A stretch of DNA of 64,000 bases, taken from the NCBI GenBank assembly GCA_017432825.1, contig JAFRIJ010000003.1, positions 73,187 through 137,186 of the forward strand. The letters run 5' to 3'. Source of the DNA: Bacilli bacterium. GTDB taxonomy: Bacteria > Bacillota_I > Bacilli_A > RF39 > UBA660. How positions within the stretch are numbered: position 1 is the stretch's first letter; the number at the start of each line of letters is the position of its first letter. Below the pieces are notes generated by a model. That model did no database searches, was not told the origin of the DNA, and was given only the letters and a program-made list of their open reading frames with translations. A program made the translations under genes and the position numbers. This document shows positions 1 through 64,000 of this stretch, one piece after another.

Positions 1-953
1 AAGAATTTGGGAATGTTAAGGATGTTAATATTAAAGATGATTATATTAAGATGATTACATCTTCTATTAATCTTGGAGATAGAAAAATTAAAGTTGTATA
101 TGATTGTGGTAATGGAACTACTTCTATAATTGCAGATGATATATTTAATATATTTAAAGATAAATTAGATTTAGTTCCTTTATTTAATGATAGCGATTCT
201 GATTTTCCTAATCATCATCCTGATCCTGCTGTTGAAGAAAATTTAACTAAGTTAAAGGAAAAGGTATTGGAAGTTGGTGCAGATGTTGGTGTAGCTTATG
301 ATGGTGATGGAGATAGAGTTGGCGTTATTGATAATAATGGTAATATGGTTGATATTGATAAATATATGATTATTATTTGGAGAGATTTAGTTAATAGAGA
401 TGTTACTAAGAAAACTTTTTATGATATTAAATGTGGTCTTTGTTTAAAGGATGAATTAGATAAATTAGGAATAGAGAATGAGTATTATAGGACTGGTAAT
501 TCTTATACTAAATTAAAAAGTTATGAGGGTAATTATCCTTTTAGTGGGGAATTATCTGGTCATGTATTTTTTAGAGATAAGTTTAATGGATATGATGATG
601 GAATATATGCATCTTTAAGACTAATTGAAATTCTTACAAATACTTATAAGAGTGTTGAAGAATTACTTTTAGGTATTAATAAATACTATACTACTCCTGA
701 GATAAAAGTAGGAGTATCTGATGATATTAAATTTAATATAATTGATAAAATTAGAGAGTATTGTGAAAAAAATAATTATAATATTATTACTATAGATGGT
801 GTTAAAGTTTTCTTTGATGATGGATCTGCTTTGGTTAGAGCATCTAATACTGGTCCTAATATTACTATGAGATTTGAAGCTAGAAGTGAAGAAAGGTTAG
901 AAATAATAAAGGATGAATTTATTAATTTGGTTAATAAATATGTTGAAGATTAA
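1..953 (+). CDS. Phosphomannomutase/phosphoglucomutase (5' part outside window)
   Basis: Motifs YDCGNG, FPNHHPDP, metal loop DGDGDR, GELSGH, VRASNTGP; frame is open to the window edge. Confidence 0.9.
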   Translation, partial: EFGNVKDVNIKDDYIKMITSSINLGDRKIKVVYDCGNGTTSIIADDIFNIFKDKLDLVPLFNDSDSDFPNHHPDPAVEENLTKLKEKVLEVGADVGVAYDGDGDRVGVIDNNGNMVDIDKYMIIIWRDLVNRDVTKKTFYDIKCGLCLKDELDKLGIENEYYRTGNSYTKLKSYEGNYPFSGELSGHVFFRDKFNGYDDGIYASLRLIEILTNTYKSVEELLLGINKYYTTPEIKVGVSDDIKFNIIDKIREYCEKNNYNIITIDGVKVFFDDGSALVRASNTGPNITMRFEARSEERLEIIKDEFINLVNKYVED

Positions 954-954
954 G

Positions 955-1527
955 ATGAAGAATATTATTAGTTTATTATTTATATTGTTTCTTTCTGTTT
1001 CTTTGTGTGCATGTAGTAATAATAGTATAAGTGGATTACATCATGTTAAGATTAGTATTATAGATTATGGTGATATTGAAATAGAGCTTGATGGTAATAA
1101 TGCGCCTGTTACTGTAGATAATTTTATTACTTTGGTTAAGGATGGATTTTATGATGGACTTACTTTTCATAGAATAATTAATGGTTTTATGATTCAGGGA
1201 GGAGATCCTGATGGTACTGGTTTTGGAGGATCTAGTAAAACTATTAAAGGTGAGTTTGCTGCTAATGGATATAATAATTCTATTAAGCATGTAAGAGGTG
1301 TTATTTCTATGGCTAGAAGTAATGATTACAATAGTGCTAGTAGTCAATTTTTTATAGTTCAAGAGGATAGTTCTCATTTAGATGGATTATATGCTGCTTT
1401 TGGGCATGTTACTAGTGGAATGGATATAGTTGATAAGATTGCTAAAGAAGTAAAGGTAGAAGATAATAATGGTACTGTTTTAAAGGAAAATCAACCTGTT
1501 ATTTCTAAAATAGAGTATTTGGATTAA
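955..1527 (+). CDS. Cyclophilin-type peptidyl-prolyl cis-trans isomerase, probable lipoprotein
   Basis: FYDGLTFHRIINGFMIQGGDP, SMAR, SQFFI, LDGLYAAFG; signal peptide with lipobox LCAC; ATG 955 preferred. Confidence 0.9.
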   Translation: MKNIISLLFILFLSVSLCACSNNSISGLHHVKISIIDYGDIEIELDGNNAPVTVDNFITLVKDGFYDGLTFHRIINGFMIQGGDPDGTGFGGSSKTIKGEFAANGYNNSIKHVRGVISMARSNDYNSASSQFFIVQEDSSHLDGLYAAFGHVTSGMDIVDKIAKEVKVEDNNGTVLKENQPVISKIEYLD

Positions 1528-1643
1528 AAAGTATATATATTATGCTTTTTAATTTTTTTTAAATCTAATATTAATTTTTAGTAAATTATTATTTTTTGGT
1601 AGGTGGTTATGTTATAATTTTTATATGATTAGGAGGTATATTT

Positions 1644-3827
1644 ATGTATGCTAGTGTTATTGTGGAGATTGGTGCTAAGAATGTTGATAGAACTTTTACA
1701 TATAGAGTGCCTTCTGATATGAAATCTTTTATTAAGATTGGTTCTAGGGTTAAGGTTAGTTTTGGTAAACAATTACTAGAGGGGTTTGTACTAGATTTAT
1801 TTAATGATATAGATAGTTGTGATTATGAAATAAAGGATATTATTGAGCTCGTTGATAAGAAACCTATTTTAAATGAAGAAATGTTAGAATTAGGTAAGGA
1901 AATTAGTAATTATACTTTATGTTCTTTGATTAGTGCTTATCAGGTAATGCTTCCTAAAGCATTAAAGGCTAGTTATGATACTAATATTAGTATTAAAACA
2001 AATAAATATTTAATATTAAATTGTAGTATTAATGATGCTAATAACTATCTTGTTAAGTGTAGATATGATGGACAGATTGATATTTTAAATAATATTATTA
2101 ATAATAAAGAAATTAAGATTAATAGAGTTGATAGTTCCGTTAAGACTTTAATTAAACATGGAATAGTTAAAATTATAGAAAAAGAATCTTATAGGTATAG
2201 ATATACTAGTAATAATAATGATTGTAGACATATTTTAAATGATGAACAAGAATATGCTGTTAAAAGGGTTTGCGATTGTTTTAATAAGTCTTCTACTTTT
2301 TTATTATATGGTGTTACTGGTAGTGGTAAAACTGAAGTATATATGAATATTATTGATAAGGTTGTCAATATTGGTAAGAGTGCTATAATGTTAGTTCCTG
2401 AGATTAGTTTAACTCCTCAAATTGTTGATAGATTTGTATCTAGGTTTGGTGATAAAGTTGCAATTCTTCATTCTGGTTTATCAGATGGTGAGAGATATGA
2501 TGAATATAGAAAAATAGTTAATGGGGAAGTATCTATTGTAGTTGGGGCAAGAAGTGCTATATTTGCTCCTTTAAAAGATATTGGAGTTATTATTATTGAT
2601 GAAGAACATTCTAGTACTTATAAGCAGGATAATAATCCTAGATATCATGCTAGAGATGTTGCTTTATTTAGATGTAAGTATCATAGTTGTCCTTTGGTAT
2701 TAGGTAGTGCCACACCATCTTTAGAGAGTATGGCTAGAGCGGGTAATAAGGTATATGAGCTTATTACATTAAAGAGACGTGCTAGTGGGGGATCTTTACC
2801 TAATGTATGTATTGTTGATATGAAAAATGAGATTAAACAAGGTAATTATATTTTTTCTTCTGTATTAGATAAAAAAATAAAAGAGAAACTTAGTAAGAAA
2901 GAACAAATTATTTTATTTTTAAATAGAAGAGGGTATTCTTCTATATATACTTGTAATACTTGTGGTAATGTTAGTAAGTGTCCTAATTGCGATATTAGTT
3001 TAACTTATCATAAATCTAGTGGAATGCTTAGATGTCATTATTGTGGTTATGCTATACGTAAATATAGTGAATGTCCTAATTGTCATAGTAAAGATTTAAT
3101 AGATTATGGTCTTGGTACTGAACAATTAGAAGAAGAACTTGTAAAAAGATATAAAGCTAGAGTTGTTAGAATGGATATGGATACTACTTCTAAAAAAGGA
3201 ACTCATCAGAAGATTATTGATGAATTTGGCAATTATAAATATGATATTTTAATTGGTACTCAGATGGTATCTAAAGGACTTGATTTTCCTATGGTTACTT
3301 TGGTTGGCGTTATTAATGCAGATGCTAGTTTAAATATTCCTGATTTTAGAAGTAGTGAAAGAACTTTTCAATTGTTATGTCAGGTTAGTGGTAGAGCGGG
3401 TAGATCTATAAGAGATGGAGAGGTTGTTATTCAATCTTATAATAATAATCATTATAGTATTATGTTAGCGAAGAATCATGATTATTTATCGTTTTATATG
3501 GAAGAAATGAAAATTAGAAAACAACTTAATTATAGTCCTTATTATTATATTATTTTAGTTAATATTATGAGTAAAGATTATGAATATAGTTTTAGTGAAG
3601 CTAAAAAAATTGGAGAATTTCTTAGAACTAATTTGAGTGATGATACATTTGTTTTAGGACCTGCTATGGCTAATCCTTTTAAAGTTAATAATGTATATCA
3701 CCATCAATGTATTATTAAATATAAGAAAGATAATAAATTAAGGGATACTTTAATTATGTTAGATAATCATTATAAGTTTAATAATAAAATTAATGTTGAA
3801 ATAGATATTGATCCTAATAAGTGTTGA
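1644..3827 (+). CDS. priA: Primosomal protein N' (PriA)
   Basis: GVTGSGKTEVY, DEEH, LGSATPS, two CxxC Zn knuckles, QVSGRAGR; AGGAGG RBS. Confidence 0.96.
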   Translation: MYASVIVEIGAKNVDRTFTYRVPSDMKSFIKIGSRVKVSFGKQLLEGFVLDLFNDIDSCDYEIKDIIELVDKKPILNEEMLELGKEISNYTLCSLISAYQVMLPKALKASYDTNISIKTNKYLILNCSINDANNYLVKCRYDGQIDILNNIINNKEIKINRVDSSVKTLIKHGIVKIIEKESYRYRYTSNNNDCRHILNDEQEYAVKRVCDCFNKSSTFLLYGVTGSGKTEVYMNIIDKVVNIGKSAIMLVPEISLTPQIVDRFVSRFGDKVAILHSGLSDGERYDEYRKIVNGEVSIVVGARSAIFAPLKDIGVIIIDEEHSSTYKQDNNPRYHARDVALFRCKYHSCPLVLGSATPSLESMARAGNKVYELITLKRRASGGSLPNVCIVDMKNEIKQGNYIFSSVLDKKIKEKLSKKEQIILFLNRRGYSSIYTCNTCGNVSKCPNCDISLTYHKSSGMLRCHYCGYAIRKYSECPNCHSKDLIDYGLGTEQLEEELVKRYKARVVRMDMDTTSKKGTHQKIIDEFGNYKYDILIGTQMVSKGLDFPMVTLVGVINADASLNIPDFRSSERTFQLLCQVSGRAGRSIRDGEVVIQSYNNNHYSIMLAKNHDYLSFYMEEMKIRKQLNYSPYYYIILVNIMSKDYEYSFSEAKKIGEFLRTNLSDDTFVLGPAMANPFKVNNVYHHQCIIKYKKDNKLRDTLIMLDNHYKFNNKINVEIDIDPNKC

Positions 3828-3879
3828 CTTTTTTTAAAAATTGTAATATAATCGGTTATTATTTTTATTTGGAGGATAT

Positions 3880-5328
3880 ATGAGTATTACGGTTAAAGAT
3901 TTTTTTGATAAAGTCAATAGTTATAATGCTGAAAGTTTTGCAGATGTTAAACGTGCTTATGAACTTGCCGAAAGACTTCATAAGGGACAATATAGACAAA
4001 GTGGTGAGGAGTATATAACTCATCCGTTGGAAGTTGCCTATATTTTGGCTGATATGTATGTAGATAGTGCTACTTTATGTGCTGCTTTACTCCATGATAC
4101 AGTAGAAGATACTGATATTACTTTAGATGAAATTAGAGAAATATTTAATGATGATGTTGCTACTTTGGTTGATGGTGTTACTAAGATTAGTAAATTGAAT
4201 TTTTCTTGTGCTAGTGATGAACATAATGCTAATATGAGAAAAATTATTACAAGTATTACTAAAGATATTAGAATTATTATTATTAAACTTGCTGATAGGC
4301 TTCATAATATGAGAACTTTGCAATATAAGAGTCATGAGAAGCAAATTGAAAATTCAAAGGAAACAATGGATTTATATGTTAATTTAGCTTATAATATTGG
4401 AGCATATAAGATAAAAAGAGAATTAGAGGATTTATCTTTTAAGTATATTAATAATTGTGAATATAATAGAATTAATGAAAAGAGAAGTAGTATTATATTA
4501 AAAAATAAAGATGTTATTAATGAGATGAATAGCAATATTAAGAGAGAATTATATAATTATGGTATTTTTTGTAATAGTAGTATTTTATATAAAAATGTTT
4601 ATGGTATATATAAGCATCTAATTAATGGAAATAATATTAATTATTTAGATGATTTGGTATCTTTAATTTATACAATGGATGATAAGATTGATTGTTATAC
4701 TTCCTTGGGAATAGTTCATGATTTATATAGGCCTATTAATGATAAGATTAGAGATTATATTAGTAGACCTAAGACTAATATGTATAGTTCTTTACATACT
4801 ACTGTTTTTGGACTTAATAATACTTTAGTTAAGATTTTAATTAGAACTAATGCAATGGATAAAGTTGCTAATAATGGTATTTGTGCTTATTGGGATATGT
4901 ATAGAGGGGGAGCTAGAGTTAGAATGCAAAATGATATTGAGAGTAAATATCAATTTTTTAATTCTATTGTACAAATAAATGATATGTTTCCTAATAATAG
5001 TGATTTTGCTAAAAAAGTTAATGATGAATTATTTAGTAATAAAATTTATGTTTATACTATTTCTGGAGATGTTGTTGAACTTCCTATTGGTTCTACTGTA
5101 TTAGATTTTATGTATAAGTGTGATCTTAATAAGGATAATTCTGTTTGTACCGCATTAGTTAATAATATTTTGGTTGATTTAAATTATGTTTTACAAGATA
5201 ATGATAAGATTATGTTAATTAATAACAAAGCTTTAGTTAATCCTAATGTAGAGTGGGAAAAGGATGTTAAAACTTCTTTAGCTAAGAAAAAAGTAAGAGA
5301 ACTAAGTAATTATTTGTTGACAAAATAA
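3880..5328 (+). CDS. RelA/SpoT homologue: intact HD hydrolase, degenerate synthetase, TGS-like domain, no ZFD/ACT
   Basis: RQSGEEYITHP, HDTVED, KLADRLHNMRT; synthetase region DYISRPK..YSSLHT but KILIRT in place of EIQIRT. Confidence 0.85.
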   Translation: MSITVKDFFDKVNSYNAESFADVKRAYELAERLHKGQYRQSGEEYITHPLEVAYILADMYVDSATLCAALLHDTVEDTDITLDEIREIFNDDVATLVDGVTKISKLNFSCASDEHNANMRKIITSITKDIRIIIIKLADRLHNMRTLQYKSHEKQIENSKETMDLYVNLAYNIGAYKIKRELEDLSFKYINNCEYNRINEKRSSIILKNKDVINEMNSNIKRELYNYGIFCNSSILYKNVYGIYKHLINGNNINYLDDLVSLIYTMDDKIDCYTSLGIVHDLYRPINDKIRDYISRPKTNMYSSLHTTVFGLNNTLVKILIRTNAMDKVANNGICAYWDMYRGGARVRMQNDIESKYQFFNSIVQINDMFPNNSDFAKKVNDELFSNKIYVYTISGDVVELPIGSTVLDFMYKCDLNKDNSVCTALVNNILVDLNYVLQDNDKIMLINNKALVNPNVEWEKDVKTSLAKKKVRELSNYLLTK

Positions 5329-5345
5329 TAATATTATAATATAAT
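5317..5345 (+). promoter_or_regulatory. SigA promoter of infC-rpmI-rplT
   Basis: TTGACA (5317-5322), 17 nt spacer, TATAAT (5340-5345). Confidence 0.8.
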
Positions 5346-5478
5346 ATTTGACGAAGTGAAGGAAAGAAGATTTATTTATCTCACCCGATTGTCTTAGATA
5401 ATGGGTTAAAAGCCAATAAATTATTATAGTTTTATTGTTTTTTTGTGAGATGAATACTGTCTTTGGTATTCATTTTTG
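5346..5478 (+). ncRNA. L20 leader (autoregulatory RNA of infC-rpmI-rplT)
   Basis: Position upstream of infC; AGAAG..TCTCACCCGATTG..GGGT resembles the Bacillus L20 leader; ends in hairpin ATGAATAC..GTATTCAT followed by a T-run. Confidence 0.65.
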
Positions 5479-5496
5479 TTTGTGGAGGTGTTTGTT

Positions 5497-6018
5497 ATAG
5501 TAAATAATAAAGATAACTTAATTAATGAACAAATTAGGTGTAAAGAAATGATGGTTATTGGACCTAATGGGGAACAGTTAGGTATTAAGAGTAGACAGGA
5601 TGCTTTAACTTTAGCGGGTTATGCTGGATTTGATTTGGTTTTAATGAATGAAAGTTCTAATCCACCTGTATGTAAGATTATGGATTTTAATAGATTTAAA
5701 TATGAAAAAAAGAAAAAAGCTAAGGAAGCATTGAAGAAACAACGTGAAGCTATTGTTGATATTAAAGAATTTAGATTATCTGTTACAATTGATAAACATG
5801 ATTTTGATACTAGGGTTAATAATGCTAAAAAGGCTCTTTTAAGAGGAGATAAAGTTAAGGTAACTATTCGCTTTAAAGGACGTCAAATTGCTCATCCTGA
5901 GCTTGCTACTGACGTTTTGGTTAAATTTGAAGAAGCTTTAAATGATGTAGCGGAAGTTGAAATTAAACCTAAGATGGAAGGTAGAAGTATCTTTATGCAA
6001 TTAACACCAAAAAAATAA
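5497..6018 (+). CDS. infC: Translation initiation factor IF-3 (non-AUG start ATA)
   Basis: INEQIR, PPVCKIMD, KVKVTIRFKGRQ; GGAGGTG RBS 6 nt before in-frame ATA 5497, typical of infC. Confidence 0.95.
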   Translation: MVNNKDNLINEQIRCKEMMVIGPNGEQLGIKSRQDALTLAGYAGFDLVLMNESSNPPVCKIMDFNRFKYEKKKKAKEALKKQREAIVDIKEFRLSVTIDKHDFDTRVNNAKKALLRGDKVKVTIRFKGRQIAHPELATDVLVKFEEALNDVAEVEIKPKMEGRSIFMQLTPKK

Positions 6019-6038
6019 AAACAAAAGGAGAATTAATT

Positions 6039-6254
6039 ATGGCAAAGAAAATTAAAATGAAGAAAAACAAAATGAAAACTCATAAGGGTTTAAAGAAAGT
6101 ATTAAATATTAGACAAAGTGGCTCTATTTCTGTTTCTAGTCAAGGTGTTCGTCATAATACTGGTAAGAATAGTGCTAAGAGAAGTAGACAAAAGAGAAAA
6201 AATAATGTTTTAAATAATTCTGATTTTAAGAGAGTTAAGAGTTTAGTTAAGTAG
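6039..6254 (+). CDS. rpmI: 50S ribosomal protein bL35 (divergent)
   Basis: KMKTHKG motif; lies between infC and rplT. Confidence 0.9.
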
Positions 6255-6268
6255 AGGAGGATGTTAGT

Positions 6269-6778
6269 ATGACGAGAGTTAAGGGTGGCACAGTTGCACG
6301 TGCAAGAAGAAAAAAAGTATTAAAAGAAGCAAAGGGTTACTTTGGTAGTAAGCATAGATTATATAAGACTGCACATGAACAAGTTATGCATTCTGGTCAA
6401 TATGCTTTTAGAGATAGAAGACAAAATAAAAGAAACTTTAGAAAATTATGGATTACTAGAATTAATGCTCAATGTCGTGAAAATGAGATTAGTTATTCTA
6501 AATTTATTAATGGATTAAATAAAGCTGGAATTACTATTAATAGAAAGATGTTAGCAGAGCTTGCTATAGATCAAAAGGAAGCTTTTAGTGATTTAGTAAG
6601 TATTTCTAAAGATGCTTTAGCAGGTAAGAGTTATACTCCTAAAACTGTAAAAGCTGAAGTTAAAGAAGAAAAGAAAGAGACTGTTAAAAAGTCTACTGCT
6701 AAGAAAGAAACTGTAAAAAAGGAAACAACTAAGAAGCCTGCTACTAAGAAAACTACTACTAAGAAAGAAAGTAAATAA
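6269..6778 (+). CDS. rplT: 50S ribosomal protein bL20 with Lys/Thr-rich C-terminal extension
   Basis: [34 protein letters not shown]; ~50 extra aa of KKET/KKTT repeats. Confidence 0.96.
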
Positions 6779-6797
6779 GCATCATCTGATGCTTTTT
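6777..6797 (+). terminator. Intrinsic terminator after rplT
   Basis: AAGCATCA-TC-TGATGCTT followed by a T-run. Confidence 0.7.
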
Positions 6798-6852
6798 ATT
6801 TGACTTTTTTGTTAATTTGTAGTAAAATATCTAATCACTTAGGGGTGATAAT

Positions 6853-7644
6853 ATGAGTAATAGTAAACAAATAAATAGATTAAGATATTTATCTACTGTT
6901 TTAGGTATGTCTTTTGTTATTGGGTTTACTGGTTGTGGTAAAACTAATGATATGTCTTTTGGTAAAACAATGTATGGAGTTTGTGATAATACTTGTTTTG
7001 ATGAATTAGTGGGTAATGATTATATTAAATTATTATCTAATTTAGAATTATATCTTGAGTGTTCTGATAGTTTAAATAATTTTAGTTTGGAGGATAACAC
7101 TATCTCTACTGATTATAGAAATTGTCAATTGTTTGATGCTGATTATTTATTATCTTTAATTGAAGATTATGAAAATAAAGATTATAACACTTATTCTAAA
7201 GATGAACTAAATAATATTTTATATATTCAAAATAAATTAGTTAATGAACATATTTATTTTAATGGATATGATGTTGTTTCTTATGGTGCATTAATGGGAG
7301 TTAAAGCTTCTATTGCTGATACTGTTGGATTAACTTATGAAGAAGCTAAAAATATTAAAATTATGAATAAGAAAGATTTTGATACTGTTGCTACTGATTT
7401 TAATCCTACTATTAATATTAATGTTGGTAATGATATTGTTGATATTGGAAAATGTAGTGAGCTTGTTGATTTAATTTATATTAATTATGATGTTCAAACT
7501 AATGCTAGTAAGGTAAGTCCTGATGCTAGACCAGTATATAATAAAGATAGAAACAAATTATTGAAAGATGCTATAAATAAATTAAAAATATGTTTAACTT
7601 CTGAATATAAAATTGATCAGAAAAGAAGAATTAAAAATAAGTAA
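6853..7644 (+). CDS. Hypothetical protein, probable lipoprotein
   Basis: Signal peptide ending FTGC; own promoter TTGACT-17-TAAAAT (6800-6828) and RBS. Confidence 0.7.
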   Translation: MSNSKQINRLRYLSTVLGMSFVIGFTGCGKTNDMSFGKTMYGVCDNTCFDELVGNDYIKLLSNLELYLECSDSLNNFSLEDNTISTDYRNCQLFDADYLLSLIEDYENKDYNTYSKDELNNILYIQNKLVNEHIYFNGYDVVSYGALMGVKASIADTVGLTYEEAKNIKIMNKKDFDTVATDFNPTININVGNDIVDIGKCSELVDLIYINYDVQTNASKVSPDARPVYNKDRNKLLKDAINKLKICLTSEYKIDQKRRIKNK

Positions 7645-7699
7645 AAAATAGCTAGTATTTTAGCTATTTTTTTTGTATAATATTATTATAGGTGATAAT

Positions 7700-9466
7700 A
7701 TGATTGGGAAGATAATTAGTATTATGGGGAATGAGGTTAAAATTAAACTAGAAACTAATGTTTATAATCTTGATAATATTATGGGTAAAAATGTTATTTT
7801 TGAAGATAATAATTTAAAAATTGTAGGAGAGATTATAGAGGGTGATTATACTTATCTTAATATTAAAATTATTGGTGAAATAACTAATAATAATTTTATA
7901 TATGGTAGTATGATTAGGCCTTCTTTTAATGATGTTTGTCGTTTTATTACTAAAGAAGAATTAGATATTGTTTTTCAAAATGATCCTAATACTAACTTAA
8001 TATCTTTAGGAGAATCTGTTATATATAGAAATTATAAGATTTCATTAGATGTTAATACTTTCTTTTCTAATCATTTTGCTATTTTAGGAAATAGTGGTGC
8101 TGGTAAGAGTTATTCAGTTTCTCATATTTTACAGAATGTTTTTTATGAGGCTAAAAATAAGCTTCCTTTTAGGACTAATATTTTTCTTTTTGATGCATAT
8201 GGAGAATACCAACCTGCTTTCTTTGAAATAGGTAAGAATAATTCAAATATTAATTATAAAGTTGTTACTACTGATTTAAATAATAATGAATTTACTCATC
8301 TAAGTATTCCTTTTTGGTTACTTACTACTGATGATATTGCATTGCTTCTTAATTGTGATGATGAAAATCAGGTACCTATTATTGAAAAGGCTTTAAAGTT
8401 AGTTGCGTTTTTTACTCAAGATGAAGAAAAGGTTCTTGATCAAAAGAATGATATTATTGCTAGAAGTGTTTTGGATATTATATTTTCAGGTAAGAGTCCA
8501 AGTGAAATTAGGAATCAACTTACTTCTGTTTTGACTAAGTTTCAAACTAAGGATATAAATTTGGAAATACCACTTACTAAAGGTGGTTGGACAAGGACTA
8601 TTAGACAATGTTTATATATTGAGGAATCTGGAAAATTTGCTGATATTGAATTAGTTATTGAATATTTAGAGACTTTTACTAATAATGAATTTGAACTTTC
8701 TATGCCAGATGGTAGTTTTGCTTATGGTCTTAAGGAATTTGCTTTAGCATTGGAGTTTGCTTTAATTAGTGAAGGTATTTTGACTAGTCAAAAGATATTT
8801 AATTATGCTAATGTACTTAGAATTAGATTAAATACTTTAATTAATAGTGATTATGCTAAATTTTTTGAATATCCTGTATTTGTTAATAGAGAGGGATTTA
8901 TTAGGGAGCTTCTTACTGTTTCTGGTAATAGAAAAGCTCAAATAATTAATTTTAATATTAATTATGTTGATGATAGATTTGCTAAAAATTTAGTTAAGAT
9001 ATATTCTAAATTGTTATTTGATTATGTTGCTAAATTAAAGAATAGGGGGTCTGTTGCTTTTCATATTTTATTAGAAGAAGCTCATAGGTATGTACAAGAT
9101 GATATTGATGTTAGGTTATTTGGATATAATATATTTGAAAGAATTACTAAAGAGGGTAGAAAGTATGGTATATTATTAGGACTTATTACTCAGAGACCTT
9201 CTGAGTTATCTGAAACCGCTATTAGTCAATGTAGTAATTTCTTGATTTTTAAGATGTTTCATAATGATGATTTAGCTTTTATATCTTCTTTGCTACCTAA
9301 TATTAATAGTGATTTTATTTCTAGACTTAAGACGTTTCACTCTGGTATGTGTGTGGCGTATGGTAGTGCTTTTAAAATGCCAGTTATAGTTAAGATTGAT
9401 GAACCAAATCCTGTTCCTTTGAGTCAGAATGTTGATATATCTAAAACTTGGTATGTTAATCAATAG
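7700..9466 (+). CDS. HerA-like (DUF87) ATPase
   Basis: N-terminal HAS-barrel-like region, Walker A GNSGAGKS, Walker B LLEEAH, RITKEGRKYG, TQRPSEL. Confidence 0.85.
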   Translation: MIGKIISIMGNEVKIKLETNVYNLDNIMGKNVIFEDNNLKIVGEIIEGDYTYLNIKIIGEITNNNFIYGSMIRPSFNDVCRFITKEELDIVFQNDPNTNLISLGESVIYRNYKISLDVNTFFSNHFAILGNSGAGKSYSVSHILQNVFYEAKNKLPFRTNIFLFDAYGEYQPAFFEIGKNNSNINYKVVTTDLNNNEFTHLSIPFWLLTTDDIALLLNCDDENQVPIIEKALKLVAFFTQDEEKVLDQKNDIIARSVLDIIFSGKSPSEIRNQLTSVLTKFQTKDINLEIPLTKGGWTRTIRQCLYIEESGKFADIELVIEYLETFTNNEFELSMPDGSFAYGLKEFALALEFALISEGILTSQKIFNYANVLRIRLNTLINSDYAKFFEYPVFVNREGFIRELLTVSGNRKAQIINFNINYVDDRFAKNLVKIYSKLLFDYVAKLKNRGSVAFHILLEEAHRYVQDDIDVRLFGYNIFERITKEGRKYGILLGLITQRPSELSETAISQCSNFLIFKMFHNDDLAFISSLLPNINSDFISRLKTFHSGMCVAYGSAFKMPVIVKIDEPNPVPLSQNVDISKTWYVNQ

Positions 9467-9469
9467 GAT

Positions 9470-9498
9470 TTGACATTGTATTTATTAAATGTTAAAAT
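9470..9498 (+). promoter_or_regulatory. SigA promoter of hisS-argS
   Basis: TTGACA, 17 nt spacer, TG-n-TAAAAT. Confidence 0.75.
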
Positions 9499-9531
9499 AC
9501 ATTGTCATATTATATATGAAAAGGTGATGTT

Positions 9532-10827
9532 ATGGAATTATTAAATGTTAAGGGAAGTAATGATTATTTACCTAAGAAGCAAATACTTAGAAATAAGATT
9601 ATTAATATTTTGACTAAGTATTTTGAGGCATATGGTTATTTGCCTGTTGAAACTACTACTTTATGTTATTATGATTTACTAGCATCTAAATATGCTGGTG
9701 GTGCTGAAATATTAAAGGAAGTATATAAATTAAAAGATCAGGGTAATAGAGAATTAGGACTTAGATACGATTTGACTGTTCCTTTTTCTAAAATAATTAG
9801 TATGAATTTAAATAAGGAAATTGAACTTCCTTTTAGAAGATATGAGATTGGTAAAGTTTATAGAGATGGCCCTGTTAAATTGGGACGTGATAGAGAGTTT
9901 TATCAATGTGATGTTGATGTTTGTGGTATTAGTAGTGTTTTAGCAGAGGCTGAGTTATTACAGATGTCTTCTATTTGCTATAAGGAATTAGGTATTAATA
10001 TTAATATATTATGGAATAATAGAAAGTTTTTATCTGGTTTAATTATAGAGTCAGGTATTAATGATGATATTACTAATAAGGTTATTTTGTCTGTTGATAA
10101 ATTAGCTAAGATTGGTGAAGATGGTGTTAGAAAAGAATTAGAAGAATATAATATTAGTAATGATTCTTTAGATAAGTTATTTGATTTCTTTAAGATTGAT
10201 ATTAATGATATTAGTACTTTATTTAAAGATAGTGATAATACTATTCTTAATGAAGGAATTAGTGAAGTATTGGAACTTAATGGTTATATTAATAAGTTAG
10301 GTCTTAATGAGTGTATTTTTACTCCTTATTTAGCGCGTGGCTTAGAGATATATACTGGTACTGTATGGGAAGTGTTTGATAAGGACAATAGAATTAGTTC
10401 TGCTATAGGTGGCGGTGGTAGGTATGATAAAATTATTACTAATTTTATTAATGATGGTAATACTTATCCTGCTGTTGGAATGACTTTTGGTTTAGTTCCT
10501 ATTTATGAAATATTATCTATGGAAAATGTTAATACTAATAATAGTTTATATGATTTATATATTATTCCTATGGATAGTGAAATATATTGTTTAGATTTGG
10601 CTAGTAAATTTAGAAATAAGGGTATTAAAGTTATTGTAGAATTTAATAATAGAAAATTAAAAAAATCATTTAATTGGGCTAGTAAGAATAACATTCCTTA
10701 TGTAATGGTTATTGGTGATTATGAGATAAATACTGGTAATATTAAATTAAGAGATATGAATAATTCTAAAGATATTGATGTTAATGTAGATGATATTGAT
10801 AAAATTATTGATATTATTAATAGTTAG
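9532..10827 (+). CDS. hisS: Histidine--tRNA ligase
   Basis: LRYDLTVP, GRDREFYQCDVD, LARGLEIYTG, GGGGRYD. Confidence 0.95.
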   Translation: MELLNVKGSNDYLPKKQILRNKIINILTKYFEAYGYLPVETTTLCYYDLLASKYAGGAEILKEVYKLKDQGNRELGLRYDLTVPFSKIISMNLNKEIELPFRRYEIGKVYRDGPVKLGRDREFYQCDVDVCGISSVLAEAELLQMSSICYKELGININILWNNRKFLSGLIIESGINDDITNKVILSVDKLAKIGEDGVRKELEEYNISNDSLDKLFDFFKIDINDISTLFKDSDNTILNEGISEVLELNGYINKLGLNECIFTPYLARGLEIYTGTVWEVFDKDNRISSAIGGGGRYDKIITNFINDGNTYPAVGMTFGLVPIYEILSMENVNTNNSLYDLYIIPMDSEIYCLDLASKFRNKGIKVIVEFNNRKLKKSFNWASKNNIPYVMVIGDYEINTGNIKLRDMNNSKDIDVNVDDIDKIIDIINS

Positions 10828-10835
10828 GTGATAGT

Positions 10836-12548
10836 ATGAGTTTAATTAGAGATACAGAAAAATATTTAAATAATATAATTAGTGATTTGGGGTATGAAGA
10901 AGAAGTTAGTTTAATTTCTTCTTCTGTTCCTAGTTTAGGGAAATTTCAGATTAATGTTGCTATGTCAATGGCTAAGAAATATCATAAGAATCCTATAGAT
11001 ATTGCTAATGAAATTATAAGTAAACTTGATAATAGGTTTGTGAATGTTAATATTGCTGGACCTGGTTTTATTAATTTGTCTTTTTCTGATAATATTATTT
11101 GTAATTATATGAATGATTGTATGAATAATTTTAATAGTCATGTTGATAAAGATGAAGGTAAAACTATTGTTATTGATTATGGTGGCGCTAATGCTGCTAA
11201 GGCTTTACATGTTGGTCATATGAGAAGTGCTAATATTGGTGAATCTATAAAAAGAATTGCTAAATTATATGGTAATAGTGTTATTGGTGATGTTCATTTG
11301 GGTGATTTAGGTAGACAAGCTGGTATGTTAATTTCTGAATATATGTTAATGGAACCAAATTCTTTATTTTTTGATGAGAATTATTTGGGTGATTATCCTA
11401 AAATTAATTTAACAACTAAGGATTTGGGGGTTATGTATCCTAGAGCTAGTATTAGTGCTAGTAATGATGATGAAAGAATGAAATTGGTAAGAGAAATCAC
11501 AAAAGAAGTTGAGGAAGGTAGAAGAGGATATTCAGAGTTATGGCGTCAGATGGTTGAGATATCTAAAAGTGATATTAAATCTGTTTATGATAGGTTAAAT
11601 TGTGATTTTGATGTTTGGTATGGTGAAATGGATAGTATTAAATATATTCCTGATACTTTAAATGTATTAAGACCATATTTATATGAATCTGATGGTGCTA
11701 TGGTTATGGATATAAAAGAAGAAGATGATAAAAAGGAATATCCTCCTTTAATGGTTATTAAGAGTGATGGATCTTCTAAATATGAAACAAGGGATTTAGC
11801 AACTATTTATATGAGGATGAAAGAATTTAATCCAGATGAGATATGGTATGTAATAGATAATAGGCAGGAATTTAATTTCCTTCAAGTATTTAGAGGCGCT
11901 TATAAGAGTGGTTTAGTTCCTAAATCTTGTAAATTAGATTTTTTAGGATTTGGTACTATTAATGGTATTGATGGTAAGCCTTTTAAGACTCGTGATGGTA
12001 GTGTTATGCCTTTAAATGATTTAATTGAATTAATAAAGAATGAAATTACTAAAAAGGTTAAAGAAGATTTACCAGATAGAGATAATGTTATTGAAAATTT
12101 AACTATTTGTACTTTAAAATATGCTGATTTGTTTTCATATAGAAAAACTGATTATATATTTGATCCTGCTAAGTTTTCTTCTTTTGATGGTAAAACAGGT
12201 CCATATATTATGTATACTTTAGTAAGGGGTAAGTCTATCTTAAGAAATAATGATTCTATTAAATATAATATTGATTATGTTGATGATAATATTAGAAATA
12301 TTTATACTAAAATAATTGAATTATCCTCTGAGTTATATAAATCTTATATTAATAAAAGCCCTAATATATTGTGTGAATATATTTATAATTTGTGTAATTT
12401 ATATAATAAGTTTTATAATGATATTAATATTAGTAATGAAAGAGACTTAAATAAGAAGAATAATTATTTATCTTTAACTAAATTGGTATGTAATACTATT
12501 AGTAATGTATTAAATTTACTTGCTATAAAAGAAGTAGATAGAATGTAA
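10836..12548 (+). CDS. argS: Arginine--tRNA ligase
   Basis: AGPGFIN, N..KALHVGHMRS (HIGH), FKTRDG, C-terminal DRM. Confidence 0.95.
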   Translation: MSLIRDTEKYLNNIISDLGYEEEVSLISSSVPSLGKFQINVAMSMAKKYHKNPIDIANEIISKLDNRFVNVNIAGPGFINLSFSDNIICNYMNDCMNNFNSHVDKDEGKTIVIDYGGANAAKALHVGHMRSANIGESIKRIAKLYGNSVIGDVHLGDLGRQAGMLISEYMLMEPNSLFFDENYLGDYPKINLTTKDLGVMYPRASISASNDDERMKLVREITKEVEEGRRGYSELWRQMVEISKSDIKSVYDRLNCDFDVWYGEMDSIKYIPDTLNVLRPYLYESDGAMVMDIKEEDDKKEYPPLMVIKSDGSSKYETRDLATIYMRMKEFNPDEIWYVIDNRQEFNFLQVFRGAYKSGLVPKSCKLDFLGFGTINGIDGKPFKTRDGSVMPLNDLIELIKNEITKKVKEDLPDRDNVIENLTICTLKYADLFSYRKTDYIFDPAKFSSFDGKTGPYIMYTLVRGKSILRNNDSIKYNIDYVDDNIRNIYTKIIELSSELYKSYINKSPNILCEYIYNLCNLYNKFYNDINISNERDLNKKNNYLSLTKLVCNTISNVLNLLAIKEVDRM

Positions 12549-12576
12549 TCTATTTCTTTTTGATTGAGAGGTTATT

Positions 12577-13617
12577 ATGAGTGTTAAGGAAATATTTTAT
12601 GATGTAATTAGAGAAGCAAAAGATGGAAGGGTAATTATTGATAACGAGGAATTTTTAATTGGATTTAATTCTTTTATTAATAATAGTTTATCTTATTTTA
12701 GTGATAATAATATGTCTTCTTTGATTATAAAAAATGAAGATGAGTTTTTTAAATATTTGGAGTTATATATTGATAATGAACTTGTATTAAATAGAAAAGG
12801 CCCTAGTTATATAAGTAATAATAAAGATAATATTATTAAATTATTAATTAGTTATTTGTTTGTTAATGCTAGTAATTATGATTTTAATAATGCTATTAGT
12901 TATTTAAAGATGAGAATTTCTTTTCTTTCTGATGATTTTAGCGATAATAAAATTAATTTGGGTAAAGTGTTTAGTCCTAAAATTGATGATGATATATATT
13001 TAGAAATTAAAAAAATTAAACAAGATATAAGAATGGAAACTCCTTATAGAATAGAATTTTCTTTAGTTTGTAATAATAGTAGATTTAATCTACCTTATAT
13101 TTCTTATGGTATTTCTAATGATGTTTGTTATATTTATTCTATTCAAAGTAGGAAACAAGATTGTTCTAGTTATGAGGATTATGAATATATTAAAAAAGTT
13201 AAGAGGTTTTTATATAAGATTGATGAGGGGATAGATAAGAATGATGATATAGCGTTAGTTTCTAATTCTTTTGTTTTATCTTTAACTATATTTATTAAAC
13301 TACTTAAAAATATGAATATTAATAAAGTTAGAAATATTTTATATTTGCCTGTTAGGTATTTATCTAGAGATATAGCGGCTTCTTCTCTTGATGATGTTAA
13401 TAGAAGTAATGAATTATATAAAAGGAATGATATGATTCAAAGTAATTTAACTAACAAATTTTTAAATACTATTAGAAGGGTTTGTTACAATTTAGAAGGT
13501 GTAAATATAATTAATGATATTACTATAGATAATGGTTATGTTGATGTTATACTTGATAGTAATTTAAATAAATCTAATAATAAATTGTTAGATAATATTA
13601 GTTTTAAAATTAGATAA
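12577..13617 (+). CDS. Hypothetical protein
   Basis: 346-aa ORF with GAGAGG RBS and native codon usage; no recognised motif. Confidence 0.7.
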   Translation: MSVKEIFYDVIREAKDGRVIIDNEEFLIGFNSFINNSLSYFSDNNMSSLIIKNEDEFFKYLELYIDNELVLNRKGPSYISNNKDNIIKLLISYLFVNASNYDFNNAISYLKMRISFLSDDFSDNKINLGKVFSPKIDDDIYLEIKKIKQDIRMETPYRIEFSLVCNNSRFNLPYISYGISNDVCYIYSIQSRKQDCSSYEDYEYIKKVKRFLYKIDEGIDKNDDIALVSNSFVLSLTIFIKLLKNMNINKVRNILYLPVRYLSRDIAASSLDDVNRSNELYKRNDMIQSNLTNKFLNTIRRVCYNLEGVNIINDITIDNGYVDVILDSNLNKSNNKLLDNISFKIR

Positions 13618-13670
13618 TTTGTTTAGATATTCTCTTTTTGTACCATAATTGGTATGAAAGGAGATTTTTT

Positions 13671-14444
13671 ATGGCACGTCATAAGGTAGATATATGTGGC
13701 GTGAATACTGCGAATATTAAGGTTTTATCTAGTTCTGAAATAGACGATTTATTTAATAAATATAAGAATGGTGATATGCATGCTAGAGATATGTTAGTTG
13801 AAGGTAATTTAAAATTAGTTTTATCAATTTTAAAGAAATTTTATAATAAGGTAGATAATTTAGATGATTTATTTCAAGTTGGATGTTTGGGTTTGGTTAA
13901 AGCTATTGATAATTTTGATACTAGTTTTGATGTTAAGTTATCTACATATGCTTGTCCTATGATATTAGGTGAAATAAAGAGGTATTTAAGAGATAATAGT
14001 GCTATTAGGATTAGTAGAAGTGTTAAAGATTTAGCTTATAAAATATTAAAGTTAAAAGATGAGTATATTGCAAGTAATGGTGTTGCACCTACTGATAAAT
14101 ATTTAGCAGAAGTACTTGGTGTTAGTGAATTTGATATTAGTAATGCTACTAATAGTTTAAGGGAACCTGTTAGTATGTATGAACCTATATATAATGATGG
14201 TGGAGATACTATTTATTTATGTGATCAAATTAGTAATTCTAAGGATCTTTATGATTTAGATTATAAATTAGCTTTAGATAAAGCTATTTCTAAATTAAAA
14301 AAAAGAGATAAAAAAATATTAGAAGAAAGATTTGTTATTGGTAAAACACAAATGGAGATTGCTTCTGAGTTAGGTATTAGTCAGGCGCAAATATCTAGGA
14401 TAGAAAAAAATGCTATTAATAGTCTAAAAAAGTATGTTAAATAA
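13671..14444 (+). CDS. sigG: Forespore sigma factor SigG
   Basis: N-terminus MARHKVDICGVNT matches SigG (MSRNKVEICGVDT); DDLFQVGCLGL, EPIYNDGGD, GISQAQISRIEK. Confidence 0.9.
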   Translation: MARHKVDICGVNTANIKVLSSSEIDDLFNKYKNGDMHARDMLVEGNLKLVLSILKKFYNKVDNLDDLFQVGCLGLVKAIDNFDTSFDVKLSTYACPMILGEIKRYLRDNSAIRISRSVKDLAYKILKLKDEYIASNGVAPTDKYLAEVLGVSEFDISNATNSLREPVSMYEPIYNDGGDTIYLCDQISNSKDLYDLDYKLALDKAISKLKKRDKKILEERFVIGKTQMEIASELGISQAQISRIEKNAINSLKKYVK

Positions 14445-14465
14445 TATAATTATTTAGGTGATGTT

Positions 14466-14708
14466 ATGAATTTATCTGATTTACAGAATAAAGAAGTAAT
14501 AGATATATCGACTGGTAAAAGGATGGGGAATATAATTGATGTTATTATTAATAGAAATGGTGAAATAACTAAGTTTATTTTAGAAGAAAGAAAGAGTGGA
14601 AAACATATATTTTCTTCTAGTAAAGATGAACTATCTATTTTATGGAAACAGATTGTTAGAATTGGTGATGATATTATGTTAGTTAATTATAAAGAAAGTG
14701 AACTATAA
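14466..14708 (+). CDS. ylmC: YlmC/YmxH family PRC-barrel sporulation protein
   Basis: LSDLQNKEVIDISTGKRMGNIID..WKQIVRIGDD; follows sigG. Confidence 0.85.
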   Translation: MNLSDLQNKEVIDISTGKRMGNIIDVIINRNGEITKFILEERKSGKHIFSSSKDELSILWKQIVRIGDDIMLVNYKESEL

Positions 14709-14763
14709 AAAATAGTTTATTTTCTTTTTTGTTATGGTATAATTATATTTAGGATGTGGTTAT

Positions 14764-15273
14764 ATGTTTAAATTAAATAATAAGGGATTTACTTTAATTG
14801 AAATTTTAGCAGTTATTGTTATTATTTCTATATTAGGTGGTATTGCTGTAATGGGTGTTCTATCATCTATAAATAATAGTAAAGATAAAGCTTATGAAAT
14901 AATGATTTCAAATATTGTTACTGCTAGTAGACAATTATATGATGAAGTTGATAATAGTGGTATTATTGGTGGTAAGTTATATAAATTTAGTGTTACTTGT
15001 GATGAAAGTTCTTTTGATTGTAGTACTAGTGAAGAAATAACTATTGTTGATGGTAAAATTAGTGTTAATTTACAAACTTTAGTTAGTAATGGATTTTTAG
15101 ATGGTATTAATAATAAGAATAATTCTACTAATAATAATAAAAAAATTTTGCTAGATCCTAAAGATAAAAAAGATTTGGGCGGATGTGAAATTATTATTTC
15201 TAAATCAGGTGTTGTTCCAAATGGAGGAGGAGATAATTGTCCTACTGAATATAAGGTGTTATCTAATGATTAA
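14764..15273 (+). CDS. Type IV pilin-like protein (prepilin cleavage/methylation motif)
   Basis: NNKG/FTLIEILAVIVII; four Cys in the globular part. Confidence 0.85.
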   Translation: MFKLNNKGFTLIEILAVIVIISILGGIAVMGVLSSINNSKDKAYEIMISNIVTASRQLYDEVDNSGIIGGKLYKFSVTCDESSFDCSTSEEITIVDGKISVNLQTLVSNGFLDGINNKNNSTNNNKKILLDPKDKKDLGGCEIIISKSGVVPNGGGDNCPTEYKVLSND

Positions 15274-15937
15274 TTTGGTTGGTAATAATTGGGATAATTT
15301 GTTGCAGGATGAATATAATAAAGATTATTTTAAAAAAATAGTTAAATTTATTAATAAGGAATATAAAGAAAAAACTATATTTCCTCCAAAGGATAAAATA
15401 TTAAGAGCGTTATCTTTAACTAGTTATGATGATGTTAAGGTTGTAATATTAGGTCAAGATCCTTATCATGGTATTGGAGAAGCTAATGGGTTATCTTTTG
15501 CTGTTAGTAATGGTATTAAATTACCTCCATCTTTAAAGAATATTTATAAAGAATTATATGATGATTTAGGAATTAAACCTTCTTCTTTTGGTAATTTAGA
15601 ATGTTGGGCAAGAGAAGGAGTATTATTATTGAATGCTGTTCTTACTGTTGAGAAGGATAAAGCTGCTAGTCATAAGAATATTGGTTGGGAGTATTTTACG
15701 GATGCTATTATAAAAAAAATAAATGAAAAAAGTTCTCCTGTTGTATTTATATTATGGGGCAATTTTGCTAGAAGTAAAAAAGATTTAATTACTAATTCTA
15801 AGCATTTAGTCATTGAGTCTTCTCATCCGTCTCCTTTTTCTGCTAATTATGGCTTTTTTGGTAGTAAACCTTTTTCTAAAACAAATATATTTTTAAGAAA
15901 GAATAATATAAAGGAAATTGATTGGCGAGTTTATTAG
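15266..15937 (+). CDS. ung: Uracil-DNA glycosylase
   Basis: GQDPYH, GVLLLN, HPSPFS. Confidence 0.95.
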   Translation: MINLVGNNWDNLLQDEYNKDYFKKIVKFINKEYKEKTIFPPKDKILRALSLTSYDDVKVVILGQDPYHGIGEANGLSFAVSNGIKLPPSLKNIYKELYDDLGIKPSSFGNLECWAREGVLLLNAVLTVEKDKAASHKNIGWEYFTDAIIKKINEKSSPVVFILWGNFARSKKDLITNSKHLVIESSHPSPFSANYGFFGSKPFSKTNIFLRKNNIKEIDWRVY

Positions 15938-15952
15938 AGTAGGGGTATTAAT

Positions 15953-18298
15953 ATGGATTTAAAGAATAATACATTATTAATTATAAATGATAATTATAAA
16001 GATAAAGTAATTAATGATATTAGAAATAATAATTATTTTCTTGATATAAAGTTTATGTCATTAAATGAGTTTAAAAATAATTATTATTTTTCTTATGATG
16101 AAAAAACTATTTATTATTTAATTAACAAATATAATTATGATTATGATGTTTGTATTATGTATTTAAATAACTTATATTATGTTAATGGAAATGATTTTAA
16201 TAATGATAAAATTAAAAAGCTTATTAATTTAAAGAAAGAATTAGAAAATAATAATCTTTTATATTATAATGATATATTTAGAAATAGTTTAGTTAATAAA
16301 AATATTGTTATATATAATTATTGTTTGAATAAATTTGATAATAAATTAATTGATGAACTAAAAAATATTTGTAATGTTACTTTATATAATGATAATATTA
16401 ATAAGTATAAACATAATTATATATATGAATTTAATGATATTGAGGGAGAAGTTTCTTTTGTTGCAGAAAAGATTATTAATTTAATTAATGATGGTATTGA
16501 TATTAATGATATTAAGATTTGTGGTATTGGTAATGAATATAAAAATACTATAAAAAGATTATTTAGTTTTTATAATATACCTATTAATTTTAATGATAAT
16601 TATTTATATTCTACTAGTATTGGTAAAGATTTTTTAAATAATTTATCTAATGATATTAGTAGTACTTTTAATTATATTACAGATAAATATAATATGAAAG
16701 ATGATTATATTCTTTGCATATATAATGATATTATAAATATTATTAATAAATACTTATGGTGTGATAATATTTTAGAGGTTAAGGAATTAATTATTCGTGA
16801 TTTTAAAAATAAAGTTGTTAATGTCACTAATTATGAAAAAGAAATAGAGGTTATTAATTCTTTAGATGGGTATTATGATAAATATATATTTTTAATGAAT
16901 TTTTCTTTAGGTGTTATTCCTAAAAATTATATGAATGATGATTATTTAAGTGATAGTTTAAAATTATTACTTGATATTGATACTTCATCAGAATTAAATG
17001 ATTTATATTATAATAAGTGGTTAGATGACATTAATAGTTCTTGCAATTTATTTATTAGTTATAAGAAACATTGTAATTCTATAGATTATTATATATCTTC
17101 TTTAAATGATAAGCTTAATTTAAGTATTCTTAATTATACTAATAGTTATGATTATTCTAATATATATAATAAAATTATTCTTACTAGGGATATTGATAAT
17201 CTAATTAAATATAATACTAATAGTAATGAATTGTCTTTATTATATAATAATTATAGTAATATTAATTACATGTCTTATAATAATAAATTTACTTATATTA
17301 ATTCTAATAAATTAAAGGAATATTTGAATCATAAATTAGTTTTATCTTATAGCGCTATAAACAATTATTATCATTGTTCTTTTAAATATTATTTATCTAA
17401 TGTTTTAAAATTAAATTTATTTGAAGATAATTTTAATACTATTATTGGTAGTTTATTTCATTATATTTTATCTATTTGTTTTGATGATAAAATTGATATT
17501 AAAAAGGAATATTATAATTATATTGATAAGTTAGAATATAAATTTAATTCTAGGGAATTGTTTTTTCTAGATAATTTATATGAAGAAGTTATGTTTGTAA
17601 TTAATACTATAAAGAAGCAGTATGAGTTTTCTACTTTAAATAAATCTTTATATGAAGAAAAAATTGAGATTGATAAGAGTAGAGAAGATATGCTTATTAT
17701 TTTTAAGGGATTTGTTGATAAAATACTAATGGATAATGATAGTAAGATAGCTTCTATAATTGATTATAAGACTGGTAATGTTAATTTAGATTTAAATAAT
17801 ATTAGTTATGGATTAGATTTACAGTTACCTGTGTATGTTTATTTAACTAAATATAAATTTCCTAATATTAGAATTGTTGGGTTTTATTTACAAAGAATTC
17901 TTAATAGTGAAGTAGTAAAAGATAATAATAAGAGTTATTTATCATTAAAAGAAGATAAATTAAAATTGCAGGGATATTCTAATAATGATATTAATATTCT
18001 TGAATTATTCGATTCTTCATATAATAGTAGTAATGTTATTATGGGAATGAGAACTGGTAATAATGGTATTATGTCTAAAAAGATATTTGATGATGGTGAT
18101 ATTAATAAAATATGTGATATAACTGATGATAAAATTAATTATTGTATAGATGAAATTATAAATTCTAGATTTGATATTAATCCTAAGAGAATAGGTAGTG
18201 ATAATGTTGGATGTATGTATTGTAAATATAAAGATATTTGTTTCGTTAATGATAATAATATAGTTAATTTGGATAGTCCAGAAGATATTTTTTCTTAA
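15953..18298 (+). CDS. AddB/RexB-like protein with C-terminal PD-(D/E)XK nuclease and Fe-S cysteines
   Basis: LSYSAINNYYHCSFKY, GFVDKI, IIDYKTG, LQLPVY, CMYCKYKDIC. Confidence 0.75.
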   Translation: MDLKNNTLLIINDNYKDKVINDIRNNNYFLDIKFMSLNEFKNNYYFSYDEKTIYYLINKYNYDYDVCIMYLNNLYYVNGNDFNNDKIKKLINLKKELENNNLLYYNDIFRNSLVNKNIVIYNYCLNKFDNKLIDELKNICNVTLYNDNINKYKHNYIYEFNDIEGEVSFVAEKIINLINDGIDINDIKICGIGNEYKNTIKRLFSFYNIPINFNDNYLYSTSIGKDFLNNLSNDISSTFNYITDKYNMKDDYILCIYNDIINIINKYLWCDNILEVKELIIRDFKNKVVNVTNYEKEIEVINSLDGYYDKYIFLMNFSLGVIPKNYMNDDYLSDSLKLLLDIDTSSELNDLYYNKWLDDINSSCNLFISYKKHCNSIDYYISSLNDKLNLSILNYTNSYDYSNIYNKIILTRDIDNLIKYNTNSNELSLLYNNYSNINYMSYNNKFTYINSNKLKEYLNHKLVLSYSAINNYYHCSFKYYLSNVLKLNLFEDNFNTIIGSLFHYILSICFDDKIDIKKEYYNYIDKLEYKFNSRELFFLDNLYEEVMFVINTIKKQYEFSTLNKSLYEEKIEIDKSREDMLIIFKGFVDKILMDNDSKIASIIDYKTGNVNLDLNNISYGLDLQLPVYVYLTKYKFPNIRIVGFYLQRILNSEVVKDNNKSYLSLKEDKLKLQGYSNNDINILELFDSSYNSSNVIMGMRTGNNGIMSKKIFDDGDINKICDITDDKINYCIDEIINSRFDINPKRIGSDNVGCMYCKYKDICFVNDNNIVNLDSPEDIFS

Positions 18299-18367
18299 TA
18301 TTATAAAAATACTTGATTTTTTAATTATTATTGATATAATAATTAGCTAATTAAAGGTGGGGATTTT

Positions 18368-18760
18368 ATGTTGAGAAAGATATTAAGTTTTGTTATTGTT
18401 TTAGTTTTAGTGGGACTAATTATTACTAGTTTATTAAATTTATATAACAAAAGTAAATTAGAATCTAAGGGATTTGATAAATCTATTAATGAAAAAGTTG
18501 ATAGTAATGATAAAAATAATATTATAGATAAAAATAGTTCAAGTAATAAAAAGAAAGATAAAAATGATTCTAATAATAGTAAAACTAATAGTGATAATAA
18601 TTCTAATAATGAGGAAGTTTTAAATAATAGTTCTTCAGAAATGGATTATTATAATGTTCAAGTTGAAAATACTGGTAGTTATAAAAATAATATAATATAT
18701 ATTGTTTCATCTATTTTTATATTATTTGGGTTTGGTGCTGTTGCTTATAATAAAAATTAA
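18368..18760 (+). CDS. Small surface protein with LPXTG-like (VENTG) sorting signal
   Basis: N-terminal hydrophobic segment, N/S/D low-complexity linker, VENTG then TM helix then short tail. Confidence 0.6.
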   Translation: MLRKILSFVIVLVLVGLIITSLLNLYNKSKLESKGFDKSINEKVDSNDKNNIIDKNSSSNKKKDKNDSNNSKTNSDNNSNNEEVLNNSSSEMDYYNVQVENTGSYKNNIIYIVSSIFILFGFGAVAYNKN

Positions 18761-18839
18761 GGATTTCCTTAATTTTTTTGTTATTATTTCTTTTCTTTTA
18801 CATATATTTTATTGTAGGTATAGAAAGGAATGAAATACT

Positions 18840-19100
18840 ATGGAAACATTAAAAGTAGGTACTAAATCTAATCCTAATTCTGTTGCTGGAGCTCTTGCTA
18901 ATGTATTTAGAGAAAAGGGTGTTGTAGAAGTGCAAGCTATAGGAGCTGGAGCATTAAATCAAGCTATTAAGGCTATTGCTATTGCTAGAGGTTTTGTAGC
19001 GCCTAGTGGTAAAAATTTGGTTTGTATTCCTGCATTTACTGATATACAAATTGATGGGGAAGAGAGAACTGCTATTAAGTTAATTGTAGAGGCTATATAG
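18840..19100 (+). CDS. spoVS: Stage V sporulation protein S
   Basis: KSNPNSVAGALA..QAIGAGALNQAIKAIAIARGFVAPSG..GEERTAIKLIV. Confidence 0.96.
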   Translation: METLKVGTKSNPNSVAGALANVFREKGVVEVQAIGAGALNQAIKAIAIARGFVAPSGKNLVCIPAFTDIQIDGEERTAIKLIVEAI

Positions 19101-19164
19101 TCTCTTTTTTTATTTACATATTATTTATTATGTTGTATAATTATTTTAAGATAGGGTTGATTGT

Positions 19165-19617
19165 ATGAAAAAGATTGTTTTATGGATTGTTTTGTTTTTT
19201 TTAATTATTTTATTACTTTTTGTTATATTTATTAATTATAATAAAAAGAATATTATTACAAATAATAATACTAAGTCTAAAGATGTATCTTTAGCTGATG
19301 AAGAGGTATGGACTTCTTATAAAAAGAAAGTAATAAATAGAAATAACTTTGAATTAGTTGAGTCGTTTGATAATTTTTATAGTTTTTCTTTAAAATTTAA
19401 TAATGATATACTTAGCTTTTGTAATATTTATACAGATAAGTGTGTTGATTATAAATATACCTTATTAGATAGTGAATATTCTTTGTATGATTTAGATGGC
19501 AATAGTTTAGATAGTAAATATAAATTAGATCTTTTAGATAATACTTTGTGTTTTATAAATTATACTGTTGATTCTGTTAATTATGATATTTATTATTTTA
19601 AGTATAGTGATAAATAG
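19165..19617 (+). CDS. Hypothetical membrane-anchored protein
   Basis: N-terminal TM helix; directly upstream of the giant pilin gene. Confidence 0.65.
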   Translation: MKKIVLWIVLFFLIILLLFVIFINYNKKNIITNNNTKSKDVSLADEEVWTSYKKKVINRNNFELVESFDNFYSFSLKFNNDILSFCNIYTDKCVDYKYTLLDSEYSLYDLDGNSLDSKYKLDLLDNTLCFINYTVDSVNYDIYYFKYSDK

Positions 19618-19632
19618 TTAGTGAGGTGTTTT

Positions 19633-22600
19633 ATGATAAGTAAGTTTAATAATAAAGGTTTTACTTTAGTTGAGGTATTGGTTACTGTTGTTTTAATGTC
19701 TATTATTATAACAATTTCTTTTGGGGCTTATAATCTTATAATTAATAATTCTAAGAATAAAGCAATTGAAGTAAGTAAAGATAATATAATGAATGCTGCA
19801 GAATTATATTTAAAAGAAGACGTTGATTATTCTTATTGGGGTCACCACGATTTGAACGATTCTACATATTATTACTATTACTGTATTTCTATTCAAGAAT
19901 TAATTAACAAAGGTTTTTTTGGTGAAGATTTATTAAATAAAAAAATTAAATCTGATGGTGGTATTACAAATAATTCTCTAATAAAGATTGTTAAAAATAT
20001 GAATAATATGACTATTGTAAAAACAGAAATAACTGATTTAACAAACGTTAATGAATGTTTAAATGAAACAAATGGTGACATTGATAATGATAATGATGAT
20101 CCTTTATCTGATGAAAATTATCATCTTTTATTTGAATCTAATGGTGATGTAGTAATTGCTCCATATTCTATAAGAAAAGGTAATTCAGTAAGTTTACCGT
20201 CTGCTACTAAGAATGGTTATTTATTTGCTGGGTGGTATACAAGAAAATTTAGTGGAACCAAAGTTGGAGATGCTAATACTACTATTACACCTAAGTATGA
20301 TATGATATTATATGCTCATTGGGTTCCTGATCCTAATATTCCTAGAGTAAATATTAAACTTGATATGAATGGTGGAGACCTTGCTAGTACACATGAAGAA
20401 GGTATTGATAAAAGTGGTACATTATTAACATATAATAATTCTACAATAATTCATCAAGTAATACATGTAGATAAAAGCGGATTATTAAATTGGAAAAATA
20501 ATATTAAAAGAGATGGTTATTCTATAAATGAAAATAAAGCATGGTGTATGGAAAGAAATGGAACTGGCAAATGTTATAGTTTAACAAAAGAATATAAGTC
20601 AACTGATTTTTGCCAAAATAAAAATGAAAACTGTACAATTACTTTATATGCTAATTGGATTCCTAGTAAAATAAAAATAATATTCAATGCGAATGGTGGG
20701 ATTTTGGCAAGTGAACACAATGTAAATTATAGTATTGATGATGATTATGTAACAAAGAATAATAATGTTATTATTCATACTATTGAATATGGTAATTCAT
20801 TAACTGAAAATGGGTTATTAAATTGGAATAACAAAAATGGCTTAAATATGTTTAAAACAGGATATACAATTAATAGTAATAGCGTGTGGTGTTTAAATGC
20901 GGAGACGTGTTTTGATCAAGTAACTGCTTATGAAGGAAGTAAATTCTGTGATGCTAAAGAAGGAGATTGTGAAGCAGAATTATATGCTAATTGGGTACCA
21001 AATACTTATACAATAACGTTAGATAATGAAGGCGCTACAACAAATGGAACCAGTACGTTATATGAAGAATATAATAAAAACTGGTATTTAGATACTGGAA
21101 AGACAAAAATAATGACTTCAGAAGAAAACCCTATAGTAATGCCAACTAAAACAGGATATACATTTGATGGATATTATACAGAAAAATATGGTGAAGGAAA
21201 TCAGGTAATAACTGAAGAAGGATACATAGTAGGAAATAAAACAAATACTTTCTCAGCAAATGGGAAATTATATGCAAATTGGAATGCACTTGATTATACA
21301 ATTAATTATTATATAGGTAATGCTGATGGCTCTACTCCTACTAAACTAAATTCACAAAAATGTACATTTGGTAATACTTGTACTTTAGTTGATTTTGCCG
21401 AATTAGTAGATAAATTTCCATATAGTAGTGCTGATTCAGGCGGAAAATATGGATGGTCATTCTATGGATGGAGTACATCAAAAGAGGGATTAACATTATC
21501 GTATAATAATAAAGCTTCATTAAGTGGTTTAACAACATATAGTAGTACAATTAATATATACGCTTTAGGTAAAAAAACTTATAGATTTAGTACTGGTAAA
21601 GAACCAAAATCATTTATATTAACAGTAAATCAAATATGGAATCCAATTGGTATAGAAGATAAATACTTAACTGATATAGATGTTCCAAATGCTGAATCGT
21701 TAAGTAGTTGGACTTTTATAGGTTATATAGGTGGATCTAATAGTGTTGCAAATGAAAATGTATGTATACCTGCAGCAAAAGCAGGCGCTAAGTATAAACC
21801 AAAATATAATGAATGTAGTACTGGATATATGCGTTCTAAATACAAAAGAACTTTAACTATTACATATGATGGAAATAGTGGTACAGGTACAACAAATAAG
21901 ACTGAATTAGTTCAATTATATAATTCAGGCTATGGTAATAATGCTGGAGATACAAATACTGGTTCAACACTTGGAAGTAATAGTATAAAATTAGCAAATA
22001 ACAATTTTACAAGAACAAATTATTTATTTACTAAATGGAGAACAGCTAAAACAAGTGGAACATTATATGCAGAAGGAGATACGTTTGAAGAATTAGGAAC
22101 TACAATAGATAGTACTAAGTTAACTCAAACGATGTATGCTCAATGGGAAGAAGATTTACCAGAAGATGCAACATTAATATATTATGCTAATGGTCATGGA
22201 ACAGCACCTGCTAAGGTTACAATGACATATTCTGCTGCGACGAAAGCAGCGGCAGCCATAACAGCTACTGGTTATACATTTAAAGAGTGGAATACAAAAG
22301 CTGATGGAACTGGAACAAGCTATCTAGCAGGAGCAACAGTAAAAGCAGCAAATGTTACACCAGTAAAAACATCTTTATATGCGCAGTGGACAGAAAAAAC
22401 AGCTAAATTAACATATAATGCAAATGGACATGGAACAGCTCCATCAGCAGTAACAATGAAATACTCTATAGAAACTAAAGCAGCTGCAGCTATTACAGCT
22501 ACTGGTTATACGTTTAATGGATGGAATACCAAAACAGACGGAACTGGAACAAACTATGCAGCAGGAGCAACAGTAAAAGCAGCAAATGTAGAACCAACAG

Positions 22601-23616
22601 CAAAAACGTTATATGCAAAATGGACAGAAAAAACAGCTAAATTAACATATAATGCAAATGGACATGGAACTGCACCGTCAGCAGTAACAATGAAGTATTC
22701 AGCAGCAACTACGGCAGCGGCAGCTATAACAGCCGGTGGTTATACATTTAATGGATGGAATACAAAAGCAGATGGGACTGGAACAAATTATGTAGCAGGA
22801 GCAACAGTAAAAGCAGCAAATGTAGAACCAACAGCAAAAACGTTATATGCAAAATGGACAGCAGTTGATCCAACTATTACTTTCTCTAAAGGTGGAACTA
22901 GTAGTTCTCCAACGAAGGTAAGAAGTGGAGTAGATATTACAGTAACATGTACTTCTGCAGCTGGTATTAGTTCACTTGATATAGTAGATGATTTAGGTGA
23001 TCATGGTACATTATCTAAACCATCTTCAACTGAATGGAAAAGAACAGATGAATTAGGTAAAGAAAGAGATAATGCTTATATTAAAGCGACATGTAAGTCT
23101 AAAAATGGAGAATCTAAAACTGTTACAAAATATTATAATGTAAAAAATGCAACACCTTCTATTTCCTTTAGCCCTGCTGGTGGCACTAGTAGTAGCCCTA
23201 AATCTGTTGCTAAGGGTTCAACTATTACTATTACATGTACTTCTAGTTTTACAATTAGTTCGTTTTCTACAGTAGATGATACAGGTGATAAAGGTAGTCA
23301 AAGTTCAAAAACTAATACAAAGGTTGTTAGAAAAATAACACTTGGTTCTGTCAGATCTGGTGCTTATATTAAAGCAACATGTAATGACGGTGTAAGCAAA
23401 ACTGTTAAAAAATATTATAAAGTTACAAGTTCATCTTCTGGAGGTAGTAGTTCTTGCTCGGGTTCTTCTAGTTCTACTAAGGGGACATGTATATGTTATG
23501 ATATGGAACAATGTCATATTGTTGGTTCAACTTATTCAAGTTATACAAAAGAGCAATGTTGTGATAAATGTGGTAAAAATAGTTATCAGTGGAATACTAC
23601 TGTACCTCCTTGTTAA
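19633..23616 (+). CDS. Giant modular type IV pilin-like adhesin with InlB B-repeat (Listeria-Bacteroides) domains, two Ig-like repeats and a Cys-rich C-terminus
   Basis: NNKG/FTLVEVL prepilin motif; multiple GYTFxGW..LYAxW modules; GAGGTG RBS before ATG 19633. Confidence 0.85.
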   Translation: MISKFNNKGFTLVEVLVTVVLMSIIITISFGAYNLIINNSKNKAIEVSKDNIMNAAELYLKEDVDYSYWGHHDLNDSTYYYYYCISIQELINKGFFGEDLLNKKIKSDGGITNNSLIKIVKNMNNMTIVKTEITDLTNVNECLNETNGDIDNDNDDPLSDENYHLLFESNGDVVIAPYSIRKGNSVSLPSATKNGYLFAGWYTRKFSGTKVGDANTTITPKYDMILYAHWVPDPNIPRVNIKLDMNGGDLASTHEEGIDKSGTLLTYNNSTIIHQVIHVDKSGLLNWKNNIKRDGYSINENKAWCMERNGTGKCYSLTKEYKSTDFCQNKNENCTITLYANWIPSKIKIIFNANGGILASEHNVNYSIDDDYVTKNNNVIIHTIEYGNSLTENGLLNWNNKNGLNMFKTGYTINSNSVWCLNAETCFDQVTAYEGSKFCDAKEGDCEAELYANWVPNTYTITLDNEGATTNGTSTLYEEYNKNWYLDTGKTKIMTSEENPIVMPTKTGYTFDGYYTEKYGEGNQVITEEGYIVGNKTNTFSANGKLYANWNALDYTINYYIGNADGSTPTKLNSQKCTFGNTCTLVDFAELVDKFPYSSADSGGKYGWSFYGWSTSKEGLTLSYNNKASLSGLTTYSSTINIYALGKKTYRFSTGKEPKSFILTVNQIWNPIGIEDKYLTDIDVPNAESLSSWTFIGYIGGSNSVANENVCIPAAKAGAKYKPKYNECSTGYMRSKYKRTLTITYDGNSGTGTTNKTELVQLYNSGYGNNAGDTNTGSTLGSNSIKLANNNFTRTNYLFTKWRTAKTSGTLYAEGDTFEELGTTIDSTKLTQTMYAQWEEDLPEDATLIYYANGHGTAPAKVTMTYSAATKAAAAITATGYTFKEWNTKADGTGTSYLAGATVKAANVTPVKTSLYAQWTEKTAKLTYNANGHGTAPSAVTMKYSIETKAAAAITATGYTFNGWNTKTDGTGTNYAAGATVKAANVEPTAKTLYAKWTEKTAKLTYNANGHGTAPSAVTMKYSAATTAAAAITAGGYTFNGWNTKADGTGTNYVAGATVKAANVEPTAKTLYAKWTAVDPTITFSKGGTSSSPTKVRSGVDITVTCTSAAGISSLDIVDDLGDHGTLSKPSSTEWKRTDELGKERDNAYIKATCKSKNGESKTVTKYYNVKNATPSISFSPAGGTSSSPKSVAKGSTITITCTSSFTISSFSTVDDTGDKGSQSSKTNTKVVRKITLGSVRSGAYIKATCNDGVSKTVKKYYKVTSSSSGGSSSCSGSSSSTKGTCICYDMEQCHIVGSTYSSYTKEQCCDKCGKNSYQWNTTVPPC
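22168..22860 (+). repeat. Three tandem 234-bp (78-aa) intragenic repeats
   Basis: Units start at 22168, 22402 and 22636 (AxLxYxANGHGTAP..LYAxWT); units 2 and 3 are nearly identical. Confidence 0.92.
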
Positions 23617-23624
23617 GTAATTAA

Positions 23625-23651
23625 GTAGTTAGAGTTTCTAACTACTTTTTT
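23625..23651 (+). terminator. Intrinsic terminator after the pilin gene
   Basis: AGTAGTTAGA-GTT-TCTAACTACT followed by a T-run. Confidence 0.75.
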
Positions 23652-23704
23652 CTAATAAAATAATTATTTTTATATTGTTTTTATATTAAAGTATGATATA
23701 ATAC

Positions 23705-23830
23705 TTATGATGTTTATTTGTTGGTCAATATGTGACAATTGACTATATAGCAAATCGTTTACTCACGTTATGAGTTAAGAGCACGTAAGTGAAATAAAGT
23801 GGTACCGCGGGATATCTCGTCTTTATATTA
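23705..23830 (+). promoter_or_regulatory. T-box riboswitch (Asp) with very short Stem I
   Basis: T-box AAATAAAGTGGTACCGCG (23792-23809) pairs with CTCGTCTTTAT; GAC in the loop of GGTCAAT/ATTGACT; CAC-GTAA-GTG Stem III; upstream of aspS. Confidence 0.8.
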
Positions 23831-23868
23831 TTTCTTTTATGTGCTTTATTATATGTTAGGAGGATATT

Positions 23869-25605
23869 ATGGAAAAATATAAATATTATAATATAAATAA
23901 TGTTGGGGAAGAGGTTATAATTAATGGATGGGTTTCTAAAGTTAGAAATCTTGGTGGATTAGTTTTTATAGATATAAGAAATAGAACTGGTATTATACAA
24001 GCTGTAGTTAGACCTGATAATAAGTGTTATGATATTGCTAATAGTTTAGGTAATGAATATGTTATTAGAGTTTCTGGTATAATAGTCGAAAGAGAAAATA
24101 AAAATAAAAATATTCTTAGTGGAGATATAGAAATTGATGTTAATAAATTAGAGCTTATTAATAAATCTAAAGATATTCCTTTTGTTATTAGTGATGATAC
24201 TAATGCTTTAGAAGATACTAGATTAAAATATAGATTTCTTGATTTGAGAAGAGAAATATTAAAAAATAATTTTATTATTAGAGATAAAATTACGTATGCT
24301 ACAAGAAAATTTTTTCATGATTTAGATTTTATTGAAGTTGAAACTCCTGTTTTATGTAAGAGTACTCCTGAGGGAGCTAGGGATTATTTAGTTCCTAGTA
24401 GAGTTAATAAGGGTAAATTTTATGCTTTACCTCAATCTCCTCAAATATATAAGCAATTATTAATGGTATCTGGTTTTGAAAGGTATTTTCAAATTGCTAA
24501 GTGCTTTAGAGATGAGGATTTAAGGGCTGATAGACAACCTGAATTTACTCAGATTGATGTTGAGATGTCTTTTGTTAATGAAGAGGATGTTATGGATGTT
24601 GGTGAAAGACTTGTTGCTAGTATTTTTAAAGAGGTTAAGGGGATTGATATTAAACTTCCCTTAATGAAAATGAAATATGATGATGCTATGGATAAGTATG
24701 GTAGTGATAAGCCTGATTTAAGGTTTGGAATGGAAATTAATGATATTACTTCTTGCTTTAAAAATACTTCCTTTACTTTATTTAAAAATGTTATAGATGA
24801 TGGTGGTATTATTAATGCGATTGTAGTTCGTGATGCTAGTAGTAAGTATTCTAGAAAGGAATTAGATAAACTTACTGATTTTGTTAAGACATATAAAGCT
24901 AGTGGTTTAGCATATTTAAAATATAATGATGAAGTTACAGGTTCTATTGCTAAGGTTGTTAGTGATGATGAAATTAATGATATTAAAAAAATCTTAAATA
25001 TTAATTCTAATGATTTGGTTTTAATTATTAGTGGTAAGAAAGATATTGTTAAGGTTTCTTTAGGTGCCTTGAGATGTAAATTAGCTAGAGATTTAGGTTT
25101 AATTAAACCTGGTGATTATAAATTATTATGGGTAGTTGATTTTCCTTCTTTTGAATGGAGTGAAGAAGAGAATAGGTATGTTTCTTGTCATCATCCATTT
25201 ACAATGCCTAAGGATAGTGATGTAGAAAAATTAATTAATGATAAAGCTAACTGTTATTCAAAAGCATATGATATTGTTATTAATGGTTATGAAGCAGGTG
25301 GAGGTTCTATACGTATTCATGATGAGAAAGTTCAAGAAACTATGTTTAAGGCTTTGGAATTGTCTGATAAGGATATAGAAGAAAAGTTTGGCTTCTTTGT
25401 AGATGCTTTAAAATATGGATGCCCTCCTCATGGCGGATTTGCTATGGGGTTAGATAGACTTACAATGCTTTTATGTGGTAGTGAAAATATTAGAGATGTT
25501 ATTGCTTTTCCTAAAACTGCATCTGCTACTGATTTGATGTGTGATTGTCCATCTTTTGTTGATGATAAACAATTAAATGATTTAGGATTAAAAATAAATA
25601 AATAA
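23869..25605 (+). CDS. aspS: Aspartate--tRNA ligase
   Basis: STPEGARDYLVPSR, LPQSPQ, FRDEDLRADRQPEFTQ, PPHGG, IRDVIAFPKT. Confidence 0.97.
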   Translation: MEKYKYYNINNVGEEVIINGWVSKVRNLGGLVFIDIRNRTGIIQAVVRPDNKCYDIANSLGNEYVIRVSGIIVERENKNKNILSGDIEIDVNKLELINKSKDIPFVISDDTNALEDTRLKYRFLDLRREILKNNFIIRDKITYATRKFFHDLDFIEVETPVLCKSTPEGARDYLVPSRVNKGKFYALPQSPQIYKQLLMVSGFERYFQIAKCFRDEDLRADRQPEFTQIDVEMSFVNEEDVMDVGERLVASIFKEVKGIDIKLPLMKMKYDDAMDKYGSDKPDLRFGMEINDITSCFKNTSFTLFKNVIDDGGIINAIVVRDASSKYSRKELDKLTDFVKTYKASGLAYLKYNDEVTGSIAKVVSDDEINDIKKILNINSNDLVLIISGKKDIVKVSLGALRCKLARDLGLIKPGDYKLLWVVDFPSFEWSEEENRYVSCHHPFTMPKDSDVEKLINDKANCYSKAYDIVINGYEAGGGSIRIHDEKVQETMFKALELSDKDIEEKFGFFVDALKYGCPPHGGFAMGLDRLTMLLCGSENIRDVIAFPKTASATDLMCDCPSFVDDKQLNDLGLKINK

Positions 25606-25628
25606 TATTATATGATAGGGGATTTATA

Positions 25629-27074
25629 ATGATGTATATTGAAAAAAATGGAAAAAAATATTATGAACTTGTTGTTTTGTTTGAAAGGTTAGCAGAAGGT
25701 AAAGATAAGATTACTAAGTTTAAGCCTATAAATATATGTTTAGGTAGTTTTAATGAAAAAGATCTTATTTTTACTGATATAAGAGGCAATAATTATTATC
25801 ATATGAGTAATACTAAAGTATCTGAAGTTGGTTTTGGATTAAGAACTTCGTTAGATACTATGAAAGAAATATATGGTAAAGAAAAAATTCGTGATTGTGT
25901 TAAAAAGTTTTACAATGAAATTAGATTTGATACTTTTTATTATGGTACTAGTGGTAAAAACTATGAAAAATTACATCTAGTTGGAGAAAATAAGATTACT
26001 CGTGTTCAATCTTTTTATGATGAGAAAGATATATATAGTTCTATTACAACTAATAGTAATTCTTCTAGGAAAGATATTAATACTAAGCAACTTATAAATA
26101 ATATTAAGAGTAAGGTTGTTGGTCAAAATGATGCTATTGATGATATTGTTACAGTTTTGTGGCAAAATGATCATAGTGATATTAAAAGAAATATGCTTCT
26201 TATAGGGCCTACTGGTGTAGGTAAGACAGAAATTATTAAGAATATTTCTTCTGAATTAGATATTCCTCTTGTTATTGCTAGTGCTTCTGGGTTAACTAAG
26301 TCTGGATATAAGGGTGAATCTGTTGAAGATATTTTAAGAAGGTTATATAAAAAGGCTAATGGAGATATAAAGAAAGCTGAGAATGGTATTATTGTTTTAG
26401 ATGAATTTGATAAATTAGCTAGTCAGGGTATGGATGGTGATACTATTTCTACTTCTGGTGTTCAAGAAGAATTACTTAAATTTACTGAAGGTTGTGAATA
26501 TGATTTAGATATTTCTGATGATCCTTTAGCATCTGAGTTTGTATCTATTAATACTTTAGGAATTACTTTTATTGCTATGGGAGCTTTTGCTGATTTAGAA
26601 AGACAAGGTAGAACTAAAACTACTAATTCTATTGGTTTTTGTTCTAGAATTGAAGAAAAGAAGGATGATAAGGCTTTTTATAGGGAAATTAATAGTGATG
26701 ATTTAATTAAATATGGAATTATTGCTGAATTGGTTGGTAGATTTCCTGTTATTATCCCTTTAAATCCTGTTAGTGAAGATTTGCTTATTCAGATTATGAA
26801 TAATCCTAATACTAATTTACTTAGTGAAAAAATTAAGATATTAAATCAAGCTGGTATAAAATTAAGAATAAATAATCCAGAAATAGTTAAGAAGAAAATT
26901 GCAAGTATTGCTATGGAGAAAAATATTGGCGTTAGGGGATTATCTAGTGTGGTTGAGAAGACATTTGTTAAAGCCATGAGAGAAGTTTCCCAAAGTAGTG
27001 GTGAATTTGAAGAATTGATTATTGATGAAGATACAGTTGATGATCCTAAAAAATATATATTAAAAAGAAGATAA
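25629..27074 (+). CDS. ClpX-like AAA+ ATPase with novel N-terminal domain (no C4 zinc finger)
   Basis: VVGQNDA, GPTGVGKT, GYKGESVE, LDEFDK, GVQEELLK, SIGF loop, ELVGRFP, IGVRGL. Confidence 0.8.
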   Translation: MMYIEKNGKKYYELVVLFERLAEGKDKITKFKPINICLGSFNEKDLIFTDIRGNNYYHMSNTKVSEVGFGLRTSLDTMKEIYGKEKIRDCVKKFYNEIRFDTFYYGTSGKNYEKLHLVGENKITRVQSFYDEKDIYSSITTNSNSSRKDINTKQLINNIKSKVVGQNDAIDDIVTVLWQNDHSDIKRNMLLIGPTGVGKTEIIKNISSELDIPLVIASASGLTKSGYKGESVEDILRRLYKKANGDIKKAENGIIVLDEFDKLASQGMDGDTISTSGVQEELLKFTEGCEYDLDISDDPLASEFVSINTLGITFIAMGAFADLERQGRTKTTNSIGFCSRIEEKKDDKAFYREINSDDLIKYGIIAELVGRFPVIIPLNPVSEDLLIQIMNNPNTNLLSEKIKILNQAGIKLRINNPEIVKKKIASIAMEKNIGVRGLSSVVEKTFVKAMREVSQSSGEFEELIIDEDTVDDPKKYILKRR

Positions 27075-27124
27075 TTTTGTTATATATTTATTCTTTTTTC
27101 ATATTATTAGTAGAGGTGTTTGAT

Positions 27125-27433
27125 ATGAATAAAGAATTACCAAAAATGTATCATAATAGTGTTAATAAACCAGTTAATAGTATTCAAAAGGTTTATTCTT
27201 CTATTAATGAAAATAAAGAGATAAATAAAGATATTAAATATCCTAATATATCTATAGATAAAAAAATAAAAAATATCTTTAATAGTAGTGATTATGTTTA
27301 TAAGGCTGATGTAACTATTGTTACTGATAATGATATATTACATAAGAGAATTATTGCAAGAAATAATAATAATTTGATTACAATTGATAATGAATTTATT
27401 CCTATTAGTATTATTAGAGATATATATAAGTAA
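27125..27433 (+). CDS. Small hypothetical protein
   Basis: GAGGTG RBS before ATG 27125; C-terminal half looks beta-rich. Confidence 0.65.
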   Translation: MNKELPKMYHNSVNKPVNSIQKVYSSINENKEINKDIKYPNISIDKKIKNIFNSSDYVYKADVTIVTDNDILHKRIIARNNNNLITIDNEFIPISIIRDIYK

Positions 27434-27444
27434 GAAGGGATAAT

Positions 27445-28830
27445 ATGAATAGTAAGTTAGAAGAATTTAATCGTAGACTTAAAAGTAGTAAGGTTGCAGT
27501 TATTGGAGCAGGAGTTAGTAATTTACCTTTACTATCATATTTAAATGATTTAAGTGGTAAAATATATTTGTTTGATAAAAATAATTATGATAATTTATCA
27601 GATGAAGTAAAAGAGAGTATTAAGAAATTTGATATTATTACTTATTTAGGTGATAATTATTTGGAAAATTTAGTTGGTTTTGATATTATTTTTAGAAGTC
27701 CTAGTTGTTTACCTACTAATAAATATTTAATTAAAGAAAAAGAAAGAGGAGCTCTTATTACTACTGAGGTAGAGCAGGTGTTAAGTTTATCTAATGCTAA
27801 AAGTATTGGTATTACTGGTAGTAAGGGAAAGACAACAACAACAACTATTATTAATGAAATTTTAACTAAATTAGGATATCATACTTATTTAGGTGGTAAT
27901 ATTGGTATTCCTTTATTTACTGAAATAAAAAATATAACTTGTAATGATATTATTGTACTAGAGTTATCTAGTTTTCAATTAATGAATATGAGTACTTCTC
28001 CTAATGTTAGTTTAGTTACTAATATTAGTCCAGATCATTTGGATATTCATGGTAGTTATGAGGAATATATTGATGCTAAAAAGTATATTTATAAGAATCA
28101 ATCTAAGGATGATTATTTGATTTTAAATAGTGATGATAAGATAGTAAGAGATTTTTCTAAAGATGCAATATCTTCTATTAAGTATTATGGTATAGGAAAA
28201 AATAATAATGTTTTTTATTTGGAAGATAATTACATTTGTTTTAATAATAAGAAGATTATTAATACTGATAAATTATTGTTAAGAGGAAAACATAATTTTA
28301 TTAATATATGTGCTGCTTTAACTGCTGTTAGTTGTTTAGTTGATATCGATTTAGATAAAGTAGAAGATATTGTTAAAAATATTAATAGTGTTCATCATAG
28401 GTTAGAGTTTGTTAGAGAAATTAATGGAGTAAAGTGGTATAATGATTCTGCTAGTACGACTCCTGATAAATCTTTAGCAGGTATTTATTCTTTTTCTAAT
28501 GATATTGTATTGATATGTGGTGGATATGATAAAAATATTTCTTACGATCCTTTAGTAAAGCCTATACTTAATCATGTTAGTAAATTAATATTGTTTGGTA
28601 ATACTAAAGATAAAATATATGATGCTGTTATGAAAGAAAAGAAGAAAATATCTGATAGTAATTTACAAATATATGTTATGGATACTTTAGATGAAGTTGT
28701 TGATATTGCTTATAAGGTTAGTGTTCCTGGAGAAGTTGTATTATTTTCTCCTGCATCTGCTTCTTTTGATATGTTTAAGAATGCATATCAAAGAGGCGAT
28801 TTATTTAAAGAAAAAGTTAATAACTTATAA
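27445..28830 (+). CDS. murD: UDP-N-acetylmuramoyl-L-alanine--D-glutamate ligase
   Basis: GITGSKGKTTT, ELSSFQL, DHLD, HRLE, NDSAST, SPASASFDMF. Confidence 0.95.
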   Translation: MNSKLEEFNRRLKSSKVAVIGAGVSNLPLLSYLNDLSGKIYLFDKNNYDNLSDEVKESIKKFDIITYLGDNYLENLVGFDIIFRSPSCLPTNKYLIKEKERGALITTEVEQVLSLSNAKSIGITGSKGKTTTTTIINEILTKLGYHTYLGGNIGIPLFTEIKNITCNDIIVLELSSFQLMNMSTSPNVSLVTNISPDHLDIHGSYEEYIDAKKYIYKNQSKDDYLILNSDDKIVRDFSKDAISSIKYYGIGKNNNVFYLEDNYICFNNKKIINTDKLLLRGKHNFINICAALTAVSCLVDIDLDKVEDIVKNINSVHHRLEFVREINGVKWYNDSASTTPDKSLAGIYSFSNDIVLICGGYDKNISYDPLVKPILNHVSKLILFGNTKDKIYDAVMKEKKKISDSNLQIYVMDTLDEVVDIAYKVSVPGEVVLFSPASASFDMFKNAYQRGDLFKEKVNNL

Positions 28831-28854
28831 TTATTTAATTATATAAAATTTATC

Positions 28855-28883
28855 TTGACAAATATTATAAAATAGAGTAAAAT
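28855..28883 (+). promoter_or_regulatory. SigA promoter of greA-tig
   Basis: TTGACA, 17 nt spacer, TAAAAT. Confidence 0.75.
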
Positions 28884-28909
28884 TTTGAAATAGTTGAGGA
28901 GGAATTAAC

Positions 28910-29389
28910 ATGTCAGATGAAAAAGTTTATTTAACTGATGAGGGTTTTTTAGAATTAGAAACAGAGCTTAATGAGCTAAAAAATGTTAGAAGACCTGCTG
29001 TAATTAAAGCTTTAAAAGAAGCTCGTGCTTTAGGAGATTTATCTGAGAATGCTGATTATGATGCTGCAAGAAATGAGCAAGCACAAGTAGAGGGTAGAAT
29101 TCTTGAATTAGAAAAAATAATGGAGAATGCCCATATTATTGAAAAGAGTAATTCTGGTAAAGTAGGATTAGGTTCTACTGTTAGAGTTAAATATATTGAT
29201 GAAGACGAAGAGGATGAAGATATAGAAGAATATCTTATTGTTGGATCTAAAGAAGCAGATCCTTCTAATTATAAGATATCTAATGAATCTCCACTAGCTA
29301 CTGCTATTATGAATGCTAAGGTAGGAGATATTTGTACTGTTGAGAGTCCTAATGGTTCTTATGATGTAGAAATTGTAGAAATATTATAA
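28910..29389 (+). CDS. greA: Transcription elongation factor GreA
   Basis: GDLSENADYDAA, ISNESPLA. Confidence 0.96.
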   Translation: MSDEKVYLTDEGFLELETELNELKNVRRPAVIKALKEARALGDLSENADYDAARNEQAQVEGRILELEKIMENAHIIEKSNSGKVGLGSTVRVKYIDEDEEDEDIEEYLIVGSKEADPSNYKISNESPLATAIMNAKVGDICTVESPNGSYDVEIVEIL

Positions 29390-29404
29390 TAGGAGTTGTG
29401 TTGA

Positions 29405-30643
29405 ATGAAAAAGGAAGTAAATTATAAAGTAACTGGTAAAGAATGGGAAGAAGCTAAAGATAAAGCTTTTGATAAGTTAAATGCTAAACATACTATAGAT
29501 GGCTTTAGACAAGGCAAAGCACCTAGAAATATATTTGAAAAGAAATTTCCTGGTGAAATTGTTATGGAAGCTGCTAATAATTTAATTGATAAAAGATATC
29601 GTGAAATTGTTATGGATAAGGATTTAAAGCCTGTAGTTGAACCTAAAGTTAATATTGTTAAATTAGATGATAATGAATTGGAAGTTAATTTTACTATTAT
29701 ATCTGAGCCTGAAGTTAAATTAGGTAAATATAAAGATTTAGGTGTTAAAAAAGAAGCTGTTAAAGTTACTAAGGAAGAAATAAATAAGAAGATTGATACT
29801 TTACTTAAAGGTTATGCTGAATTAGTTGTTAAGGAAACAGGTAAAGTTGAAGCTGGCGATATTGCTGTTATTGATTTTGAAGGATTTAGAGATGGTGTTG
29901 CTTTTGATGGTGGTAAAGGTGATAATTATTCTTTAGAAATTGGTAGTAATACTTTTATTCCAGGCTTTGAAGATGGAGTTAAAGGTATGAAACTTGGAGA
30001 ATCTAAGGATATTAAACTTACATTTCCTAAAGATTATGGTGCGGCTGATTTAGCTGGTAAGGAAGTTATTTTTAAAGTTAAAGTAAATGAGATAAAAAAT
30101 AAGGTTATACCTGAATTAGATAAAGATTTCTTTTTAGATTTAGGTATGAAAGATGTTACTAATAAAGAAGAACTTGAAAATAAGATGAAAGAAGAAATTA
30201 AAACTGATAAAGATAGAGAAGCTGAAAATAAATATATAGATGAATTGCTTTCTAAAGCAACTTCTAATATGGAATGTGAAGTTGATGATGAGATAGTAGT
30301 AGCAGAAGCTAATGCTATGTATAATAATTTCATGGAAAATATGAAGATGCAAGGTATTAATGAAGAATTGTATTTACAATATGCTAATACTACTAAAGAT
30401 GATGTTATTAATCATATGAAGGATGAAGCTTTAAAGAGAATTAAGAATAGTTACTTATTGCAAGCTATTATTAAAGAAGAGAAGATTAAGGTAACTGATA
30501 AAGATGTTAATAAAGAGGTAAATGATATGGCTAAAAAATATAATATGACTGATGAGGAAGTTCTTAAATCTTTAGGTGGTTTTGATGCGATGAAATACGA
30601 TATGGAAGTAAGAAAAGCTATTGATATTATTAAAGGAGAATAA
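29405..30643 (+). CDS. tig: Trigger factor
   Basis: DGFRQGKAP ribosome-binding motif; FKBP domain FIPGFE. Confidence 0.95.
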   Translation: MKKEVNYKVTGKEWEEAKDKAFDKLNAKHTIDGFRQGKAPRNIFEKKFPGEIVMEAANNLIDKRYREIVMDKDLKPVVEPKVNIVKLDDNELEVNFTIISEPEVKLGKYKDLGVKKEAVKVTKEEINKKIDTLLKGYAELVVKETGKVEAGDIAVIDFEGFRDGVAFDGGKGDNYSLEIGSNTFIPGFEDGVKGMKLGESKDIKLTFPKDYGAADLAGKEVIFKVKVNEIKNKVIPELDKDFFLDLGMKDVTNKEELENKMKEEIKTDKDREAENKYIDELLSKATSNMECEVDDEIVVAEANAMYNNFMENMKMQGINEELYLQYANTTKDDVINHMKDEALKRIKNSYLLQAIIKEEKIKVTDKDVNKEVNDMAKKYNMTDEEVLKSLGGFDAMKYDMEVRKAIDIIKGE

Positions 30644-30676
30644 TTCTTCTTTTTCTTTTTATGGGGTGGTGATATT

Positions 30677-31552
30677 ATTAATATTCATATTAAAAAATAT
30701 AATCTTACTAATAAAAAATTAAAAAAAGATAAATGTATATGTTTAATTAGTGATATTCATTATTATAATAAAAAAGATATTAAGAAGTTATATAAAATTA
30801 AGAATAAAATTAATTTATTAAAACCTGACTATATAGTTATTTCTGGTGATTTAATTGATGTTCTTAGTGTTTTAGATAATGATATTGATTTATTTTATTC
30901 TTGGTTAGATAATTTGGGATTAATTAATAATAAAAGAATTCCTGTTATTATTATTTTAGGTAATCATGATATTTATAGAGAAAATATTTATAATGATAAT
31001 GATTTTTTTAATAGATTTAGTAAGTATTGTAGTGATTTAGAAAATCTTAATGTAATATTACTTAGAAATGATATTTATGAAGATAGGTATGTTAGATTTG
31101 TAGGGTTTGAACTTCCTACGTATACATATCATTCTTGTAATTCAATAGATTTAGAAAAAGATTTTTATAATAATTTAGATATTAATTTGTTTATTAGTAA
31201 AAATAATAAGTTAAATGTATGTGTTGTACATAATCCTATTAATATTTGTAATAAAGAAATTAAAAATATATTAAAGAATTTTGATGTTATTTTAGCTGGT
31301 CATATGCATAATGGGTTAGTAATATCTTTTGTTGATAGAATATCAAAAAATAATTGGGGTTTAATAGATCCTGATAAGAAATTTTTTTCTAAAGTTTCTA
31401 GGAATATTATTAAGATTAGAAGAAATAAATATTTAATTATTAGTGGGGGTATTACTAAATTAAGTAATAGATCTGGTATATTTAAATATGGTAATTTTTT
31501 ATTTCCTATGGAAATAGATATTATTAATTTTAATGGAAAAGCAAAAGAATAG
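30677..31552 (+). CDS. Calcineurin-like metallophosphoesterase (apparent ATT start)
   Basis: Frame is open upstream of the listed ORF and carries SDIH and SGDLID, then GNHD and GHMH; GGTGA RBS 4 nt before ATT 30677. Confidence 0.8.
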   Translation: MNIHIKKYNLTNKKLKKDKCICLISDIHYYNKKDIKKLYKIKNKINLLKPDYIVISGDLIDVLSVLDNDIDLFYSWLDNLGLINNKRIPVIIILGNHDIYRENIYNDNDFFNRFSKYCSDLENLNVILLRNDIYEDRYVRFVGFELPTYTYHSCNSIDLEKDFYNNLDINLFISKNNKLNVCVVHNPINICNKEIKNILKNFDVILAGHMHNGLVISFVDRISKNNWGLIDPDKKFFSKVSRNIIKIRRNKYLIISGGITKLSNRSGIFKYGNFLFPMEIDIINFNGKAKE

Positions 31553-31589
31553 TTGCTTTTTTATTTTTTGATGTTATAATATATACTGT

Positions 31590-31682
31590 AAAGATAATAA
31601 ATATTCTGATAGTGAAAAATATTTATATTATGTAGCGTGTACGAGAGCACAACATCAATTAATTATTTATAATCAATTATAA
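31590..31682 (+). pseudogene. C-terminal remnant of an SF1 (UvrD/HelD-like) helicase
   Basis: Start-less frame KDNKYSDSEKYLYYVACTRAQHQLIIYNQL* contains helicase motif VI (YVAxTRA). Confidence 0.7.
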
Positions 31683-31757
31683 TTGAGTAAACAAAGAAGT
31701 AAAAATAATAATTATTACTTCTTTTTTTGTTATAATTTATTTTATAGAGGTATTAAT

Positions 31758-34301
31758 ATGAAGTTATGTGATGTAGATAGAGATAAATTAGCCCCTATGA
31801 TGAGGCATTATGTTGAGTTAAAAGATAATTATAAAGATGTTTTGTTATTTTATCGTTTAGGTGATTTTTATGAAATGTTTTTTGAAGATGCTGAACTAGT
31901 TAGTCATGAGTTAGAACTTACTTTAACTGGTAGAAATGCTGGATTAGATGAGAGAGTACCTATGTGTGGTGTTCCTTTTCATTCTGTAGATTTATATATT
32001 GATAAATTAGTAAAAAAAGGATATAAGGTTGCTATATGTGAGCAATTAGAAGATCCAAAGAATGCTAAGGGTATTGTAAAAAGAGATGTTACTGAAGTTA
32101 TTTCATCTGGTACTATAATTAGTTCAAATAGTTTAGATGAAAGGGAAAATAATTATATTGGTAATATATATGACTTTGAATATTGTTATTGTGTTGTTTA
32201 TACTGATATTACTACTGGTGAATTAAATGCTCTTTTAATTGATCATGATTCTAATAAACTAATTAATGATATTATATCTTTTGGATTAAAGGAAGTTATT
32301 GTTAATTCTTTGGTTAGTGATAATATTCTTAATATTTTAAGAGAACAATATAAGTTAACAATTACGGTAACTGATGATGTTTTAGATGATGATAATTATA
32401 AATTTTGTTATGAGGGTATTAGTGATTTACGGTATATTACTGCTATTAATCATTTGTTATATTATTTGGTAGTTAATCAAAAGAGAACTATTACTCATTT
32501 ACAAAGAGTTAATATTAATGAAGTAAATAATTATTTGAATATGGATGTTCATACTAAGAGAAATTTAGAGTTATTGGAAAGCTTAAGATTAAAAGAGAGA
32601 AATTATTCTTTATTATGGCTTTTAGATAATACTAAGACTGCTATGGGAAGTAGGAAACTAAGGCAGTGGATTGAAGCTCCTTTAAAAGATAAAAATGAAA
32701 TAGAAAGAAGATATTCTATTGTTAGTAAATTAATGGATGAATTTTTACTTTGTGATGATTTGAGAAAAGATTTATATGAAGTATATGATTTAGAGAGGTT
32801 ATCTGGTAGAGTTGCATTGGGTAATGCTAATGCTAGAGATTTATTACAGCTTAAAAATTCTTTGGCTGTTTTGCCGGCTATTAAAAATATATTAAATGAG
32901 ATTAATTTTTATTATGATATAGATACTTTAGATGATTTGTTTGATTTGCTTAGTAAATCTATTAATGAGGATGCTCCTGTTACTTTAAAAGATGGTTATT
33001 TAATTAAAAATGGTTATTCTAGTGAATTAGATGAATTAAAAAATTTAAGAAGTGGTGGAAAAGATTTTATTAGTAAATTTGAATTAGAGGAAAGAGAAAG
33101 AACTGGTATTAAAAATCTTAAGGTAGGTTTCAATAAAGTTTTTGGTTATTATATTGAAGTTAGTAAAGGACAACTTAGTTTGGTTACTGATGATATGGGA
33201 TATATTAGAAAACAAACATTAGCTAATTGTGAGAGGTTTATCACTAATGTTTTGAAAGAAAAAGAAGATTTAATATTAAGTGCTGAAGAAAGAATTATTA
33301 ATTTAGAATATGATTTATTTATTGATGTTAGAGAGAAAGTAAAGAAATATATTCCTAAGTTACAGATGATTGCTAAGGCTATTAGTGAAGTAGATGTTTT
33401 ACAAAGTTTTGCTTTAGTTAGTGAAAAATATAATTATGTTAAACCTAAGCTTACTATTGACCATGATTTAAAATTAATTGATTCTAGACATCCTGTAGTT
33501 GAAAGGGTTATTAAAGATGAATATGTGAGTAATGATATTATTATGGATAATAATACGTCTACTTTATTAATAACTGGTCCTAATATGGCTGGAAAAAGCA
33601 CCTATATGCGTCAATTAGCTATTATAGTAATAATGGCACAGATAGGTTGCTTTGTGCCTGCTAAAGAGGCTAAAATGCCTATTTTTGACCAAATATTTAC
33701 TAGAATTGGTGCTAGTGACGATTTAGTTAGTGGAGAATCAACTTTTATGGTTGAAATGGTAGAAGCATCAAATGCTATTATGAATGCTACTAAAAATAGT
33801 TTAATATTATTTGATGAACTTGGTAGAGGAACTGCTACATTTGATGGTATGAGTTTAGCTCAAGCAATTTTGGAATATACTCATGATATGATAGGATGTA
33901 AAACTTTATTTTCTACTCATTACCATGAACTTACTAGTTTAGAGAAAAGTCTTAAACATTTAAAAAACAAACATGTTTCTGCTACTGAAAAAGATGATGA
34001 GGTAATATTTTTACATAAGGTATTAGATGGATCTGTAGATAAGAGTTATGGTATTAATGTTGCAAAATTAGCAGGTCTTCCTTCTGAGGTTATTACTAGG
34101 GCCTCTGAGATATTAAGTTCCTATGAAGTAGGAGATAATGGTAAAAATCATAAAGAGATTTCTATTCAAACATCACTTCCTTTAGATTTTATTTCTAAGA
34201 AGAGTGAAGTAGAGGAAGTTATTAGAAATACTAATATTTTAGAATTAACTCCTATTAAAGCATTAAATTTATTATATGAATTGAAAGAAAAGCTTAAATA
34301 G
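31758..34301 (+). CDS. mutS: DNA mismatch repair protein MutS
   Basis: LGDFYEMFFEDA, PMCGVP, TGPNMAGKST, STFMVEM, DELGRGT, STHYHEL. Confidence 0.97.
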   Translation: MKLCDVDRDKLAPMMRHYVELKDNYKDVLLFYRLGDFYEMFFEDAELVSHELELTLTGRNAGLDERVPMCGVPFHSVDLYIDKLVKKGYKVAICEQLEDPKNAKGIVKRDVTEVISSGTIISSNSLDERENNYIGNIYDFEYCYCVVYTDITTGELNALLIDHDSNKLINDIISFGLKEVIVNSLVSDNILNILREQYKLTITVTDDVLDDDNYKFCYEGISDLRYITAINHLLYYLVVNQKRTITHLQRVNINEVNNYLNMDVHTKRNLELLESLRLKERNYSLLWLLDNTKTAMGSRKLRQWIEAPLKDKNEIERRYSIVSKLMDEFLLCDDLRKDLYEVYDLERLSGRVALGNANARDLLQLKNSLAVLPAIKNILNEINFYYDIDTLDDLFDLLSKSINEDAPVTLKDGYLIKNGYSSELDELKNLRSGGKDFISKFELEERERTGIKNLKVGFNKVFGYYIEVSKGQLSLVTDDMGYIRKQTLANCERFITNVLKEKEDLILSAEERIINLEYDLFIDVREKVKKYIPKLQMIAKAISEVDVLQSFALVSEKYNYVKPKLTIDHDLKLIDSRHPVVERVIKDEYVSNDIIMDNNTSTLLITGPNMAGKSTYMRQLAIIVIMAQIGCFVPAKEAKMPIFDQIFTRIGASDDLVSGESTFMVEMVEASNAIMNATKNSLILFDELGRGTATFDGMSLAQAILEYTHDMIGCKTLFSTHYHELTSLEKSLKHLKNKHVSATEKDDEVIFLHKVLDGSVDKSYGINVAKLAGLPSEVITRASEILSSYEVGDNGKNHKEISIQTSLPLDFISKKSEVEEVIRNTNILELTPIKALNLLYELKEKLK

Positions 34302-34340
34302 AGTAGAGTAGTAATATACAAAAATAAGAGACAACGTCTC

Positions 34341-34736
34341 TTATTTTTCTTTTTCTGTTCCAATTTCTTTTAATATTCTATTTATTACATATTCTTTTCT
34401 GTTGGGATCTTTAGTATGAAAAGTAATTAATTTTATTCCTGCTTCTTCAGTTATTTTTTTTACTTTTTTATCTCTTTCTTTTCTATCTTTTCTATAATGA
34501 CTTTTATCATTTAATTCAATTAATAACAATAATTTATCATACTTATCTGTAAATATTCCAAAATCTATATTTCTATATAAATCGTTTGCATATTTATGAT
34601 TTTTTTTCTTTATTATAGTTGCAAGATTAATTTGAGGTTGTATTATATAATTGTATTTCTTTTTTAAATCTAATAATTTATAATAGAATATTTTTTCATT
34701 ATATGTCATAAATTTTTCTCTTCTTTTATACATCAA
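34341..34736 (-). CDS. DUF2726-like (restriction-endonuclease-fold) protein
   Basis: PQINL..IDFGIF..LIELNDKSH..RDKKV..GIKLI. Confidence 0.7.
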   Translation of the reverse strand: MMYKRREKFMTYNEKIFYYKLLDLKKKYNYIIQPQINLATIIKKKNHKYANDLYRNIDFGIFTDKYDKLLLLIELNDKSHYRKDRKERDKKVKKITEEAGIKLITFHTKDPNRKEYVINRILKEIGTEKEK

Positions 34737-34942
34737 AACTATTTTCCTACCTTCTAATTAATTATTTCATTTTAATTGAATTTTAATTTTAATTATATTT
34801 TTAAGTTTAATTTAAATATTTTTTTGAATATTTGTTAATTATTAGATAATATTATTTATGTAATTTAATTTTAATGATAGAGTAGTTAAATTATTCTCTT
34901 ATATTATTTATATCTATCTCTATTTTTTTCTGTTTTTTTAGA

Positions 34943-34970
34943 AGTTAACATAATATACATTATAGGAACT
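34943..34970 (-). other. dif site (Xer chromosome dimer resolution)
   Basis: Minus strand AGTTCCTATAA-TGTATA-TTATGTTAACT matches the B. subtilis dif (ACTTCCTAGAATATATATTATGTAAACT) at 24/28; lies at the gene-strand convergence. Confidence 0.9.
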
Positions 34971-35477
34971 TATAAATATTTAATTAAATCCTTATTTTAT
35001 ATGTGTTTTCTTTCTTCTATATTATATATTTATATTATTATATTTGTTTATATTATTATTTAATATAAACATGATAAATAAATTTTAATTTAAATTTATT
35101 TTGATTTAAAATTTATTTTATTATTTATGTATACTGTTATTTATATATATTCTTATTATTATATTACTATATATAATCCAAATTTAATTTGAGATGGGTA
35201 ATTGGTCATATAATAATATCTTGATTTAAAATTCAAACTTCCCCTACTGATTAATTAAAAAAATTTTTAATTCTAGTATTGATTTAAATATATTATTTAT
35301 CTAGTATTTATATTTAATATATTATTTTTTTCTTTTTTTATATCTTAATTAATTAAATAATGTATATATTTTAATGTCTTATATTGACTATTATTACTAT
35401 ATATATCTTTCTCTTTTACTCCCCTACTTCCTATGTTAATAGGGGATTTGCATAAAAAAATAAGATTAATTATAATC

Positions 35478-35978
35478 TTATTTAATTATTTTTTCTTTTA
35501 TTTCATTATATTTATCTTTTATTTTATCTTTTATATTATTAGCTTTGTCTGTATATTCATTCATATTACTATATATTTGGTTGTTCTTCTTGAACATTTT
35601 TTCATATGTATATACATTATCATTTGATCTTATTGTTACTTTATTTACATAGTATTTTTTTCTATTTCCTTTAAAAGCTATATTTTTAATATATCGTATT
35701 ATTTCTTCTTGTATATCTTTTTCTAAATTATCGTATTCATTTGTAGTTAGTTCTACATTATAGGTTATTTTTGTTTGATAATTGGTTTTTGAGTGTATTT
35801 TTATTTTAATGTCTTTTAGATCTTTTATTTCATAATCTTTAAATATTTCTTTTATATTATTTTTTATTTCTTTTTTAGAATTAATTCTTGTTATTATATT
35901 GTAACCTATATATAGGGCTATAATAACTATTAATATGCATATAATAATTACTAATTTATCTATTAATTTTTCTTTCAT
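35478..35978 (-). CDS. Hypothetical membrane-anchored protein
   Basis: N-terminal TM helix, GGAG RBS. Confidence 0.7.
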   Translation of the reverse strand: MKEKLIDKLVIIICILIVIIALYIGYNIITRINSKKEIKNNIKEIFKDYEIKDLKDIKIKIHSKTNYQTKITYNVELTTNEYDNLEKDIQEEIIRYIKNIAFKGNRKKYYVNKVTIRSNDNVYTYEKMFKKNNQIYSNMNEYTDKANNIKDKIKDKYNEIKEKIIK

Positions 35979-36025
35979 ATTTTACTCCATTTATAGTAAT
36001 AGAATAGGTATCCCCTATTCTATTG

Positions 36026-36805
36026 TTAACTTAAATTTCTTGCCTGAATTTCTGCTATTTTATCAAATACTTCGCTGGCATTTTTTTCATTTATTTCATC
36101 ATAACCTAATTCTCTTAATGCTTGTACTTTTGCTGTGTTTAATTCTTGTGTTCTTGATAATTTTTCTTCATTTTTTCTATCTAAATCTGCTTCCCATCTT
36201 CTATGTGATTCTGCTAGTTTACTTCTTGATGCTCCTCCGTTTGCATATAATGTCATGGCAGAATACATTATACTTTCAAATATAAATTGTTGTTCCTCAT
36301 TAAAATCGTACACATTAGGTTTGATATTTCCTGTTGTTTTGGCTACATAACCTAATATATATTTTAATTCTTTCATTGTTGGTATTGCTTGTAGGAAATT
36401 ATAATAATATTTTATAGCGTTGTAACTATCTTTTGTTTTATCTTCATTTAACATTTCTTTTAATATGAATACTATGTCTGATATTAATTCTTGTTCTTCT
36501 TTTTTTAATCCTGTTAATTCTATTATTTCATCTCTTTTTGTTGGATTCTTTTTATAATTAAATATTTTATTTGATACGTTTTGCAAATATTCATCTGTTA
36601 ATTCTATATTTTGTATTTCATTACAATTATTTACTTCTAGTAAATTAAATAATAGATTACTTTTTTCAGCAGGCATTTTATTTAAATCATCACTATCTAG
36701 ATAATTGTATACCATTTGTCTAGATACTCCTAAATATTTTGCTAAATTTACTTTTGATATATTTGTTTTTTTAAGTATTAAATTTATTTTGTCTATTGTG
36801 TTCAT
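36026..36805 (-). CDS. XRE/Cro-type HTH protein with large unknown C-terminal domain
   Basis: ISKVNLAKYLGVSRQMVYNYL helix-turn-helix. Confidence 0.75.
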   Translation of the reverse strand: MNTIDKINLILKKTNISKVNLAKYLGVSRQMVYNYLDSDDLNKMPAEKSNLLFNLLEVNNCNEIQNIELTDEYLQNVSNKIFNYKKNPTKRDEIIELTGLKKEEQELISDIVFILKEMLNEDKTKDSYNAIKYYYNFLQAIPTMKELKYILGYVAKTTGNIKPNVYDFNEEQQFIFESIMYSAMTLYANGGASRSKLAESHRRWEADLDRKNEEKLSRTQELNTAKVQALRELGYDEINEKNASEVFDKIAEIQARNLS

Positions 36806-36878
36806 ATATATCATCTCCTATTTATTATTTTATCATTTAATAATAATATGTCAAGTAATTGTCAAATGATTATATTAT

Positions 36879-37769
36879 TTATTTATTCTTTTCTATGTAA
36901 TTTATTATTTCTTTATATGTATTATTAAAATTATTATAATCTGTATTAAACCATTTGATATTTAATTTATTGTTAAAGAATGTATATTGTCTTTTAGCAT
37001 AGTGTCTTGAATTTTTCTTTATTAATTCTATGGCTTCTTCTTTAGTTATTTCTTTATTAAAATATTTATATAATTCTTTATAACCTATTCCATTTTTAAT
37101 TGGTTTTGTATATATTTTTTTATTATATAATTCTTTTGCTTCATTTATTAGACCATTTTCAATCATTTTATCTACTCTAGCATTAATTATATTATATAAG
37201 TTTTTTCTATCTGTTGTTAGGCCTATAAATAGGGAATTATATAATAATTCATCTGTTATATTATCTGTTATTGATTTATTTGTTTCTAAGTAGTAGTTTA
37301 TAGCGTTTATTATTCTTTGCCTGTTATTTTTATTTATTTTATTTATACTTTTTTTATCTAATTTTATCAATTTATTGTATAGTTCTTCTGTAGTTATATT
37401 GTCATAGTTATTGTTATTTTTATTATATATTAAATTATAATTATATAATGCACTCTTAATATATAGTCCTGTTCCTCCTACTAATATAGGTGTTTTATTT
37501 TTATCTTGTATTTCTTTTATTACTCTTCTACAATCTTTTTGGTAATCATATATTGAGTAATCTTCATCTATTTTTTTTATACTTAGTAAATGATGAGGAA
37601 TATTTTCTTTTTCTTCTTCTGCTATTTTAGCAGTACCTATATTTAAACATTTATATATTTGCATGGAATCTGCATTTATTATTTCTCCATTATATTTTTT
37701 TGCTAGCATAATAGATAGTTTTGTCTTTCCTACTCCTGTAGGGCCTGTTATTACTATTATTTTGTTCAT
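36879..37769 (-). CDS. miaA: tRNA dimethylallyltransferase
   Basis: GPTGVGKT, DSMQIY, IGTAK, VGGTGLY, IGYKE, YAKRQYTF. Confidence 0.96.
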   Translation of the reverse strand: MNKIIVITGPTGVGKTKLSIMLAKKYNGEIINADSMQIYKCLNIGTAKIAEEEKENIPHHLLSIKKIDEDYSIYDYQKDCRRVIKEIQDKNKTPILVGGTGLYIKSALYNYNLIYNKNNNNYDNITTEELYNKLIKLDKKSINKINKNNRQRIINAINYYLETNKSITDNITDELLYNSLFIGLTTDRKNLYNIINARVDKMIENGLINEAKELYNKKIYTKPIKNGIGYKELYKYFNKEITKEEAIELIKKNSRHYAKRQYTFFNNKLNIKWFNTDYNNFNNTYKEIINYIEKNK

Positions 37770-37830
37770 AGTTATCACTTCTTTTTTGTTTTATTATATC
37801 ATTAAATAAGAAAAAACGCTACAAAGCGTT

Positions 37831-38343
37831 TTATTTTAATAAAGTAATTAATATTATATATAGGTTAGCAAGTTTATTAAATGTAGTTCTTCCATATGAA
37901 TGATATAATTCTTTCGTTGCAACTATTTTATCGGTTATACTTACTAATAAACTTTCTTTATATTTAGGTAATTTTTGTGGTAAAGATGGAAACATATGTG
38001 ATACTATTATATTTTCTTCTAATTTATTTAATTCGAAATACTTATTTGCATTTTCTAATGCTTTATATGGGTGTATTATTAATCTTTTTTTTCTTTCTTT
38101 CTTTGTTAATTCATCTGTTATAAAGAAATCATGCAATAATCCTGCCCTTGCTACTGATACATAGTCTAATTTATATTTTTTTGCTTTTAAATATGATTTA
38201 TATGATACATTTATTGAATGATCTAATCTAGTACCCCCATGATGTTTACATTCTTTTATTCTATTAAAATTATCATTTTCTAATATATCTTTTACTATAT
38301 TATAGTATTCTTTATCTTTTATTATGTTATTCAATCTACTCAC
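37831..38343 (-). CDS. HD-domain phosphohydrolase
   Basis: HH..TRLDHS, GLLHDFF, HP, SHMFP, DK; GTG start. Confidence 0.8.
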   Translation of the reverse strand: MSRLNNIIKDKEYYNIVKDILENDNFNRIKECKHHGGTRLDHSINVSYKSYLKAKKYKLDYVSVARAGLLHDFFITDELTKKERKKRLIIHPYKALENANKYFELNKLEENIIVSHMFPSLPQKLPKYKESLLVSITDKIVATKELYHSYGRTTFNKLANLYIILITLLK

Positions 38344-38394
38344 ACTCTCTATTGTTATTATATTACAAAAGAAAAGAAAAATAAATATAATAAT

Positions 38395-38814
38395 CTATTT
38401 TTCTAACATGTTTAATAAATTTATTTTGAACATATCTTTTTCAGCATGTGATTTAGATATTGGTATTCCTTTATATGTTGTTAATTCTTTTTGATGTCCT
38501 TCTGTCAATATATCTTCTGGTGTTATTGTATCTAACATTACTATGTTTTGATTTTCATATACGGTATAATGCAATATTAAATCTTCATACACTTTAGAAA
38601 ACATTATATCTGTTGGTAATTTTAATTCGTATTTTGTTATTCCTTCACTTGTATTTTTTGATTTTATTACACCATTAAATATTCCTTCACGAAAATCTGG
38701 ATAAAATTCAAAAATTAATTTTTTATATGCTAGCATATTATATTTTTTTACTGCTCTTTCTTTTTTTCTAAATTCATTTTCATTTAGATATTCGATTATA
38801 TATGATTTTTTCAT
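38395..38814 (-). CDS. Hypothetical protein
   Basis: GGGGGAG RBS before ATG 38814; own TTGACA/TATAAC-type promoter. Confidence 0.7.
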   Translation of the reverse strand: MKKSYIIEYLNENEFRKKERAVKKYNMLAYKKLIFEFYPDFREGIFNGVIKSKNTSEGITKYELKLPTDIMFSKVYEDLILHYTVYENQNIVMLDTITPEDILTEGHQKELTTYKGIPISKSHAEKDMFKINLLNMLEK

Positions 38815-38929
38815 ATACACTCCCCCTTTTGTACTATTATCCAACCACTGTTATAATTTTAGCACAATTTGGTCTTTTTGTCAATACATACAGTTAATTT
38901 CAACTATATTTGGTTGTTTTTATTGAATT

Positions 38930-40657
38930 TTATTTGGTATCTTTTATGTTGTTTTCTTTTTCTAATTCTTTTACGGCTATTTTACCTACTGCTGTGGTTG
39001 GTAGTTGTTTTCTAAATTCATATTCTGTTGGTAAAGCGTATTTACTTATGTTTTTTTTACATAATTCTTGTATTTCTTTTTTTATTTTTCCTGATTCATT
39101 TATACCGTCTTTTAATACTATATAGGCTTTTGCTACTTGACCTTTATAAGGATGAGGTATTCCTATTACTGTGCTTGTTAGAACGTCTTCGTGACTATTT
39201 ATGATATTTTCTATATATGATGGGTATATATTATATCCTGATGATACTATTATTCTTTTTACTCTTTGTTTAAATATTATTGTACCATCTTCTAACATAC
39301 ATCCTACGTCTCCTGTATGTAGCCATAGTTTTTTGTCATCATGATACCTTAATGTATTATTTGTTTCTTCATCATTATTTAAATATCCTATCATTATTGT
39401 TGGACTATTTATACATATTTCTCCATCTTCACCTATTTCTGCTTCTTCATGAGTATCTAATTTTACAATTTTAAAATATGTATCTGGGAAAGGAATTCCA
39501 ATACATCCTTCTTCATTATATTCATTTTCATTTGTAAGACATGTTGCTGCGGTTGCTTCTGTTAGACCATAACCTGGTCTTATGGTGGCAATAGATCCAT
39601 GTTCTTTTAAGTAATTATCTACTTTTTTCTTTAATTCTGGTGATAGTACATCTCCACCACTTATTACTGCTTCTACACATTTTAAATCGTTTTTCTTTAA
39701 TTTTTGTTTAAGTAGCGCTTCATATAGTGTTGGTACTCCTACTAAGAAATTTGGTCTTGTTTTTTTAATAATATCTCCAAATTTTTTGGCATTAAATTTT
39801 GGAAGTAGTATACATTTCATTCCACATAATAATGGTGTGTGTATTGATACTACCAAACCAAATCCATGAAATATTGGCAATACTGATAACACAGAGTTAC
39901 CAGGTATTGTTTGCTCTATCATTTCATGAGCTTGAAGTGCTAATGCATTGATATTTAGGTTTGATAGCATTATTCCTTTTGGTGTGCCTGTTGTTCCACC
40001 ACTATAAAGAATTGTTGCTAAATCACTGCCTTTTTTATGTTCATAGTATTCTCCTATAAAATTAGGAGCACTACTTATAAATTTATTCCATAATACTATG
40101 TCTTCATCATCTTTTGGTATTTTTACTTTCTTTTTGTAATTAGTTATTTTGTATAAGTAATGTTTTAATGGTGGTAAAGACGAATCAGGGCTTGATACTA
40201 TTATTTTTTGTAATTTAGTTTTTTGTTTGATATTTAGTATTTTTTCTAATGTTAAATCTAACGTTAATAGTATTTTTGAATTTGTTTGATTTATACATTC
40301 TTCTATTTCATTTTCACTAGATAATGGATGTACCATATTTGATACTGCTCCTATAATATTTATTGCATATACTGAGCATATTGCTTCTGGTGTCGTTGGC
40401 ATACATATGGTTACTATATCATCTTTCTCTACTCCATAATTTTTTAAACATTTTGCTATAATTTTTATTTGATCTATAAATTGTCTATATGTAACTTTTT
40501 TTCCAAAGTATTCATAGGCATTATACTCTGGATATTTTTTTGCAACAGATATAACTGCGTCTATTATACTTGTGTCTGGATATTCTAGGTTTGGTCTTAC
40601 TCCGTCTTTATATTTATTTAACCATCTACGTGTATCTTTTTTTCTATTTATTTTCAT
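38930..40657 (-). CDS. Long-chain fatty-acid--CoA ligase (AMP-binding), paralog 1
   Basis: YSGGTTGTPKG, GYGLTE, HTGD, LPTTAVGK. Confidence 0.9.
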   Translation of the reverse strand: MKINRKKDTRRWLNKYKDGVRPNLEYPDTSIIDAVISVAKKYPEYNAYEYFGKKVTYRQFIDQIKIIAKCLKNYGVEKDDIVTICMPTTPEAICSVYAINIIGAVSNMVHPLSSENEIEECINQTNSKILLTLDLTLEKILNIKQKTKLQKIIVSSPDSSLPPLKHYLYKITNYKKKVKIPKDDEDIVLWNKFISSAPNFIGEYYEHKKGSDLATILYSGGTTGTPKGIMLSNLNINALALQAHEMIEQTIPGNSVLSVLPIFHGFGLVVSIHTPLLCGMKCILLPKFNAKKFGDIIKKTRPNFLVGVPTLYEALLKQKLKKNDLKCVEAVISGGDVLSPELKKKVDNYLKEHGSIATIRPGYGLTEATAATCLTNENEYNEEGCIGIPFPDTYFKIVKLDTHEEAEIGEDGEICINSPTIMIGYLNNDEETNNTLRYHDDKKLWLHTGDVGCMLEDGTIIFKQRVKRIIVSSGYNIYPSYIENIINSHEDVLTSTVIGIPHPYKGQVAKAYIVLKDGINESGKIKKEIQELCKKNISKYALPTEYEFRKQLPTTAVGKIAVKELEKENNIKDTK

Positions 40658-40658
40658 T

Positions 40659-41153
40659 TTACTTCTCCTCTTGTATATGCTTTTTTAAATTATCTAGTTC
40701 TTTTTTTATGTCTTTTTCAAATACTGTGTTTTTTGATAATTCGATATACCATTTTTCTGTTTCTTCTATATATTTTTTGATAAATTCTTTATTAGTTAAT
40801 TTTACTTCTTTTATATTGTGTAATCTATCTGCTAATTTAACTGCTTTAGCCATTTTATTATTATTTATTCTACTAATATATTCTTTCATATTGTAATTTT
40901 TTTCTTTTGTTACTAATCTAACTGCATTTGTTATTTCTTTATTACTTATTTTTTCTATTTCTTCATATGTTGTATTTGTATCTTCAATTAGGTCATGAAA
41001 TAATCCTGCTATTTGATAGTTATTATTATATTTTTTATCTTTTAATATTTTACTTACTTCTAATGGGTGTAAATAATATGGTGTACCTTGTTTTCTTAAT
41101 TGGTTTTTGTGCTTTTCTTTTATAAAATCAACGTACTCTTCATATTTTAACAT
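40659..41153 (-). CDS. Small alarmone hydrolase-like HD protein (SAH/Mesh1 type)
   Basis: H..QLRKQGTPYYLHP, HDLIEDT, VKLADRLHN. Confidence 0.85.
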   Translation of the reverse strand: MLKYEEYVDFIKEKHKNQLRKQGTPYYLHPLEVSKILKDKKYNNNYQIAGLFHDLIEDTNTTYEEIEKISNKEITNAVRLVTKEKNYNMKEYISRINNNKMAKAVKLADRLHNIKEVKLTNKEFIKKYIEETEKWYIELSKNTVFEKDIKKELDNLKKHIQEEK

Positions 41154-41222
41154 TCTATCACCTATACTATTATATCAAATATTTTTATTTATTTATTGTT
41201 TTTTACTTTGAGTTTATTATTT

Positions 41223-41762
41223 TTAAAAGTATTTATCTAGATATGTTTTAATATCTTTATTTAAGTATTTATTAGTATTATTTTCTATTTCTTTTAATAA
41301 TTTATTACCTACTTTATATGCCATTTCATAGTCTTTTTTACTTATTATTTTTTTATCTAATGCTTCTTTTAATTCATTTTCGTCACAGAATTTTACTTTA
41401 TTATTAGGATAATGTATAATATCTAAATATAGATCTATATAATAAGGTATTTTATACTCTACTCCGTTTTCTAATGTTATGTCTATATAATAATCTATTA
41501 ATTCTTTTTTCTTGTTAAAATAAAATCTTATATTATAATTTTCTTCTAGTGGTGTTAATTCAAGTATGTAATAATTATTGTCTATATATTTAATTTGTTT
41601 TTTTTCATTTTTTATAATAAATGGGTTGCTTACTTTTTTATATTTTTTAATTGTTATAAATAATTTGTTTTCTTTTATTATTACTATATCGTATTCTATA
41701 GCTTCTTTCATATATGTATTAGTGGTAAATTTTTTCTTTTTATCTTTGTATATTTTTTTCAT
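41223..41762 (-). CDS. DUF402 family protein
   Basis: YYIDIT..YIDLYLDII..DENELKEAL. Confidence 0.75.
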   Translation of the reverse strand: MKKIYKDKKKKFTTNTYMKEAIEYDIVIIKENKLFITIKKYKKVSNPFIIKNEKKQIKYIDNNYYILELTPLEENYNIRFYFNKKKELIDYYIDITLENGVEYKIPYYIDLYLDIIHYPNNKVKFCDENELKEALDKKIISKKDYEMAYKVGNKLLKEIENNTNKYLNKDIKTYLDKYF

Positions 41763-41809
41763 ATTATCACCTTTGTTTGTATTATATATTATCTTTTATA
41801 AATAGTAAA

Positions 41810-41832
41810 ATACTCTAGATTATCTAGAGTAT
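41810..41832. terminator. Intrinsic terminator hairpin downstream of the ABC operon
   Basis: ATACTCTAGAT-T-ATCTAGAGTAT inverted repeat. Confidence 0.6.
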
Positions 41833-41913
41833 TATTATATACTTGGTGTATTATTTTTTTATAATCAATGTTTTAGTTTAATTCTGTTGTAGCTATATTT
41901 TCTTCCTATTTAA

Positions 41914-43533
41914 TTATACTGTTAGCTTATTAAATTCTATTGTTCCTTTTTTTATTAAATATAAATATAATATTGTGTTAATAATTATATATATAATCGT
42001 TACTATTATTAAGAATATTGATGAATTAATTTTACCTATTATTTTTGTAATTATTACTATGGATAATAATGCTAATATCATTCCTATCATTACGGATATA
42101 AATGAGCTTGTACTTTGTTTTACTACTTCAGCACTATTTTCAGCATCTAATTTTGGATATTTTAAATTAACTATTATTCCTATGAAATGAGATACTAATG
42201 GTATTAATATTGACAATACTATTAATAATAAAGATTCTAATATATTAATTTTAAATTTTATAAATAGAATTATATTTCCTATTAATAGTACTGGTGTTGT
42301 TATTATTAAGCAAGAGTATATTTTAGACATTAGTATTGTTTTTATTTTTATTGGTAATGATTTTAAGATGTTTATGTTTTTTCCTTCTAAACTTATTACG
42401 GAATTAGTTATTGATGTCATATATGCTGTTAAAGATATTAATACTAATATTAATATTGATATATTGTTATTTAATAATTCCTTTGATAATCCTAGGCCTC
42501 CTTCTTTACTTGTTAAAATTGGAATTATACTATCAAATTTATATGTAATTATTATTGCTGTTAAAATGAATAATACTAAAGCAAATCCTGAGTTAATTAT
42601 AAATACAGGTGTTTTAAAGAAGGTATTTAGCTCTTTTTTTATTAATGAATATGTTTTTGATCTTTGTTTTATTATAAGATTATTTATTTTTGTTTTTTTG
42701 GATGTTGTTATTTTTTTTAATCTGGAATTAATTTTAAAGTAGAATTTACTTAATATATATATTGATAATGTTAATATAACTATGTTTATTATTATAAATA
42801 GTAGTAATTCTTTAATATTAAAGTTTGTTATTAATTTAGCATATATTCCTGCTGGATAATATATTTTAATTATTAAATCATTTATGCCATTTGCATGTTT
42901 TATTAAATAATTCATAATGTTTTCTGAATTAAATGATATTAGTAATATTCCAACTAATAATATCATTGATAGTATTATTTGGGCTGCATTTTTATATTTA
43001 AATCTACTTGTTAAACTTGATGTAATAGCTCCTAATATACAAGATAATATTATTGGTATTATTGGTAAGAATAGTAGCATTATTATACTAGTTAAGAAGT
43101 ATGTCCATGTTATATTTTCTGCCCATCTTATATAGGCAATCATTATTGGTAGTAAGAATAATGAGTTATATAATAATTCAAAGATGTAGAATTTTAATAT
43201 TCTTATAAATAATATTGTTTTTCTTTTAATTGGTAATGATAATAATAAATCATCATCCTTACAGTTAAATATTAATGGCCCTGCTTTATATATTCCTTCC
43301 ATTATTGTTAATATGGATATGGAAAATGCAAATAGTGATAATAAGATATATTGCATATGTGTTGGTGCTAATTTTTCAAACATACTATTAGCGCTTCCCC
43401 AAATCATAAACATCAAATATAACGCTATGAATAATGGGACTAACTTACTTGATTTTTTGTTTTTTGTTTTTAATTTAAATAAATTCATGTCGCTTGTCAT
43501 ACATGCTTTTATTAATGAATATGTTTTTTTCAT
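41914..43533 (-). CDS. ABC-2 type transporter permease
   Basis: Many TM helices, LLLSLPI, ISLEGK..LKSLP; coupled to the ATPase gene. Confidence 0.85.
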   Translation of the reverse strand: MKKTYSLIKACMTSDMNLFKLKTKNKKSSKLVPLFIALYLMFMIWGSANSMFEKLAPTHMQYILLSLFAFSISILTIMEGIYKAGPLIFNCKDDDLLLSLPIKRKTILFIRILKFYIFELLYNSLFLLPIMIAYIRWAENITWTYFLTSIIMLLFLPIIPIILSCILGAITSSLTSRFKYKNAAQIILSMILLVGILLISFNSENIMNYLIKHANGINDLIIKIYYPAGIYAKLITNFNIKELLLFIIINIVILTLSIYILSKFYFKINSRLKKITTSKKTKINNLIIKQRSKTYSLIKKELNTFFKTPVFIINSGFALVLFILTAIIITYKFDSIIPILTSKEGGLGLSKELLNNNISILILVLISLTAYMTSITNSVISLEGKNINILKSLPIKIKTILMSKIYSCLIITTPVLLIGNIILFIKFKINILESLLLIVLSILIPLVSHFIGIIVNLKYPKLDAENSAEVVKQSTSSFISVMIGMILALLSIVIITKIIGKINSSIFLIIVTIIYIIINTILYLYLIKKGTIEFNKLTV

Positions 43534-44240
43534 TATTTTTCCTCTAATTCCATAAATACTTTTTCTAGAGATTTATCTCCTTTTATTTCTTTCATGCTTC
43601 CACTTTTAATTAATTTACCGTTTTTAATTATTGCTACTCTTGAACATAATTTTTCTGCTACATCTAATATATGAGTTGAATAGAATACTATTTTATTTTC
43701 TTTAACCATTTCATTTAATATTTCTTTTATATCATATACTGCTTTAGGATCTAATCCTACGAATGGTTCATCCATTATAAGTATTTTTGGATTGTGAGCC
43801 AAAGCTGATATTAATACTATTTTTTGTTTCATTCCATGTGAATAGCTATCTATTGTATCATTTAATTTATCTTCCATATTAAATATTTTTGCATATTTTT
43901 TAATGTTTTTTTCTCTTTCGTTAGTATCAATTTCATACATATCACATATAAAGTTTATATAGTCTATTGCTTTCATGTGTTCATATGTTTCGGGATTATC
44001 TGGAACATAAGCCATTAATTTTTTGCATTCTACTGGTTCATTTTTTATAGATATTCCATTAATTAGTATATCGCCTTCGTCAAAATCATGTATTCCTACT
44101 ATTGATTTTATTAATGTTGTTTTTCCTGCACCATTATGACCAATAAATGCAAATATGTCTCCATCTTCTACTGTAAATGACACATTGTCTAGGGCTTTTT
44201 TATTACCATATTTTTTTGTTACATTTTTAATTTCTATCAT
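43533..44240 (-). CDS. ABC transporter ATP-binding protein
   Basis: GHNGAGKTT, YSHGMKQK, MDEPFVGLDP. Confidence 0.95.
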   Translation of the reverse strand: MIEIKNVTKKYGNKKALDNVSFTVEDGDIFAFIGHNGAGKTTLIKSIVGIHDFDEGDILINGISIKNEPVECKKLMAYVPDNPETYEHMKAIDYINFICDMYEIDTNEREKNIKKYAKIFNMEDKLNDTIDSYSHGMKQKIVLISALAHNPKILIMDEPFVGLDPKAVYDIKEILNEMVKENKIVFYSTHILDVAEKLCSRVAIIKNGKLIKSGSMKEIKGDKSLEKVFMELEEK

Positions 44241-44253
44241 AATATCCTTCCTT

Positions 44254-44784
44254 TTAAATGTTTTTAATAATATTTAACATTTCTTCTTTATTATTTGTTA
44301 TTACATATTTTTCTTTTATATTTTCTTTAGCAAAATTTAATTTATATGTTTCTTCTATAAATTTTATTAGTTCATCATAATAATTACATGAATTGTATAT
44401 TATTATTGGTAAATTATGTTCGTCACATATTTTACTTTGTATTGCTGTAAATATTTCATATATTGTTCCAAAACCACCTGGTAATACTATTATTGCATCA
44501 CTGTTTTTAATTATTTTTAAAGTGCTATCTAGCATTTCATTTGTTATTATTTCTTTATCACAATTTAGATTTTTAAGTTTTTCTTTATAAAATGTTGGGC
44601 ATATTCCTGTTACTTTTCTATTATTCTTTTTTGCTATTTCATAAGATATTCCCATTAATCCTGTATCTCCTGCGCCAAATACTAAATCATTTTCTTTTAA
44701 TAGTTTATTTAGTAGTATTTTGCAGTCATCTATTATATTTTGTGGTATATTATTGCTTGCACTACAACATATATATAATTTCAT
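44254..44784 (-). CDS. LOG family (TIGR00730-like) protein
   Basis: FGAGDTGLMG, LPGGFGTIYE. Confidence 0.8.
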   Translation of the reverse strand: MKLYICCSASNNIPQNIIDDCKILLNKLLKENDLVFGAGDTGLMGISYEIAKKNNRKVTGICPTFYKEKLKNLNCDKEIITNEMLDSTLKIIKNSDAIIVLPGGFGTIYEIFTAIQSKICDEHNLPIIIYNSCNYYDELIKFIEETYKLNFAKENIKEKYVITNNKEEMLNIIKNI

Positions 44785-44879
44785 TTAATCACTTCCTTTT
44801 TTATTATATCATATTTTTTGTTGTTTTTAATATTAACAATCTATTGAAAAATTGGTATAATTTTTATGGAGGTAATAAT

Positions 44880-45479
44880 ATGAAAAATAAAATGGAGTTA
44901 ATAAATAAGAGTGTTGCTGCGTCCTTACTTATTGGCTTAGGTAATTATGCATTACTTAAGTTAGGGATGCCTATTGGTCCTATTATATTTGCATTAGGTC
45001 TTTTAGGTGTTTGTTATATGGGTCTTAATCTATTTACTGGTAAATGTGGTTTTTTGTTTCAAGATAAAATTAAAATTGTTGATTTATTAATTATACTTGT
45101 AGTTAATCTTATTTCTGGTTATTTAATTGGATTAGTATTTTCTTTAACTGATTCTGATATTATGACTAGTGCAATTAGTAAGGTAAAATCTTGGGATATT
45201 TCTTTATCTTTTTTCTTAAAGAGTGTTTTATGTGGTATTATTATGTATATAGCAGTATTTATGTATAAGAAGAATACTTCTCTTGGAATTATCTATGGTA
45301 TACCTTTATTTATTTTTTGCGGATTTCAGCACTGTATTGCTAATATAATAACAATGGGTGTTGCTAGGGCATTTGACTATTCAATATTTATTTGTATTAT
45401 TGGTAATTTTATTGGTTCATTATTTATGTGGTATATATCTAGGGATATTGATATTAAAAAGAAAAAGACTAGTAAATGA
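44880..45479 (+). CDS. Formate/nitrite transporter family protein (short form)
   Basis: LNLFTGK, FIFCGFQHCIAN, IGNFIG; GGAGG RBS before ATG 44880. Confidence 0.8.
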   Translation: MKNKMELINKSVAASLLIGLGNYALLKLGMPIGPIIFALGLLGVCYMGLNLFTGKCGFLFQDKIKIVDLLIILVVNLISGYLIGLVFSLTDSDIMTSAISKVKSWDISLSFFLKSVLCGIIMYIAVFMYKKNTSLGIIYGIPLFIFCGFQHCIANIITMGVARAFDYSIFICIIGNFIGSLFMWYISRDIDIKKKKTSK

Positions 45480-45505
45480 AGTGAACCCCAAATAGTTCAC
45501 AACAA
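45477..45505 (+). mobile_element. Possible isolated IS3-family (IS150-like) terminal inverted repeat remnant
   Basis: TGAAGTGAACCCCAAATAGTTCAC resembles IS150-group ends; no transposase follows. Confidence 0.4.
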
Positions 45506-45521
45506 AAAAAGACGTTTTTAA

Positions 45522-45546
45522 AAGAAGTAGATTTTTTCTACTTCTT
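45522..45546. terminator. Bidirectional terminator between FNT gene and prs
   Basis: AAGAAGTAGA-TTTTT-TCTACTTCTT. Confidence 0.65.
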
Positions 45547-46615
45547 ATTTTTTTTCATTAATTATTTTAAATACTTTTTCACTTTCATAGATTATTTTTG
45601 ATATTGATTTGCCTTTGTGGATTGAATCAATTAATTCAGCAATTCTTTTTGAACAATTTACTATTTTAATCCATTTTTTATTTTTTATTTCCTTAGGTAT
45701 ATATGTCAAATTCGTTGTATATAATTTACTAAATATTTTGTTTTTATATGCTTCTTCTATTTTTTCTATTCCTTCTGTAAATAATGCAAACGATACTATA
45801 AATATTACTTTTTTAGCACCTTTTTCTTTTAGTTTTTCTCCAACTTCTAATAGTGATGTACCTGATGCTAACATATCATCTACTACTATACATATTTTAT
45901 TAGTTACATCTGCTCCCATATATGCATGTTCTACTATGGGGTTTTTTCCATTTACTACTTTTGATAAATCTCTTCTTTTATAAAATACTCCAACATCTAG
46001 TTTTAGCATATCAGCATAGTATCTTGCTCTTTCCATAGCTCCCATATCTGGAGATATTATTAATGCATTTTTAACATTCATATCGTCTACTAAATCTTCT
46101 AATATAGAATTTGTTGGATATATATTTTCAAATGGTAAGTTTGGTATTGCATTGGATACTTCTCTTTGATGACAATCAAATGTTATTATATGATTTACTT
46201 TTAGTCTTTCTAATTCTTGTAATGCAATAGCACAATCTAGTGATTCTCTTCCTCTTCTTTTGTGTTGTCTTGATTGGTATAGTAATGGCATAATTACGGT
46301 TATTCTTCTTGCGTATCCTGATAGAGCACTTATTGCTCTTTTTATATCTTGAAAGTGCTCGTCTGGGCCTATATTTACTTCTAGTCCATGCATTTGATAT
46401 GTTTCACCATAATTTCCTATATCTGATATTATAAATACATCTTTATCTCTTATTGTCTCTTCAATTCTTATTTTTCCTTCTCCATTGGAAAATCTATCTC
46501 TTGTTACTTTCATTATGTAGCTTTTATCTGTTTTGTTGATTTTTTTTAGATATTCATCTACTTCTTTTCCTACATCTTTGATGTTATCGAACACAATTAA
46601 TTTTAATTCATTCAT
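45545..46615 (-). CDS. prs: Ribose-phosphate pyrophosphokinase
   Basis: RFSNGEGK, LYQSRQHK, SPDMGA, VVDDMLASGTS. Confidence 0.93.
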   Translation of the reverse strand: MNELKLIVFDNIKDVGKEVDEYLKKINKTDKSYIMKVTRDRFSNGEGKIRIEETIRDKDVFIISDIGNYGETYQMHGLEVNIGPDEHFQDIKRAISALSGYARRITVIMPLLYQSRQHKRRGRESLDCAIALQELERLKVNHIITFDCHQREVSNAIPNLPFENIYPTNSILEDLVDDMNVKNALIISPDMGAMERARYYADMLKLDVGVFYKRRDLSKVVNGKNPIVEHAYMGADVTNKICIVVDDMLASGTSLLEVGEKLKEKGAKKVIFIVSFALFTEGIEKIEEAYKNKIFSKLYTTNLTYIPKEIKNKKWIKIVNCSKRIAELIDSIHKGKSISKIIYESEKVFKIINEKK

Positions 46616-46663
46616 ATTTACCTCTACTTTCTTTCTTATTATAACACAAAAATACTCAATTTT

Positions 46664-47479
46664 TTATTTTGAGTATTTTTTGTATTGTTCTTTTTTTAAT
46701 TCTAATTTTTTTACTATTTCACTACTATTAGTATTTGGATAATTTTCATTTATTTTTTCTAAGCGCTTTTCAAAGTTCTTTTTGTATTTTCCTTTTGTTT
46801 CTTTCATTATTGCATCATATACTAAAGCATTTGTATATAGATTTACTATTATCCATATTGTTGCTGTTATTATATTACTTTTATTTGATTCTGTTATGGT
46901 AATATAATTATTTTTATCTTCTCTATATATAATTGCTTGCATATATGGCTTTGCATTTATTTGGTTGATAGTTAGATCATTTCTTGTTTCTGTCTTGTCA
47001 ATTATTGGTGTACCTAAAATATCATCTAATGAATTAAAATCCACGTTATTTACTATATTTTCTATTATGTTTTCTTCTATGTCGTTTGTTAGATATTTTT
47101 TTATTTTCCTTGTATATGTTCCATTATCTTGTTTAGTCCATTCTCCAATATAAGATAAACTACCTTCAAAGTTATGGTTTCTTTTGTATTTTTGTTCTAT
47201 TTTTGTTACTCCTTTACTGTCAATATTTTTTTTAACTTCTAATGTAGCAATATAACTATCTTTTTTGAATGGAGTTCCTTCGAATGCTGAAAAAGCTCCA
47301 AATGTTAATCCTGTAGTTAGGATAAATGGTAATATGTGTCTTAGTGTATATAATCCTTTGATTGTATTTCTTTTTATTTTTGTTTGATTATTTATTTTGT
47401 TAATTATATTTATTTCATCTTGTAGTTTATTTATCTCTTTTTTTAATACTTCTGAATATGTCATATAATTATTATTCAT
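46664..47479 (-). CDS. Hypothetical membrane protein
   Basis: 271-aa ORF with two hydrophobic segments. Confidence 0.65.
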   Translation of the reverse strand: MNNNYMTYSEVLKKEINKLQDEINIINKINNQTKIKRNTIKGLYTLRHILPFILTTGLTFGAFSAFEGTPFKKDSYIATLEVKKNIDSKGVTKIEQKYKRNHNFEGSLSYIGEWTKQDNGTYTRKIKKYLTNDIEENIIENIVNNVDFNSLDDILGTPIIDKTETRNDLTINQINAKPYMQAIIYREDKNNYITITESNKSNIITATIWIIVNLYTNALVYDAIMKETKGKYKKNFEKRLEKINENYPNTNSSEIVKKLELKKEQYKKYSK

Positions 47480-47683
47480 TTTAAAACCCTATCTTTCCTT
47501 TTTTCTGGCTATTATAACATAAAAAGACTAGTTTTTCTAGTCTTTATTAATATTATTTATTTTCCTTATTTGCTTTAATTGCAGCTTGTACTATAGGCAA
47601 GTTCGGGGCGATTAAGACTAAGATGACTTATAATTATTTAAATTAAATAATTATATAATTAATACTATTAAAAACATTAAATA

Positions 47684-48886
47684 CTAAATTTTTTTAACTA
47701 AAATTTCCTCAAGAAAAACAGCAACACCATCTTCATCGTTTGATAAGGTAATATAATCCACCTTACTTTTTATGTCATCAGAAGCATTATCAACTGCAAC
47801 ACTTAATCCTGCCACCTCAAACATAGAAATATCATTTTTATCATTTCCAATTGCAATTGTGTTCTCAATTGGAATATTTAAATAATCACTCAAAAACTTT
47901 AATGCATTTCCTTTAGAACATCTGACATTTGAAACACTAAACCATTTTTCATAATATGAACTATTTTCACTAATTTCATCAACAATATGTAATTCGTTAA
48001 AATGTGAAATCACTTCTTTCTCCATATATATTTTATCTTTTTTTTCATCAATAAACATACATTGTTTAATATCACATTCAGATAACACATTAACATAGTC
48101 AGCATTACTCAATAATACTTGTTTCGGATTGCGTACTTCTTTTGTAACATATTCTATATTTTCAGTTGTTAAAATTAATCTAATATCATTAACAAAAGCA
48201 TCTTCAACTAATTTAATCACTAAATTCTTACCGATAAACGAATTAAATAAAACTTGTTCTTTACGACTGTCATATATTTCTGCACCGTTTGAAGAAACAA
48301 CTATACAATTTGCGTCGGAATCTCTCATAACTTCTAAAGTTTGATATCGTGGACGTGCTGTACATATAACAACAATATTTCCAACTTTTCTATTATCACG
48401 AATTGCCTTTTTTGATCTTTCTGAAATTGTACCATCTGATTTTTTTAAAGTATCATCACTATCAATTAAAATTAATTTTCTGTTTGCCTCAAAAAGTAAT
48501 TGTTTCTTATCGGAAATGCATTTCACACCAAGATTAATTAGCATCTTCTTTAAAATTTTATATTTATCACCGTTTGGTATATATGCATATTTTGGCTTTC
48601 TTTGATAATGAATAAAATGCTTTTTTAGTTTTAGCATTTCATTTTCATAACTATTATTTTCATTATAATAATATGTAAATAATGCCTTTGTTTTTTCTAT
48701 ATAATCATCAGCAAAATTAGACAAGTCATAATTATAGCGTATTGGCATTACTTCAACACTATTCAAACTAAATAATTTTTGAACAACAAATTCTTCATCA
48801 TCTTCTATAATAGCAATTACTTGTCTATCATTTAAGTTTTGCATTTCATTAAAAACATCATAATCTTCCATAACATTAACCTGCAT
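47684..48886 (-). CDS. Cof-type HAD-IIB hydrolase with ~135-aa unknown N-terminal domain
   Basis: LIDSDDTL, CTARP, SNGAEI, SKGNAL, IGNDKNDISMF, NDEDGVA. Confidence 0.85.
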   Translation of the reverse strand: MQVNVMEDYDVFNEMQNLNDRQVIAIIEDDEEFVVQKLFSLNSVEVMPIRYNYDLSNFADDYIEKTKALFTYYYNENNSYENEMLKLKKHFIHYQRKPKYAYIPNGDKYKILKKMLINLGVKCISDKKQLLFEANRKLILIDSDDTLKKSDGTISERSKKAIRDNRKVGNIVVICTARPRYQTLEVMRDSDANCIVVSSNGAEIYDSRKEQVLFNSFIGKNLVIKLVEDAFVNDIRLILTTENIEYVTKEVRNPKQVLLSNADYVNVLSECDIKQCMFIDEKKDKIYMEKEVISHFNELHIVDEISENSSYYEKWFSVSNVRCSKGNALKFLSDYLNIPIENTIAIGNDKNDISMFEVAGLSVAVDNASDDIKSKVDYITLSNDEDGVAVFLEEILVKKI

Positions 48887-49406
48887 TAATTTTTAGGAAC
48901 TCGTCCCATATTAAAATCATATCATCAAGAGCAGAATTATTTTCTTTAGTAGTTTTCTTGTTTTCAATTAATGTATTTTTTAAATCATTTACATTTATAT
49001 ATCGGCACTCATAATTTTGCATTATCTCGTTAGAATCTAGATTTTTCTTCGAATCATCATAAATATCGTCACAGTAAACAACATAATAATATATTTCAAC
49101 TAGCCTATTTTTTCCACTGTCATGATAATTTTTGCAGTAGTACTTTATAGCATAAAACAGGTTAGCTTTTTCCTCATTAAGAGATATTCCAGTCTCTTCC
49201 AATATTTCTCTTTTCAAACCTTCTTCTAGTGTCTCATTTTCTTCTAAATGTCCACCAGGAAATTCATAATGTTGTAATCCATTAGAATAACACATTAATA
49301 CTTCGTTTTTTGAATTAATAATAATTGCTCGTGCACGAGTTGTTTTTTCATCTATTTCTTCAGTAGAAATATTATCATAATTATAAATTTTTTCAATAGT
49401 TTTCAT
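48876..49406 (-). CDS. Nudix hydrolase
   Basis: Nudix box PGGHLEENETLEEGLKREILEETG. Confidence 0.92.
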   Translation of the reverse strand: MKTIEKIYNYDNISTEEIDEKTTRARAIIINSKNEVLMCYSNGLQHYEFPGGHLEENETLEEGLKREILEETGISLNEEKANLFYAIKYYCKNYHDSGKNRLVEIYYYVVYCDDIYDDSKKNLDSNEIMQNYECRYINVNDLKNTLIENKKTTKENNSALDDMILIWDEFLKINAG

Positions 49407-49977
49407 TTAATCGCCTCTTATTTTTTATTATCTTTTTGGTCTTAACTAAAGACTGGTAGTCATCGCTTGTATTTATATTTTTAAAATCATAACCAACATT
49501 AACAAACAATTTATTAATATCATACTCTTCAAATTCATGTAATAGTGTTTTAGTTCCATTATAAATGTTTAATTTTTGTTTAAACAAATCACAATCATTT
49601 ACCTTTACTGCAATAATGGCATTTTCATTACCATAAAACATCACTTTTTCAATTGAAGTATTCACTATTGTTTCAATGACATTATCTTCATAGTATGTAT
49701 CACAGTACAAAAATATTGTTGGCTCATTTATTTTCTCATATAAATACATTCTTTTATACACATTCTCAGTTTCAGAAGCATACAAGATGCATCCGTCGAC
49801 TTTATGATTAGGATTATGTGATGAAACAATTATTTTGGCATCTTTATCAAAACTTTTTATTTGACGTGCTATTCTTTCTAACAAATTTTCTCCATCAATA
49901 ACAATTTCTTGCTTAGTTATATTCATATAATTGTTCCATCTTGTCCCCTTACCATCTGACATAATAACATATTGCAT
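49393..49977 (-). CDS. Nucleotidyltransferase-like (GT-A/NTP-transferase fold) protein
   Basis: MQYVIMSDGKGTRW..KQ..IDGENLLER, FLYCDTY, NINT..DY; AAGGAGG RBS before ATG 49977. Confidence 0.7.
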   Translation of the reverse strand: MQYVIMSDGKGTRWNNYMNITKQEIVIDGENLLERIARQIKSFDKDAKIIVSSHNPNHKVDGCILYASETENVYKRMYLYEKINEPTIFLYCDTYYEDNVIETIVNTSIEKVMFYGNENAIIAVKVNDCDLFKQKLNIYNGTKTLLHEFEEYDINKLFVNVGYDFKNINTSDDYQSLVKTKKIIKNKRRLNENY

Positions 49978-50043
49978 TCTTGTAACCTCCTTAATTATAC
50001 CATAAAAAAGACTAGTTTTATCTAGTCTTTCAATCATTTTATA

Positions 50044-52680
50044 TTAATTCTTCTTTGCTTTAATTGCAGCTTGTGCAGCAGCTAATCTTGCAATAGGTAC
50101 TCTGAATGGAGAACATGATACATAAGTTAGACCTATGTTATGACAGAATTCTACTGATTGAGGGTCTCCTCCATGTTCACCACATATACCTAATTTGATA
50201 TTAGGTCTTGTTTCTTTACCCGCTGTAGCAGCCATTTTTACTAGTTTTCCTACACCATTTTGATCTAGTTTAGCAAATGGATCTTGTTCATATATTTTAT
50301 TTTCATAATATGCACCTAAGAATTTACCAGCATCATCTCTTGAGAATCCAAATGTCATTTGAGTTAAATCGTTCGTTCCGAATGAGAAGAATTCTGCTTC
50401 TTTTGCTATTTCATCTGCTAATAATGCTGCTCTTGGTATTTCTATCATTGTTCCAATATGATATTCCATATTAGATTTCTTTTCTTTTTTAACTAATTCT
50501 GCTGTTTCTACAACAATATCTTTTACAAATTTTAATTCTTTAACTTCTCCTACTAATGGAATCATAATCTCTGGAGTTATTTTATATCCTTCTTCTTTTT
50601 CTACTTCAATAGCTGCTTCCATTAATGCTCTTGTTTGCATTTTAGCTATTTCTGGATATGTTACTGCTAATCTACATCCTCTATGTCCCATCATTGGATT
50701 AAATTCATGTAATTCAGCACATTTTTCTTCTAAGTGTTTATTTGTTACTCCCATTTCTTTTGCTAATGCTTTTATTTCATCTTTTTCTTTAGGTAAGAAT
50801 TCATGTAGTGGTGGATCTAAGTAACGTACTGTCATTGGTAATCCTTTTAGTTCTTTGTACATAGCTTTAAAGTCGCCTTTTTGATATGGAATTAATTTAT
50901 TTAATGCTTTTTCTCTTTCTTCAGTTGTATCTGCTAAAATCATTTTTCTTATATTAAAGATTCTTTCTTCATCAAAGAACATATGTTCTGTTCTACATAA
51001 TCCTATTCCTTCAGCGCCTAATTCTATAGCTTTCTTTGTATCTTTTGGAGTATCTGCATTAGTTCTTACACCTAGTGTTCTATATTTGTCAGCCCATTCC
51101 ATAACTCTTCCAAATTCTCCTGCTATAGTTGCATCTACAGTTTTAATCATTCCGTCGTATATATTTCCTGTTGATCCATCTATTGATATTTGGTCTCCTT
51201 CATGATATGTTTTTCCGCCTAATGTAAATTCTTTTTTTGCTTCATTCATTTGGATATCACCACAACCTGATACACAACATGTGCCCATTCCACGTGCTAC
51301 TACGGCAGCGTGTGAAGTCATACCACCACGTACTGTTAGTATTCCTTGAGCGGCTTTCATTCCTGTTATATCTTCTGGTGATGTTTCTAGTCTTACTAGT
51401 ACAACTTTTTCTCCTTTTCCACCAATACCTTGTTTTTCTGCATCTTCTGCAGTAAATACTATTTTACCACATGCTGCTCCTGGAGATGCACCTAATCCTT
51501 TTCCTATTTGTTTAGCTTCAGCTAATGCTTTTGTATCAAATTGTGGATGTAGTAATGTATCTAAGTTTCTTGGATCTATCATTAATACTGCTTCTTCTTC
51601 TGTACGCATTCCTTCGTCTACTAAATCACATGCTATTTTCAATGCTGCTTTAGCAGTTCTTTTACCATTTCTTGTTTGTAGCATATATAATTTACCGTGT
51701 TCTACAGTAAACTCCATATCTTGCATGTCTTTATAGTGACTTTCTAGTGTTTTACAAACATTCTTAAACTCTTTAAATGCTTCTGGGAATTTTTGTTCCA
51801 TTTCGGCTATTTTCATTGGTGTTCTTACACCTGCAACAACATCTTCTCCTTGAGCGTTTGTTAAAAATTCTCCAAATAATCCTTTTTCTCCTGTTGCTGG
51901 GTCTCTTGTGAAAGCAACACCTGTTCCACAATCATCTCCCATATTTCCAAAGGCCATTGATTGAACGTTTACAGCTGTTCCCCATGAGTAAGGTATATCA
52001 TTATCTCTTCTATATACATTTGCTCTTGGATTATCCCATGATCTAAATACTGCTTTAATTGCTCCCATTAGTTGTTCTTTTGGATCTGATGGGAATTCTT
52101 TTCCTATTTTCTTTTTATATTCTTTTTTAAATTGTGTTGCTAATTCTTTTAAATCATTAGCATCCAATTCTATGTCTTGAGTTACTCCCTTTTTCTCTTT
52201 CATTTTGTCAATTAATTGTTCAAAGTATTTTTTTCCTACTTCCATTACAACATCTGAATACATTTGAATAAATCTTCTATAGCAATCCCATGCCCATCTT
52301 GGATTATTACTTTTTTTTGCTAATACTTCTACAACACTTTCGTTTAATCCTAAATTTAGTATTGTATCCATCATTCCTGGCATTGATGCTCTTGCTCCAC
52401 TTCTTACTGATACTAATAATGGATTTTCAGTACTTCCAAATTCTTTTCCTGTCATTTTTTCCATTTTCTCGATGTATTCGTTTATTTGTTCTTGGATTTC
52501 TTTATTTATTTCTTTTCCATCTTCATAGTATTGTGTACAAGCTTCTGTTGTAATTGTAAATCCTTGTGGTACTGGTAGCCCTATATTAGTCATTTCTGCT
52601 AAATTAGCACCCTTACCACCTAGTAATTCACGCATGTTGGCATTTCCTTCTTTAAAGGAATATACATATTTTTTTTTCAT
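50044..52680 (-). CDS. ppdK: Pyruvate, phosphate dikinase
   Basis: LGGKGANLAEM, GGMTSHAAVVAR, GTNDLTQ, GICGEHGGDP. Confidence 0.98.
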   Translation of the reverse strand: MKKKYVYSFKEGNANMRELLGGKGANLAEMTNIGLPVPQGFTITTEACTQYYEDGKEINKEIQEQINEYIEKMEKMTGKEFGSTENPLLVSVRSGARASMPGMMDTILNLGLNESVVEVLAKKSNNPRWAWDCYRRFIQMYSDVVMEVGKKYFEQLIDKMKEKKGVTQDIELDANDLKELATQFKKEYKKKIGKEFPSDPKEQLMGAIKAVFRSWDNPRANVYRRDNDIPYSWGTAVNVQSMAFGNMGDDCGTGVAFTRDPATGEKGLFGEFLTNAQGEDVVAGVRTPMKIAEMEQKFPEAFKEFKNVCKTLESHYKDMQDMEFTVEHGKLYMLQTRNGKRTAKAALKIACDLVDEGMRTEEEAVLMIDPRNLDTLLHPQFDTKALAEAKQIGKGLGASPGAACGKIVFTAEDAEKQGIGGKGEKVVLVRLETSPEDITGMKAAQGILTVRGGMTSHAAVVARGMGTCCVSGCGDIQMNEAKKEFTLGGKTYHEGDQISIDGSTGNIYDGMIKTVDATIAGEFGRVMEWADKYRTLGVRTNADTPKDTKKAIELGAEGIGLCRTEHMFFDEERIFNIRKMILADTTEEREKALNKLIPYQKGDFKAMYKELKGLPMTVRYLDPPLHEFLPKEKDEIKALAKEMGVTNKHLEEKCAELHEFNPMMGHRGCRLAVTYPEIAKMQTRALMEAAIEVEKEEGYKITPEIMIPLVGEVKELKFVKDIVVETAELVKKEKKSNMEYHIGTMIEIPRAALLADEIAKEAEFFSFGTNDLTQMTFGFSRDDAGKFLGAYYENKIYEQDPFAKLDQNGVGKLVKMAATAGKETRPNIKLGICGEHGGDPQSVEFCHNIGLTYVSCSPFRVPIARLAAAQAAIKAKKN

Positions 52681-52781
52681 TTTGCACCTCTTTCAAAAAA
52701 CATTGCGTTACCCTTTAATTATAACAAACTACTTTGTTTTATTCAATAAAAATAAGTTTTTTTTACAAAAAAAGATTATGG

Positions 52782-53861
52782 TTAGTATTCATACCATAGT
52801 CCTTCTTTCTTTAATTTATAAATTGTATTATTATGTTCATTTTGATTTCTACTAAAATATACTTTTTTATTTTTATCTGCTACAAAATAATAATAATCAC
52901 CTTTTGTTGGTTCTAATACGGCTTCTATTGCTTCTATAGATGGAATACATATTGGTGAAATTGGAAGACCTAAAAATGATGCACATCTTGTATTATAATC
53001 ATTACATTCTTTTACTTCTGTTGATGTTAATGCTCTTTCATTCATATCTATTTTTGCTCCATAATATGTTGTAACATCGCTTCCTAGTGTCATATTATTA
53101 TCTATTCTATTTAAGAATACTCCTGCTATCCCTTTTCTATCTTCTAATGTTACTCCTTCTAATTCTACCATTGATGCTAGTGTTATTATTTCATTTACAT
53201 CCATACTGTTTTTTTCTATTTTTTCTTTATATATTTTTAGTTTTTTATTTGTATTATCTAACATTATTTCAAATATTTCTTCTACTTTTGTATCTTTACT
53301 TTTTATTGCATATGTATCAGGATATAGGTATCCTTCTAGAGAATAATAGATTTTATCATCTTTAATTTTATCTGTTAAGAACCAATATTTTTTTATTATT
53401 TTATCTAAGTATTTTTCATCTTTTAGTAATTTGTAGATATCTTCTTCTTTATTATTTGTTTCTTCTGTTATTATTTTAACTATTTTACGGATGTTTATTC
53501 CTTCTTTAAATGTTAATATAATGTCATTGTTATATCCACCTTTACTTAAAATATCTACTATTTTTCTAGTACCCATATTTTGACTTAATTTATATGTTGC
53601 TGCTTTTAAATTAGTTTTATTAGTTAATCTTACATATATTTTAAATGCTTTTTTATTTTTTATTAGTTTATTTTTATATAAAGTATTAGCAATATCTGAT
53701 ATACTTCCCTGTTCTATTGTTACTTCTTTTAGAGTTTTATCATTACTTACTTTTGCTAATTCAAAATTAAATAAAGTACATACAAATACTAGTGCGCTTG
53801 TTATTAATACTAAAAATGCTAGGTATATGTTATTATATATTTTCATTGTACTATTTTGCAT
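52782..53861 (-). CDS. mltG: Endolytic transglycosylase MltG (YceG family)
   Basis: LEGYLYPDTY, LASMVELE, LGSDVT, YNTR..GLPISPI, YYYFVAD. Confidence 0.92.
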   Translation of the reverse strand: MQNSTMKIYNNIYLAFLVLITSALVFVCTLFNFELAKVSNDKTLKEVTIEQGSISDIANTLYKNKLIKNKKAFKIYVRLTNKTNLKAATYKLSQNMGTRKIVDILSKGGYNNDIILTFKEGINIRKIVKIITEETNNKEEDIYKLLKDEKYLDKIIKKYWFLTDKIKDDKIYYSLEGYLYPDTYAIKSKDTKVEEIFEIMLDNTNKKLKIYKEKIEKNSMDVNEIITLASMVELEGVTLEDRKGIAGVFLNRIDNNMTLGSDVTTYYGAKIDMNERALTSTEVKECNDYNTRCASFLGLPISPICIPSIEAIEAVLEPTKGDYYYFVADKNKKVYFSRNQNEHNNTIYKLKKEGLWYEY

Positions 53862-53862
53862 A

Positions 53863-54135
53863 TTATTCTTTATTTTTATCTTCTTGTATTGATTCTAATA
53901 TTGTTTCTATTATTTTCCATTCTCTATCAGTTTCTATTGGTATTAATTCTGTTTTTTTAGCTTTTGGATTAAATATTGAAGCATATACTTTTACATTTCC
54001 TTCTTCATCTGTTGTGTTATCCGTATAAACCATATAGCTTTTTTTTGTTTCTTCTGAATCAAATGTAAATAATATTTCACATGTTACTTCTTTTCCATTT
54101 TCATCTAGGACTGTAAATTTATTCTTTTCTTCCAT
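53863..54135 (-). CDS. DUF1292 family protein
   Basis: DENGKE..EILFTFDSEE..IETDREW; conserved ruvX-DUF1292-mltG order. Confidence 0.85.
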   Translation of the reverse strand: MEEKNKFTVLDENGKEVTCEILFTFDSEETKKSYMVYTDNTTDEEGNVKVYASIFNPKAKKTELIPIETDREWKIIETILESIQEDKNKE

Positions 54136-54136
54136 T

Positions 54137-54556
54137 TTAATCACCTTTCTTATCTAAATAGCTTTGTAATATTATTACTGCTGCTATGCCGTCTACTTTT
54201 TTCTTTCTTTTTTTTCTTGATACATTTGCTTCTATTAATACGTTATTTGATATTACAGATGTTAATCTTTCGTCTTGTAATATAACTTCTATATTTAGAT
54301 TTTTTTCTATTTTATCTTTAAATTCTTCTGTTATTTGGGCTCTAGGGCCTATTGTATTATTCATATTTTTTGGATAACCTAATATTATTTTTTCAATATT
54401 TTCTTTTTCTATTATTATTTTTAATGGTTCTATTAAACTATTGTAATCTTCATTATCAAAATATAGTGTTTTATAATTTGTTGCTATTGTTTTTGTTAAA
54501 TCAGATATTGAGATACCTAATGTTTTAGTTCCTAAATCTAATCCCATATATTTCAT
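54137..54556 (-). CDS. ruvX: YqgF/RuvX pre-16S rRNA nuclease
   Basis: GLDLGTKTLGISISD, GYPKNM, DERLTS, VDGIAAVIILQSYLD. Confidence 0.93.
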   Translation of the reverse strand: MKYMGLDLGTKTLGISISDLTKTIATNYKTLYFDNEDYNSLIEPLKIIIEKENIEKIILGYPKNMNNTIGPRAQITEEFKDKIEKNLNIEVILQDERLTSVISNNVLIEANVSRKKRKKKVDGIAAVIILQSYLDKKGD

Positions 54557-54608
54557 ATTATCACCTGATATTTCTATCATAGCATTTTTATTTTTATTAT
54601 ACAAGTTA

Positions 54609-55193
54609 TTATTTTTTGTTTAAAAAATAATTTAATATTTGATACCAACTATATACTCTTTCTACGTTATCTTTTTTTACTTCTAGATTGTATGGGGCAT
54701 CAAAGCATAATACAGGTATGTGTTCGCTTATTTTTTCTACGTTACTTGCTTTATCTTCTATCATTATATCTATATTATTCTTTATACACTTATCTTTTTT
54801 ATTTCCTGTTCCTGCTATTATTTGATCATATTCTATTCCGTGTTTTGTTAGCCATTGTTCTACATAAAAATTCATTGTATTAGCATATTGGTTTGTTAAA
54901 TATCTATTATCTCTTGCTGTTAGTATTACAATTTCATGTCCTAATTCTCTTAATTCTTTTATTACTTGTGAGGCATAAGGTCTTGATGGTATTGATACCA
55001 TTAAATCAAATATATATTCTTTCCAAAATCTATTATTCTCTTCATTTGTTAAAAAGAATTGTTCTTCAATCATGTATTTATATGGATTAAATCCTCTATG
55101 TATATTGTTTTCTATACAAAATTTATAACCACATGAATAATGCCATTGTCCGATATCATTTAATACTCCGTCTATGTCTACACCTATTCTCAT
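54609..55193 (-). CDS. HAD-family 5'(3')-nucleotidase-like protein
   Basis: IGVDIDGVL, LTAR, MIEDK, APYN, RVYSW. Confidence 0.8.
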   Translation of the reverse strand: MRIGVDIDGVLNDIGQWHYSCGYKFCIENNIHRGFNPYKYMIEEQFFLTNEENNRFWKEYIFDLMVSIPSRPYASQVIKELRELGHEIVILTARDNRYLTNQYANTMNFYVEQWLTKHGIEYDQIIAGTGNKKDKCIKNNIDIMIEDKASNVEKISEHIPVLCFDAPYNLEVKKDNVERVYSWYQILNYFLNKK

Positions 55194-55250
55194 TTGTTTA
55201 CCTACTTTCTTTTTGAATTATATCATATATATAATAAAAAAGCAATTTTG

Positions 55251-55868
55251 TTATTGCTTTTTTTCTTCTTCTAAATTTTTCTCCATTAATGATTTTATTT
55301 CTTCATATAGTTTTTTATTTGCTGTTTCTAAATCCATATCTCCTACTTTAAATGGTTCTCCATATCTTATGGTTAAATTTTTACTTCTAAATTTGTAATC
55401 TCCTGTTAATCCAAATGGTACTATAGTTGCGTTTGTTTTTTTGGCCATTGATACTGTTCCAAATTTAAATGGTAATAGGAATACATCTTTTGTTTTATTT
55501 CTTGTTCCTTCTGGAAATAATCCTATTGCTCCATCATTTCTTAATATTTCTAATGCTTGTTCTGTAGCGTGCGTATCTTTTATTTGTCTATTTACTGAAA
55601 TACAACCTACTAATTTAAAAAACCATGCCATTTTACCATCAAAGTATTCTTTTTTAGCCATGTAATGGATTATTCTATGTGTTGCCATTATAGTTAGACA
55701 TTGATCATATACGTGTTTATGATTTCCTGCTATTAGTATTGGACCTTTTTTAGGTATTACTTTTTTATTAATTATGGTTGGATTATAATATAGTCTAAAT
55801 AATACTCTCATTATTGGAGTTAACATGAAATATCCTATTTCACCTTTAAATCTTTTTTTCTTCTTCAT
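55251..55868 (-). CDS. PlsC-family acyltransferase 2
   Basis: NHKHVYD (HX4D), FPEGTR. Confidence 0.9.
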   Translation of the reverse strand: MKKKKRFKGEIGYFMLTPIMRVLFRLYYNPTIINKKVIPKKGPILIAGNHKHVYDQCLTIMATHRIIHYMAKKEYFDGKMAWFFKLVGCISVNRQIKDTHATEQALEILRNDGAIGLFPEGTRNKTKDVFLLPFKFGTVSMAKKTNATIVPFGLTGDYKFRSKNLTIRYGEPFKVGDMDLETANKKLYEEIKSLMEKNLEEEKKQ

Positions 55869-57627
55869 TTTTCGCTCTCTTTTCTATATTTTCTTGTTGT
55901 AGCTTTTTAAAATCTACTTTTCCTACTATTGTTTTGGGAAGACTTTTTCTAAATTCCCATTCTTTTGGTATAGCATATTGTGCTAAATTTTTTTTACATA
56001 ATTCAATTAAGTCTTTTTTTAATTTTGGAGATGCTATATGTCCTTTTTTTAGTGCTATATATGCTTTTCCTACTTCTATTTTATATGGATGTGGTATACC
56101 TATTACTGTTGCATCCATAACTGCTGGATGTTGTTCTAAAACTTCTTCTATTTGTGATGGATATACATTGTATCCTGATGTAACTATCATTCTTTTTATT
56201 CTCTGTTTATAAGATACGAAACCATCTTCATCCATACAACCTATATCTCCTGAATGTAACCATATATTACCATCTTTATGTATGTGTAATGCATCGTTTG
56301 TTTCTCTTTCGTTGTTGTAATATCCTAACATGACAACTGGACCACATATGCATATTTCTCCATCAGTTCCATATGGGACTTCTTCATCCGTTGCTGGTTT
56401 TACTATTTTTAAATATATTCCTGGCCATGGAATTCCAATTGTTCCTGGACGTGAAGCATGTTTTAAATCTACACATACTGCTGCTACGGCTTCAGTCATT
56501 CCATAACCTTGAATCATATTTGTTTTGGCTCCGTGTTCATGTAAAAAGTCGTTTATTTTATTTACTCTTGTTTTATTTAAGGTATCTCCTCCTGCTATTA
56601 CGTATTTTAATTGTGATAGAGATACGTTTTTCATTCTTTCGTTTGTTGTTAATGCTTCAAATAATGTTGGCACTCCTAGTAATACTGTTGGTTTATGTTT
56701 AGTTAGTAATTTATCAAATTCTTTTGCTTTAAATGTTGGAATCATTACTAATTCTGCTCCTACATATAAGGCGTCATTCATTCCAACTTCTAATCCTAGT
56801 CCATGAAATATTGGTAATATTCCTAATATCTTATCATTTTTGCATAAATCTGGATATGCTTTTGTTGCTGCTATGGTTGCTGAATTGAAATTACCATTTG
56901 ATAGTACTATTCCTTTTGGTGTTCCTGTTGATCCTCCACTTTGCAATATTACAGCTGGAGTGTCTTTTGTTCCTTGCTCTTCTATATTTTTTTCTGTATA
57001 TTTAATTCCTTTTTGATAAAATTCTTTCCAATATATATATAATTCAGTTGATTTTGGTCTTTCTACTTTCCTTCCTTGAGTTAATTCGTAACCTATTTTA
57101 GTTATTACATTCATCGAATCTTTAGCGGATATTATTATTGTTTTGTATACATTTGTTTCATTTATTATATTTTTTATTTTACTATAACATATATCTAATG
57201 CTATTAATACTACTGATGAATAATTCTCTAGAGCTTGTTTTATTTCTTGCTCTGATAATAACGGGTGTAATATGTTTACTACTGCTCCAATTTTATTTAG
57301 TGCATAAAAAGATATTAATGCTTCAGGAACATTAGCAGATAATATTGTTACTATATCTCCTTTTCTTATTCCTTGTGATTTAAAAGCTTTAGCTGTAATA
57401 TTAATTTCTTTAAAGAAATCGTTATATGTTCTATGTGTTCCAAAATATGTTATTGCTATATTATTATCATAATGTTCTTCTTTGACTTTATCTCTTAAAA
57501 ATCTATATATTGATTTATTTGGTGGAGATATATTCATATCATTTTTTTTATAATATTTTTCCCAAGGTGCTTTTGGTTTCGTTTTAAATCCTAGAAATTT
57601 GAAAAAACTTATGTCCATTAGTCCCAT
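55846..57627 (-). CDS. Long-chain fatty-acid--CoA ligase, paralog 2
   Basis: QSGGSTGTPKG, GYGMTE, HSGD, LPKTIVGK. Confidence 0.9.
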   Translation of the reverse strand: MGLMDISFFKFLGFKTKPKAPWEKYYKKNDMNISPPNKSIYRFLRDKVKEEHYDNNIAITYFGTHRTYNDFFKEINITAKAFKSQGIRKGDIVTILSANVPEALISFYALNKIGAVVNILHPLLSEQEIKQALENYSSVVLIALDICYSKIKNIINETNVYKTIIISAKDSMNVITKIGYELTQGRKVERPKSTELYIYWKEFYQKGIKYTEKNIEEQGTKDTPAVILQSGGSTGTPKGIVLSNGNFNSATIAATKAYPDLCKNDKILGILPIFHGLGLEVGMNDALYVGAELVMIPTFKAKEFDKLLTKHKPTVLLGVPTLFEALTTNERMKNVSLSQLKYVIAGGDTLNKTRVNKINDFLHEHGAKTNMIQGYGMTEAVAAVCVDLKHASRPGTIGIPWPGIYLKIVKPATDEEVPYGTDGEICICGPVVMLGYYNNERETNDALHIHKDGNIWLHSGDIGCMDEDGFVSYKQRIKRMIVTSGYNVYPSQIEEVLEQHPAVMDATVIGIPHPYKIEVGKAYIALKKGHIASPKLKKDLIELCKKNLAQYAIPKEWEFRKSLPKTIVGKVDFKKLQQENIEKRAKNEEEKKI

Positions 57628-57628
57628 A

Positions 57629-58213
57629 TTATTTTTTCTCCTTTTTTAGTTTTTTACTAATTATATTTTCTAGTTCTTCATTATATTCTGTTAAATCTTC
57701 TTTTTTTGGTATTTCTATTGGTTCTAAAAATTCTATTTTTAAACCTTTATTTCCTATTTTATATTCTCCTGTTATTATAAATGGTACTATTTTTGTATTA
57801 GTAACACTTGCCATTTTTACTGCACCTATTTTAAATGGTATTATTGTGTTATCAGTTCTATTTATTGTCCCTTCGGGGAATATTCCTATTACTTTATCAT
57901 TATTTAGTACATCTATTGCTTTTTGTAAAGCATCTTTATCATGTATTCTTCTATTTACAGGTATAATTCCCATATTTAAGAATAATCCTTTTTTAAATCC
58001 TTGTACTAATTCATCTTTTGCTAAGAAATGTATTGTTCTTTTAGTAGATGTTATTAGTAATACACAATCTAAATTGTTTGTATGGTTACCTGCTAATACA
58101 ACTTTTCCATCTTCTGGAATATTTTCAGTACCTATTATTTCTGGCTTATATAATATTTTTACTAAAAAAACTATTAATGGTCTTAATGTTTTATAAAGAA
58201 TTGGTTCTTTCAT
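57629..58213 (-). CDS. PlsC-family acyltransferase 1
   Basis: NHTNNLD (HX4D), FPEGTI. Confidence 0.9.
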   Translation of the reverse strand: MKEPILYKTLRPLIVFLVKILYKPEIIGTENIPEDGKVVLAGNHTNNLDCVLLITSTKRTIHFLAKDELVQGFKKGLFLNMGIIPVNRRIHDKDALQKAIDVLNNDKVIGIFPEGTINRTDNTIIPFKIGAVKMASVTNTKIVPFIITGEYKIGNKGLKIEFLEPIEIPKKEDLTEYNEELENIISKKLKKEKK

Positions 58214-58306
58214 TTATTCACCTTTTTTCTATGCATTTTAATTATATAATAGTTTTTTTTTATTGTAAAGTTAATAAAAAAACTTTAATAATTTTGTTAT
58301 TAAAGT

Positions 58307-58948
58307 TTATAATAAATCTTTGTTTTTAATTACGAATATATTATTATTTTTATAAAAGGCATAGAATACTTCTTCTAGTTTTATATTTTTATTTTTTAAT
58401 AATTTTATTACCCATTCTTCATCTTTGTTTAATTCTTTTAGTGTATCTTTTTCTATTCTGTTATCTAATATAAGTGGTAGTGGTAATTCTTTTTTTTCTT
58501 TTGTATAAGGAAATACTGATAGAGTTCCGTTGTTTTCTAAGATGGCATATTCTATTTCTTCTATATTTTTATATCCTTTTTCTCTTATTTGTGATATTAA
58601 ATCATCTAAGTTATATTTTTGTTTTGTCATTTCATGATAATTTATTTTTCCTTCTTTTATTATTACTGCCGGATTACCATCTAATGCTATTCTTAGTTTG
58701 GGGTTTTTAAGTGTTATATATGCTAAAGATATTTGTATTAAACATAGTGTTATTATTGGTATTATTGATTTAAATATGTTATTATCATAATTTTCTATGC
58801 TTATAACTGCTAATTCTGCTATTAGGATTGATACTATTAGATCTATTATTCCTAATTGACCTACTTCTCTTTTTCCCATTATTCTATATACTATAAATAT
58901 AAAAAAATAGAAGAAGAATGTTCTTATTATTATCATTAATAGTTCCAT
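58307..58948 (-). CDS. DUF421 (YetF/YrbG-like) membrane protein
   Basis: RIMGKREVGQL, LDGNP, AILENNGTLSV. Confidence 0.88.
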   Translation of the reverse strand: MELLMIIIRTFFFYFFIFIVYRIMGKREVGQLGIIDLIVSILIAELAVISIENYDNNIFKSIIPIITLCLIQISLAYITLKNPKLRIALDGNPAVIIKEGKINYHEMTKQKYNLDDLISQIREKGYKNIEEIEYAILENNGTLSVFPYTKEKKELPLPLILDNRIEKDTLKELNKDEEWVIKLLKNKNIKLEEVFYAFYKNNNIFVIKNKDLL

Positions 58949-59020
58949 TTTATCACCTATATTTATTATTTGCTATTATATTTTCTTTTATTCATCATAA
59001 TATTTATTAGGTGGTTTATT

Positions 59021-59374
59021 ATGAAAAAATTAATAATATCTTTAGGTTATTTCTTTATAATTTTATTTTCTTTATTATTAATTTATACTTTACTATTATA
59101 TTTTAATTTACTATCTAATAATATTCTTAATTATTTTAAATTATTAATTCCTCTTATTAGTATCTTATATAGTTCTTATATTTTAGGTAGAAAATCTGTT
59201 AAAAAGGGTTATCTAGAAGGTATGAAACTTGCTTTAATTATTATATTTATTTTTATTATTATTAATTTAATGTTTGATAGTTTTAATTATAAATCTATTC
59301 TTTATTATTTAATTATATTTATTTCTTCTTCTTTAGGTGCTATGATAGGTATAAATAGAAAAAAGAATATCTAG
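59021..59374 (+). CDS. TIGR04086 (YrzE-like) membrane protein
   Basis: Four TM helices, G..KKGYLEG, LGAMIGIN; divergent from DUF421 as in Bacillus yrzE/yrbG. Confidence 0.75.
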   Translation: MKKLIISLGYFFIILFSLLLIYTLLLYFNLLSNNILNYFKLLIPLISILYSSYILGRKSVKKGYLEGMKLALIIIFIFIIINLMFDSFNYKSILYYLIIFISSSLGAMIGINRKKNI

Positions 59375-59961
59375 TTATGATATTCTTTTTTTCTTTCTAA
59401 TATTTTTTTTAAATCTCTTTTTGGTGTTTTTTCATCTTTTACTACTTTACTATATTTGGTTTTTTCTAAATTTATTTCTTTACTTTCGTTATATATTTTT
59501 AGTTTGTGATTTAATTCTTCATATTTATTTATAAATTTATTCTTTGTTTCTAATTTTTTATCATCTATAGATAATTTTATAGCGGTTATTATTACTGGCA
59601 TTGATAATACATCTAATGCTATTCCGATATATCCTAATGTATTATATGTTTTTAATAGTGGTACTGATGAACCTAACATTAATATTCCAGTTAGTTTTAT
59701 TATGTTTAATCCTTTTATTTTTTTATCTTTTGATTTGTAATACTCATTATATTTATCTTTGCTTATTATTAAGTATTCATTTAAATCATTATAATAGTTT
59801 TGCATTAGTAATTCTTTGTTTAAAGATGTTTTTGGTACTTCTAGTATGTATTTTTCTTTTTTATTTGTTCCGTAGCGAGATACTAAATAGAATCTTTTGT
59901 TTTCATCTATTTTTGCTATGGTTCCTTTTTTCCCGTAATATGGTAATGTATAATTCATCAT
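59371..59961 (-). CDS. Hypothetical membrane protein
   Basis: 196-aa ORF, two central TM segments, GAGGTGA RBS. Confidence 0.65.
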   Translation of the reverse strand: MMNYTLPYYGKKGTIAKIDENKRFYLVSRYGTNKKEKYILEVPKTSLNKELLMQNYYNDLNEYLIISKDKYNEYYKSKDKKIKGLNIIKLTGILMLGSSVPLLKTYNTLGYIGIALDVLSMPVIITAIKLSIDDKKLETKNKFINKYEELNHKLKIYNESKEINLEKTKYSKVVKDEKTPKRDLKKILERKKEYHN

Positions 59962-60007
59962 ATCACCTCTTTTCTTTGTTTAGAGTTGATATTTTAACAT
60001 ATTTTTT

Positions 60008-60679
60008 CTATTTTGGCAAGTTTTTATATAAATTAATTTTATATAACGTTTTTATTTTATATAATATATATTTTTTGGGTATTAATTTATATATTTTATT
60101 TAATTTAATTAAATCTTCTTTGTTTTTATCTTTAAATAATATACTATTTTCTTTTAATAAATATGGTCCAAAATATAATTGCTTTCTGTTATATATTTTA
60201 CGTCCTTTTTTAAATTGTATTATGGTATATATTATATTTTTATCTTTTATTAATTTTTCTTTTTCAATGTAATAACCTATTTTTGTTATTTTTTTTCTTA
60301 AAAAATCTATATCATTATTACTTTGTAATATTAAGTTATCTATATTTTTTAATTTTTTTATATTTTTATATAATATACCTACTATAGTATGTGATCCCAT
60401 TCCTGCTATAATAATTGTGTTTATATTAGTGGTATCTATATTATCTAATCCATTGGTATGAATTGTTTTAATTTTATTATCTAATTTATTTTTTTTAAAG
60501 TTTTTTATTGCATTATTAAGTGCTTCTTTATTTATTTCAGTTGCTGTTATATTTATATTATTTTTATTTTGCATTAAATAGATATCTAATAATCCATGGT
60601 CACAACCTATATCTAGTATGTTTGTATTATCTTCTATAAATTCTGAAATAGATTTTAATCTTTCTGATATTTTAATCAT
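60008..60679 (-). CDS. trmK: tRNA (adenine(22)-N1)-methyltransferase
   Basis: [20 protein letters not shown]; follows rpoD. Confidence 0.9.
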
Positions 60680-61769
60680 TTAAGAAATCCTTTAATTTTC
60701 TACTCCTTGATGGATGTCTTAGTTTTCTTAGAGCTTTTGCTTCTATTTGTCTTATTCTTTCTCTTGTTACTCCAAACATTTGTCCAACTTCTTCTAGAGT
60801 TTTACATGAACCATCATCTAATCCAAATCTTAATCTTAATACTTGTTCTTCTCTTTCCGTTAATGTTAGTAGTACATCACTTATTTCATCTTTTAACATT
60901 TCATGAATTGTGTATTCTTCTGGAGACATGCTTCTTTCATCTTTTACAAAGTCTCCTAAGTGTGAATCATCTTCTTCACCTATTGGTGTTTCTAATGATA
61001 CTGGATCTTGAGCTATTTTTATTACTTCTCTTATTTTATCAACTGGTATACCCATTTTTTTAGCAAGTTCTTCATCTGTTGGTTCACGGTTTAATTCTAG
61101 TGTTAATTGTCTTTGATATCTTGATAATTTATTTATTGTTTCTACCATATGTACTGGTACTCTTATAGTTCTTGCTTGATCTGCAATCGCTCTTGTTATA
61201 GCTTGTCTTATCCACCATGTTGCATATGTAGAGAATTTATATCCTTTATTTGCATCAAATTTTTCTACTGCTTTCATTAATCCAATATTACCTTCTTGAA
61301 TTAAGTCTAGAAAAAGCATTCCTCTTCCTACATATCTTTTTGCAATACTTACTACTAAACGTAGATTTGATTCTGCTAAAATATTTTTAGCTTCTTCATC
61401 ACCATCAGCAATACGTTCTGATAATGCTGTTTCTTCCTCTAATGATAGTAAGCTTATTCTACCTATTTCTTTTAAATACATTCTTACGGGGTCGTTTATG
61501 GATATTTCTTTTGCAATTGTGTTATCTTTTAATATATCTTCAATATCCCCACCTGCATCGTCTGGTTGTCCTCCTAATTCAGATTCATCATTTACTATTT
61601 CTATATTATTTTCTATTAAGGAATTGTATAATTCATCTAGGGAATCTGAATCTATTTCTAATCCTTTTAATCTATTAGCAAGTTCTTCATAAGTTATATA
61701 TCCTTTTTCTTTACCTTTTTCTAGTAATTCATTTTTTCTTTCTTCAAATGTTTTTATTTCTTCTATCAT
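60672..61769 (-). CDS. rpoD: Primary sigma factor SigA/RpoD
   Basis: [54 protein letters not shown]. Confidence 0.98.
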
Positions 61770-63499
61770 TTCATGGTCACTCCTTTTAATTTAGATATTT
61801 CCATTGATATTTTAGCTTGTTTCATTGGATCTTTTTCTGTACTTAATTCAATGTTTAATTTTTCTATTCTTTTATTTTGATATTCTTCATTTATACATTT
61901 AATATAGTCTTCTATTTCTTCTTCTGTATACTCTTTTTTTAAGTTTAGATTTAGTATTTCCATAAATGTATCTGCTACATCAGTTTTGGTATTTAAATAT
62001 GTGACAAAATCTGCAATAATTATATTATTATATTTATGATAATAATAAATTAATTCATTAAATAATCTTCTTTTTTTATCATCTAATATCATTATTACTT
62101 TTTTTTCTGATTTATCTATTATACTAGGCGCTACGGCCATATAGTATAACAAATTATTTGTAGCTTGTCCATACTTATTTAATAAGCTTTTTTCTTTTAT
62201 TTTTACTTCTTGCTTACTAGTTTTAGTGTTCTTCTTTGTTATTTCATTATATTTATCATATCTTTCTTTTAAAGTTTCATAATTTACATTAAATTTTTTT
62301 TCTAGTTGTTTTAATGTTAATTCGATAGTTATTTCATCTTTTTCTTTAATTAATTCTTTAATTAATTCATCTATATATTTACTAATATCTTTTGTGTCAT
62401 TTAGATTTTTATTTTCTTTTAGTGTTTGCATCTTAAAATCCATTACACTCATTGGATTATTTACTTTATTTATAAATGCTTCTTTTCCTCTTTTTATAAT
62501 AAATTCATCTGGATCTTTTTCTTCTAATCTTATTATTTTAATATTTATATTTTCATTTTCAAGTAATGGTATTGCTCTTTCAGTTGCTGTTTTTCCTGCT
62601 TCATCTCCGTCAAAACATAATATTATATTATTAGTTATTTTTTTTAATGTTCTTATTTGTTTTGTTGTTAGGGCTGTACCCATTGGGGCTACACAATTAT
62701 TTATTCCTACTGTACTTGCTCTTATTACATCAAAGTACCCTTCCATTATTATTATAGAATTATCTTTTGATAATTTGTTATGTGCTCTATGATAGTTATA
62801 TAATATATTACTCTTATCAAATATTTTAGTTGATTTGGTATTTATATATTTACTTCCATCTTTTGTTTGATATATTCTTCCTCCAAAACCTATTGGGTTA
62901 CCATTCAAATCGTGTATTGGAATCATTATTCTATCTGAAAATACATCTGTTTCATTCGTATTTGATAATCCTAAATCTATTAAATCATTTATATCATATT
63001 TATTTTCTAGAAATTTTGTTATTGGTTGTCTTGCTATTGATAAACCTATTTCAAATTTTTTTATTGTATCTCTATCTATTTTTCTGTTTTCTAAATATTT
63101 TATGGCGTTATTTCCTAATGTACTGTTTATATTATTTTGATAAAATTTAATTGCTAAGTTCATTATTTCATAATCTTTTATATGAGGGTTTACGTAATTT
63201 GATACATTTCCTATGTTATATCCATCTTCTTTTGCTAATAATCTTATTGCGTCTCCATAGTTTATATTTTCCATTCCTGCTATAAAGTTAAATATATTTC
63301 CTGCTTTGTGGCATGCAAAGCATTGAAACATATCTAATTTAGTTGATACACTCATAGATGCATTATTATCAGGATGAAATGGGCAAAGACCCCAATAATC
63401 TTCACCTTTTTTAGTTAAACTTACATATCTTTCAACTATTTCTTTTATAGGATGTTTTCTTCTTATTTCGTTAATTGTTGCATCATCTATATATGCCAC
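61766..63499 (-). CDS. dnaG: DNA primase
   Basis: CPFH..CFAC zinc finger, [26 protein letters not shown]. Confidence 0.97.
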
Positions 63500-63565
63500 T
63501 TGTTATCACCCTCTAATAATAATATTCTACGTATAATTCGTATTTCCTTTTTTTTATTTAAATTT

Positions 63566-64000
63566 TTACTTTTTTGTTGTTAAAAACATAGCATCTCCAA
63601 AGGAAAAGAATCTGTAATTATTTTTAATTGCTTCATTATATGCATTAAATATTATTTCTTTACTACTGAATGCACTTACTAACATTATTAATGTTGATTT
63701 AGGTAAATGAAAATTTGTTATTAATCCATCTATTGCTTTATATTTATATCCTGGATATATAAATATATCTGTATTTCCACTGCAACCTTTAAATTCATTA
63801 TATTTTGTCATTATTGTTTCCAATGTTCTTGTTGTAGTTGTTCCTACTGCTATAATGTTTTTTCCTTCTTTTTTTGCTTTATTTAGTTCTTTAGCTACAT
63901 TTTCATCCATACTATAGTATTCTGAATGCATTTTGTGCTTAGTTACGTCTTCTACGTTTACTGGCCTAAATGTACCTAATCCTACATGTAATGTTATATA
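63566..64000 (-). CDS. queA: S-adenosylmethionine:tRNA ribosyltransferase-isomerase (5' part outside window)
   Basis: [41 protein letters not shown]. Confidence 0.95.

Follow-up and report, generated by a model that had tools for sequence, protein, structure and literature searches.

A silent-site bias locked to one physical strand crosses dif and the replication origin in a lineage of gut Bacilli

Direction of replication is customarily read from strand skew, and selection against head-on collisions from gene orientation. The window analysed here, a stretch of 64,000 nucleotides from a draft chromosome of RF39 Bacilli, raises the question of why these two readouts contradict each other, as they do over half of the chromosome throughout a family of common gut bacteria. 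At about 34.3 kb the called ORFs (at least 60 aa) change from 28 of 28 on the + strand to 28 of 32 on the - strand, and a 28-mer which we take to be similar to the Bacillus dif consensus lies just beyond the switch. Both the switch and a dif site at 34943 had been pointed out in an earlier note on this DNA, and both were confirmed. The features needed for the argument are as follows.

1..34301, +: left block, 28/28 called ORFs, on the G/T-rich strand (class A; 4-fold T.690, A.249), with priA, relA/spoT, infC-rpmI-rplT, HerA-like, hisS, argS, addB-like, spoVS, aspS, clpX-like, murD, tig and mutS
18840..19100, +: spoVS, using GCT for 11/14 Ala and ATT for 7/10 Ile
19621..23616, +: repeat protein of 1331 aa (List_Bact_rpt), deviating in composition and lacking the strand signature, with a T/A 4-fold skew of -0.07
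31683..34301, +: mutS, final gene of the left block and anchor for locating the same junction in relatives
34341..64000, -: right block, 28/32 called ORFs, on the A/C-rich strand (class B), with miaA, acyl-CoA ligases, prs, ppdK, yceG, DUF1292, rpoD and dnaG
34737..35477: non-coding AT-rich spacer of 740 bp separating the two convergent blocks
34943..34970, +: dif-like 28-mer (Xer recombination site) inside the spacer
47684..50037, -: three genes lacking the strand signature (T/A skew -0.09, -0.12 and 0.00)
50044..52680, -: ppdK, on the A/C-rich strand
53863..54144, -: DUF1292 gene, using ATA for 8/9 Ile and ACA for 8/10 Thr
59021..59374, +: DUF3792 gene, a minority-strand member of the right block that shows the class A signature (GGT 6/6)
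60672-61769, -: rpoD, essential, on the A/C-rich strand
61766-63499, -: dnaG, essential, on the A/C-rich strand

At the 4-fold sites of the left + genes, the + strand contains A.249, C.022, G.039 and T.690, with T exceeding A in 27 of 28 genes, and the right - genes read on the same strand give A.226, C.023, G.047 and T.703 (T above A in 25 of 28); T also exceeds A in all four + genes of the right side. The + strand is thus T-rich on both sides of dif, as the earlier note had proposed, and its T/A skew calculated at 4-fold sites, the check which that note had named, is +0.47 to the left and +0.51 to the right of dif, with no inversion at dif or the terminus. In the coding sense, the median T/A skew of the majority genes is +0.56 on the left (n=24) versus -0.57 on the right (n=23; Mann-Whitney p = 7e-9). 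Since the DUF3792 gene shows the class A signature inside the right block, the signature follows the strand and not the region. Between genes, the + strand has a negative AT skew to either side of dif (-0.07 left, -0.23 right), whereas its intergenic GC skew flips there (+0.40 left, -0.18 right). Over all sites, the skews amount to about +0.4 (GC) and 0 (AT) on the left and about -0.15 (GC) and -0.28 (AT) on the right.

Because the window straddles the dif end, its two convergent blocks have opposite codon usage and a shifted amino-acid content. The hand counts reported for spoVS and for the gene at 59021-59374 were reproduced on recounting, as was ACA for the DUF1292 gene, whereas the 8/8 ATA given for Ile in the latter became 8/9 in the recounted ORF. 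The suggested shift from D, N, S, V and C on the left to K, E, I and T on the right was found for all of these residues in the window, but genome-wide it did not hold for N.

The genome to which the window belongs (G000) is a metagenome-assembled draft of 17 contigs with 17 gaps, 93.5% complete and with a contamination of 0.15%. Each of its 17 contigs has one G/T-rich strand without any internal switch, an enrichment which holds within contigs, their relative orientation not being fixable. This includes contig C6, which crosses dnaA and oriC and whose + strand has a positive T/A 4-fold skew on both sides of dnaA and hence no inversion at the origin; the polar sign is present as early as the first genes leftward of oriC. 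The G/T-rich strand encodes 497 genes and the other strand 529, and the majority-strand genes, those pointing from dnaA to dif, make up 436 of 487 in one arm and 478 of 539 in the other (about 89% each). At 4-fold sites, base frequencies are A.241, C.017, G.043 and T.699 in the 436 majority genes on the G/T-rich strand, and A.648, C.053, G.029 and T.270 in the 478 on the other strand. The minority genes of each arm show the signature of their own strand, opposite in coding sense to that of their neighbours, and the values of ribosomal-protein genes equal those of other genes.

When the T/A skew of G000 was decomposed, the physical-strand term came to.43 (.41 to.45), the arm-symmetric term to.01 (-.02 to.03) and the coding term to.03; for G/C the arm-symmetric and physical-strand terms were.18 and.35. 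The all-site GC skew still inverts, with |0.31-0.50| versus |0.14-0.19| in the two contig classes, since a strong coding-strand effect hides the polar term. The strand-locked silent-site bias is real, strong and genome-wide, and a strong mutation pressure bound to one physical strand operates throughout the chromosome: on the dnaA-bearing strand, G exceeds C and, in this species, T exceeds A at silent sites across both oriC and dif. Half of all genes lie on the strand that looks lagging by composition, whereas ordinary two-fork replication predicts otherwise. The claims of the earlier note that the signature is tied to the physical strand and not to the replichore, and that a simple inversion is insufficient to explain it, are both supported, polarity being constant within all contigs and alike in majority and minority genes.

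Among same-genus genomes, a dif-like site was found just downstream of mutS in 7 of 8, with 0-3 mismatches (an identical copy of the 28-mer in G007 and 1-3 mismatches in six other congeners). The mutS arm is of class A in G000 and G007 and of class B in G004 and G002; since this class differs between congeners, the polarity is not tied to dif or mutS. The skew did not change sign inside the four contigs of the relative G031 (1,232,343 bp), or in G004:C1 (237 kb) and G012:C1 (189 kb) of two congeners, and did not invert at dif in G031:C2, G004:C1 or G012:C1. On the other hand, polarity did follow dnaA: in 29 of the 31 informative relatives (DnaA identity of at least 58%), the dnaA strand is keto-rich on both flanks, the reverse being found in 0 of 31. 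Polar skew was not consistent in a more distant group (DnaA identity 52-56%), where 2 of 6 informative loci had a keto-rich dnaA strand on both flanks. Three of five control Bacilli (G026, G021 and G024) showed a normal inversion at dnaA, indicating that the method can detect one.

For G/C, the physical and arm-symmetric terms were.64 and.02 in G031, about.53 and.06 in G036, and about.72 and.02 in G033. In G036 and G033, T exceeds A in all four gene classes, a coding-sense effect, and the G/C skew is purely physical. Along all four G031 contigs the G/C 4-fold skew stays at about 0.6-0.8 with no positional gradient, as judged by eye and not fitted. Across genera, synteny between G000 and G031 is reduced to short blocks (660 reciprocal best hits), distance from dnaA is unconserved once the dnaA block is excluded (Spearman 0.01), and the strand class of a gene in one of these genomes is independent of its class in the other (175/145/168/171, p =.21). 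The main ribosomal-protein operon of G031 lies on the A/C-rich majority strand; conserved genes showed no enrichment on the G/T-rich strand, and the arms were alike in conserved-gene content.

The remaining architecture is that of an ordinary chromosome with two balanced arms, in which gene orientation is divergent at dnaA/oriC and convergent at dif. In a scan with what we take to be the DnaA-box consensus, the densest cluster of the genome was located at C6:193953-194274 and a second one at 195652-195737, forming a classical two-part oriC around dnaA. In G031, dif lies opposite dnaA, with arms of 625,860 and 606,483 bp under an assumed contig order. PolC and DnaE are both encoded, and a comK gene is located between dnaN and recF. 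Directly upstream of dnaA and co-oriented with it, 56 of 68 relatives encode a HerA-family ATPase (66-92% identity), which was absent from all seven distant-group loci having enough upstream sequence, from the dnaA flanks of the five controls, and from the fetched flank of the polar-skew relatives L035, L043 and L044.

The decomposition terms in G000, G031, G036 and G033 indicate a strand component of the usual sign and size that nevertheless does not invert. Judged from base composition, the best fit is effectively unidirectional replication, a reading that we favour tentatively and with somewhat less than even confidence. The usual replication-fork asymmetry would then have the same rotational sense in both arms: the fork that sets out from oriC in the dnaA-to-dnaN direction would replicate the circle completely or almost so, its leftward counterpart either being missing or stalling within about 1 kb. 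Transcription of genes in the rnpA-side arm, among them rpoD, dnaG and ppdK of the window, would run head-on into the fork, and the two-arm orientation would have to be kept by something besides fork-transcription conflict, for example segregation polarity towards dif. The near-zero arm-symmetric T/A term, the usual sign of the leading-strand skew and the locking of polarity to dnaA speak for a single fork. Against it stand the dif-ward orientation of about 89% of the genes in both arms, the position of dif opposite dnaA, the two-part oriC, the presence of PolC together with DnaE, the small arm-symmetric G/C term of.18 in G000, the position of the G031 ribosomal-protein operon and the lack of enrichment of conserved genes on the G/T-rich strand. 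Given the scrambled gene order, the independent strand class and the equal bias of the arms, orientation bias is actively kept in the would-be head-on arm.

These same observations, namely a two-fork architecture maintained under heavy rearrangement, orthologues that swap strands freely, arms alike in conserved-gene content and the G/C term of.18, favour ordinary bidirectional replication from oriC to dif combined with a separate origin-anchored polar process that exposes or damages the same physical strand, an explanation that we regard as possible though rather unlikely. Such a process could be a conjugation-like single-stranded passage of the chromosome from a fixed site beside oriC, perhaps via a HerA-type ATPase, or the non-random inheritance of one template strand. 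The proximity of HerA to dnaA in most relatives, its absence from the distant group without consistent polar skew and from the controls, and the position of comK are in line with this, but the polar skew of L035, L043 and L044 is not, and the HerA correlation is phylogenetically confounded, as it involves a single clade only. We know of no such origin-anchored polar strand process in bacteria. It would furthermore require two coincidences, namely that the strand component present in other Firmicutes (the controls used here, and SkewDB, PMC8941118) was lost and that another, equal in sign and size, was gained. A further version, in which two forks run as in other Firmicutes and the signature stems from an undescribed non-replicative process anchored at the origin and always exposing the same strand, seems improbable to us; HerA-driven polar ssDNA passage from beside oriC and non-random template-strand inheritance are its candidates.

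Bidirectional replication with an origin and terminus far from dnaA and dif, both skew switches being hidden in assembly gaps, has in its favour the 17 gaps of G000 and the rRNA operons, which probably lie in gaps since no 23S rRNA was found in G000, G007, G004 or G031. However, G031, with just four gaps, shows no switch within its contigs over 1.23 Mb, every genome examined would need to have both switches located in gaps, and about half of the genes would still lie on the lagging-looking strand under any contig order, making this explanation very improbable. Hardly any weight can be given to a chimeric bin or a misjoined contig combining two organisms of opposite codon usage: although the genome is a metagenome-assembled draft, its contamination is low, the class switch occurs inside two contigs, the convergent mutS-dif junction recurs in separate assemblies of seven congeners and the dnaA junction in dozens of independent MAGs. 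For practical purposes this recurrence and the 0.15% contamination refute a chimera. Codon-usage selection or transcription-coupled bias in place of strand-locked mutation pressure is equally close to negligible; the excess of T over A in all gene classes of G036 and G033 would suit it, but it is contradicted in G000 by the minority genes, and it also conflicts with the intergenic AT skew of one sign on both sides of dif, the unexceptional ribosomal-protein genes and the purely physical G/C skew of G036 and G033.

If effectively unidirectional replication were true, one fork would copy a cellular chromosome that has a canonical DnaA origin, and about 89% of the genes in one arm, ribosomal-protein operons, rpoD and dnaG among them, would face it head-on. 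If a polar process were true, an unknown process would outweigh replication in shaping base composition. Either possibility, if true, alters how skew is interpreted, and all-site GC-skew plots call for caution, as they may look acceptable yet hide a physical-strand term.

In animal mitochondria, the asymmetry of heavy and light strands arises from strand-displacement replication. Like these, the present chromosomes have one physical strand that is G/T-rich round the whole circle, but they differ in the absence of a positional skew gradient in G031 (by eye) and in their 1.2 Mb, DnaA-type origin and full bacterial replisome.

Precedents exist among CPR genomes and the 'asymmetric skew' chromosomes of SkewDB. 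In the CPR order UBA1400 (Ca. Chazhemtobacterium Ch65, Collierbacteria, Beckwithbacteria), a whole-chromosome G/C disparity was described and unidirectional replication proposed (Kadnikov et al. 2020, PMC7143001). As in UBA1400, one base of the G/C pair predominates along an entire strand, which is a property of the lineage, and genes are split about equally between strands; as in Ch65, the disparity in G031, G036 and G033 is mainly G/C with little T/A. Unlike UBA1400, the all-site GC skew still inverts, two strongly biased arms meet at a classical dnaA-oriC and dif, G000 has a very large additional T/A component, and the lineage belongs to the Bacillota and lives in the animal gut. SkewDB describes chromosomes in which the GC skew of one replichore is at least three times that of the other as hard to explain (Hubert 2022, PMC8941118). 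Our values of about 0.40-0.45 versus 0.15 likewise differ by at least three times; whereas the available SkewDB text offers no decomposition or explanation, an arm-symmetric coding term is here combined with a non-inverting physical-strand term, which provides a possible and testable explanation for those chromosomes. In Borrelia, strand-specific codon usage separates the majority from the minority strand of each replichore, with a skew inversion at the origin (Joesch-Cohen et al. 2018, PMC6042203). Class A genes, with their large GC skew and a T/A skew close to 0, resemble those on the leading strand of Borrelia, and class B genes those on its lagging strand (large excess of A over T, with a GC skew of about 0.15 here and near 0 in Borrelia), and amino-acid content shifts with class in both; unlike in Borrelia, each class here is the majority of one whole arm.

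Within the left block of the window, GC content is 0.28-0.33 in windows 20001-24000, inside the List_Bact_rpt gene at 19621..23616, which is probably a recent arrival that has yet to reach compositional equilibrium.

At 4-fold degenerate sites, the + strand of the window was T-rich on either side of the dif-like site (T.690 and A.249 in the left genes; T.703 and A.226 under the right genes), as the earlier note had claimed from codons counted by hand, and those counts were right or nearly so. The comparison involves the following features of the window:

Left half, all on the + strand: priA, relA/spoT, infC-rpmI-rplT, a HerA-like ATPase gene, hisS, argS, an addB-like gene, spoVS, aspS, murD, tig and mutS
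Right half, - strand: miaA, prs, ppdK, yceG, a DUF1292 gene, rpoD and dnaG
34943-34970: dif-like site of 28 bp, inside a 740-bp AT-rich spacer dividing the two halves

T exceeded A on the + strand at these sites in 27 of 28 left genes and in 25 of 28 right genes, the coding-sense T/A medians of the two majority gene sets being +0.56 on the left and -0.57 on the right (p = 7e-9), and all four + strand genes of the right half carried the left-hand signature. Over all sites, GC skew was ~+0.4 and AT skew ~0 in the left half, compared with ~-0.15 and ~-0.28 in the right half; a coding-strand term and one of constant sign combine to give these values, by addition in one half and by subtraction in the other. 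The gene at 19621-23616 (+), encoding a 1331-aa repeat protein (List_Bact_rpt), was a compositional outlier devoid of the strand signature, with a GC content of 0.28-0.33 in the windows at 20001-24000 inside it as compared to ~0.25, and is probably a recent acquisition. Three neighbouring genes at 47684-50037 (-), a HAD-IIB hydrolase gene and two small ORFs, also lacked the signature, and similar islands were seen elsewhere in the genome at C4:62-66 kb and C6:19-26 kb, contig C8 being alike.

The draft genome (G000), of which the window is C15:73187-137186, has a size of 1,155,230 bp (17 contigs, 25% GC) and is rated 93.5% complete. A chimeric or misassembled contig was rejected as the source of the pattern, since contamination is negligible (0.15%) and the succession of mutS, dif and convergent genes was kept in the separate assemblies of 7 of 8 same-genus genomes, the eighth contig stopping 474 bases past mutS; we therefore regard an assembly artefact as exceedingly improbable.

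The strand-locked codon signature extended genome-wide. Every contig could be assigned to one of two classes, class A (~531 kb), with ~90% of its genes on the G/T-rich strand, or class B (~592-618 kb), with ~89% on the A/C-rich strand. The class changed within two contigs, in both cases with gene orientation alone being reversed: in C15 at the convergent dif junction of the window, and in C6 at a divergent junction with dnaA. In no contig did the G/T-rich strand change partway along. In contig C17, the first six genes (1-5000) had a T/A skew of ~0 or opposite to that of the remaining contig with unchanged orientation, which are too few genes to call a switch. When genes were pooled by arm and strand and solved for coding, arm-symmetric ("replication") and physical-strand terms, the T/A skew was composed of 0.03, 0.01 [-0.02, 0.03] and 0.43 [0.41, 0.45], and the G/C skew of -0.11, 0.18 and 0.35, respectively. 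Protein content followed the strand as well, with C, M, R, V, F, D and S enriched in the products of genes on the G/T-rich strand and T, Q, E, I and K in those of genes on the A/C-rich strand. Codon selection is in our estimate about as improbable as an artefact.

The divergent junction in C6 is a textbook Firmicute origin, with mnmG-mnmE-jag-yidC-rnpA on one strand followed by dnaA-dnaN-recF on the other, the densest cluster of DnaA boxes genome-wide just upstream of dnaA and a second cluster between dnaA and dnaN. Between dnaN and recF is a gene of the ComK family (G000:C6:197028-197504, +; 12528-13004 of the fetched locus L083), suggesting that this bacterium, with its reduced genome, is naturally competent. 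The gene directly ahead of the DnaA boxes, co-oriented with dnaA, encodes a HerA-family ATPase (584 aa, DUF87 domain); among solved structures, HerA of bacteria and archaea is the nearest to it. The genome, like that of the relative G031, has exactly two HerA paralogues:

G000:C6:192189-193943 (L083:7689-9443), + strand: HerA-family ATPase gene upstream of the DnaA boxes of oriC
Window 7673-9466, + strand: HerA paralogue, 42% identical

Directly upstream of the latter, a 263-aa ORF without a Pfam match (window 6853-7644, +) possibly encodes a nuclease partner of the HerA-like protein, perhaps NurA-like.

A DnaA search led to uncultured gut Bacilli, with record titles such as "Bacilli bacterium", "Tenericutes UMGS", "Clostridium sp. 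CAG:302", "CAG:762", "CAG:914" and "Firmicutes CAG:321", which we take to be members of order RF39; the origin stretch was present in the 20 public runs listed, from 11 studies, all of animal-gut samples. We fetched 80 dnaA loci with 10 kb on either side, of which 37 were informative in having enough sites in left-hand minus-strand and right-hand plus-strand genes. Among the 31 informative loci with a DnaA identity of at least 58%, the dnaA strand was keto-rich on both sides in 29, two appeared to invert and none had the reverse polarity, while the six more distant ones (50-57%) had no consistent pattern. In five control Bacilli of other families, the 4-fold G/C skew inverted at dnaA in three, and gene orientation was patchy there in the other two. 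The seemingly normal inversion at dnaA in loci L017 and L018 was rejected as a replication signal, since the genome of L018 (G036) favoured T over A in the coding sense in all four gene classes and its G/C skew was purely physical, without inversion.

G031, whose DnaA is 61% identical, was fetched whole (1,232,343 bp); no skew switch occurred inside any of its four contigs, and its 4-fold G/C skew of ~+0.65 was continuous through dnaA and the dif-like site. In the assumed order C1, C2, C3 reversed and C4, these contigs gave a single G-rich strand round the circle, with arms of 625,860 and 606,483 bp. Polarity was also uniform across dif in the congener contigs G004:C1 (237 kb) and G012:C1 (189 kb); an apparent switch in G004, G012 and G005, ~15-18 kb upstream of mutS, was discarded as few-gene noise, the whole contigs being uniform. 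The arm carrying mutS was class B in G004 and G002 and class A in G000 and G007, indicating that polarity is fixed relative to dnaA rather than dif, and that segments swap arms and re-equilibrate. Clade-wide, G/C skew was polar everywhere and T/A skew was uncoupled from it: the polarity of the T/A skew was strong in G000 and G007 and weak in G031 and G004, and in G036 and G033 this skew was purely a matter of coding sense.

Other Firmicutes have an arm-symmetric skew term (PMC8941118), as did three of our five controls. The all-site picture seen here matches that of the roughly 250 chromosomes of "asymmetric skew" listed in SkewDB as unexplained (PMC8941118). For CPR order UBA1400, PMC7143001 reports one strand that is C-rich over its full length and proposes unidirectional replication; the whole-chromosome disparity matches ours, which however lies on a canonical origin-dif layout and does not show up in ordinary GC-skew plots. 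Class A and class B genes correspond to the leading- and lagging-strand genes of Borrelia as portrayed in PMC6042203, but the division here is between the arms instead of between the two strands of each arm. Within the literature as searched, there was no account of the pattern in RF39-like gut Bacilli; the classing of skew plots for three complete RF39 genomes (10.1101/2022.02.09.479829, Supplementary Table S4 and Extended Data Fig. 4) may bear on it.

The earlier note had proposed that one fork direction may cross the whole region. We tentatively favor effectively unidirectional replication, with somewhat less than even confidence. A fork running from dnaA towards dnaN would copy the entire circle, and this one change would account for the sign and size of the polar term (G>C, T>A), which are those of an ordinary leading-strand signature, for its tie to the orientation of oriC/dnaA, and for the missing arm-symmetric term, which was ~0 in three of four decomposed genomes; the polar signature starts with the first gene left of oriC. 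Against this stand the gene layout and the position of dif. Genes pointing from dnaA to dif numbered 436 of 487 and 478 of 539 in the two arms, which are mirror images save for composition and do not differ in the share of their genes that is conserved in the other genus. Between G000 and G031, gene order survived only over stretches of a few genes (660 reciprocal best hits with a mean identity of 56%), distance from dnaA was not conserved beyond the dnaA block, orthologue strand was independent (175/145/168/171, p = 0.21), and the main ribosomal-protein operon differed in class (A in G000, B in G031). With such heavy rearrangement, the ~89% orientation bias must be actively maintained, and under a single fork it would be head-on in the class B arm, with a balanced dif not expected either; unidirectional replication thus needs a second assumption, namely that something besides fork-transcription conflict, e.g., segregation polarity towards dif, would keep the orientation.

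Normal two-fork replication combined with a polar process of another kind would fit the mirror-image arms, but it too needs two assumptions, that the usual replication skew was lost and that another of its kind was newly gained, and we consider it somewhat less likely. Skew switches hidden in assembly gaps are a good deal less likely still, and would leave the paradox in any case.

Of 68 relatives for which the sequence reached far enough upstream, 56 had the HerA-family gene at this position before dnaA (66-92% identity). It was missing from all seven distant loci of sufficient reach (DnaA identity 52-56%), a group whose informative loci had no consistent polar skew, and from the dnaA flanks of all five controls. 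This correlation is a lead only, as it concerns one clade and shared descent could be enough to explain it. Missing replisome or repair genes were rejected as a cause, PolC, DnaE and UDG being present in trait genomes and controls alike. Long PolC proteins were found in G000 (C14:9527-13615, -, 1575 aa) and G031 (C3:91275-95276, +, 1554 aa), as compared to 1426-1461 aa in G036 and the controls G026 and G021, and their family-model match was split, suggesting insertions; the length does not track the trait, since PolC of G036 is of normal length.

A 23S rRNA gene for operon orientation was not found in G000, G007, G004 or G031. By hand tally of the aragorn list, tmRNA included, tRNA genes on the G/T-rich versus the other strand numbered 9 and 23 in G000 and 14 and 20 in G031, counts without usable signal because the tRNAs are clustered. 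No symmetric-inversion (X) pattern was seen between G000 and G031 outside the colinear block around dnaA, genes of neither strand evolved faster, and conserved genes were enriched on neither. A search for KOPS- and Chi-like motifs returned arm-polar and strand-polar 7- and 8-mers with skews up to ~0.9, nearly all due to composition; the best candidate, GAAAGAG, was arm-polar (126/88 and 124/50 observed/expected), which may be a coding effect. In G000, the distance of the main ribosomal-protein operon (C15:46-60 kb) from dif is only ~50 kb, and in G031 the operon (C2:282-296 kb) is far from dnaA; translation genes are without origin-proximal clustering, as expected for slow growers.
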